IMG/VR virus record: IMGVR_UViG_3300014208_000019
Location: 1 to 39,365 of that record
Reading direction: 5' to 3' (one strand)
Length of the DNA stretch: 39,365 bases
DNA from: a virus
Taxonomy: Duplodnaviria > Caudoviricetes
This document shows, one piece after another, positions 1-39,365 of this stretch. The position numbers and the translations under genes were made by a program. How positions within the stretch are numbered: position 1 is the first letter of the stretch; every line of letters starts with the position of its first letter. Below the pieces are notes generated by a model, which searched no databases, was not told where the DNA came from, and saw only the letters and a list, made by a program, of their open reading frames with translations.

Positions 1-21
1 ATACAGTGATTACGGATACAG
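1..21. repeat. 21-bp terminal overlap, identical to 39345-39365 (circular assembly junction)
   Basis: ATACAGTGATTACGGATACAG is at both ends; the ORF starting at 38261 reads in frame across the junction into the 6..422 ORF. Confidence 0.95.
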
Positions 22-422
22 CGATTTCTAAAACAGCCGAGTACCAAATTTCAAACGATAGACCGACAGCAAAAAGCGCGGAGTATAAAATTCAAAAAAA
101 GTATTCCCAGGCCAAAGGCGCGGACTACAAAATAAACGGGAGTATCAGAAAAAACATTGGCGCAACATACGAACTGAAAACATCGCAAGGGCAACAAAAA
201 GCGGCGGGATATTGGATTGCGAAAAATTACGGAATAACCAAAGGCGCGGAGTATTTAATCCAACCGAAAAGAATTATCACGAAGACCGCAACGTATGTCG
301 TCATTTCGCCGAAAGTAAAAACAATGGGGGCGGAGTACGTTATTAGGGTTTATCCTTTCAGTGAAAAGGCATCTCCTTTCACAGATAAGACCGGGATTTT
401 TTCGGACTTTCCACATATTTAA
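1..422 (+). CDS. 3' part of the 501-aa 14-residue tandem-repeat protein that starts at 38261
   Basis: In frame with ATG 38261 after removing the 21-bp overlap; the same Tyr-anchored 14-aa repeat continues. Confidence 0.9.
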   Translation, partial: TVITDTAISKTAEYQISNDRPTAKSAEYKIQKKYSQAKGADYKINGSIRKNIGATYELKTSQGQQKAAGYWIAKNYGITKGAEYLIQPKRIITKTATYVVISPKVKTMGAEYVIRVYPFSEKASPFTDKTGIFSDFPHI

Positions 423-426
423 TACG

Positions 427-448
427 GTGTTATAATTAAAGTATAAAA
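427..448 (+). promoter_or_regulatory. Extended -10 promoter motif GTGTTATAATTAAAGTATAAAA
   Basis: TGnTATAAT in an intergenic gap; one mismatch from the 22-mers at 2243 and 26176. Confidence 0.7.
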
Positions 449-453
449 ATACT

Positions 454-1017
454 ATGAGCGCAAAAGGATACACATCAAAAACCGCGATTGAGAACTATAT
501 TCTCAAAACGATAGACCCGTCTTTTGACCTGCAAATTGCGGAGTACATAGAGGGTGTGGAAAAGGTAATTGAAAAATTGACCGGGCGTAATTTTATTGCG
601 GACTCAGCCTCGGGGAAGCGCCTTTATGACGGGGACGGCTCGCCTATACTTTTGATTGACGACGCGCAAGAGATTACCAAGGTGGAGGTCAACGACGTGG
701 AAGTTGACAGCGCTTATATCTACAAATACCCTGCAAACAAAACACCAAAAAATAAAATCGTTTTGAGTGGTGCATATTTTTCAAGCGGGAAACAAAACAT
801 CACTATAACGGGAAAATTCGGATATAGCGTGAGCGTACCTATGGACATCAAGTTTGTTGCGACCGTTTTTGTTGCCGGACTTTTACAACCGGGACAGAAA
901 ACAGTGAGAAGCGAAACGATTGGAAACTATACCGTGGCATACGACAACGAAAAAGGGTGGGCGGATTTTGCCCGGGCGCAAGACATACTCAAAACCTATA
1001 AAAAATACACTTTCTAA
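454..1017 (+). CDS. Head-tail connector/adaptor protein
   Basis: Position, size and motifs (IEKLTGRNF, YDGDG, GKFGYS..VPMDIK, SETIGNYTVAY) typical of gp6/gp15-like adaptors. Confidence 0.75.
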   Translation: MSAKGYTSKTAIENYILKTIDPSFDLQIAEYIEGVEKVIEKLTGRNFIADSASGKRLYDGDGSPILLIDDAQEITKVEVNDVEVDSAYIYKYPANKTPKNKIVLSGAYFSSGKQNITITGKFGYSVSVPMDIKFVATVFVAGLLQPGQKTVRSETIGNYTVAYDNEKGWADFARAQDILKTYKKYTF

Positions 1018-1019
1018 AT

Positions 1020-1373
1020 ATGATTTCCGAACGATACAACGAAACAATTTCAGTTCAACGCCTTGCCACCGTTTACGAGGGCGAGGGTTCGGATATTGTG
1101 GCGACCAAAAAGAAAGATTTTCAGGCACACCTCACACACGTTTCGTGTTTTGTACAGGCATATGACGAGGACATAACCCGCGACATTCAGGTCGGATACG
1201 GTAAAAACTTTCGTCTGTTTTGTGGAATAGCGGACATCATAGAGGGCGACCGGGTATTGCGCTACCCCGGAACGGCAAGCGAGACAGAATATCGCGTGGT
1301 CGCATTAAAAAAATTCGCAGGATACGGAGCGAACAGCCATATGGAAATTCTTATCCGCGTCTTTCAATCATAA
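1020..1373 (+). CDS. Head closure protein (putative)
   Basis: 117 aa following the adaptor, with a DIIEGDRV...EYRV pattern. Confidence 0.6.
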   Translation: MISERYNETISVQRLATVYEGEGSDIVATKKKDFQAHLTHVSCFVQAYDEDITRDIQVGYGKNFRLFCGIADIIEGDRVLRYPGTASETEYRVVALKKFAGYGANSHMEILIRVFQS

Positions 1374-1813
1374 TGACAAAGATAACAGTCAAGCTCAAAG
1401 ATTACGACGTACTGCACGACCTTTTCAAACAAGCGCCAGAAAAAACAGCAAAGGAAATAAATATCGCGGTGCAAAAAGTTATTTTGAAAGTTCAGGGTTC
1501 GGCAATGAAACTCGCACCGATACAGTCAGGAAAATTGAGGCAAAGCGTAACGTCTCAAATGACAGGAATTGGATCTGGAAAAGTTGAGGTCGGAAGTTCT
1601 TATGGAATTTTTGTTCACGACGGGACGAAGCCTCATATAATACAAGTGAAGAAAAAAAGATGTTTGGCAAACGTAAAAACGGGACAAATTTTTGGAAAGA
1701 TAGTCCACCACCCCGGAACGAAAGCAAACCCATTTTTGCAAAACGCGGCGGACACGGAAATGACTTTTATAGATAAAGTGTTTGGAGAGGCGGTGGATAA
1801 CATAATGAAATAA
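1373..1813 (+). CDS. HK97 gp10-like neck protein
   Basis: APIQSGKLRQS, YGIFVHDGT and HPGTKANPFL motifs; start reassigned to ATG 1373, overlapping the upstream TAA. Confidence 0.8.
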   Translation: MTKITVKLKDYDVLHDLFKQAPEKTAKEINIAVQKVILKVQGSAMKLAPIQSGKLRQSVTSQMTGIGSGKVEVGSSYGIFVHDGTKPHIIQVKKKRCLANVKTGQIFGKIVHHPGTKANPFLQNAADTEMTFIDKVFGEAVDNIMK

Positions 1814-1814
1814 A

Positions 1815-2234
1815 ATGACAACTACATTTTTCAAAGACATAGCGGACGCAATAAAGAACAAAGTGAATACCGCGGAAAGCGTGGAAGTTGTTTATGGATA
1901 CGAGAAGTCAACATTTGCAGGTTTCCCCGCGGTCGTAATAGTACCGACATCAAACGATTCGGACTATGGGTCAACCGAGAGCGACAAAATAACTTACGTC
2001 TTCAAGGTCAAAGCGTATTACATAATAAAGGACGAAACGGAAATGGAGGAAGCGGACACCGCAATGTATGAAGTTATGGACGAGTTGAGCAACATATTCC
2101 GAGAACGAGACGTGTTGGGAGACGCTTGTGATTGGGTTGAGCCAGTTCCGGGAGAGTGGGACTTTGAGGAAAGAGGCGAAGCCGTTTACCGAACAGCAAC
2201 CCTCACACTTCGTTGTAAAAAGTATGTTGGATAA
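1815..2234 (+). CDS. Tail terminator/completion protein (putative)
   Basis: Acidic 139 aa with FPAVVI motif, immediately before the tail tube gene. Confidence 0.6.
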   Translation: MTTTFFKDIADAIKNKVNTAESVEVVYGYEKSTFAGFPAVVIVPTSNDSDYGSTESDKITYVFKVKAYYIIKDETEMEEADTAMYEVMDELSNIFRERDVLGDACDWVEPVPGEWDFEERGEAVYRTATLTLRCKKYVG

Positions 2235-2242
2235 TTAAAAAC

Positions 2243-2264
2243 GTGTTATAATAAAAGTATAAAA
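2243..2264 (+). promoter_or_regulatory. Extended -10 promoter motif GTGTTATAATAAAAGTATAAAA
   Basis: Identical to 26176-26197; lies upstream of the tail tube gene. Confidence 0.7.
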
Positions 2265-2285
2265 TTAATCGCTAACGAAAAACAT

Positions 2286-3302
2286 ATGTCAAATTTTTAT
2301 AGAGGAGATTTATTGAACATTGTGGTCGGAGTTGAAAACCCCGCCGCACGAGGGACGAAAGTTGACCCTATCGCCGCGATACCCGGACGCGCACCGTCGG
2401 GAATTAACGTGGACGTTATCAAAACTTTAATGAAAGAAACGCGCGGATCTGGAATTGCTTCACAAGGTTCCGAAATAGTCGGACGCGAGGCAAGCGGCCC
2501 GTTTGAGTTTAACCTCCGAAGCGAAACAATCGGATACATTTTGAAAACGATTGCCGGAGCGTGTAACACCGCAACGATACTCGCAAGCGTCAAAGAGCAT
2601 ACCTTTACTATACCGAAAGCAGAGCCGGAAACACCGACACTCACATTTGGACTTGCCGGAGGCCCGCAAGAATACGCATACCCCGGAGGTATCGGAAAGA
2701 AGCTCGTTATCAAAACGCCGGTAAACGATTTGGTAAACTGCGTGCTTGATATGCTCGCGCGCGACGAGGAAGAACACGCCGATTATGATATGACGGGACT
2801 ATTTTCTTCTACCGACTACATTTTCAGACCGCAAGATATTACTATCAAAATCGCAACAAACATCGCCGGACTTGCGGCCGCACCCGCGCTCGCTGTCAAA
2901 GAATTTTCCTATACTCACGACAACGGAGGGAAAGCTCAAAGGGTACTCGGAAGCGCGCCGGCTAGTAACCACCTCGCAGGGTTGACTTCAATCACAGGCG
3001 ATATGGTTTTGGATTTCGGAGGAAAAACATATCACGATTACTTTGTGGACGGAGATTATAAAGCGTTGCAAATTACACTTCAAAGAACGGATATTGATTT
3101 GGACGTGGCACACAATCACCCTCGCCTCATTATTGAACTTCCGAGAGTTTCTATTGAAAAATACAACCCGGAAAGACCGATTGACGATATTATCAGAGAC
3201 AAGTTTTCTTTTGTCGCACACTTTGACGAAACGGAAGACAGCGCGTTTGAGGCACGCCTCCAAAACACGGTCGCTGATTACGATTACGAACCGGCTTCAT
3301 AA
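2286..3302 (+). CDS. Major tail tube protein
   Basis: 338 aa between neck genes and tape measure; beta-rich, with HTFT, ITGDMVLDF and LIIELPRV patterns. Confidence 0.7.
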   Translation: MSNFYRGDLLNIVVGVENPAARGTKVDPIAAIPGRAPSGINVDVIKTLMKETRGSGIASQGSEIVGREASGPFEFNLRSETIGYILKTIAGACNTATILASVKEHTFTIPKAEPETPTLTFGLAGGPQEYAYPGGIGKKLVIKTPVNDLVNCVLDMLARDEEEHADYDMTGLFSSTDYIFRPQDITIKIATNIAGLAAAPALAVKEFSYTHDNGGKAQRVLGSAPASNHLAGLTSITGDMVLDFGGKTYHDYFVDGDYKALQITLQRTDIDLDVAHNHPRLIIELPRVSIEKYNPERPIDDIIRDKFSFVAHFDETEDSAFEARLQNTVADYDYEPAS

Positions 3303-3303
3303 G

Positions 3304-3360
3304 ACGTTTGCCTGACATCGGGAAAACGTAAAACCATATTCCCGACACCGGGAATTTGGT
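3304..3360 (+). other. Two tandem stem-loops sharing a CCYG-ACAY-CGGG core
   Basis: ACGTTT..CCTG ACAT CGGG..AAACGT and ACCA..ATTCCCG ACAC CGGGAAT..TGGT. Confidence 0.6.
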
Positions 3361-3373
3361 GCATAAAAAAACT

Positions 3374-5260
3374 ATGGCAGACAAAAAACTAACATTTTCA
3401 ATAACCGCAGAGAACAACACAAACGCCGCCATAAACGAGGCGACGGCAAACCTTGAAAAAGTAGAAAAGAAAACTGCCGACGTTACGAAAGCGCAAACAG
3501 CGCAAGCTTCCGCCTCCACAAAAAGTGGCGGGGCGTTTTCGTCTTTGAGCGGAGCTGTTGCTTCGGGAATGTTGATTTATAACGCCGCGGTAATGGCGGT
3601 GGAAAAATTCATCGGAGCGATAAAAGGAACGGTGGACGCTTATGTGGAAGCCGAGAAAAAAACAGCGCTTATGGAAAACCGCCTCAAAAATATGGGGGCG
3701 GAATACGGAGCGCTTATCCCGAAAGTAAAAGAACACGCCGACCAAATGATACAGATGGGGTTTGACGACGAGGAAACGGCGGACAGTTTATCACGTTTGA
3801 TACAAATGACAGGCGACTATAACAGCGCCGTTCAAATTCAGAATGTAGCAATGGACTTCGCGAGGAATAAAGGAATTTCCCTTGACCAAGCCACGCAGAC
3901 CCTCATAAAAGCAAACGTCTCGGGCGCGCGTGTTATGCGCGAGTTTGGGTCTACCTTGGAAGACAACGCCACTTTTATGCAGGTGTTGATGGAAATAGAA
4001 AAGAACGCAGGGAACGCGACCGAAACATATGCAAACCAAACCGCGGGACAGTTAGACGTAATGTCCGTGAAGTGGGATAACCTCAAAGAAAAAATCGGTG
4101 GGGTATTCGTAACGCTTGCCGGATATGTGAAGACGGGAATGATTGCAAGTATGGAAGCGTGGGGAATGTCTTTGACCGATACAAAAGTGGTAATTGACCG
4201 AAACCTTGCATCCATAGACGCGAAGTTTAAGACAAGTGCGGTCGCGCAAAAAGAATTTGCGGACGCAGTAAACAGCGCACACGAAGAAGTGACGAACGCT
4301 TTGCAAAAAGAGCGTGATGATCTGGAAAAGAACGCACAGGATTGGACGACCACGCGACAAAAAATGGCGGACGACCTCACAAAACTGCAAAAGGATTTTT
4401 TGGCAAACGAAAAAGACACAGAGGAGGCAAACCACGAAAGACAACTGGAACTTTACAACTCTCACGCCGAAAAGGTAGCGAACTTGAAAGAACAGGTCGC
4501 AACAGAGGAAGACCAAACAAAAAAAGACAAACTCCAAAAACAACTGGACGAGGAATTGGCAATTTTGAGACAATACGACGGATTGAAAACGGAAGCGCAA
4601 GCTCTTGCTTCAAAAAGCGATTTACAACTTCTTGACGAAAGGTTCAAAGCCGAGAAACAAAAAAGGATTGACGCGGCCGCCGAAAAGGTAGCCGATATGC
4701 AGAAAGAATATCTTGCAGAGCAAGAAGCTTACAAGAAAAAAGACGAAGCGATATTGAATGCAACGGCGACAACCCTGCAAAAAATTCAAGACAAGTACAA
4801 AGTGAGTTTTGGAAATATCAAAACGATAGTGGATACCACACACGACCAGATTGCAACTTCTATCGCGGACATCGTTTCGCAGTTTATGCAAGCGGAAGTG
4901 AAAGTGAGTACAGCGGCCGCGAGTATTAAAGCAAAAGCGCAAGAAGCCACCGTCGCAAAAGAGTCGCTTGTTTCTTTTAATTCGCTCGGGATAATGCAGA
5001 TAGGAACGCAGACAAACAAAAGCACAGACCCTCTTTCTTTTCTTCCTCATTTCGCAGAGGGAGGAATTGTGAACGGCCCGACGATTGCACTCATAGGCGA
5101 AGACGGCCCCGAGGAAGTCGTGCCACTGGGAAAAGGAACGAGGTCGGGTCTAACGATTAACCTTACAATCACCGGAAACAATTTTGTTGGACGCGAGGGA
5201 ATAGCCGACCAGATAGGACGCGACGTTATGCGTGTGATAAAAGCAAACGTAAAATTATGA
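3374..5260 (+). CDS. Tail tape measure protein
   Basis: Long helical, Ala/Lys/Glu-rich protein with N-terminal LTFSITAEN and C-terminal FAEGGIVNGPTIALIGEDGPEEVVPL; start at ATG 3374. Confidence 0.9.
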   Translation: MADKKLTFSITAENNTNAAINEATANLEKVEKKTADVTKAQTAQASASTKSGGAFSSLSGAVASGMLIYNAAVMAVEKFIGAIKGTVDAYVEAEKKTALMENRLKNMGAEYGALIPKVKEHADQMIQMGFDDEETADSLSRLIQMTGDYNSAVQIQNVAMDFARNKGISLDQATQTLIKANVSGARVMREFGSTLEDNATFMQVLMEIEKNAGNATETYANQTAGQLDVMSVKWDNLKEKIGGVFVTLAGYVKTGMIASMEAWGMSLTDTKVVIDRNLASIDAKFKTSAVAQKEFADAVNSAHEEVTNALQKERDDLEKNAQDWTTTRQKMADDLTKLQKDFLANEKDTEEANHERQLELYNSHAEKVANLKEQVATEEDQTKKDKLQKQLDEELAILRQYDGLKTEAQALASKSDLQLLDERFKAEKQKRIDAAAEKVADMQKEYLAEQEAYKKKDEAILNATATTLQKIQDKYKVSFGNIKTIVDTTHDQIATSIADIVSQFMQAEVKVSTAAASIKAKAQEATVAKESLVSFNSLGIMQIGTQTNKSTDPLSFLPHFAEGGIVNGPTIALIGEDGPEEVVPLGKGTRSGLTINLTITGNNFVGREGIADQIGRDVMRVIKANVKL

Positions 5261-6744
5261 TAACTATTTCAATCGCGGGGATAGACCGCTCGTCCCTTAT
5301 CACATTTGGAAGCGTACGAAAAACGGACGCAATAAACCAACAGACAGACCTGTTGAGTTTTTCCATAGTGGGACACAACACTCAAACATACAAACCGACA
5401 CCGGGCGACGAGGTTTTAATGTACGACGGAGCGACAAAAGTATTCGGCGGGAGGATTTACGCAGTAACAACAAGCGACGCGGGACACGGAAAAAAATTCC
5501 ACTCGGTACAGGCAAAAGATTATTCTTATGATCTGGGACGGCTTCTTGTTGTGGAAGAATACGACGGAATGACAGTGGAGGACGTTATAACCGCAATTTT
5601 GACGGCATACGCGCCAGATTTTACGCATAGCAACGTCGTATGTACCCTAAACGTAGTCAAGGTCGTTTTTGACAGAATAACGGTAATGCAAGCCATACAA
5701 AAACTCGCGGATATGGCGGGCTTTTCTTGGTACGTTGACTATGACAAAGATATACATTTTTTTGAAAAGAATACCGAACCGGCACCCTTTACGATAGAGG
5801 ACGACAACGGAAACTTGATTGCGGAGACGTTGGAAATTACCGACGACCTTTCACAAATAAGAAACCGAATTTTTATCAAAGGTGGAGAGGTAGAGGGAGA
5901 CGAACGAACGGAACCGATAAACGGAGACGGCACAAAAAAACAATTCAAACTTTCAAATAAGTTTTCACATATTCCAACAGTAATGGTCGGAGGAGTACCA
6001 AAAACTGTGGGTGTGGATTACATAGACGACGAAGCGAGCTTTGATTGTTTCTGGGATTATAACCAGCAATATATTCGTTTCAAAGATACGACAATCCCCG
6101 GAGTCGGAGCGAATAACATTTTGGTTACTGGGTTACCTCTTTATCGTTTGGTTGTTCAAGTATCAGACCCCACGAGTATTACCGCGAACGGAATTTTTGA
6201 ATATACGGAAACGGACGAAACTTTGAAAAGTAGAGAGAGCGCCGTGGCTTTTGCCCGGGCGCAGATAGCGGCCTATAAAGACGGAGTAACCGAGGGACAC
6301 TTTGAAACGTACACACCCGGATTGAGAAGCGGGCAAATTATTGAAATATCAACATCACTCCGAGGAGTAACAGAATACTTTTTAATACAGCGCACCTCTT
6401 TTTCAATGCTCACGCAAACGAGTTTTGTTTGGAGTGTAGAACTCGCGACACTTAAAACGGTCGGGCTTATAGATTTTCTTATGTCGCTTTTGCAAAACGG
6501 CACGAAACTTTTGCAAGATACGGGCGAGGTGGTTTTGGAAAAAACAGAATTTCCCGAAGAAAGTTTGGGAATAACCGAAACCGTAGACGTAAACACGGAA
6601 GACATACCGATTGCCGAGAGCGCCGAAATACAAGAAGCGGTCGTGGTGCAAGCCCTTGATTACGGCGTGCAGTTTGTACTCGGGCCGTGCATACCACACG
6701 GAACGAAAAGAGTTTTTTGTCTTGACGGGAGCCGTATGATTTAA
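5257..6744 (+). CDS. Minor tail/baseplate hub-like protein
   Basis: Follows the tape measure with ATGA overlap; AIQKLADMAGFSWYVD and GLRSGQII patterns. Confidence 0.65.
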   Translation: MITISIAGIDRSSLITFGSVRKTDAINQQTDLLSFSIVGHNTQTYKPTPGDEVLMYDGATKVFGGRIYAVTTSDAGHGKKFHSVQAKDYSYDLGRLLVVEEYDGMTVEDVITAILTAYAPDFTHSNVVCTLNVVKVVFDRITVMQAIQKLADMAGFSWYVDYDKDIHFFEKNTEPAPFTIEDDNGNLIAETLEITDDLSQIRNRIFIKGGEVEGDERTEPINGDGTKKQFKLSNKFSHIPTVMVGGVPKTVGVDYIDDEASFDCFWDYNQQYIRFKDTTIPGVGANNILVTGLPLYRLVVQVSDPTSITANGIFEYTETDETLKSRESAVAFARAQIAAYKDGVTEGHFETYTPGLRSGQIIEISTSLRGVTEYFLIQRTSFSMLTQTSFVWSVELATLKTVGLIDFLMSLLQNGTKLLQDTGEVVLEKTEFPEESLGITETVDVNTEDIPIAESAEIQEAVVVQALDYGVQFVLGPCIPHGTKRVFCLDGSRMI

Positions 6745-6782
6745 CCCTTGGTGCTATTATAAAAACATTGTATAATAAAATT

Positions 6783-7340
6783 ATGAACAAAGAAGCCAAC
6801 AAAAGAAACAAGCGGGGTTCCTATGCCAAAACACGGTATGGCGAACTTGATAAATATACCGAGGAATTAAAAAAGAGAGCCGGACTTGTTGTTGGCGTAA
6901 TAGGAACGTACCGCACACAGCTTTTGAATGTTTTAACGGGAGAGCAAGAAGTCAAATTTTATCATAATATCATACCGACAAGCGGTTTGACACTTCTTGC
7001 AAACAACCTCACGGACGCAACACCCGACAACGATATGCTGATTTCGCACGCGGCGCTCGGCAGTAACGTAACGCCACCCGCACTCGGGGACGTGAAACTT
7101 GGGACGGAAACATATCGCAACGCGATTGCTTCCAAAACAAACAGCGCCGGTGTAGCATACGCGACCGCATACTTTAACCAAACGGAATGCAACGGAACGT
7201 ATAAAGAAGCCGGAATTTTTTGCGACGGAAGTTTGACACCCGACGACGGTATTCTTTTTTCACACGTTGCTATTGACGTGGTAAAAACGAACGTCCAAAA
7301 ATTAACAATAGACTGGACTTTCACAATAATTAACGCATAA
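6783..7340 (+). CDS. Virion tail-associated structural protein
   Basis: HNIIPTSG..ALGS..TETYRNAI..YKEAGIF..LTIDWTFT; preceded by TATAAT at 6771. Confidence 0.6.
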   Translation: MNKEANKRNKRGSYAKTRYGELDKYTEELKKRAGLVVGVIGTYRTQLLNVLTGEQEVKFYHNIIPTSGLTLLANNLTDATPDNDMLISHAALGSNVTPPALGDVKLGTETYRNAIASKTNSAGVAYATAYFNQTECNGTYKEAGIFCDGSLTPDDGILFSHVAIDVVKTNVQKLTIDWTFTIINA

Positions 7341-7345
7341 AAAAT

Positions 7346-8476
7346 ATGACAGCACTACCTACATTTACAGCGGATAACGAACTCCCCGCCGCTGATCTGC
7401 AACAAGCTTTTGCTGACGTTGCGGAAGTCGCGCGTGAAATGCTTTATGCGGCTTCAAGCGCGGGAAACGATACGTATGCGATTACGCCATATCCGGCAAT
7501 AAGCGCGTATGCAGTCGGGCAGGTTTTTTATTTCAAGGCGGACGTGGCAAATACAGGTGCCGCGACTTTGAATGTAAACGGAAAGGGAGCTATCGCTATC
7601 AAAAAAAATAAAGATGTTGCTTTGACGAGTAACGATATAAAAGCCGACTCGCTTGTTGCCGTAATTTTTGACGGTACAAATTTTCAAATGATTAACCAAC
7701 TTGCAAACCCTAGTATTGATTTGCAGGTTTTTACAGGTAACGGAACGTGGACGAAACCTGTTGGAGTAAACGCGGGCAGTAGAGTGATTGTGGAACTCTG
7801 GGGAGGAGGCGGAGGTGGAGGTTCTTCAAATGCAAACGCAGGAAGTGGCGGAGGAGGCGGTGGAGCATATCACAGATTTGAAATTCTTGCGTCATTGCTC
7901 GGTGCGACAGAAACTATCACAGTCGGAGCGCTTGGAGCGAAAGGAGCCGCGGACAGCGACGGAAGCGCAGGCGGAGCTTCGTCTTTTGGAACGTGGGCTT
8001 ATGCTTACGGCGGAGGAGGAGGTGGAAAATCTACCGCAGGCGGTGGAGGTTCAGGATACGGTGGAGGTGGTGGTGGTATTTTTAGCGCAGGCGGAAATGG
8101 AAGCTCGGGAGCAGGTGGAGCAGGCGGAGCGCCCCTTGGAGGAGCTTCACCCGACGGAGTGAGTATTTATGGTGGTGCAGGAAGCTGTGTGAGCGGAGGA
8201 GGTGTTTCTGTTTTTGGCGGTTCAGGCGGCGCAAGACAAAATGCAAGTATTCCGACGGTTATGTTTGGCGGAGCAGGTGGGGGAGGAGTTTCCGCACCGG
8301 GGGTCGCTGGAAACGGAGGAATTTCATTGCACGGGGGAAACGGAGGCAACGGAGCAAATGGAAACGGCACAGACGGAAGCGCGCCAGGCGGAGGCGGGGG
8401 AGGAGGCGGTGGCGTGGGGGCAGGTGTTGGAGGAGACGGCGCCCGTGGAGAAGTCAGAGTAACCACTATTTTATAA
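7346..8476 (+). CDS. Glycine-rich tail fibre/receptor-binding-like protein
   Basis: N-terminal FKADVANTGAATLNVNG fibre module; C-terminal glycine-rich domain from QVFTGNGTWTKP to GEVRVTT. Confidence 0.75.
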   Translation: MTALPTFTADNELPAADLQQAFADVAEVAREMLYAASSAGNDTYAITPYPAISAYAVGQVFYFKADVANTGAATLNVNGKGAIAIKKNKDVALTSNDIKADSLVAVIFDGTNFQMINQLANPSIDLQVFTGNGTWTKPVGVNAGSRVIVELWGGGGGGGSSNANAGSGGGGGGAYHRFEILASLLGATETITVGALGAKGAADSDGSAGGASSFGTWAYAYGGGGGGKSTAGGGGSGYGGGGGGIFSAGGNGSSGAGGAGGAPLGGASPDGVSIYGGAGSCVSGGGVSVFGGSGGARQNASIPTVMFGGAGGGGVSAPGVAGNGGISLHGGNGGNGANGNGTDGSAPGGGGGGGGGVGAGVGGDGARGEVRVTTIL

Positions 8477-8481
8477 AATCT

Positions 8482-8685
8482 ATGCACATCAAAGCTCAAA
8501 AAAGAATTGAAAAAGCCAACAACACCCCGACCGCGAAAAAATCGCCGGTCGGTGTCGGGGTATACGGAAAATTAAAAATTAAAATCAACACGCTATGCGA
8601 TGACGCTTTGGAGGGAGGAAAATTGACGCACGAGGAAACCCGGAAAGTAGTTTGGTTGCGGTCGCGTCTTGAAATAGAGTTATGA
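8482..8685 (+). CDS. Hypothetical protein
   Basis: ORF fills the gap and overlaps the next gene by ATGA. Confidence 0.55.
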   Translation: MHIKAQKRIEKANNTPTAKKSPVGVGVYGKLKIKINTLCDDALEGGKLTHEETRKVVWLRSRLEIEL

Positions 8686-8957
8686 AACAAGACACCGAGA
8701 CGACGGTTGAAAAAATAATGATTTCCAAAATGCAACTTTTGGTTAGTGTCATTCTTTTTTTTATTCCCGTCATATCATTTTTTTATAGAATACAAATTGA
8801 CATTGCCCTCATTAAACAAAACCACGAGGCGCATATGGAAACAGCACTCACAAAGATTGCTGAACTAGAACAGCGCGATAAGACGCAAGACGACCGATTG
8901 GAAAAACAAAACGAAGCCATCATCAAACTTTTAACATTAAGCGAGCTAAAAAAATAA
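8682..8957 (+). CDS. Single-TM coiled-coil protein (holin-like/lysis accessory)
   Basis: Hydrophobic LLVSVILFFIPVISFF followed by coiled coil; directly before the lysin. Confidence 0.55.
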   Translation: MKQDTETTVEKIMISKMQLLVSVILFFIPVISFFYRIQIDIALIKQNHEAHMETALTKIAELEQRDKTQDDRLEKQNEAIIKLLTLSELKK

Positions 8958-8958
8958 A

Positions 8959-10053
8959 ATGGAAAACAACACAGGTATTTTTATCGTAGAACCGAAACTC
9001 GGAGATTTCCAAGTCGGAGCGGAGACTGGGATTTCAAAAGTTTTGGAACCGACGGGACAATACGACAAGTATTTGCCGACGGACGAAACACAGAGCCGAA
9101 ACGTCTTTGACTGTTACGGTTGCGTTTCTTTTTCTGCGGGGAATATCTTTGAGATTTTATTTGAGATTTTAATGCAAAGAGGAGAGATACCCGCAGAGCA
9201 TATTGCTTTTTTGAAAGAGAACGGATATTTTGACGAAAACGGAAAAATAAATGTTTCCGATAGACAGATTGCAAAACTTTCAGGGACGACACAAAACGGA
9301 AACGGACTGCCTACCGTCGCCGATAGCGTACGACATAACGGACTGGTGCCGGAAAAAAAGTGGCCGTGGCCGTCCGAAATGAAAGATACAATGACGAGAG
9401 ACGAAAAGTGGGCGATTTACTACAAAGAAGTTCCGCAAGAAGTTATTGACCTCGGGAAAAAATTTGCGGAAAAATTTGATATTCTTTATCAGTGGGTTTT
9501 GGTCGGAACGTATAGCACAAACCTTTTGAGAAAAGCTCTTGCATACGGCCCCGTTCAAATAGCGGCCGCGGTATGCACGCCGTGGAGCGCAACCGAGAAC
9601 GACCCGCCGATAAAAGGGTGCGGGTGCGGAGCGCAACACGCGACAGTGGTGTATGGATATACGGAAAATTATGACTGGAAAGATTATGATACATACAAAA
9701 GTTTCCGAAAACTCCTTGCGCCAAATTATTGCATACCTTACGCTTTTCAGTATCAGATAAGCGCAAAAATACCGCCGGTAGTAGTGCCATTTTCTTATGT
9801 GTTCAAAGTAAACCTCAAAAGCGGAGCGGAAGCCACGGCGGAAGTAAAAGCATTGCAGAGGGCATTGCAGACGCTCACACGGGCAGACAAAACGCCTTAT
9901 ATGAGACCGGGAGTGTTCGGCCCATACGGCCCGCAAACACAAACGGCGGTCAGGAAGTTCCAAAGCGACCACGGAATTATGGACGACGGGTCAAATTTCG
10001 GGCCGAAGACGAGAACGGCAATGAACGCCGAACTCTTAAAAATTAAAAAATAA
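8959..10053 (+). CDS. Endolysin: papain-like cysteine peptidase plus C-terminal peptidoglycan-binding domain
   Basis: Q..GCVSFS catalytic Cys, HATVVYGY His, WKDYDTY; VKALQRAL..GPQTQTAVRKFQ..FGPKTR is PG_binding_1-like. Confidence 0.75.
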   Translation: MENNTGIFIVEPKLGDFQVGAETGISKVLEPTGQYDKYLPTDETQSRNVFDCYGCVSFSAGNIFEILFEILMQRGEIPAEHIAFLKENGYFDENGKINVSDRQIAKLSGTTQNGNGLPTVADSVRHNGLVPEKKWPWPSEMKDTMTRDEKWAIYYKEVPQEVIDLGKKFAEKFDILYQWVLVGTYSTNLLRKALAYGPVQIAAAVCTPWSATENDPPIKGCGCGAQHATVVYGYTENYDWKDYDTYKSFRKLLAPNYCIPYAFQYQISAKIPPVVVPFSYVFKVNLKSGAEATAEVKALQRALQTLTRADKTPYMRPGVFGPYGPQTQTAVRKFQSDHGIMDDGSNFGPKTRTAMNAELLKIKK

Positions 10054-10057
10054 TTTT

Positions 10058-10261
10058 ATGGAAAAACTTTTCACAAGCGCGTCAAAAATTGTTTTCCTCG
10101 TAATGGCATTTACGATCTGCTTTGCATTTCTTTTTGAAGTCATTTCGGGAAGAATTACAATGGAGGCAAAAGATTTTTTCGCCCTCGCGGGAATGGCTTT
10201 TGTATTTTATTTTTCAAACAAAGGAGACACGAGCGGAGGCGCACTCTATGCGGGAAAATAA
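10058..10261 (+). CDS. Holin (2 TM, putative)
   Basis: 67 aa with two hydrophobic segments, directly after the lysin. Confidence 0.65.
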   Translation: MEKLFTSASKIVFLVMAFTICFAFLFEVISGRITMEAKDFFALAGMAFVFYFSNKGDTSGGALYAGK

Positions 10262-10266
10262 AATAG

Positions 10267-10275
10267 TGGTATAAT
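10267..10275 (+). promoter_or_regulatory. Extended -10 promoter TGGTATAAT
   Basis: Consensus match just after the holin stop; no ORF lies before the following terminator. Confidence 0.5.
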
Positions 10276-10321
10276 GTAATTACAGTTTTGTGTTGGGACT
10301 GAGGAGCCGAAAGGCACCGGG

Positions 10322-10348
10322 AAAGAGCGCTCTCTGCGCTCTTTTTTG
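10322..10348 (+). terminator. Intrinsic terminator ending the late/lysis region
   Basis: AAAGAGCGC-TCTCT-GCGCTCTTT stem-loop running into a T tract. Confidence 0.85.
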
Positions 10349-10349
10349 T

Positions 10350-10507
10350 TGGGGAAAACCGAGGGGATAACAGGGGGAAACTTGGGGATAACTAAAATCA
10401 AGTTGTACCTTTTGGCGCATCTCAGTTGTACCTTTTGGCGCATCACTCTATATACAGAGAGTACTAACAGATATTATATATAGAAAAACCTTTTTGACTT
10501 ATCCACT
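10350..10507. promoter_or_regulatory. Putative replication origin: DnaA-box-like cluster, 21-bp direct repeats and AT-rich tract
   Basis: GGGGA(T/A)AAC-like units at 10351, 10363, 10374 and 10384; AGTTGTACCTTTTGGCGCATC twice; AT-rich 10449-10500; TTATCCACT at 10499. Confidence 0.6.
10401..10444 (+). repeat. Perfect 21-bp direct repeat x2 (iteron-like, period 23)
   Basis: AGTTGTACCTTTTGGCGCATC at 10401-10421 and 10424-10444. Confidence 0.9.
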
Positions 10508-10523
10508 CCGACGACGAAACGAC

Positions 10524-10551
10524 TGGACTTTTATTTTTTATCGTTTATACT
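10524..10551 (+). promoter_or_regulatory. Sigma70-like early promoter (TGGACT-16-TATACT)
   Basis: Precedes a GGGCGG..CCGCCC 5' hairpin and the first early ORF. Confidence 0.5.
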
Positions 10552-10606
10552 ATCTTATAAACGAGGGCGGAAGATTAACACTAACCCCGCCCGCATAGCC
10601 AACACT

Positions 10607-10786
10607 ATGGAAAACGAATTTTTTGCGATTAAGTACGCGACCGTTTTTGGAACGTATACGCTCGCAACCTTTGAAAAAAAGGAAGACGCGGAAGAATACC
10701 GCGAACTTATGAAAGCGGCGAGAAAAGGAACGTATTATATTCAAAAGGTCGGTGGAGTTTTTAACGGAAACCTCAAACTTGCCTAA
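10607..10786 (+). CDS. Small hypothetical early protein (59 aa, not in ORF track)
   Basis: Own translation MENEFFAIKY...NLKLA; tiles with the next gene at 10788. Confidence 0.65.
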   Translation: MENEFFAIKYATVFGTYTLATFEKKEDAEEYRELMKAARKGTYYIQKVGGVFNGNLKLA

Positions 10787-10787
10787 A

Positions 10788-10946
10788 ATGAAAAAAGATA
10801 CTCGTACGTTTCTTGTGAAACATATCGTCAAAGGCGTTACCTACTCAAAAGAAGTTTTGGCAGACGACGCAGGGCAGGCAATGCTCAAAGTGAGAGGAGA
10901 CGTTGAAGCTGTTTATTTGAAAGTTTTAACGAACAAAAGAAAATGA
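10788..10946 (+). CDS. Small hypothetical protein
   Basis: ATG lies 1 nt after the upstream stop; ATGA overlap with the next gene. Confidence 0.6.
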   Translation: MKKDTRTFLVKHIVKGVTYSKEVLADDAGQAMLKVRGDVEAVYLKVLTNKRK

Positions 10947-11173
10947 AAAGATACTTTTTAGTTGACTACCGAACGGGAAAAAAAATTGGTAACGAGGAAT
11001 ACACAAACCACCTAGACGCGCAGAAAGCAAAAATTGCATATTTGAAAAGTAGAGCCGAGGAAAAAGTTGTGAACAATTTAGTGATTATTGGAAGCCGAGA
11101 AGCAAACCCCGTTTGCATAAATTGCGGAGGAGAGATTGGAGACGACGGGAGGTGCGGTGCAGAAAGAGAATAA
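10943..11173 (+). CDS. Small hypothetical protein with C-terminal CxxC
   Basis: Gene tiling; CINCGG..C motif. Confidence 0.6.
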   Translation: MKRYFLVDYRTGKKIGNEEYTNHLDAQKAKIAYLKSRAEEKVVNNLVIIGSREANPVCINCGGEIGDDGRCGAERE

Positions 11174-11202
11174 AAAAAATTAAAAATAACCAACACAAAA
11201 AT

Positions 11203-11589
11203 ATGATGGAAAAAAGATTTCCGCGAACAAGAAACAACGACCCGCTTTCGCCTTACGTTATCGTGGAGGGCGAAATAATGAGAGAGAAATGTTATGAGTG
11301 CGGGACAATACAAAAAATGCTTGCGCGCGTGAACGTGGACGAGAACGGCGCGGAGATACGAACGAGAAACATTATCGCAGTTTGCCCGAATGAGAAATGT
11401 TTCCGACACCACGGAAAAATAAAAAATTGGGTCGGCGTAGAGGCGGAAGAACACGTCAAAGTAAAAGAGCCGGAAGTTATCGTGCCACCCGAAGCCAAAG
11501 AAAGAATGGAATACAACGCTCGCTTTGGAAGAAAGAACACGAAAGAGTGCAGAGAAGAAAGACCGAAACAAATTGTCGCCGCATACTAG
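11203..11589 (+). CDS. Hypothetical zinc-ribbon protein
   Basis: CYEC...CPNEKC; A-rich leader before ATG 11203. Confidence 0.6.
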   Translation: MMEKRFPRTRNNDPLSPYVIVEGEIMREKCYECGTIQKMLARVNVDENGAEIRTRNIIAVCPNEKCFRHHGKIKNWVGVEAEEHVKVKEPEVIVPPEAKERMEYNARFGRKNTKECREERPKQIVAAY

Positions 11590-11618
11590 ATAAAGCCGAA
11601 AGGCAAACAACACACAAA

Positions 11619-11966
11619 ATGGAAAATGAAAAATTGAGTACGAACGAAACGGCGCGACTTATCAAAAAACACCTCCGCACAATTTTCCCTGGCAAAGTTT
11701 CCGTAACGACAGGGAGAGGAACGGCGCACGGGTGGATTGATATTCGCGTGGAGGCAGACCCTCCGACAATATGCGGTTGCCAAAAAGGACAGCCATATTG
11801 CCAAAATTGCGTCCACGAGATACGAACGCAGAGCCGAAGAATAAGAGAAAAGATTTCGGAAATGAGAAAAACAATGCCGTTGAATATATACACCTATACC
11901 TCGGACGACGGATTTAATGAGGACAACGATTGCTTAACAATACAGGTAAACTTTCCACGCATATGA
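11619..11966 (+). CDS. LPD29-like protein with Cys cluster
   Basis: ETARLIKKHLRTIFPGKVSV..G.A...IDIR resembles large polyvalent protein domain LPD29 (from memory). Confidence 0.5.
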   Translation: MENEKLSTNETARLIKKHLRTIFPGKVSVTTGRGTAHGWIDIRVEADPPTICGCQKGQPYCQNCVHEIRTQSRRIREKISEMRKTMPLNIYTYTSDDGFNEDNDCLTIQVNFPRI

Positions 11967-12160
11967 CCGAAGAAACAAAAAGAATAAAAGCGGAAGCCGA
12001 ACAAGCCAAAGCTGATCTGCACAGAGGAAACATTTCGTATGCAGAGGCGCAAACAAAGGTCGCGGAGTACGTCCGCCTCGTAAACGAACGGGGACAAGTA
12101 CTGGCAAAAGAACACGGCGTGCCGTTCCGAGCCGTGAGCATTATTGGATTTTTACGGTAA
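11963..12160 (+). CDS. Hypothetical protein
   Basis: ATGA overlap; helical. Confidence 0.6.
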   Translation: MTEETKRIKAEAEQAKADLHRGNISYAEAQTKVAEYVRLVNERGQVLAKEHGVPFRAVSIIGFLR

Positions 12161-12162
12161 AT

Positions 12163-12351
12163 ATGATTTGTTCAGAAAAGGATTGTTTCAAAAAGGTGGA
12201 CGATTTGGAATTTCAACAAAAGAAAGCCGACGGAACGTATCACGAAATGGCTTTGAAATGTTGGGATTGCCGAGGAGACGCGGGAAGAAAAACGCTTAAA
12301 AACTTCAACAAAAGAAGAAAACAAAATGGAAAAAAGAATTTGGAAATTTGA
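12163..12351 (+). CDS. Small Cys-containing hypothetical protein
   Basis: CSEKDC...CWDC. Confidence 0.55.
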   Translation: MICSEKDCFKKVDDLEFQQKKADGTYHEMALKCWDCRGDAGRKTLKNFNKRRKQNGKKNLEI

Positions 12352-12397
12352 AATACGATACCTGGACGGGATAATAATTTTATTGAAAGAAAAAAAG

Positions 12398-12443
12398 TTA
12401 TCCACATCAGGGGCTTTATAAAAAATTATAACTGTATTATAAT
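12398..12443 (+). promoter_or_regulatory. Perfect DnaA box TTATCCACA upstream of a TATAAT promoter
   Basis: Box at 12398-12406 and TATAAT at 12438-12443, in an intergenic gap. Confidence 0.55.
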
Positions 12444-12472
12444 AAATACATTAACAATAACCCACCAACACA

Positions 12473-13090
12473 ATGGGAAAAACAACACCGGCGGAAACGC
12501 CAAAGCAGGAAGTAATATCCCCTGCGATAATCATTGACGAGAAGATAAAAGGTATGCGCGCAATGGTAGAGACAACAGTCGTAAACGACGACCAAACCCT
12601 CGCCGCCATTACCGATAAAATCAAGGGAGTAAAAACCCTCGGAAAGTTTATCAGAGGCGTAATGGAAGAAAGCACCAGACCCGCCCGAGAAATTATTGAG
12701 AACGCACAGCGCCGATACTTACCGCTAGAAAAAGAATGTAAAGCGGCCGAGGATTTACTCAAAGGAAAAGCCAACGAGTATATGGCGAAAGTTGAAGCCG
12801 AGAGAAAACGACAGGAAGACATCATTGCGCGACAAGAAGCGGCGGGAAGAATTAAGGAAACTACCGCGGAAAGAAAGCTCACCGAACTTGGGGACGAAAA
12901 GAAAAACGTCGTAACCGAGGGGGCAAAGCTCAATCGTTCAATGAGAAAAGTTGCGGTTATCGTGGACGCAGAAAAAATACCGCACGAGTATTGGGTCGTA
13001 GACGAAGTGAGAGTGAGGAAAGCGGCGCTCGCGGGAGCGGTCATCCCCGGCGTAGAAGTGAGAGAGGAAGCGTCAATTTCAATTCGCTAA
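12473..13090 (+). CDS. Siphovirus Gp157-like coiled-coil protein
   Basis: C-terminal IVDAEKIPHEYW..D...RKAALAGAVIPGVEV. Confidence 0.6.
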   Translation: MGKTTPAETPKQEVISPAIIIDEKIKGMRAMVETTVVNDDQTLAAITDKIKGVKTLGKFIRGVMEESTRPAREIIENAQRRYLPLEKECKAAEDLLKGKANEYMAKVEAERKRQEDIIARQEAAGRIKETTAERKLTELGDEKKNVVTEGAKLNRSMRKVAVIVDAEKIPHEYWVVDEVRVRKAALAGAVIPGVEVREEASISIR

Positions 13091-13095
13091 ACTTT

Positions 13096-13626
13096 ATGAA
13101 AGATTTTCTTTTTAGAACTTTATTCACAATCGTGATTTGCGTTGCGTTCGGAGTTTCTTTGAGTTATGGACTAGACCGAAACGCTGAACACGAATGCAAA
13201 ACGTGGCAGACATACGCCACGCAATACGCCGGGTTTTATTTGTTGCCGTGGCAAGCCGACCAGTGCAAAATTATCGGCGAGCCGGTAAACGCAAAGGTCG
13301 TCGGAACGGAACGACCAGACCCCGAAGCGGAGTTTGAAATGATACACGACGCGAAAGTGAGCGGATACAGTTCAGAGAAAATCCAAAACGACGAAAGACC
13401 AAGCCGAATGGCAAGCGGGCGCGTGGTATACGCCGGAGCGATTGCTTGCCCGACACGATACGAGTTTGGCACAAAGATTGAAATTGACGGGAGAGTATAC
13501 ACCTGCGAAGACCGAATGGGCGCAAGATTTCGCGGGGGAAATTACTTTGATATTTGGTTTGCTTCCACGAAAGAGGCGGAGGCATACGGACTCAAAGTTT
13601 TAGAGGTTAAAATTTATCAAATATGA
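13096..13626 (+). CDS. Membrane-anchored 3D-domain protein (MltA-like cell-wall domain)
   Basis: N-terminal TM; VSGYSS..MASG..IACP..FGTKIEIDG..CEDRMG..FDIWF. Confidence 0.8.
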   Translation: MKDFLFRTLFTIVICVAFGVSLSYGLDRNAEHECKTWQTYATQYAGFYLLPWQADQCKIIGEPVNAKVVGTERPDPEAEFEMIHDAKVSGYSSEKIQNDERPSRMASGRVVYAGAIACPTRYEFGTKIEIDGRVYTCEDRMGARFRGGNYFDIWFASTKEAEAYGLKVLEVKIYQI

Positions 13627-13847
13627 GTTTTTACACAAACGACAAAGGGGAAAACGTAGAGATTGAAAAAATGGAAAGCGGACGGCTTATCCACGCCATA
13701 GCAAAGTATGCTGAACAGGCGGGAAAAGAAAATCAAGTCGTCAAAGACCTAAAAGCGGAGGCGATAAAAAGATTATACGATAAAGAGGAAAGCACTTGCT
13801 CGGAGTGCACGGCTAAAATCCAAAAATCCCTCGGAGGGGTAAACTAA
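13623..13847 (+). CDS. Hypothetical protein
   Basis: Gene tiling. Confidence 0.6.
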   Translation: MSFYTNDKGENVEIEKMESGRLIHAIAKYAEQAGKENQVVKDLKAEAIKRLYDKEESTCSECTAKIQKSLGGVN

Positions 13848-13848
13848 A

Positions 13849-14283
13849 ATGAATTTGAACAAAGTTATGATCTGCGGGCGCATTACCCGCGACCCCGAAA
13901 TAAAAGCACTTCCCTCGGGAATAAAGGTTTGTACTTTCGGAGTAGCGAGCAACCGAACGTGGAAAGGCGAAGACGGACAAAAAAAAGAGGAGGTTGAATT
14001 TCATAATGTCGTTGCTTTTGGAAAGACTGCGGAGACGATAAAGCAGTGGCTTTTGAAAGGAGACGAGATTTATGTGGAGGGTCGCCTCAAAACCTCCTCG
14101 TGGGAAGCCAAGGACGGCTCAAAACGATACAAAACCGACATTATGGCTGATACGTTCCAGTTTGGGGCAAAGAAGCGCGAGGACGGCGGAGGATACAGCC
14201 AAGGGGCAAGCCGAGAGGGTACAGGCAGTCAAGAAATCGCCTCGGGAGAGGAGGAAATCAATTTGGACGATATTCCTTTCTAA
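13849..14283 (+). CDS. ssb: Single-stranded DNA-binding protein
   Basis: NKVM..GRITRDPE, EFHNVVAFGK, IYVEGRLKT and C-terminal DDIPF. Confidence 0.97.
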   Translation: MNLNKVMICGRITRDPEIKALPSGIKVCTFGVASNRTWKGEDGQKKEEVEFHNVVAFGKTAETIKQWLLKGDEIYVEGRLKTSSWEAKDGSKRYKTDIMADTFQFGAKKREDGGGYSQGASREGTGSQEIASGEEEINLDDIPF

Positions 14284-14290
14284 AAAATAT

Positions 14291-14734
14291 ATGAAAACAC
14301 CAACACAAAAGCTCCTTGACGAAATATCACGCGCCGGAAACATAGCCACGCGCAGAGGCGGGGTTTGGTACGAGCCGGAGTGGGACGAGAAACGAGGACT
14401 TTGGATTGGCTTTTTTGAAAACCACGACGAAGAAAGAAGTGATTTTTGTTTTGAGTTGCGACGGCTAGGGTTCAAAGAAGTTTATTACAAAGTCCGCTAC
14501 CACTGGAAACTCAAAAAGAAACACATCGGCGTGGAATATGTAGAGGGGGATATATACATCACGAGCGACCATAAACCGTGCGACGTATGCGGAGACACGG
14601 GGGAAGTTACCACCGACGAGTGGGACGACGACTCAAAAAATTATCAACCGACAGGGTCAAGACCTTGTCCAAAATGTAAACTGGTTATTTCGGAACCTGC
14701 GGATTTTTCCGGGGCAACACCGGGCGACCGATAA
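14291..14734 (+). CDS. Hypothetical protein with C-terminal CxxCxxxG zinc finger
   Basis: CDVCGDTG...PCPKC. Confidence 0.65.
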   Translation: MKTPTQKLLDEISRAGNIATRRGGVWYEPEWDEKRGLWIGFFENHDEERSDFCFELRRLGFKEVYYKVRYHWKLKKKHIGVEYVEGDIYITSDHKPCDVCGDTGEVTTDEWDDDSKNYQPTGSRPCPKCKLVISEPADFSGATPGDR

Positions 14735-14738
14735 AATT

Positions 14739-15152
14739 ATGACGAAAGAAGATTTGATTGAAAAAATATCAGACGCAGGCGGAGAGTATAAAGACCGCGG
14801 GATAATTTTCACATCACCAAAAGAAAACCGTGTGGAAATTAAGAGAGGAAAATTTGAGTGTACCGTATACGACCACTCAAAAGATTTGAACGATATTGCT
14901 TTTGGATTTTTGGGATTTTCAATGGCAGAGTTGACTGAGTTTTATGATTTCGTAGCAGACCTTTCGGAAGTTTTGGGGATATACGCACCGAAACCGCGAG
15001 AGGTTACGAAAGACAATACAGATTTTGCTATCGCCGTGGACGATAAAGATTTGGAACCGAACGATAACGCACCCACGCGCGAACACGCATTGGGAATGGT
15101 CGAAGCGTACGAGAAAATTTTGATTGGCCGCGATATAACCGTGGCAAAATAA
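14739..15152 (+). CDS. Hypothetical protein
   Basis: Gene tiling. Confidence 0.65.
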   Translation: MTKEDLIEKISDAGGEYKDRGIIFTSPKENRVEIKRGKFECTVYDHSKDLNDIAFGFLGFSMAELTEFYDFVADLSEVLGIYAPKPREVTKDNTDFAIAVDDKDLEPNDNAPTREHALGMVEAYEKILIGRDITVAK

Positions 15153-15153
15153 T

Positions 15154-15468
15154 ATGACGGAAGACAAATTTGTTGAAACATTTTTGAACCAAACAATGAG
15201 TTGCCCGACGTGCTCGGGAGAGGGACACAACGAAAGTATGGAAGAATGTTTTCTTTGCAAGGGAACGGGGGCCGTAATTGACAACGTCATACCGGGAATA
15301 ATACGCAAGTATTTCCCAGAAATGAAACGTGCTGATCTGCCGAAAATTATGGAGGAAATTTTCTTCCATATTCAAAAGAAAATCAATGACAGTTACGACC
15401 GAGGAATAAAGGACGGGAAAGAAAGCGCAAAGCCGAAAGTCCCCGACGAAGAAAATGACGAAGAATAA
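15154..15468 (+). CDS. DnaJ-type zinc-finger protein
   Basis: CPTCSGEG...CFLCKGTG. Confidence 0.65.
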   Translation: MTEDKFVETFLNQTMSCPTCSGEGHNESMEECFLCKGTGAVIDNVIPGIIRKYFPEMKRADLPKIMEEIFFHIQKKINDSYDRGIKDGKESAKPKVPDEENDEE

Positions 15469-15679
15469 ACTCGTTAGTGTAGCGCCACCGCTTGGAATGC
15501 CTATCGGAAAACTTTTGAAAGCGGCAAAGAAAGGACAGGTGGTTGAGTTTACAATAAAAGTAATTCGTTGCGAGGTTATAAAGCCCTACCCCGTAACGCC
15601 GGAGGAGGAGAGACAACAAAGGGCGAAACTTAAAAAGAAAAAAAATGTCAACATCAAAAAGCAAAAAGGCGCGCGTTGA
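15455..15679 (+). CDS. Basic hypothetical protein
   Basis: Gene tiling with short overlaps. Confidence 0.5.
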   Translation: MTKNKLVSVAPPLGMPIGKLLKAAKKGQVVEFTIKVIRCEVIKPYPVTPEEERQQRAKLKKKKNVNIKKQKGAR

Positions 15680-16136
15680 GACAATGAGGGTAAAAGGTTT
15701 ATTGGAAACGGGAATTGAGGCGAGCGTGGAAATCATAACCCTTACCCTTAAAGGGACGAGTTGGATTGCCAAACTTATGGTCGGAAAAGAATTGCCGAAA
15801 TCTTTCCACCACTACAAAATGGAACTTTCACTTGACGAACACCCGTATGACGAAAGGATAAAAGACATTGAGGACGAACTGGAAAAATCTTTGTTCGGGC
15901 AAGACATCAAAGAGAAAAACCGAATGAAAAAAGAGGTTGAGGAAGTGAACAAAGAGCGAGACGAAATGAAAGCGAAATGTGAAACCATAGAGTTTTCGGG
16001 AATGGTAACACAGATTGCTTGGAGAGCCGGAGAGACAGCCATAACCGTATACGTCCCGGACACTGTGATTGACCCGATTAACCGAATGAAATATATGCTT
16101 GAACATTACAAGATAACGCTAAACCCTGTAGAGTAA
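15645..16136 (+). CDS. Hypothetical protein with coiled-coil insert
   Basis: 163-aa ORF. Confidence 0.65.
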   Translation: MSTSKSKKARVETMRVKGLLETGIEASVEIITLTLKGTSWIAKLMVGKELPKSFHHYKMELSLDEHPYDERIKDIEDELEKSLFGQDIKEKNRMKKEVEEVNKERDEMKAKCETIEFSGMVTQIAWRAGETAITVYVPDTVIDPINRMKYMLEHYKITLNPVE

Positions 16137-16140
16137 AAAT

Positions 16141-16254
16141 ATGGAAGACCACAGACAAATACTTTTCGCAGTTTTTATGTGCATCCTTTCAGCGGCGGTC
16201 GCAATAGCGACATCGGCCGCGGTTATAAACAAACTTATACCCCTTTGCAAATGA
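16141..16254 (+). CDS. 37-aa single-TM peptide (not in ORF track)
   Basis: MEDHRQILFAVFMCILSAAVAIATSAAVINKLIPLCK; ATGA overlap with the helicase. Confidence 0.55.
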   Translation: MEDHRQILFAVFMCILSAAVAIATSAAVINKLIPLCK

Positions 16255-17702
16255 ATTTATTTGATTACCAAAAAGAGGCAGTAATCTTTGCACAAGAAAA
16301 ACGAAAAATATATATCGCCCTTGATATGGGAATGGGAAAGACGCTCACAGCCATTGCTTCGGCTGTGGGCACTACCCGTAAAAATATATTGGTCGTTGCA
16401 GAGTTGAACGAAATACAAAACTCTCAAAACTTCAAAAAAGAAGTTGAGAACAATTTTCCGAAAGTGCAGTATCAATCACTTCGGGAAAGCAAGGCGGAAG
16501 AACTCGGCTTGCTCGTTCAAACCGTGTACGGAATAAATCCGGACAGCATAGACAAGATACCCGCGGGAATAGCCGAGACAATCGGCGCGGTCATAATGGA
16601 CGAGGCGACACTCGCAAAGACGACCACGACCGACCGTTTCAAAAAAGTAAAAGCGATCTGCGACAGAGTGGATTTCGTTTTTCTTTTATCGGGTACGCCT
16701 ATGCTAAACGGGGCCGCGGAGATTTATTCCCCGCTTCTTTTGCTCGGACACGAACTTGCAGGAAAAGGAGACAAGAAAGCTCAAATGGCTTTTGAAAAAA
16801 TCTTTGCGGGTGGTTGCTACCGACAAATTCGGAGCATAAAAGGTGTGAGCGAGGCGCAACTAAAAACACAATGGTGGAAGTATTACAGTTGGTGGGCAAA
16901 AGGAGCGAACAACGTGCGCGAGCTTCGTTGGCTCATACGGGACAGGTTTTTCTTCAAACGAAAAGACCAGACAAATGTTTTCAAAAAGAAAGACCGACAC
17001 ACGGTTTTTATTCCGTGGAATACAGAATGGGAAGCGGAATATAATCAAGCGTGGGACGAGTATTTGGAAAGCGTAAACGAATACAACTTGACCGCGGAAA
17101 AATCCGAAAGAAAAAACATTGAAAATATCAAAGACCTGCAAAAACTTATTGAGAACGGCAAGGTGTACCAAGTGAACAGTCGGTGGAAAGCGAAAAAAAT
17201 TGTTGCGGATATTAAAGCCGGACTTTACGAAGACCACCGCATAATCATTTGGACGGTATACGTTGAGACGGAAAAAATACTGCAAGAAGAACTGACCGCG
17301 GCGGATATTTCTTTCAAAACTTTTGAGGAACTACCAAACTGGAAAGAGGGAACGGAAAAAGTTTTGGTCGGAAAGATAAAGAGCCACGCGAAAGGTGGGA
17401 ACGCATACGAGGCGAGCTGTTCGCTTTTTGTGGATATGGACTTTGTACCAACAATGAATATCCAAGCGGAAAACCGAATGGACAGACCGGAGCAGAAGCG
17501 GGATATGATAGTGAGGTATTATATGACCAAAGAGGAAACCGTTGACCAACACGTCCAAAAAATAAACCGAGACAAAATGCGAAAGATAGAGGAGTTTTTG
17601 CGACCCTTTACCAAAGAAGAAGAAGCGGAAATGCCCGGGAAAATTGCGGAACTTCAAAAAAAGTTTTCCACAGAGTTTCGTATACTCGGGCTGGATTTTT
17701 AA
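16251..17702 (+). CDS. SNF2-like SF2 helicase
   Basis: LFDYQ Q-motif, DMGMGKT, IMDEA, LSGTP and QAENRMDR. Confidence 0.9.
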   Translation: MNLFDYQKEAVIFAQEKRKIYIALDMGMGKTLTAIASAVGTTRKNILVVAELNEIQNSQNFKKEVENNFPKVQYQSLRESKAEELGLLVQTVYGINPDSIDKIPAGIAETIGAVIMDEATLAKTTTTDRFKKVKAICDRVDFVFLLSGTPMLNGAAEIYSPLLLLGHELAGKGDKKAQMAFEKIFAGGCYRQIRSIKGVSEAQLKTQWWKYYSWWAKGANNVRELRWLIRDRFFFKRKDQTNVFKKKDRHTVFIPWNTEWEAEYNQAWDEYLESVNEYNLTAEKSERKNIENIKDLQKLIENGKVYQVNSRWKAKKIVADIKAGLYEDHRIIIWTVYVETEKILQEELTAADISFKTFEELPNWKEGTEKVLVGKIKSHAKGGNAYEASCSLFVDMDFVPTMNIQAENRMDRPEQKRDMIVRYYMTKEETVDQHVQKINRDKMRKIEEFLRPFTKEEEAEMPGKIAELQKKFSTEFRILGLDF

Positions 17703-17726
17703 TTTATAATAAATTATAATAACAGT

Positions 17727-18038
17727 ATGAAGAAAGAGCAACACAAAGACCTCGTAACTTTCGTCAAAAAGAAACTGTGGACGTTCGGCTATCAATGCCG
17801 AGAGACAGTTGATTTTGACTTGGGATATGATCTGCTCACGGGCGCAGGGCAGAGAATTAAAGTCGGGGACGTAGCGCCGAAACAGTTTACAAATAAATAT
17901 GATGTGTTCGCCTTGGTCGATAAAGGGCATATCTTATATTTGAAAAAAGCGTCAATCGCGGAATACAAATCCCCGTATGACGTTATTATTGGAAGAATAC
18001 AAAAACCAACACAAAATGCAAAAGTCACCAAAAAATAA
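17727..18038 (+). CDS. Hypothetical protein
   Basis: ORF follows a TATAAT-containing gap. Confidence 0.6.
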   Translation: MKKEQHKDLVTFVKKKLWTFGYQCRETVDFDLGYDLLTGAGQRIKVGDVAPKQFTNKYDVFALVDKGHILYLKKASIAEYKSPYDVIIGRIQKPTQNAKVTKK

Positions 18039-19050
18039 AGTGATAGGCACAACGCCGAACACTAAAAAAGAGGACGAAAAAAAAGACAAAGCGACACCGG
18101 CGGAGGTAACGACATCGGTGTCGGCGATAGAGGCAAAAGAAAACGAAGTCACTCCCGCGGAGAGTAAACAAATTCAGGTCATTACAAAATCCATTTTGGA
18201 TAAAACGAACGCCGACCCATACGCAACACTTACCCGACCGCAGATTGAACTCATTAAAAGATTGGTCGCAAAGGAAGCGAGCGACGACGAGTTGAAAATG
18301 TTTTTGAGTGTATGCCAAGGTACACAGCTCAATCCATTTTTGAAACAAGTACATTTCGTGAGCCGTTGGGATAGCCGAGAAGCGCGAAAGGTCGGAACGA
18401 TACAGGTCGGCATTGATGGTTTCAGGGCGATAGCAGAAAGTGGCGGACAATACGCGGGAAGCGATGACGCTGTTTTCAAAGACGAAGCCGAGCAACCTTT
18501 CAAGGTTGGAGCAAAAGGACACGAAGTGGAAAAGAAAATCAAAGTACCGGGAAGCGCGACCGTTACCGTTTACAAACTCCTCGGAGAGAAACGCTATCCA
18601 TTCACAGCAACAGCAAGGTGGGCGGAATACTTCCCCGGAGGAAACCAAGGGTATATGTGGCTCAAAATGCCGTACGGACAACTCGCAAAATGTGCGGAAA
18701 GTTTGGCTTTGAGAAAAGCATTCCCTAAACTTTTATCGGGACTTTACGCGCCGGAGGAAATGGCACAGGCGGGAGGAGCGGAAGAAAAACCGAAAGATGT
18801 TATCGCTTTTGAAAAAACGAAAAAGATTATCGCCGCAAATTCGGACGTAGCAGGATTGCAAGACGCAGGAAAAAAGATTGAAGCGTCCGCACTTTACAGC
18901 GACGAACAGAAAGAAACTTTGCGCGGTTTAATTACCGAGCGCATAGAGACGATAAAAAAAGAGCAAGCAAAAGCACTCGCCGAAAAAGAACAAAAAGAAA
19001 AAGAATTGGCGGAAGCCAACGAGGGATTGGAAGACGTAACACAACTCTAA
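18016..19050 (+). CDS. bet: Single-strand annealing recombinase (Bet/RecT family)
   Basis: ASDDELKMFL..C....LNPF.KQVHFV, IQVGIDGFRAIAE and W.KMP..QLAKCAESLALRKAFP. Confidence 0.9.
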   Translation: MQKSPKNKVIGTTPNTKKEDEKKDKATPAEVTTSVSAIEAKENEVTPAESKQIQVITKSILDKTNADPYATLTRPQIELIKRLVAKEASDDELKMFLSVCQGTQLNPFLKQVHFVSRWDSREARKVGTIQVGIDGFRAIAESGGQYAGSDDAVFKDEAEQPFKVGAKGHEVEKKIKVPGSATVTVYKLLGEKRYPFTATARWAEYFPGGNQGYMWLKMPYGQLAKCAESLALRKAFPKLLSGLYAPEEMAQAGGAEEKPKDVIAFEKTKKIIAANSDVAGLQDAGKKIEASALYSDEQKETLRGLITERIETIKKEQAKALAEKEQKEKELAEANEGLEDVTQL

Positions 19051-19051
19051 A

Positions 19052-19660
19052 ATGATACGCCCCAGACCTTATCTTTCGTGGACGCAGTTGAACACTTTGG
19101 AAACGTCCGAGGAGCTTTATATTCGCAGGTATATCCTAGACGAAAAAATGCGAGTTTCCCCCGGTATGGCTTTTGGCAAAACCGTTGCCGATAGTTTAGA
19201 GACGGGGGAAAGCACAGAGGATTTATTGACCGACCTTATTCTTATCAACCTTCCAAAATTAGAGCGCCGCGATAAAGAAGTGAGAACGATATTGAAATAC
19301 GCAGAGAAAGAAGTTCCTTTGCTTATAAAGCCGGACAGCGCCTCGTTTGATTACCGAGCCATATTGGAATACAAAACGGGAGCAATAGGAACGCCGTGGA
19401 CGCAAAAAATGGCGGACACAAACGGACAGCTTACTTTTTATGACGTGGGAGTTGAATGCTTTACAGGATACCCCGCGGAAGAATTGGAGCTGATCTGGTT
19501 ACCAACGACAATCCCGCCCGGAAAAATTATGCCGGAACTAACGGGAGAGATTAAAAGATTTCCGACAAAACGCACACACCTTGACCGCTTAAAAATGAAA
19601 ATACGAATGCTTAAAGCGTGGAAGCGTATCGGAGAGATAACAGAAAGAGAACTATTATGA
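19052..19660 (+). CDS. PD-(D/E)XK exonuclease, partner of Bet
   Basis: YLSWTQL, PD..ILEYKTG and QLTFY. Confidence 0.8.
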   Translation: MIRPRPYLSWTQLNTLETSEELYIRRYILDEKMRVSPGMAFGKTVADSLETGESTEDLLTDLILINLPKLERRDKEVRTILKYAEKEVPLLIKPDSASFDYRAILEYKTGAIGTPWTQKMADTNGQLTFYDVGVECFTGYPAEELELIWLPTTIPPGKIMPELTGEIKRFPTKRTHLDRLKMKIRMLKAWKRIGEITERELL

Positions 19661-19887
19661 AAAGCCAAAAAAACAAAACAGCACTATTTTTATTCGCCTT
19701 TTTCCTCGGACTTTTTGGAGCGCATAGATTTTACGCGCAAAGGGGCCCGACAGCAATTCTTTTGCTTTTACTCACGTTGAGTATGATTGGATTTCCTATC
19801 GCGTGCGTGTGGGTTTTGATTGATTTAATCATTATCCTTTCGGGGACGTTCAAAGACAAAGACGGACTGAGTATTTCAAACTGGTAA
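19657..19887 (+). CDS. TM2-domain membrane protein
   Basis: KNKTALFLFAFFLGLFGAHRFY signature. Confidence 0.85.
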   Translation: MKSQKNKTALFLFAFFLGLFGAHRFYAQRGPTAILLLLLTLSMIGFPIACVWVLIDLIIILSGTFKDKDGLSISNW

Positions 19888-19891
19888 AACT

Positions 19892-20299
19892 ATGGACTAC
19901 CGAGCCATAAAAACATTAAAGGGTATGGTGGAGGTTACGCTTCAAGAAGCGCCAGAAACAAGAAACAGCGACATAACTTTGACGATAGAAATTTGGAGAC
20001 GCTTTTTTCCGCAAGCCGTAAAGAAAGGGTCAAGCGGGAGAGAGGGAGTTTTGCTTTCTGATCTGTACCACCTACCGAGAGAAGACAACGTGAAACGTAT
20101 CCGAGCATACTTTCAAAACGACGAAAAAAAGTATTTTCCGACAGATTGGAAAATCGCATTTGCCCGCGGAATAGCCGAACAAGAATGGAAAATTGCTATG
20201 GGGTATGCGAAACCAACCGTGAAAGTATGCCGACAGCACGGCGACAAATTCAACCCGACGTGCGAAATTTGCAACCCTAACCAACAAAAACTTATATGA
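19892..20299 (+). CDS. Hypothetical protein
   Basis: PETRNSDITL...VKRIRAYFQN; gene tiling. Confidence 0.65.
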   Translation: MDYRAIKTLKGMVEVTLQEAPETRNSDITLTIEIWRRFFPQAVKKGSSGREGVLLSDLYHLPREDNVKRIRAYFQNDEKKYFPTDWKIAFARGIAEQEWKIAMGYAKPTVKVCRQHGDKFNPTCEICNPNQQKLI

Positions 20300-20544
20300 A
20301 CAAGGAAATGACCGTACAAAAATTACAAAGGATACTCGCAAATCCATTTTATTGCGTGAACATACACCCGATGATGTGTGAAGAACACGAACCTCTTATT
20401 GACGAAGAAATTTGGATAAAGTCCGCCATAAGAGGAATAGAAGAAAACGGAGCGGAACTTTTTTTGAAAAATCTTCTTGAAAATCTAAAAGGAAACTTTG
20501 TTGAAAACCCTAACGCTTCGGGGGTAGTAGACGGGTATAAATAA
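20296..20544 (+). CDS. Hypothetical protein
   Basis: ILANPFY..HEPLIDEEIW resembles a short segment of serine-recombinase DNA-binding domains; there is no catalytic domain. Confidence 0.55.
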   Translation: MNKEMTVQKLQRILANPFYCVNIHPMMCEEHEPLIDEEIWIKSAIRGIEENGAELFLKNLLENLKGNFVENPNASGVVDGYK

Positions 20545-20886
20545 ATGCGCCCCATACCAAAGAAAATGCGCGAGGAGATAGCGGGCGACCCCTTTATGAA
20601 AAGATGTTGCGTAACAGGGCGAACGAACGGAAAAATTGAGTGGCACCATAACCTCATATTCGCAGGGAGACAAGTAAACCAAACGTGGGCAATACTTCCT
20701 CTTTCGGAGGCGGTACATATCCAAGCCCGCCACACGGACGTGAAAGAGCGTTTGGATTGGATAATGCTGAACCGCGCAACGGACGAACAGTTGAGCGAGT
20801 ACAGCAAGGCGGAGGATTTAATAACTAAACGGCAGAAACTTAACCAAAAATTTGGTGAGTGGAAAAAAAATTGGTATGAACATTGA
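20545..20886 (+). CDS. HNH-like nuclease (putative)
   Basis: CCVTG..IEWHH..ILPL...VH. Confidence 0.5.
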   Translation: MRPIPKKMREEIAGDPFMKRCCVTGRTNGKIEWHHNLIFAGRQVNQTWAILPLSEAVHIQARHTDVKERLDWIMLNRATDEQLSEYSKAEDLITKRQKLNQKFGEWKKNWYEH

Positions 20887-21049
20887 GCAAAAACTTTTCG
20901 TAAAATTTTGCAAAAAGCAAAAAGGCGAGCCTATATTTTATCGGCACGCCGACACGAGGCAGAGGTCGGAAGAATACGCCTTGCGAAAGTGCAGGCGAGA
21001 CGCGAGGGTCGAAAAGCGTGGTGGCTTCCTAAAAACGCGTAAGCGATAA
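20876..21049 (+). CDS. Small basic hypothetical protein
   Basis: Fills the gap between neighbouring genes. Confidence 0.45.
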   Translation: MNIEQKLFVKFCKKQKGEPIFYRHADTRQRSEEYALRKCRRDARVEKRGGFLKTRKR

Positions 21050-21053
21050 AGAT

Positions 21054-21458
21054 ATGATTTTCAACTTCGTGATATTGGGAAACCCCGAAGACCCGAAAGG
21101 AAACCCCGTGCCTTATAAGAGGACGACGCAAGCGAGCAAGTGGTCGCCGGAGTATCAAAAATATGTGATGTGGAAAGCACACGTCCAAAAAGCATTTGCG
21201 AAGAAGCGCCTCGTATCGGAAAGACAAGCCGACAACCTCAATTTTCTGAAACACGGCAAACCGTTGGATTTCGGAAAGAAAAAAATAAACGTAACGGTTA
21301 TGATTTCGTTCGTGAACGACCACCACGGCGACCCGGATAATGTTTTGAAAGGAATAAACGACGCGCTTTTTGTGAACGATAAATATGTGGCGTGTTCCGT
21401 GGATTTTATCAGAGCAACCGACGGTCAGGGAATGGTCGCCGTAACCATAGAGGTATGA
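21054..21458 (+). CDS. rusA: RusA-like Holliday junction resolvase
   Basis: GNPVPYKR..DPDNVLKGINDAL..ND signature. Confidence 0.8.
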   Translation: MIFNFVILGNPEDPKGNPVPYKRTTQASKWSPEYQKYVMWKAHVQKAFAKKRLVSERQADNLNFLKHGKPLDFGKKKINVTVMISFVNDHHGDPDNVLKGINDALFVNDKYVACSVDFIRATDGQGMVAVTIEV

Positions 21459-22528
21459 AAAAATTAAAAGTTCTTTCACTTTTTGACGGAATAAGTTGCG
21501 CGAGGGTCGCCCTTGAAAAATTGGGGATTGATTGCAACGGCTCATATTTTGCGAGCGAGATTGACAAATACGCTTTGCAAGTATCGGAGAAAAATTTTCC
21601 CGATATAAAACAAATAGGAGACGTAAAAAGTTTGAAAGTAGAAAACGGCGGTATTGTTTGGAGCGGTGGCGGATTTAATTTTTCAACAAAAATTGATCTG
21701 CTTATCGGAGGAAGCCCCTGTCAGGATTTATCAATCGCAAAGACGAACCGCAAAGGATTGGCGGGAGAGCGAAGCGGTTTGTTTTATGAATACCTCCGAA
21801 TTTTGAAAGAGGTAAAGCCGAAATACTTTGTATTGGAAAACGTAGCGACAATGTCAAACGAGGCGCGCGATACCATAAGCGAATTGGTCGGAGTACAGCC
21901 GATAATGATTGACGCGGCGCTCGTTTCCGCACAGTCGCGCAAACGATATTTTTGGACGAATATCCCGGGCATTACGCTACCGTCAGACCGACGAATAATG
22001 TTGAAAGATATTATTGAGGGCGGAACGGTAGACCGAGAAAAGAGCCGAACGATAATGTCGTCAATCGGAAGAACGACACCGCGAGAATACTTTGCAAAAA
22101 ACCAAGGTCAAATGGTATACACCGCGCCCGTGCGCATAGGAAAAATTGCCGGAACGAAAGGGAGTATGGCTTCAAGGGTTTACAGCATAGAGGGTAAAAG
22201 CGTAACCCTATCGGCGAACGGAGGCGGAGGGGGGGGCAAAACAGGTTTATATGAAATCACGGGGGCCGCCAGACGAACGCGCCAAGGAGCGAAACAAACC
22301 GAAGTGAGGAAAGACGGCAAAGCAAACGCTATGACAACCGTGCAAACGGACAGTATGGCACTTATCGGAAAGTATGTGAGGAAACTTACGCCGAAAGAAT
22401 GCGAGCGCTTACAGTGCCTCCCAGACGACTACACGAGCGGATTGAGCGACAGCCAAAGATACAAAACACTCGGGAACGCTTTCAACGTGGCGGTGGTAAA
22501 GCATATCCTATCTTTTATAAAAATATGA
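21455..22528 (+). CDS. C5-cytosine DNA methyltransferase
   Basis: LSLFDGI (I), GGSPCQ (IV), LENV (VI), QSRKRYFW (VIII), ECERLQ and LGNAF (IX-X). Confidence 0.95.
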   Translation: MKKLKVLSLFDGISCARVALEKLGIDCNGSYFASEIDKYALQVSEKNFPDIKQIGDVKSLKVENGGIVWSGGGFNFSTKIDLLIGGSPCQDLSIAKTNRKGLAGERSGLFYEYLRILKEVKPKYFVLENVATMSNEARDTISELVGVQPIMIDAALVSAQSRKRYFWTNIPGITLPSDRRIMLKDIIEGGTVDREKSRTIMSSIGRTTPREYFAKNQGQMVYTAPVRIGKIAGTKGSMASRVYSIEGKSVTLSANGGGGGGKTGLYEITGAARRTRQGAKQTEVRKDGKANAMTTVQTDSMALIGKYVRKLTPKECERLQCLPDDYTSGLSDSQRYKTLGNAFNVAVVKHILSFIKI

Positions 22529-23013
22529 CAACACAAAAACACGAGAGAAAAATATACCCGAAGTTTCGGGCAAAAGTAAACGGAGGACGTTTGTATTTTG
22601 AGGACGAGGGACTTTTTAGCAAGGGGCTTTTTCCTTACGAGGGAAAAGAAGTTGACGTGATAGTGAAACCGCCAGTCAAAGACCGAAGTCCGCACGAGCA
22701 TAAATACTATTTCGCCGTTCCTATTCCGATGATTGCAGACGCAATGGGGACGAGTAAAGAAGACGCGCACGAACTTTTGACCCATATGTTTTTGAGAGAA
22801 TTTGAATGCCACAAAAACAGCGAGGGAAAAACCGTGAAATATACACGCACGCTTTCTATTACCGAATTGAGCGACAAGGCATTTCACGAATACGTTTTTG
22901 AACAGGTATTGCCGTGGGCGGCACTTCCGACATTGGACACGGGGCTTTCAAAAGAAAGCGGCCTTGAACTTTATATCCCGTCCCCTAACGAGGCGGACTT
23001 TTCCACCTATTAA
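22525..23013 (+). CDS. NinB-like protein (putative)
   Basis: RS...KYYFAV..IADAMG...HELL..MFL..SITELS..F..Y pattern. Confidence 0.5.
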   Translation: MTTQKHERKIYPKFRAKVNGGRLYFEDEGLFSKGLFPYEGKEVDVIVKPPVKDRSPHEHKYYFAVPIPMIADAMGTSKEDAHELLTHMFLREFECHKNSEGKTVKYTRTLSITELSDKAFHEYVFEQVLPWAALPTLDTGLSKESGLELYIPSPNEADFSTY

Positions 23014-23052
23014 CAAAAAAGCATTTTGCGATTATAATATATTCATATCGCT

Positions 23053-23778
23053 ATGAACAACACACTCCTAGCCGAATTATTACGGCGACCCGTGGCTTAT
23101 CACCCGGCGCTCGCACAAGCATTTGGGAGTATTGGTTTCGCGCTGATCTGGAGTCAACTTTTTTATTGGAAAGACAAAACACTTGACCCGGACGGTTGGA
23201 TTTACAAAAGCCACGTTGACTGGTTACGCGAAACAGGATTGAGCCGAAAAGAGCAAGAGACGGCCCGACGAATAGGAAAAGAACTTGGAATACTGGAAGA
23301 AAAGCTCTGTGGAAGACCGGCAACGCTTCACTATCGCTTGAATTGGGAGAAGACGTGCGAGATACTACAAAAGTACTCCGAGGGCATACCGACAGCGCCA
23401 CAGAGGGCGACACCGCCGACAAGAGAGAAGCCAGCGGAGCCATTACCTGAATGGTTGAACCCGAAAGCGTGGGACGTATGGTGCCGATACAGAAAAGAAA
23501 GCGGGAAGAAAATGACACCGACGACACAGAAAATGCAATGGAAGTTTTTGGAAGAACACAAAGAAACGCACTCGTTGATAATTAAGCAAAGCATAATGAA
23601 CGGGTGGCAAGGCCTTTTTGCTCTTAAAATACAATCAAACGACAAAGTGAGGAACGAACAAAAGAAAGAGGTACAACGCGAGGACGCGGAAATGCAAAAA
23701 GAAAATGCGAAGACAAACGACGCCCTGCGAAAATTAAGAGAGGAAGCGAATTTATTGGCAACACAAAAAAGAGTATGA
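23053..23778 (+). CDS. Phage replication initiator (N-terminal winged HTH)
   Basis: RPVAYHP.LA, SQLFYW, GWIYKS..W..ETGLSR.EQETAR; C-terminal LPEWL..W..YRKE..SIMNGWQGLF. Confidence 0.8.
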   Translation: MNNTLLAELLRRPVAYHPALAQAFGSIGFALIWSQLFYWKDKTLDPDGWIYKSHVDWLRETGLSRKEQETARRIGKELGILEEKLCGRPATLHYRLNWEKTCEILQKYSEGIPTAPQRATPPTREKPAEPLPEWLNPKAWDVWCRYRKESGKKMTPTTQKMQWKFLEEHKETHSLIIKQSIMNGWQGLFALKIQSNDKVRNEQKKEVQREDAEMQKENAKTNDALRKLREEANLLATQKRV

Positions 23779-23960
23779 TAAAAGATACAACATCGTCTCA
23801 AAAAATTGCGAAACGCGCACGCAAGTATTTCCGAAAGGAAACGAGGAACGAAGCGCGGGAAATGGGTCGTATGATTGGAAACGCTATGAAACCAAAACCG
23901 AGATTTCTTCCGTGGTTTGTGTGGATGGCGATTGTAAAAATAGTTATTAAAACAAAATGA
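23775..23960 (+). CDS. Small basic hypothetical protein
   Basis: ATGA overlaps at both ends. Confidence 0.6.
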   Translation: MIKDTTSSQKIAKRARKYFRKETRNEAREMGRMIGNAMKPKPRFLPWFVWMAIVKIVIKTK

Positions 23961-25678
23961 AAAAACTTTATCACGCGACCCGTTTTATTACGGTAGACGG
24001 ACATACTTATAACCCCGGAGAGCTAGTCAGGTCAGACAATGATCTGCCGGGATTGGTTAGAGCAGACATTGAACAAATGCCTGTTCAACAAAAAAAAAGT
24101 TGCCGACAAAATGAGGAGGCAGGGGCGCCACGCCCGGAGATTTCTGTTATCATTACTTTTCATAATCAAGCAAAATTTGTCAAAGATTGTTTGGAGGGTT
24201 TTATCCGACAGACGGTCAAGGTGGCTTATGAGATTATTGCGGTGGTAGATAATAGCACGGAGGACGAAGTCCGATATATAAAAGAAAACTATCCGCAAGT
24301 CAAAGTCGTGGAAGTCGGATTTGGAAACGCAAACAAAGCGAGAAACGCGGGGATACATTATGCGATAGGAAACTATATCACTTTTTTTGACGGCGACGAC
24401 TACCCTTTTCCTTTGTATTTGGAAAAATTAAAAACAACGCTTGACGAACACACCGAAAAAGATTTTGCATACGCTAGATTTGAACACGAACTTTACGGAA
24501 CGGAAAAAGGAAAACTCCCCCGCTGTAACATTTTTGAATGGAGCGAAACGTGGGCGGACTACTCCCCTATTACGAACACCCCCGTAATGGTACGGCGCCA
24601 CCTTTGCCCCGCGTGGGACGAGCGTTTGGAAATAATGCAAGACGCAGGATTTTGCCTCGCCTTAAAAAACAAAGGGCTTGTGGGTATTCATATCAGAGAA
24701 GTTTTATGGCATTACCGACACCACGGAGCGAGTATTTGGAATACACCGAACACAAACATCAAGAAAGATTTTGCCCGGGAAATTTTGAAAAAGGAATATG
24801 GAATGAAAGAGGCAAACGCGAAAGTAACTTTTTGCTCTTTGATTTCACGGGACGTTGTTTTGGACGAATACTTTGCACAGATAGAACACCTCGGGCTACC
24901 AACCGAAACGCATTGGTTCATAATTGTAGACGCGAGCAGTGAGCAATTTGTGGAAAAAGTGAAAGGGTATCAAAAACGATACGAGAAACATTTTCTTTCA
25001 AGCCGTATGTTTGTAACGGGAGGAGGCGAGCTTCCTTACAGCCGAGATTTTGAAGAAAGAGGTTTGCATATTGGAAACTTTATCCATATGTTTATAAACC
25101 AAGCGGCGCAGAAGTGGGGCGGATCTGAATATCTTTTTATGGTAGAAGACGATACACTCGTGCCAGATAATTCATACAAAAAACTTTTGCCGACAATGGA
25201 GGCACACAAAGAGGCGGCCTATGTTTCGGGAATAGAATGCGGGCGAGGATTTACCAAACACACCGGGATTTGTTGGCTTGAAGAAGACGAAAACGAACAG
25301 GTGGTGCGCCGAATAATTCCGAAAATGCGCCGAAAAGGTTTGAGATATATACAAGGCGGAGGGTGGTATTGTTGGATTGGAAGAATAGCACACCTTAAAC
25401 ACTTTGTGGAAAGATTTCCGATGAAAGCGATTGACGGAAAAATGCTCGGGCCCGACGTTCTTATGGTGTACGATATGTCGCTTATCGGAATGAAAAGCAT
25501 TTGCGACCTTTCCGTTCAGTGTAAACATTACGACGAAAGACGAAAGGTTTGGCTTGACGCGGAGATTGGGAAAGGTTACGACATCAAATATCACAAAGAA
25601 GAACAGAGTTGGAAAATGACTTTGTCGGATATTACCGACGGAGTAGACGAAGAATTTCATAAAAAAAATACTGTATGA
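23957..25678 (+). CDS. Glycosyltransferase, GT2/GT-A, probably two GT-A domains
   Basis: ISVIITFHN, ARNAGI, FFDGDD; second domain with YLFMVEDDT, GGGWYC and GPDV. Confidence 0.85.
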   Translation: MKKLYHATRFITVDGHTYNPGELVRSDNDLPGLVRADIEQMPVQQKKSCRQNEEAGAPRPEISVIITFHNQAKFVKDCLEGFIRQTVKVAYEIIAVVDNSTEDEVRYIKENYPQVKVVEVGFGNANKARNAGIHYAIGNYITFFDGDDYPFPLYLEKLKTTLDEHTEKDFAYARFEHELYGTEKGKLPRCNIFEWSETWADYSPITNTPVMVRRHLCPAWDERLEIMQDAGFCLALKNKGLVGIHIREVLWHYRHHGASIWNTPNTNIKKDFAREILKKEYGMKEANAKVTFCSLISRDVVLDEYFAQIEHLGLPTETHWFIIVDASSEQFVEKVKGYQKRYEKHFLSSRMFVTGGGELPYSRDFEERGLHIGNFIHMFINQAAQKWGGSEYLFMVEDDTLVPDNSYKKLLPTMEAHKEAAYVSGIECGRGFTKHTGICWLEEDENEQVVRRIIPKMRRKGLRYIQGGGWYCWIGRIAHLKHFVERFPMKAIDGKMLGPDVLMVYDMSLIGMKSICDLSVQCKHYDERRKVWLDAEIGKGYDIKYHKEEQSWKMTLSDITDGVDEEFHKKNTV

Positions 25679-26184
25679 ATTTCAAAATAAACAATAAAAA
25701 TTTGGGAGAGTGGGCAATAAGCCGAGAACTCCTGAATGAAGCGAGCAAACTTATACCGCCAAACGGAACGATACTTGAACTTGGAGCCGGAACGGGAACG
25801 CTTGAGCTTCGGAAATTCGCGCAGGTAATAAGCATAGAGAGCGACGAAAAATATCTCCCGCCACCGGGCGAACCTTACGCACACCCCGTTTGTTTGATAC
25901 CAATAGACCCACAAACGGAATGGTACGACAGAGAGAAAATGGCTCATATCGCAAAAGAGAAAGTTGATCTGATAATTGTTGACGGCCCCGCAAGAACAGG
26001 GCGACTTGGTTTCTTTCATAACTTTGATTTGTTTTACCAAAAGGCGGCGATAATCATTGACGACACGCACCGAACAGAAAATTTGGTTATGTGCGAAATG
26101 ATAAAACGAGCCACGGGCAGAGCATACGAAGTGAAAAAAACAGACGGACGAAGAACTTTTGCAGTATTCAAAAAAGTGTTATAA
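25675..26184 (+). CDS. Class I SAM-dependent methyltransferase (small-molecule/sugar type)
   Basis: ILELGAGTGT, ISIESD, DLIIVDGP and IIIDD. Confidence 0.8.
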   Translation: MNFKINNKNLGEWAISRELLNEASKLIPPNGTILELGAGTGTLELRKFAQVISIESDEKYLPPPGEPYAHPVCLIPIDPQTEWYDREKMAHIAKEKVDLIIVDGPARTGRLGFFHNFDLFYQKAAIIIDDTHRTENLVMCEMIKRATGRAYEVKKTDGRRTFAVFKKVL

Positions 26185-26197
26185 TAAAAGTATAAAA
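26176..26197 (+). promoter_or_regulatory. Extended -10 promoter motif GTGTTATAATAAAAGTATAAAA
   Basis: Identical to 2243-2264. Confidence 0.7.
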
Positions 26198-26207
26198 ACA
26201 ACACGAT

Positions 26208-26603
26208 ATGAACAATGTGAATGCGTGGCTTATGGGGGAAAAAATTGAAGAGCGCTACCCTTTTATGAGCCACGGCGAGGACTGTTTTATTTCAAGGGTC
26301 GCCGTAATAGACCACCGCGCACCGATACAACTCGGCAACCGAGTAACGATATGCGACAGAGTAAAAATGCTGACGCACGATTACTCGCCCGTAATGCACG
26401 GAGGAAAAGAAAAAGTGGCGGGTATTGATATTGGGGACAGAGTTTTCATTGGCATAGACGCGATAATTTTGCCCGGAGTAAAAATTGGGAGCGACGTAAC
26501 CGTCGGAGCGGGCGCAGTCGTTTCAAAGGATTTACCCTCGGGCGCGATATACGCGGGAAACCCCGCGCAAGAAATTAAAAAAATAACGTACAACACACTA
26601 TGA
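26208..26603 (+). CDS. Hexapeptide-repeat (LbH) O-acyltransferase
   Basis: LTHD, IGDRVFIG..AIILPGVKIG..VGAGAVVSKD..AGNPA. Confidence 0.9.
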   Translation: MNNVNAWLMGEKIEERYPFMSHGEDCFISRVAVIDHRAPIQLGNRVTICDRVKMLTHDYSPVMHGGKEKVAGIDIGDRVFIGIDAIILPGVKIGSDVTVGAGAVVSKDLPSGAIYAGNPAQEIKKITYNTL

Positions 26604-27466
26604 AAATTGGAATAATTGGAGCGGGAATTTTGGGAAAGACACACGCCGATTGGCTTTTGAAAAATACCGCAAACGAAGTTTTGATTTACGATATTGACGA
26701 GCGCAAAAGCAACACGACAAAGGAAGCGATTTTGAAATTCGCTGACGTCTTTATGCTTTGCGTACCAACCGACCAAGCGAAGCCCGGAAGTATGAACGAG
26801 GGACGTTTGGAAGTTTCAACGCTTTACAATCTTGTCGCAGAGATAGACGCGACCGCGAAAAAATACGACAAACGACCGACCGTCTTTATTCGCTCAACCG
26901 TACCCGTCGGATATACGCGAAGAATGAGCGAAAGTCATTTGAACATTGACCTCTATTTTGTCCCGGAGTTTTTGACCGAGAAAGTAGCCGTGAGCGATTT
27001 TGCGAAAGGTATTGAAATTATCGGAACGGCAACGGGAGGAAAAGCACAAAACGAAATTGCCGTGCTTATGGCAAAAGTTTTGGAAGGAAAGTTTTTCCCA
27101 TTGCGCCCGAATAAAATGTTTTCCGTATTACAATACGAAGAAGCGGAATTGGTAAAGCTCGCGACAAATTCTTTCTATGCGTTGAAAGTTACTTTTGCAA
27201 ATGAGCTTTCAGAATTTTGCGAGAAAAAAAATATCCATTACCATTGCGTAAAAAGAATGCTTGCGGAAAACCCACGTATTGGTTCAGAGGACGGAGACGA
27301 CCAAGGCAAAGAGGTACACCTCCGAATTTCACAAGACGGAAAAAAAGGATATGGCGGAAAATGTTTACCAAAGGACAGCGAGGAACTTGCGAACGAATAT
27401 GCGGACGCGGGAATAAAACTTGGTTTGCTTAAAAAGGTCGTGGAGATAAACAAAAAAATACGATAA
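26600..27466 (+). CDS. UDP-glucose/GDP-mannose dehydrogenase family, lacking the C-terminal domain
   Basis: GIIGAGILG, CVPT, RSTVPVG, PEFL, AELVKLATN..KVTFANE and GYGGKCLPKD. Confidence 0.9.
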   Translation: MKIGIIGAGILGKTHADWLLKNTANEVLIYDIDERKSNTTKEAILKFADVFMLCVPTDQAKPGSMNEGRLEVSTLYNLVAEIDATAKKYDKRPTVFIRSTVPVGYTRRMSESHLNIDLYFVPEFLTEKVAVSDFAKGIEIIGTATGGKAQNEIAVLMAKVLEGKFFPLRPNKMFSVLQYEEAELVKLATNSFYALKVTFANELSEFCEKKNIHYHCVKRMLAENPRIGSEDGDDQGKEVHLRISQDGKKGYGGKCLPKDSEELANEYADAGIKLGLLKKVVEINKKIR

Positions 27467-27795
27467 TGAAAATAAAGATTTCAATTTTAGGAGCGATAAT
27501 TTACACGGTTGCAATAGCGACTGGCGCCGTTTATTTTCGGGGAAAGAGTATCACATCACCAACGGCTATGACGATTATCCCGTGGAACGACGGAGAACTA
27601 GCCACAACGACCGCACAGGTTGGAAGAGGACTTGCAGACCTTATCTCACAATGTGCAAAGCATAGAGGCGTTACGAGCTTGGAGGGGCAACAAGACCCAT
27701 ACCTGACGTGCGACCTCGGAGACGGCAAAGAATTATATAAATATAACGACTGGGAGTGGCAACTTCTTGTCCCTAAAAATTTGCAACGCATATGA
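27466..27795 (+). CDS. Membrane-anchored/secreted hypothetical protein
   Basis: N-terminal hydrophobic segment. Confidence 0.6.
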   Translation: MKIKISILGAIIYTVAIATGAVYFRGKSITSPTAMTIIPWNDGELATTTAQVGRGLADLISQCAKHRGVTSLEGQQDPYLTCDLGDGKELYKYNDWEWQLLVPKNLQRI

Positions 27796-29237
27796 CCGAT
27801 ATAATTTGGCACAACGAAAAAAGGAAAGTGGCGGACTTATTGCCCGCCGACTATAACCCGCGCAAGCTCTCGCCAAAGAGCGGCGCGGATTTGCGTGATA
27901 GTATTACCAAATTCGGAGAGGCGGAGCCGGTGTGCATTAACACAGGGGCAAGAAAAGACACCCTTATCGGCGGACACCAACGGGTGAAGATTTATGCTGA
28001 TCTGGAACGCGAAGAAATTGACGTGCGAGTACCGAGCCGAGAGCTTACCCTTGAAGAAGAAAAAGAACTCAATCCCCGTTTGAACAGGAACGTGGGAGAG
28101 TGGGACTGGGAAGCCCTAAACGCCTTTGACAAAGATATGCTTCTTATGGCGGGTTTTGATATAAAGGACATCAAAAAGCTTATGGGGCAGAATAATATCA
28201 GGGAAGACGCGCGAGTAAAATTGTCCGAAAGATTTTTGATACCTCCATTTTCAGTATTGGACAGCCGACAGGGATATTGGCAAGACAGAAAGAGAGCGTG
28301 GAGTGATTTGATACAAGGCGAGCTTTCAGAGACACGCGAGGGCAAAGGACTTGAAACCGACGCGCAGTATTATGTGAACAAAAGCAAAACGGAAAAGTTT
28401 CTCGGGCGTACCCTTACGCGGGAGGAATTTGAAGACCATTACACCACGGAAATGTTGAACGAGGGCATTTCTATTTTTGACCCGGTACTTACCGAAATTA
28501 TGTATTTGTGGTTTTGCCAGAAAGGAGGAAAAATCCTTGACCCATTTATGGGTGGGCAAACGCGACCGTTCGTTGCTTTGGAACTTGGCTATAAATACAC
28601 GGGCGTGGATATACGACCCGAACAGGTAACGGCGAACGAAACAGCGTGCAAAGAATTTGAGGGAGGGAAACTTTTTGCGGGCGACAGCAAAAACATTGAC
28701 ACGATAGTGCCGGAAAAAGATTTTGACCTCGTTTTCACTTGCCCGCCTTATTATGATCTGGAAGTTTACAGCAAAGACGATATGAGCGCCCTCGGAACGT
28801 ACGAGGAATTTCTTGTGCAATACAAAGAGGTTTTCAAAAAGTGTGTAGAAAAACTGAAAGATAACAGATTTTTGGTAATAGTAATCGGAGAGATACGAAA
28901 CAAGAAGACAGGGGAATATCGGAACTTTGTCGGGGATAACATTCGGATATTTAATGAGCTTGGTTTGAAATACTACAACGAGATAATTTTGACCACATCA
29001 GTGGGGAGCTTACCTATGAGAGCGCCGAGACAATTTAATCAAAGCCGAAAAATAGGGAAGACGCACCAGAACATTTTGACCTTTTGGAAAGGGGGAGCCG
29101 AGAACCTTTTCAAACAAGAACACGCATTGCTTGCCACTCACCAGAATATCCTCACTTTCTTCAAAGGGGATTTGGACGCAATACAAGGGAACTTCGGGGA
29201 AGTCAGTCGGCCCGAAGATATAACAAAATTGTTATGA
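27792..29237 (+). CDS. ParB/Srx-like domain fused to an amino (N4C/N6A) DNA methyltransferase
   Basis: YNPRK..SI.KFG..IGGHQR at the N-terminus; ILDPFMGG motif I; FTCPPYY motif IV. Confidence 0.85.
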   Translation: MTDIIWHNEKRKVADLLPADYNPRKLSPKSGADLRDSITKFGEAEPVCINTGARKDTLIGGHQRVKIYADLEREEIDVRVPSRELTLEEEKELNPRLNRNVGEWDWEALNAFDKDMLLMAGFDIKDIKKLMGQNNIREDARVKLSERFLIPPFSVLDSRQGYWQDRKRAWSDLIQGELSETREGKGLETDAQYYVNKSKTEKFLGRTLTREEFEDHYTTEMLNEGISIFDPVLTEIMYLWFCQKGGKILDPFMGGQTRPFVALELGYKYTGVDIRPEQVTANETACKEFEGGKLFAGDSKNIDTIVPEKDFDLVFTCPPYYDLEVYSKDDMSALGTYEEFLVQYKEVFKKCVEKLKDNRFLVIVIGEIRNKKTGEYRNFVGDNIRIFNELGLKYYNEIILTTSVGSLPMRAPRQFNQSRKIGKTHQNILTFWKGGAENLFKQEHALLATHQNILTFFKGDLDAIQGNFGEVSRPEDITKLL

Positions 29238-29515
29238 AAGATATTACCGGGCGAGATTTGAGGAATATGAGGGAAGCACTTATTTTTACCATTAAAGCAT
29301 TGGACGAAAAGACCGACGGAAGCGACCCATTGAGGACAGCCATTTGGAGAGGGCGAATGTTAGCCACACTTCACAAACTCGGGGGAAGAATGGACACGGA
29401 AAAAAAGTCGGAAGCTCTCCCCTACCCCACTCCATTAGATACCACTGTCAGAGAAAATGACCTCGGGGGAGAGAGTGAGCGACCTATGGAGACAGGGGAG
29501 GGGAGACGATATTGA
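29234..29515 (+). CDS. Hypothetical protein
   Basis: ATGA overlap with the upstream gene. Confidence 0.5.
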   Translation: MKDITGRDLRNMREALIFTIKALDEKTDGSDPLRTAIWRGRMLATLHKLGGRMDTEKKSEALPYPTPLDTTVRENDLGGESERPMETGEGRRY

Positions 29516-29539
29516 AAAAAAGTTGTACAATAAAAATAT

Positions 29540-30148
29540 ATGGAAAACACAGGGGAAACAAAAGAAAATTTGGAAAATTTGACACCCCCCGAAAGAGTGG
29601 AGATAGTACGGGAAGAAGACCACAAAAAGGAAGAACAAGCGAGGACGACGTGGGCAAAGCAAAAGTTCCTTGAGTATATGGAAAAGACGATGGGAATGAT
29701 AAAGATTGCGGCAGACCAAGCGGAAGTTTCACGTCAAACCTATTACAACTGGTATAAAGACGACCCGGACTTTCGCGCAGAGGTGGACAGGATAAAGAAA
29801 CAGCAAATTGGGGAAGTGGAAGACCGGCTCGTAAAAGCGATAATGAACGACAACGTAACTGCGATTATGTTTTACCTCCGAGCAAAGCACCCGGACTATT
29901 ACCCGAAAGACAAGTTTATAATTCCTATGGCGGGAGGGGCGCAGAGTTTAGAGGATTTACTAGATAACTACAAAAACGATGAACACGAACTTGCCGGACA
30001 ACAGGGTGTTGATAGAACGGCTCTTGAAAATCCGCAACAAGCGGGGGTCGCAAGTCCCCTTTCGGTTCAACGTAGCGCAGAATTATTACTGGGAGAGACG
30101 GACACGAAGAAACCTGATATTGAAAGCGAGACAAAAGGGAATAAGTAA
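29540..30148 (+). CDS. terS: Terminase small subunit (HTH)
   Basis: KFLE..G.IKIAADQAEVSRQTYYNW..DPDF..VEDRL..TAIMFYL; directly before TerL. Confidence 0.75.
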   Translation: MENTGETKENLENLTPPERVEIVREEDHKKEEQARTTWAKQKFLEYMEKTMGMIKIAADQAEVSRQTYYNWYKDDPDFRAEVDRIKKQQIGEVEDRLVKAIMNDNVTAIMFYLRAKHPDYYPKDKFIIPMAGGAQSLEDLLDNYKNDEHELAGQQGVDRTALENPQQAGVASPLSVQRSAELLLGETDTKKPDIESETKGNK

Positions 30149-31460
30149 AGCCATAGATGCAGACCAACTTTTGGACTGCGTGAAGAAAAGCACGAGCGCC
30201 GTTGTTATTTCACACGAACAGGTTGCGACAGAGCGTTTGTTTGCGGCCGTTAGATATTACGTTGAGAATATGGCCGCCAAGCCATTAGTCAGCATAGACA
30301 GCAAGCGCGAAATGAAGTTCCCGAAACGCGGGTCAACATACTTTATCGGAACGGCAGGGCAAAGAGCATTCGGACGCGGGGACACCGTTGACCGCGCGCA
30401 CTTATCCGAGGCCGCTTTTTATTTGGATCTGGAAAAGATTTTGGGAGGTATAGCAGAGGCGGCGGAGTACGGACAGATAGACATTGAGACCACACCGAAC
30501 GGACGCGAACAGTTTTATGATATGTGGCAGAAAGCAAAGACCGGGCGCTCCCCTTACACCGCGATATTCATTCCGTGGTTCATAGATACCGAATACAGCG
30601 TGGACAGTTTAACCAGAGAGGAAAGAGACGGCTTGAGCGCGGGCGTGCGCGAGATGTTTTCAATACCAGACGCAGAGTTTTTAGCAACAATAGGCGACGA
30701 AGAAAAAAGATTGGTTGCAAGGGTAGCGCAAGAATACGGAATAATAATGACCGCGGGGCAATTAAAGTGGAGACGATACAAGATATGGGATAAAGGAATG
30801 ATATTTTATCAGGAATATCCCGAGGACGACGTGAGTTGTTTCCTACAAAGCGGACGTTCAGTTTTCACTCAGATAACGACCGACACGACAAAGCGCATTC
30901 CTTTGGATAACTTTGAGAAGTGGGCCGACGAAGAAACCCGCGCGAAGTTTAAGAAAAAGATTTTGTTCGGAGGAGTAGACTGTGCCGAGGGAGTACGAGG
31001 AGGCGACCGTCATTGTTTCAGCGTAATAGACGCGAACGTCGGAGAGGAGAAAGCGCAAGTCATTTTTGAATATACGAGTGATGAGCCGATAGATGTTTTT
31101 TGGGATAGGATAGAGCCGATTATGAAATCGTTCAGAATATGGACGGGCATTGAAAAGAACGGCGTCGGAGTAGCACACGTCAAAGAGGCCCGAGGAAGAA
31201 AGATACCTTTTATTTTTGAATGGTGGACGGGAGACAATCGCCCTCTTATGTTTTCAGATTTGGAAACAGCATACAGAAAGGAAACTTTGATTGAGGGATA
31301 CACCGAGGCAGAGAACGAGGCGCGTGATATGATTTATGTACACGGGCAACACGGAGACCGCCCTGACACGCAAAAGAACAAACACGATGACCGAGTTATG
31401 AGCCGAGCGATAGCATTGCAAATGAGAAAGAAACCTGTACCGGGCATTACCCTATTGTAA
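29979..31460 (+). CDS. terL: Terminase large subunit
   Basis: LKARQKGISK, RGDT, HLSEAAF, ETTPNG, QEYP, GVDCAEG, EKNGVG and HDDRVM. Confidence 0.93.
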   Translation: MNTNLPDNRVLIERLLKIRNKRGSQVPFRFNVAQNYYWERRTRRNLILKARQKGISKAIDADQLLDCVKKSTSAVVISHEQVATERLFAAVRYYVENMAAKPLVSIDSKREMKFPKRGSTYFIGTAGQRAFGRGDTVDRAHLSEAAFYLDLEKILGGIAEAAEYGQIDIETTPNGREQFYDMWQKAKTGRSPYTAIFIPWFIDTEYSVDSLTREERDGLSAGVREMFSIPDAEFLATIGDEEKRLVARVAQEYGIIMTAGQLKWRRYKIWDKGMIFYQEYPEDDVSCFLQSGRSVFTQITTDTTKRIPLDNFEKWADEETRAKFKKKILFGGVDCAEGVRGGDRHCFSVIDANVGEEKAQVIFEYTSDEPIDVFWDRIEPIMKSFRIWTGIEKNGVGVAHVKEARGRKIPFIFEWWTGDNRPLMFSDLETAYRKETLIEGYTEAENEARDMIYVHGQHGDRPDTQKNKHDDRVMSRAIALQMRKKPVPGITLL

Positions 31461-31472
31461 TATCAAAAGCCG

Positions 31473-31481
31473 TGCTATAAT
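31473..31481 (+). promoter_or_regulatory. Extended -10 promoter TGCTATAAT
   Basis: Intergenic, shortly upstream of the portal ATG. Confidence 0.6.
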
Positions 31482-31499
31482 AAAATTAAGAAAAACACT

Positions 31500-33689
31500 A
31501 TGACTCTTATTTCAAAAGTAACATCTATTTTTAAGAGGAAAGACGCAATGCCAACGCCTGCGACTGGGGGCTTTGAACTTTTACAAAGGTTGACCGCAGG
31601 GGCGTGGAGTAATACAAAAATGTTGGAGACGTACGAAAAAAGTTTGTACGTCTTTCGTGCTGTGGATAAGATAGCCGAAAAAGTAGCGGGGGCGGATTTG
31701 GATTTGTTTCAGATACTTAACGCAAGCGGAGACACAAAAGAAATTCTCGTCAGCCCTTTGCTTGACCTTATGTATCGCCCGAACCCTTTTCAGACACGCG
31801 AGGAGTTTATGAAGATTACCACTATCAACCTGAAACTTTGCGGAGACGCTTTTTGGTACAAAGTAAAGAACGACCGCGGACAGATAGTTGAATTGTGGAA
31901 TTTGCGCCCGGATATGATTGAGATTTTGAAAGACCCTGTTGAATTTATCAAAGGGTATCGTTTCACAAAGACCGACGGCGTCATTGTACCTTTTGCACCC
32001 GAGGAAATAGTCCACTTCCGAGCGCCGACACCGCTTGATGACTATATGGGCGTATCCCCTATTCGTAGCGCACAGACCCGCATTGATACCGAGGATTTCG
32101 CCTCACAATATCAACGCGACTTTTTCTTGAATAACGCGCGCCCGGACGGAATACTGAAAACGGACACCGTGCTTGACCAAGAAGCGAAAGACGACATCAG
32201 AGACAACTTCCACAAAGCGCACAAAGGTATTGGAAAAAACAGCAAGCTCGCAATTTTTGACAGCGGGTTACAATACGAACAGATAAGCGTCAATCAAAAA
32301 GAAATGGACTACATAGAAAGTATGAAGTTCACACGCGACGACATACTCGTTGCGTTCGGCGTACCTAAAAGCGTGTTGGGTATTTCAGAAGACGTAAACA
32401 GAGCGAACGCGGAGACAGGAATGTATGTTTTTCTTTCCGAGGTTATTATGCCGACGATGCGCGACCTTTTGGGAAAGATAAACGAAATGCTCGTATCGCC
32501 TGATTTCGGAGATAACTTTTATTTTGATTGCGAGGATTTAGTGCCACAAAACAGAGACCAAGTTTTGAAAGATTACGACAGCGGATTGAGTAAAGGGTGG
32601 CTCACGATAAACGACGTGCGCGCAAGGGAAAACCTCCCGCCGTTAGACGGGTGCGATGTTCCTTTCCTGCCTATCGGACTTATGCCTATCGGGGAAAACA
32701 TACAGCAACCGGGAGAGCCGACACCCGCCGCAAAATACTTCGCTGATCTGAAAGTCAAAGAAGCGAGAAAGAGGGCGAAGCTTATGAGGGGACATATGTT
32801 CTTGAGACAAAAATTTCTTATCGCCGAAAACATAAAATCAAAACTGGAAGCGAAAATGAAAAAGAGCGTTTTACAAGAAACAAAGACGGAACCGAAAAGA
32901 AAAAAAAAGAATAAAAAAAAAGATAAAGTTCCGACAGCATTTTTGAGAGACGAAGAAACGAAAGTGAAATATGCGGATATGGTAAACAAAGCGATAGACC
33001 ACAGAGCGGGACAGTTCAAAAAAGCATTGGGTCAGTTAGCAACAAGACAAAAGAATGCGCTTATTGTAAAATTAAAGAATAGCGGAGACCTTTCAAAAAA
33101 TAAAGCAATCGGAACGGAAGCGAAAAAGACGGTTGCGAAATTCTTTACAGAGCAAGAAGAGGTATGGGCGGAGTTTGCATTTCCTTTTATGAGCGAATAC
33201 GCGAGGCAGGCAGGGACGGAGGCAATGGCAATGGTAAACCCCGACAAAGCATTTTCAATGTCGGAGCGAGTACAGGCAGTTTTGAAACGAAGGTCAACAG
33301 AGTTCGGGCTTGGAGTAAACGGAACGACCAGAGACAAGGTATCAACAGCCATATCAGACGGATTGGACGCAGGCGATGGCATAGATAAGCTATCTGCACG
33401 CATTACGGAGGTATACGCAGAGTTTCCGAGAAGCCGAGCGGAACTGATAGCGAGGACGGAAAGCACAGCGGCGAACAACGAGGGATTTTTGGAGGCGTAC
33501 AAACAGAGCGGAGTTGCGACACACAAAGAATGGGTAAACGCCGGAGACGACCGAGTGAGAGACGAACACCAAAACGGTATCGGGGTCGGTGGAGAGATAG
33601 TCCCCGTCAATCGTACTTTTACTAACGGGTTAATGTTTCCACAAGAACCAAATTGCCGGTGCGTAATAGCCCCCGCATTTGAACAATAA
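31500..33689 (+). CDS. HK97-family portal protein fused to a MuF/SPP1-gp7-like head morphogenesis domain
   Basis: RPNPFQ, GVSPI, FFLNNARPDG, AFGVP and TINDVRAREN; C-terminal RAELIARTES..KEW..DDRVRDEH..PNCRC. Confidence 0.9.
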   Translation: MTLISKVTSIFKRKDAMPTPATGGFELLQRLTAGAWSNTKMLETYEKSLYVFRAVDKIAEKVAGADLDLFQILNASGDTKEILVSPLLDLMYRPNPFQTREEFMKITTINLKLCGDAFWYKVKNDRGQIVELWNLRPDMIEILKDPVEFIKGYRFTKTDGVIVPFAPEEIVHFRAPTPLDDYMGVSPIRSAQTRIDTEDFASQYQRDFFLNNARPDGILKTDTVLDQEAKDDIRDNFHKAHKGIGKNSKLAIFDSGLQYEQISVNQKEMDYIESMKFTRDDILVAFGVPKSVLGISEDVNRANAETGMYVFLSEVIMPTMRDLLGKINEMLVSPDFGDNFYFDCEDLVPQNRDQVLKDYDSGLSKGWLTINDVRARENLPPLDGCDVPFLPIGLMPIGENIQQPGEPTPAAKYFADLKVKEARKRAKLMRGHMFLRQKFLIAENIKSKLEAKMKKSVLQETKTEPKRKKKNKKKDKVPTAFLRDEETKVKYADMVNKAIDHRAGQFKKALGQLATRQKNALIVKLKNSGDLSKNKAIGTEAKKTVAKFFTEQEEVWAEFAFPFMSEYARQAGTEAMAMVNPDKAFSMSERVQAVLKRRSTEFGLGVNGTTRDKVSTAISDGLDAGDGIDKLSARITEVYAEFPRSRAELIARTESTAANNEGFLEAYKQSGVATHKEWVNAGDDRVRDEHQNGIGVGGEIVPVNRTFTNGLMFPQEPNCRCVIAPAFEQ

Positions 33690-33696
33690 AAAAACT

Positions 33697-34425
33697 ATGA
33701 ACAAAAAACTTTTGAATAGAGAAAAAAAGAGTGTTGACTTTACGTTTCATATCAAGAGCGTGGACGAAACACAGCATATCATTGAGGGTGTGTTTTCTAC
33801 CCCGGACGTAGACCGACACGGCGAAGTGGTCGTGCAAAACGGGTGGGACTTGGAAAACTACAAGCGAAACCCCGTCGTTTTATGGGCGCACCAAAACCAA
33901 GAATTGCCGGTGGCACAAATGGTTGAAATTGGGCCCGACGCAATGGGAATGCTTGCGGGTAAAATGAAATTTGCCGTTGAGGAATACGAACACGCAGCAA
34001 CCGTCTACAAACTTATGGTGGGCGGATACTTACGAGCATTTTCAGTCGGATTTTCAAACAACAGATATGAGGTTGCACAGAATGAAGAAGTCGTCTACCT
34101 TACCGAGAACGAACTCTTTGAGGTTTCAATCGTGAACGTACCCGCCAACGCATTGGCATTGGCAAAGAGCAAGGGGATTGACGTTTCTTCATTTGAGCAA
34201 GATAATAAAGAGGAGGAGAAGACGAAAGACGAAGAAGACGAGAAAGCGATCTGTGCACAGATTGCGAAAAACATTCAAAACGATTTAAGGGGCGATAAGT
34301 CCAACGGAAAAAAGAAAAAGGTCGAAACCCCACAAGGACTGGGCGTCAAAAAGTACTCTATCAGGAAACTGAACGGAGCCATCCGCAAACTCTTAAAAGA
34401 GAAACGCGGAATTAAAAAAGTTTAA
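33697..34425 (+). CDS. HK97-family prohead protease
   Basis: DRHGE, NPVVLWAH, AFSVGF and LFEVSIVNVPAN. Confidence 0.92.
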   Translation: MNKKLLNREKKSVDFTFHIKSVDETQHIIEGVFSTPDVDRHGEVVVQNGWDLENYKRNPVVLWAHQNQELPVAQMVEIGPDAMGMLAGKMKFAVEEYEHAATVYKLMVGGYLRAFSVGFSNNRYEVAQNEEVVYLTENELFEVSIVNVPANALALAKSKGIDVSSFEQDNKEEEKTKDEEDEKAICAQIAKNIQNDLRGDKSNGKKKKVETPQGLGVKKYSIRKLNGAIRKLLKEKRGIKKV

Positions 34426-34438
34426 TTTAATTTGATTT

Positions 34439-35818
34439 ATGAACATTGCAAAATTGATTTCAAAGTTCCTCAAATCGGGTTACGTCGCGCTTACCGCAGA
34501 CGAAAAATCTCTTTTGAAAGAAAACGTCGGTCTTATGACTGCCGAAGCTTCAAAGAAATTTAAGGACGCGGAAGAAGCGGCCGCCGAAGATGAGGGAGAA
34601 GACGAAGACGAGGACGAAGATGAGGGAGAGGGAGAAGACGGAGAAGTTGACGAAAAAGCACTCCGCGAAATGATTGCCAAATCAGCAACCGATGAGGTCA
34701 CAAAAAAGATGGGCGAAATTTCCGATATGCTCGTTGACAAGTTCTTCAAAGGAGCAAAAGCCCAGCGCTCTAAATTCTTGGCAACAGGAAAGAAAGAAGT
34801 TGACAGCTCAAAGAACGAAACCCGCACATTCTTCAAGGCGTTGCTCGAGGGCGACAAAGAAACCTTGAAAGCTTACAAGGCGAAAGCAACTACTATCAAC
34901 GAGACAGGGGACGACGCAAAAGGCGGATACCTTATCCCGGAAGAACTCCGCGCGGAAGTTTTGAGACTCGCTCAAAATCAGTACGGTGTTGCGAGACGCG
35001 AAATGTTTTACCTGCCATTTACTGGCCCCGGTAACGAAAGAAAAATCCCCACCCTTTTGACTGGCGTTTCAGTTTCTTGGGTAAACGAGAAAGGAAAGAA
35101 ACCGGGTACTAACCCGACATTCTCACTCGTTACTCAGACCCTTAAAAAGCTCGCCGCCATTATTCCTTTTACGGAAGAAATTTTGGAAGACAGCGCCGTC
35201 AACTTGACCGCACTCGTCGCGCAACTTTTTGCGGAAGCCGTAGCGAAAGAGGAAGATATTCAATTCTTCACTGGTACGGGTACCCCTTGGACTGGTGTAT
35301 TGAATAACGGAAGTGTCAACCACGTTGATATGGGCGCAGGCGAAGACATTACAGACATCACCGCCGACGACCTTTTGGATATGATTGACGAAACACCTGC
35401 CGGAGCTTTAACTGGCGCAAAGTTTTATTTGCACAGACACGCTCTTTCAGTTATCCGAAAGCTCAAAGACCCGGTAACAGGCGCATACATTTTCCAGAGA
35501 CCGACCGACGGTATGCCCGGAACTATCTGGGATTTCCCTTACGAACTTGTGGAAGCATTTCCTAACAAGACCGAGGGACTTACTCACACGAAAGGAATTA
35601 TCGCATTTGGTAACCTTAAACTCGCTTGTATTTTAGGCGACAAGCAGCAAATCAGAGCGAAACTCCTTGACCAAGCCACCGTCACCGACGGAGACGGCAC
35701 AACCGTATTGAACCTCGCCGAGGAAGATATGATTGCGCTCCGCTTGGAAGAAAGAGTCGGATACTTGCTCGCTTTACCGTCAGCAGTTACCGTCCTCAAG
35801 ACCGGAACCGCTTCCTAA
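34439..35818 (+). CDS. Major capsid protein, HK97 fold, with acidic N-terminal scaffold region
   Basis: GGYLIPEE, WVNE, KKLAAIIPFTEEILEDS, FGNL and ALRLEERVG. Confidence 0.95.
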   Translation: MNIAKLISKFLKSGYVALTADEKSLLKENVGLMTAEASKKFKDAEEAAAEDEGEDEDEDEDEGEGEDGEVDEKALREMIAKSATDEVTKKMGEISDMLVDKFFKGAKAQRSKFLATGKKEVDSSKNETRTFFKALLEGDKETLKAYKAKATTINETGDDAKGGYLIPEELRAEVLRLAQNQYGVARREMFYLPFTGPGNERKIPTLLTGVSVSWVNEKGKKPGTNPTFSLVTQTLKKLAAIIPFTEEILEDSAVNLTALVAQLFAEAVAKEEDIQFFTGTGTPWTGVLNNGSVNHVDMGAGEDITDITADDLLDMIDETPAGALTGAKFYLHRHALSVIRKLKDPVTGAYIFQRPTDGMPGTIWDFPYELVEAFPNKTEGLTHTKGIIAFGNLKLACILGDKQQIRAKLLDQATVTDGDGTTVLNLAEEDMIALRLEERVGYLLALPSAVTVLKTGTAS

Positions 35819-35827
35819 CAGCGCGTA

Positions 35828-35882
35828 GTTAGGGGGGTAGACAGGGGCGAGAAATTTTCCCGCCCCACCTCTGCCACCTAAC
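35828..35882 (+). other. Long GC-rich interrupted hairpin after the capsid gene
   Basis: GTTAGG/CCTAAC, GGTAGA/TCTGCC and GGGGCG/CGCCCC pairings; no T tract. Confidence 0.7.
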
Positions 35883-35914
35883 GGTGGGAATTAAAAACTA
35901 ATCACTATAATTTT

Positions 35915-36418
35915 ATGGCCGCAACAGTAGAAATTGACGAAAGCCACGGCGCAGGGGAAACCCTCACGCACGGCATATCTAACTCCAACTTTGGAAGTTC
36001 AGACGCCGCGAATTTAGTCGCGGCAAACTACCCGATAACGCCGGGGAATAACAGCTATGAAAAATGGCAAAAGTTCCACGTGTCAGCAATGGGTGGCTCA
36101 AGTAAAATCAAAACGCTGAAAGTTTGGCGTACCACCGCATTGGGCGGGTCAGCCGTACACGTTACGAACGCGCGCGAGGCAGGATATGCAGGCGCAGCAG
36201 TTTACGCAACGCCAGTCGCCACCGATAGCTCGGTCGCAACGCAGGCAATGCCTACAAGCGAACCGACAGGTGCAAACCTCGGTATCGGCGGAAGTTTAGC
36301 CGGAGAGATTACGGTCGCGGGTTCAAGCGACTATCTCGTCCACCAAGTACAATCGGACGCGGGAGACATAGCGGGCGCAAGCACGACTATGCACTACCAG
36401 TACGAAGAAGTCGCGTAA
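35915..36418 (+). CDS. Putative virion structural (head decoration-like) protein
   Basis: Ala/Gly/Ser/Thr-rich beta protein directly after the capsid gene. Confidence 0.55.
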   Translation: MAATVEIDESHGAGETLTHGISNSNFGSSDAANLVAANYPITPGNNSYEKWQKFHVSAMGGSSKIKTLKVWRTTALGGSAVHVTNAREAGYAGAAVYATPVATDSSVATQAMPTSEPTGANLGIGGSLAGEITVAGSSDYLVHQVQSDAGDIAGASTTMHYQYEEVA

Positions 36419-36471
36419 AAATTACAAACTAACACCAAGCAACTCAATGCTTCGTCCGGGCAACTCAATGC

Positions 36472-36504
36472 AAAAAGTTCCCGACGAAAAATCGGGAACT
36501 TTTT
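36472..36504 (+). terminator. Perfect 13-bp stem, terminator-like hairpin abutting the next ATG
   Basis: AAAAAGTTCCCGA-CGAAAAA-TCGGGAACTTTTT followed by ATG. Confidence 0.75.
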
Positions 36505-36927
36505 ATGGATAACACAAAATATATTTTTAACAGGGAGGGAGTAGAGGAAGACGTGCCGTTGGAAGTTTACAAATGGGTCGCAACGTATAAAGACGGAAGC
36601 GAACTCAAACAGTTTGACAAAGAGACGGGAATTTTCCACCAAGTCGGAGAGATACAACAGGATAAACTCGCACGCTTTACTATGATCTGCACGGAGGAGG
36701 AAAAAATAAAGCACACCATATCCGTGCCGGAGGGGGCGAAGATTATTCACAAATACAACCGATACGTTTTCAACGCGAAACGCCCGGACGAAATAAAACT
36801 CACGATTTATATTTTCGGATATAAAATCGGAGGACATCATCATTTCAACTTTATTCTTCCCGACGGGAATATCGTGCAAAACATTACCGGCGAGATACGG
36901 GCCGAAGACGGCAAGTGGGTATATTAA
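36505..36927 (+). CDS. Hypothetical protein
   Basis: 140-aa ORF with W.ATYKDGSELKQFD. Confidence 0.7.
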   Translation: MDNTKYIFNREGVEEDVPLEVYKWVATYKDGSELKQFDKETGIFHQVGEIQQDKLARFTMICTEEEKIKHTISVPEGAKIIHKYNRYVFNAKRPDEIKLTIYIFGYKIGGHHHFNFILPDGNIVQNITGEIRAEDGKWVY

Positions 36928-36940
36928 AAAATAAAAACAT

Positions 36941-38254
36941 ATGGCAGACCAAAAAATAACAGCGCTTACGGCACACACCGCCCTCATAGACACAGACGTT
37001 GTGCCTGTGGTGGACATAACAGCCGGAGCGACAAAGAAAACGACGTGGGCGAATATCAAAAGCGTTCTCAAAACGTATTTTGACGGTATCTATTCCGCCA
37101 CGGGACATAACCACTCGGGCGTGTATGCACCTGTGCTTGGGGCAGACGACAATTATGTTACCGACGCGGAAAAAACTGTCATAGGAAACACGAGCGGAAC
37201 GAACAGCGGAAACGAAACGACAACGACACTCGGCGCAACAATAAACGGAGCGACAGCAAAAACGTCGGCGGTAGACGCGGATATGCTTTTGCTTATGGAT
37301 AGCGCGGACTCAAACCACGGAAAAAAATTGTCGTGGGCTTACGTCAAAAGTGTTTTGAAAACATATTTTGATACCATTTACGCCGTGGGAACGATACCAG
37401 TCAAAGCGAGTGGTGCCGAAATAAACACAGGAACGGACGACGCAAAATTTGCAACCGCGGCCGCAATTCTTGCAAGTAAAATTACATCAATAGACGTTCA
37501 AACTTTCACAGGAAACGGAACGTGGACACGCCCTACTACTTACAGAGCGTCAAGCCGTGTCGTTATTGAACTTTGGGGAGGAGGCGGAGGCGGAGGCGGA
37601 TCTGCCGCAAATGCAGGTTCAGGCGGAGGGGGCGGTGGAGCATATAACCGCGTGGAATGTTTAGCGTCAGCTCTTGGCTCAACGGAAAGCGTAACCGTCG
37701 GAGCGGCCGCCAACGGAGGAGCGTCAAGCGGAGCCGTTGGGACAGCAGGGAACACGTCTTCTTTTGGAACGAAAGCTTATGCGTATGGTGGGGGTGGAGG
37801 AGGAAACACAGATGGTGGTTCAGGCGGTTCAGGATACGGCGGTGGCGGTGGCGGGATAATGGGTGTTGGAGGAAACGGAAGTGGAGGAGCGGGAGGAGCT
37901 GGAGGAGCGCCGCTTGGCGGAGCGCAAGATAGCGCGAGTACTTTTGGAGGTGGTGGAAGCAATTTGAATGGTGGAACAGCCTTTACCGTTTATGGAGGTA
38001 CAGGTGGTTCAAGACAAAACGCTGCGATACCTGCGAATACTTACGGAGGCGGAGGGGGCGGTGGAGTGAGTGCGCCTGGCACGGCGGGAACAGGAGGAAC
38101 GTCTGTCTTTGGCGGAGCAGGAGGAAACGGAGCAAATGGAACTGGAAATAACGGAACAGCGCCTGGTGGAGGCGGAGGCGGTGGCGGAGGTGTCGGGGGC
38201 GGAGCAGGAGGAAACGGAGCGAGAGGAGAGGTGCGTGTTACAACTTACATCTAA
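36941..38254 (+). CDS. Glycine-rich fibre protein, paralogue of 7346..8476
   Basis: MADQKITAL N-terminus; KSVLKTYFD repeated twice; same glycine-rich C-terminal domain. Confidence 0.75.
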   Translation: MADQKITALTAHTALIDTDVVPVVDITAGATKKTTWANIKSVLKTYFDGIYSATGHNHSGVYAPVLGADDNYVTDAEKTVIGNTSGTNSGNETTTTLGATINGATAKTSAVDADMLLLMDSADSNHGKKLSWAYVKSVLKTYFDTIYAVGTIPVKASGAEINTGTDDAKFATAAAILASKITSIDVQTFTGNGTWTRPTTYRASSRVVIELWGGGGGGGGSAANAGSGGGGGGAYNRVECLASALGSTESVTVGAAANGGASSGAVGTAGNTSSFGTKAYAYGGGGGGNTDGGSGGSGYGGGGGGIMGVGGNGSGGAGGAGGAPLGGAQDSASTFGGGGSNLNGGTAFTVYGGTGGSRQNAAIPANTYGGGGGGGVSAPGTAGTGGTSVFGGAGGNGANGTGNNGTAPGGGGGGGGGVGGGAGGNGARGEVRVTTYI

Positions 38255-38260
38255 AAAATA

Positions 38261-39365
38261 ATGACGACAACATTTTTCAAGTTACTCCTTGAGACCGGGG
38301 ACAGAATACTTTTGGAAACGGGCGACAATGTGTTGCTTGAAAATTTGTCGTACACGGTAAATGATGTCGCGGCCGCGTATGCAATACAGGCGAAAGTTCC
38401 CGGAACTAAAACGGCGCAGTATACAATTTTGACTGTAAACGCACAAACGCAATCCGGAGCGTACGCTATCACGACCACTATCCCGACAACACAGGGCGCG
38501 GACTACTTTATTCAGGCGAAAAAACCTACTACTCAGGGGGCAGATTATAAGGTTCAGGCGAAAAAGTTGATAGAACCGAGCGCCGAATACTACATATCAA
38601 CCGAACATATCGCCGATATTGGGGCGGATTATTCGGTTATAACCGAGAATGACGACACCCTTGCAAGCGCGTACACAATAACAACGGACACCGAACAGAG
38701 CAAAACAGCCGATTATTTCATCGGAAAAGAACGCGAAAACACGCTTGAAAGTACATACAAGGTAACAACTACCACCAAACAAGACAAAACAAGCGCGTAT
38801 GCGATTGTGGCGCCCCAGAGCATAGGGCAAACGGCACAGTATACCGTCATTACAGATACGGAAATGCCTATCGCTTCCGATTACTTCATAAAGACGGTCG
38901 GAGCGGCCACCAAAGGCGCAGGATACGCGATACAAGCGAAATACCCGCAGACGTTTGGTGCCGATTACGAAATAGAAACCGAGAACGCAATTTTGCAAGG
39001 CGCGACCTATACCGTCAACTCAAACAAAGCAGTTGAGAAGACCGGGGACTATTACATCACAACGAACGGCGGGATTTCTTTCGGAGCGGAGTATATCATT
39101 TCGGTAAAAACTGATCTGCAAAACATCGCGGAGTATTTTATTCTTTCCGAGAACGCCGAGGAAAAAGGAGCGGACTATTGCGTGAAGACCAACACCGCGC
39201 AAAGTATGGGGGCGCAGTATTGTTTGACCACAGAGACAGAGGCAACGAAAGGCGCGCAATACTTTATTGCGAAAAAGATTGAGCAAGAAAAAACGGCAAC
39301 GTATTTCATTATCGGAAAAAATGGAATTGAGAAAGGTGCCGGATATACAGTGATTACGGATACAG
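38261..39365 (+). CDS. 5' part of the 501-aa 14-residue tandem-repeat protein (wraps to 422; missed by ORF track)
   Basis: Own translation MTTTFFKLLLETGDRILLETGDNVLLE..., open to the window end. Confidence 0.9.
   Translation, partial: MTTTFFKLLLETGDRILLETGDNVLLENLSYTVNDVAAAYAIQAKVPGTKTAQYTILTVNAQTQSGAYAITTTIPTTQGADYFIQAKKPTTQGADYKVQAKKLIEPSAEYYISTEHIADIGADYSVITENDDTLASAYTITTDTEQSKTADYFIGKERENTLESTYKVTTTTKQDKTSAYAIVAPQSIGQTAQYTVITDTEMPIASDYFIKTVGAATKGAGYAIQAKYPQTFGADYEIETENAILQGATYTVNSNKAVEKTGDYYITTNGGISFGAEYIISVKTDLQNIAEYFILSENAEEKGADYCVKTNTAQSMGAQYCLTTETEATKGAQYFIAKKIEQEKTATYFIIGKNGIEKGAGYTVITDT
39345..39365. repeat. 21-bp terminal overlap, identical to 1-21
   Basis: Exact match. Confidence 0.95.

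Follow-up and report, generated by a model that had tools for sequence, protein, structure and literature searches.

Genome organisation and probable host

The window, by which we mean the whole stretch of 39,365 nucleotides that was analysed (IMGVR_UViG_3300014208_000019), is the complete 39.3-kb genome of an HK97-like groundwater phage, and the record closes as a circle with a terminal overlap of 21 nt. All its genes lie on the + strand, which carries more G than C all the way round, a skew that does not change sign at the probable origin. The same sequence was present in an independent 2022 groundwater run, in long pieces and with 0 differing letters, and the pattern described below is therefore not an assembly artefact. 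The features to which the argument refers are as follows.

10262..10606, no strand: non-coding gap, probable replication origin, putative in function
10363-10371, 10384-10392 and 10499-10507: DnaA-box-like 9-mers in this gap, judged by the DnaA-box consensus
10401-10421 and 10424-10444: 21-nt direct repeat in this gap
13849..14283, +: SSB, a clue to the host
16251..17702, +: SNF2-like helicase (Pfam/PHROG), candidate reader of the sites
17727..18038, +: small PD-(D/E)XK-like protein, candidate helicase partner (predicted-structure look-alikes at TM 0.65-0.67, a lead only)
18013..19050, +: RecT-like annealase (Pfam RecT, E 1e-24)
19052..19660, +: RecE-like exonuclease (structure model with pLDDT 93, matching RecE in Foldseek at E 8.7e-7)
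20545..20886, +: HNH-like protein, possible nickase (weak Foldseek matches to HNH nucleases, E 0.14-1)
21455..22528, +: C5 cytosine methyltransferase
27792..29237, +: ParB-fused N4/N6 methyltransferase

Among the best 120 matches of the SSB, the 4 that bore a taxon name were all Patescibacteria, and a host of this group is likely. None of the phage genes matched a primase or polymerase, although ORFs of unassigned function may include a remote primase fold, and no known RecBCD inhibitor was identified among them, a weak Gp157 match (E 0.0017) being the only lead.

Census and spacing of GATC

The sequence-only reading had claimed 26 GATC in this genome, each continuing as GATCTG on the + strand. 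Recounting confirmed co-oriented, evenly spaced GATCTG with all 26 coordinates exact, 26/26 on the coding strand and 0 reversed. The absence claimed for AGATCT and CAGATC was borne out (CAGATC 0 and AGATC 0 on the + strand), as was the spread over three frames (15 Asp-Leu, 7 Ile-Cys/Trp, 4 x-Ser). The GATCTG sites are:

1572..1577, +: x-Ser frame
2446..2451, +: x-Ser frame, tail tube gene
4319..4324, +: Asp-Leu
5530..5535, +: Asp-Leu
7394..7399, +: Asp-Leu; the longest gap (2720 bp) begins here
10114..10119, +: Ile-Cys
12014..12019, +: Asp-Leu
13869..13874, +: Ile-Cys, SSB gene
15334..15339, +: Asp-Leu
16655..16660, +: Ile-Cys, helicase gene
17829..17834, +: Asp-Leu
19492..19497, +: Ile-Trp
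20060..20065, +: Asp-Leu; the shortest gap (568 bp) ends here
21695..21700, +: Asp-Leu
23145..23150, +: Ile-Trp
24041..24046, +: Asp-Leu
25122..25127, +: x-Ser frame
25966..25971, +: Asp-Leu
27999..28004, +: Asp-Leu
28755..28760, +: Asp-Leu
30426..30431, +: Asp-Leu, terminase gene
32745..32750, +: Asp-Leu, portal gene
34248..34253, +: Ile-Cys
36684..36689, +: Ile-Cys
37599..37604, +: x-Ser frame
39113..39118, +: Asp-Leu, in the ORF running from 38261 to 422 across the circular junction

The gaps, on average about 1.5 kb, span 568-2720 bp exactly as first read, the closing gap being 1803 bp once the 21-nt overlap is removed and not the uncorrected 1824. Their coefficient of variation (CV) is 0.36 round the whole circle, a value reached by 0 of 200,000 random placements, and the probability that every gap is at least 568 bp was computed as 5e-6 (earlier estimate about 1e-5). 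No gap fell below a quarter of the mean (5.7 expected) or exceeded twice the mean (3.5 expected). GATCTG was the most even of the 1,481 hexamers with at least 10 copies, and none of 200,000 frame-matched subsets of synonymous places was as even; the spacing is of the renewal type and not phase-locked.

Since all genes are on the + strand, the polarity of GATCTG, which does not switch at the probable origin, coincides with the sense strand, and genes carrying a site mostly carry a single one. Both observations would suit a transcription-level signal acting on the non-template strand or the mRNA, such as a pause, an antitermination reload or a cleavage site. However, the sites lie at relative positions of 0.04 to 0.76 within genes with no tie to starts or stops, one-site-per-gene models did not fit the spacing (P 0.0002-0.006), and the core shared with relatives is a palindromic DNA restriction word, which points to DNA; we regard such a signal as extremely improbable.

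Enrichment, preferred word and purged words

Synonymous-codon shuffles gave 4.8 GATCTG and 96.5 GATC as against 26 and 26 observed, and thus did not reproduce the pattern; another run of 300 shuffles, with the last ORF out of frame, gave 5.0 +/- 2.2 GATCTG (maximum 13) and 4.6 CAGATC. The uniform expectations of 154 GATC and 10 GATCTG in the sequence-only reading were too high, but its conclusion stands. Synonymous places for GATCTG were used in 26 of 121 cases and those for the reverse orientation in 0 of 81, and of the 95 unused places 63 are no more than 560 bp from a used one. TGATCTG(C/G) is the preferred form: the free -1 position is T in 14 of the 15 Asp-Leu sites, TGATCTG occurs 18 times against 1.07 expected and CTGATCTG 9 times against 0.05. 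The excess of GATCTG and of TGATCTG together with the T at -1 argues for positive selection, and the graded flank preference fits a protein reader. In a diverged contig the site at 17829..17834 had 6 differences within 20 bp and 0 inside it, among the 40 of 296 differences listed.

Codon shuffles also revealed purged words, TCGA (5 against 127 expected) and CATG (0 against 91), and GANTC, GGWCC, CTNAG, GAAGG, GGATG, AATATT and TTTAAA were near zero. Of 101 genomes from the likely host class, 6 carry DpnII-family genes, full length in 2. The purged words, these genes and the crowding of unused places near used ones suggest that GATC carries a cost.

Even spacing of GATC in relatives

An unbiased scan of 20 phage records from the group showed GATC to be under-dispersed (z < -3) in 5 of them, and each of the other 15 palindromic 4-mers in 0 or 1. 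Even GATC was found in G590 (38 sites, CV 0.57), G606 (43, CV 0.55) and G609 (59, CV 0.65), with largest gaps of 2.1-2.3 kb, and spacing z was -6.6 in L163, -4.5 in L173 and -3.6 in L141. These sites have mixed flanks and no polarity. None of the relatives examined carries the GATCTG form, and the change of word thus rests on one lineage. What is new here is that even spacing is a property of GATC itself and not only of GATCTG. Relatives low in GATC either retain 0.5-1.2 sites/kb, spaced no more than about 3 kb apart, or have purged GATC almost wholly, and some have none at all.

One-orientation words are common in relatives (GTCAG 43/0 in G599, AGCAG 58/2 in G600, AGCCA 54/0 in G603, GATTTA 36/0 in G606) and are randomly spaced there (CV about 0.9-1.1 as against 0.35 in the window phage), so polarity is not the special part of the pattern. 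The earlier argument that avoidance alone is insufficient holds for retention (26 against about 5) and for spacing. Pure avoidance with no positive role would need a two-site, Type IIE-like GATC enzyme that removes close pairs and spares isolated sites, and an orientation-sensitive one that removes one direction. Type IIE enzymes do loop DNA and depend on several sites (PMC4081073), one-orientation purges abound, and GATC counts in relatives do not exceed those of codon shuffles, short gaps being few, so that repulsion of close pairs would fit the relatives as well. Such enzymes, however, cannot account for 26 GATCTG where 4.8 are expected, or for 18 TGATCTG where 1 is expected, and the neutral bias in relatives runs the other way, towards CAGATC on the coding strand. 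The five-fold excess contradicts pure avoidance for the window phage, and as a general explanation we consider it most improbable.

In T7 every copy of the EcoP15I (Type III) site faces one way (PMC12707154), with no enrichment or even spacing implied. Relatives show that neutral pattern (CV about 1). The window phage shares the single orientation, with 0 of 81 reverse places used, but departs from the neutral pattern in its enrichment (26 sites against 4.8 expected) and its non-random spacing.

A proposed lattice for a DNA-tracking enzyme

We tentatively favour, as a possible explanation, a directional loading or stop lattice for a DNA-tracking helicase or helicase-nuclease that follows Chi-like logic; GATC restriction would have pruned this lattice to a minimum. 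The 26 GATCTG would be the thinned remnant of a GATC-based lattice. The enzyme likely needs a site every 2-3 kb and would be loaded, reset or halted there, much as happens at Chi, and GATC-cutting restriction enzymes likely strip redundant or wrong-facing copies; each GATC would cost through restriction and a long gap would cost more. The reader would recognise the extended asymmetric word in the window lineage and the palindrome in relatives, and the process may run one way round the genome, either as replication from an origin near 10.4 kb or from DNA ends made by packaging.

Our first guess for the reader is the phage SNF2-like helicase, either alone or together with the small PD-(D/E)XK-like protein encoded beside it. 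The helicase has 99 homologues at 45-59%, and of 17 records that carry it 16 keep every GATC gap to 3.0 kb or less. Close homologues of the small protein occur in G590 and G599, two records in which GATC is evenly spaced. Among sequences with under 1.5 GATC/kb, gaps were at most 3.0 kb in 8 of 9 bearing the helicase, and 6 of 8 without a detected one had 0-0.2 GATC/kb, in a comparison of loci selected by these genes, where several helicase loci are near-duplicates and the helicase-negative loci are mostly partial. The link is loose, as G590, G599 and G606 have even GATC without a detected helicase and G610 has a helicase and a 5.7-kb gap. The second guess is a host protein of about 1,000 residues with a RecB/AddA-type nuclease domain (PF12705), a domain that was detected in 78 of 81 Patescibacteria and sits mostly within ORFs of around 1,000 aa.

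Of the candidate roles, that of a Chi-like or a loading signal still fares best. The Chi-rich phages LLS, MD8 and P1 similarly carry 20-32 copies of a short in-gene word at a density of about 1 per 1.9 kb, and the strand of the head and tail genes bears most or all of them (PMC12315714; bioRxiv 10.1101/2021.07.08.451572); LLS has 23 Chi, 1 per 1.86 kb with 20 on the top strand, and in MD8 Chi is distributed 32 to 0 by strand (PMC12315714). GATCTG is likewise over-represented in one orientation (26/0 against about 5/5). However, phages with a recombination module and an inhibitor mostly lack Chi, and Chi-rich phages, mostly without recombination genes of their own, cluster their sites towards genome ends (PMC12315714), whereas GATCTG is even round the circle, has a restriction core and shows no skew in sampled hosts. 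The window phage has its own SSB, RecT and RecE-like exonuclease, and this RecET module argues against classic Chi.

In 100 stretches from 96 sampled host genomes GATCTG occurred 343 times on the G-rich and 336 times on the C-rich strand, and no skew was seen in these stretches. Its strands were also mixed in 4 x 100 kb of candidate hosts and in the two best 8-mer outliers, and none of the 100 Patescibacteria genomes sampled showed a GATCTG lattice, although the true host may lie outside this sample. KOPS-like and priming signals, suggested earlier, thus have no host-wide counterpart there. A KOPS (FtsK) signal, whose polarity should converge on a dif site and be shared by phage and host, is not supported, as the window phage shows no polarity switch and the sampled hosts no GATCTG skew.

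Lagging-strand priming would have the fork move along transcription with + as lagging template, a primase of long specificity starting an Okazaki fragment at each site. The spacing of 0.6-2.7 kb, the single orientation and the unswitched G>C skew agree with this, and GATCTG ends in CTG, the trinucleotide of E. coli DnaG. The near-matches xATCTG/GxTCTG are scarce on + (3 against 17.8 expected) and not on - (63 against 65.6), but TCTC and GTCT are as depleted on + as TCTG, and the deficit is therefore not specific. So specific a host primase should pattern the host chromosome, which was not seen in the sampled hosts, no cognate primase was matched in the phage, and relatives exist with zero GATC. 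Priming is accordingly quite unlikely.

GATC, the core shared with relatives, is a classic methylation target, and in Dam/MutH repair it is needed as a mark within a few kb of any position. A modification self-mark would require methylated GATC and host surveillance attacking long unmarked stretches, with TG and polarity coming from an asymmetric one-strand methylase, a Type III-like partner tolerating head-to-tail sites only, and the mark shielding from GATC cutters. Dam-family methylases occur in 9 of 61 host-class genomes, and the Type III-style purges of G599, G600, G603 and G606 favour such a partner. T7 has 36 head-to-tail EcoP15I sites (PMC12707154), and for phosphorothioate systems a rule of mark density has been put forward (PMC8053081). 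Phosphorothioate marks (PMC8053081, PMC10470545) resemble the lattice in that one must be present every few kb, as do Dam/MutH marks, but both kinds of mark are palindromic and unpolarised. MutH (0 of 61 genomes over the cut-off) and DndC (0 of 101 genomes, which are incomplete) were not found in the host class. Three separate agents would be required, one of the two daughters would carry no mark at all if the one-strand marks were co-oriented, and graded flanks poorly fit a strict methylase. Homologues of the C5 methylase (44-54%) sit in phage loci from which GATC is absent or nearly so (L115, L118, L122, L131, G605), which argues against this enzyme as the factor needing sites. We consider a self-mark unlikely.

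We also weighed a phage nickase, either HNH-like 20545 or PD-(D/E)XK-like 17727, that would introduce programmed single-strand nicks into virion DNA in the manner known from tf, Rembedalsseter, phiKMV and T5. Low-depth contig ends lay within 10 bp of a site in 7 of 112 cases against 1.9 expected, but the half set beforehand as the test gave 3/64 against 1.0 (P 0.08), below the threshold of 5, and the post hoc half 4/48 against 0.9; end offsets were scattered from -9 to +10 and spanning contigs were not depleted (7 against 7.8). Moreover, the word resembles the Tn5 target preference, and support for the HNH-like protein, which has 14 homologues in relatives, is weak. The tf and Rembedalsseter motifs are likewise enriched, single-stranded and inside coding sequence, but are 9-mers of 8-14 copies, unevenly spread with a concentration in one genome half, and conserved across 61 phages (PMC3517423, PMC11780129), whereas the word here is a 6-8-mer of one lineage, not concentrated in any genome part. 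The palindromic GATC lattices of relatives misfit a one-strand nickase, and nicking is very unlikely.

Significance

Searches of the open-access literature brought up no paper with GATCTG or CAGATC in such a role, nor any on same-strand motifs that are spaced regularly while restriction sites are avoided. In its boldest and doubtful form, the favoured lattice would mean that Patescibacteria phages carry a genome-wide 'ruler', in which a self-encoded SNF2-like translocase has to encounter a GATC core at intervals of 2-3 kb if it is to replicate or protect phage DNA. Under restriction pressure the word would have evolved, in the window lineage, from the GATC palindrome into the directional TGATCTG(C/G); such sequence-gated DNA tracking would differ from Chi, KOPS, nick motifs and methyl-directed repair. 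Polar phage words such as Chi and nick motifs are already known, but the regular spacing of an otherwise purged restriction target would be a direct read-out of the length scale of a DNA machine (about 2-3 kb). The finding names a testable word, TGATCTG(C/G), and candidate proteins, and the recurrent under-dispersion of GATC in phages of an uncultured host phylum offers a sequence-only handle on the replication or the defence biology of Patescibacteria.

GATCTG sites in the window

The window record is circular and complete, with a terminal overlap of 21 nt, and an independent 2022 groundwater run contained 95% of the sampled window words along with long identical pieces. The sequence-only reading had claimed that all 26 GATC of the window are co-oriented GATCTG, and this was found to be exact, each being followed by TG on the + strand, with CAGATC and AGATC absent. 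The gaps between sites run from 568 to 2720 bp with a CV of 0.36, a value reached by none of 200,000 random placements, and the probability of a minimum gap of at least 568 bp under random placement is 5e-6; the claimed non-randomness of the spacing thus holds. GATCTG also ranked first in evenness among the 1,481 window hexamers with at least 10 copies. Synonymous-codon shuffling over the gene set gave 4.8 GATCTG and 96.5 GATC, therefore the hexamer is enriched five-fold and about 90 other GATC are lost, in agreement with the earlier statement that GATC is purged yet this hexamer enriched. As had also been stated, the motif falls in all three frames (15, 7 and 4 sites); it takes up 26 of the 121 places allowing a synonymous GATCTG and none of the 81 such places in reverse orientation. 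None of 200,000 frame-matched subsets was as even, and of the 95 places left unused, 63 have a used place within 560 bp. Models placing one site per gene gave P 0.0002-0.006 for the observed spacing, and a phase-locked lattice was rejected, as the site series shows no phase locking. The preceding base is graded, with TGATCTG found 18 times against 1.07 expected, GGATCTG 5 against 1.5, CGATCTG 3 against 1.2 and AGATCTG 0 against 1.1, and the following base is C or G at 21 of 26 sites. The GATCTG pattern is real and selected.

GATC spacing in relatives

The GATCTG pattern was absent from 85 terminase/capsid loci, 23 C5-methylase loci, 47 helicase loci (the window's own record aside, duplicates included) and 39 whole records. 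Spacing was tested in 20 whole relative records, and for further records in partial loci. An unbiased evenness scan took in 1,200-2,500 words per record. GATC ranked first in evenness in the window and in two relatives (G590 and G606), and second in another (G609). It gave z < -3 in five of the 20 records with enough sites (21 in all), a level which the other 15 palindromic 4-mers reached in none of the same records, except CCGG in one.

Even GATC spacing in four relative records, with mixed and unpolarised flanks
Record	GATC	CV	Largest gap	Codon-shuffled thinned nulls matching CV
G590	38	0.57	2335	0 of 2,000
G606	43	0.55	2124	0 of 2,000
G609	59	0.65	2306	1 of 2,000
G599	123	0.73	1147	1 of 1,680

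Partial loci were even as well, namely L163 (21 kb, 54 GATC, largest gap 844 bp, z -6.6), L173 (12 kb, 15 GATC, gaps 457-1582 bp, z -4.5), L141 (z -3.6) and L024 (z -3.1). G610 is a counter-case (45 GATC, CV 1.2, a gap of 5.7 kb), and GATC spacing is random in GATC-rich relative records. Given the evenness in relatives, the lattice is therefore a GATC lattice that some members of the group have in common, most extreme in the window. In a comparison of 50 sequences, with 29 hand-picked partial loci and several near-duplicates, two peaks were noticed among those under 1.5 GATC/kb, one at 0.5-1.2/kb with gaps of at most 3.0 kb and the other at 0-0.2/kb. The former holds eight of nine helicase-family carriers, and also G590 and G606 without the helicase; the latter holds G605, L005, L115, L118, L122 and L131, in which the helicase was not detected. 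In G599 the most even word is GGCGCC (15 copies, CV 0.38, z -4.1).

One-orientation words

The strand polarity taken earlier as a mark is real in the window; it is not special, one-orientation words being common in 20 whole or near-whole relatives (GTCAG 43/0 in G599, AGCAG 58/2 in G600, AGCCA 54/0 in G603, GATTTA 36/0 in G606 and GCTGC 16/0 in G589 with G588). Relatives one-sided for the GATC hexamer run opposite to the window, with CAGATC on the coding strand. The one-orientation words of the 20 relatives are all randomly spaced (CV about 0.9-1.1), matching the pattern of T7, for which 36 head-to-tail EcoP15I sites are described (PMC12707154), and polarity alone is therefore ordinary in the group. 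The purged orientations pair as GTCAG/CTGAC (G599), AGCAG/CTGCT and ATCAG/CTGAT (G600), AGCCA/TGGCT (G603) and GATTTA/TAAATC (G606), and the words of these four records may be those recognised by Type III or ISP systems in uncultured hosts.

In a terminase relative (58%; L068 717-12137 with overlapping L067/G589), GCNGC is purged except for coding-strand GCTGC, which occurs 16 times against 0 over 24 kb, 12 times as CGCTGC; CGCTGCG is found 10 times against 0.1 expected. Like the window it keeps a restriction core in one asymmetric form, but its spacing is uneven, the word being crowded in structural genes and sparse upstream. The set looks Chi-like; as a second lattice CGCTGC was rejected, being uneven (CV 0.88) when the 24 kb are joined. 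Another scan, started from L068, gave mostly the same records again. Another locus, L139, carries a clustered repeat, GGTCTATG, in 14 copies on a single strand.

Gene content and purged words

The phage has an HK97-like head and a siphovirus-type tail, with every gene on the + strand. It codes for an O-like initiator, SSB, SNF2-like helicase, RecT and RusA-like resolvase, as well as two DNA methylases, and has a cluster of glycosyltransferase genes.

10262-10606, gap with three DnaA-box-like 9-mers and a 21-nt direct repeat; probable origin of replication
10607-12351 and 14291-16136 (+), thirteen small ORFs without homologue in about 155 related loci, an LPD29 domain being present in one of them; likely host-takeover genes, possibly site readers
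16251-17702 (+), SNF2-like helicase
17727-18038 (+), small protein, PD-(D/E)XK-like as a lead only
19052 (+), ORF with RecE-like fold (E 8.7e-7)
20545 (+), ORF with weak HNH likeness
23957-27466 (+), glycosyltransferase, SAM-methyltransferase-like, hexapeptide acetyltransferase and UDP-glucose dehydrogenase genes in a row ahead of the packaging genes; may serve to decorate capsid or DNA
38261-422 (+), ORF of about 500 aa with short repeats ending Y-x-I, spanning the circular junction and missed by linear ORF calling

Searches against solved structures gave no match under E 0.1, and the helicase showed no further close family among representative proteins. Primase, polymerase and integrase had no match in the window (PHROGs, Pfam, NCBIfam). 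The probable origin, at a long distance from the O-like initiator gene (23053), shows no switch of GC skew or of motif polarity. A sigma-70 scan of 10.0-12.6 kb gave nothing informative on the motif. A methyl self-mark at the sites is rather unlikely, lagging-strand priming there is unlikely, and a transcription signal is very improbable.

Against codon shuffles the window has 5 TCGA for 127.5 expected, 0 CATG for 91.4, 0+1 GAATC/GATTC for 51, 0 GGACC/GGTCC for 39, 0 CTAAG/CTTAG for 29, 3 GAAGG/CCTTC for 74, and 0 AATATT and TTTAAA for about 20. At least a dozen restriction-type words are near zero in the 39 kb, matched by no host stretch examined. The striking feature is that 26 GATC are kept against this heavy purge; in G606, G609, L141, L148 and L158 too, CATG and TCGA are purged to 0-3 and GATC is kept. 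Pure avoidance, two-site Type IIE enzymes (PMC4081073) included, can account for the relatives, but it cannot give the five-fold excess of one word in the window and is improbable.

Host lineage

The host is likely a member of Patescibacteria, judged from homology, because SSB matches occur in 297 of 301 Patescibacteria genomes (up to about 55%; the tally includes one genome flagged unpublished), all four taxon-named matches among the best 120 SSB homologues are Patescibacteria, and a terminase relative sits in a Moraniibacteriota bin. The host samples are incomplete genomes among which the true host may not be present. GATC is abundant in host DNA, with z < -3 in none of 116 stretches. The suggested GATCTG skew was not seen in hosts, with 343 against 336 on the G-rich and C-rich strands (100 stretches, 96 genomes) and occurrences on both strands in four stretches of 100 kb; a 13/13 same-strand match in four genomes was rejected as a listing artefact, strands being mixed on re-check. 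In 401 genomes of the bin's class, TGATCTGS (S, C or G) numbered 15,143 against 11,644 AGATCTGS, and its highest host density was about 0.2/kb (by eye) against 0.38/kb in the phage; two outlier genomes (ratio about 3) were unpolarised and rejected as lattice hosts. Within this class MutH was over cut-off in 0 of 61 genomes and DndC found in 0 of 101; Dam-family methylases occurred in 9 of 61 and DpnII-family nucleases in 6 of 101. A RecB/AddA-type nuclease domain was present in 78 of 81 Patescibacteria genomes, and the ORFs with it were mostly about 950-1,170 aa long.

A possible reader of the sites

We infer that two opposing forces on the sites would be required. A per-site cost from GATC restriction would strip idle sites, whether in another context, facing the opposite way or less than about 0.6 kb from the next site, and a benefit fading over 2-3 kb would retain one site per such stretch. 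A directional DNA-tracking reader would account for the polarity without a third agent, and the palindromic word of relatives would be compatible with the same type of reader. On the reading we favour, tentatively, the sites may form a loading or stop lattice for a helicase or helicase-nuclease, the phage SNF2-like helicase being the first guess.

Nicks in the virion DNA at the sites are quite unlikely. Contig ends lay within 10 bp of a site in 4 of 48 cases against 0.9 expected (P 0.012; post hoc, low-depth contigs of sequencing runs X3-X5), and the pre-specified repeat on the other half (X3-X6, longest pieces only) gave 3 of 64 where 1.0 was expected (P 0.08), a count short of the set threshold. 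Among the longest pieces the offsets were scattered and site-spanning contigs were not depleted, and the precedents described (PMC3517423, PMC11780129) are one-strand but uneven.

As far as the cited accounts go, the nearest precedent for the lattice is the Chi-rich phages, such as LLS (one Chi per 1.86 kb, with 20 of its 23 on the top strand) and MD8 (32 to 0 by strand) (PMC12315714), and P1 (50 Chi, both strands; bioRxiv 10.1101/2021.07.08.451572). Their sites are described as clustering near ends and mostly going with no recombination module (PMC12315714), and we therefore do not class the window as Chi; by analogy, its lattice would at best work like Chi. Titles and abstract openings of literature on this hexamer in either orientation, in connection with phages, sequence motifs or methylation, and on same-strand motifs at regular spacing contained nothing relevant. 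The lattice adds a variant to the known polar guide words, and the chance that it represents a system of a new kind is fair.
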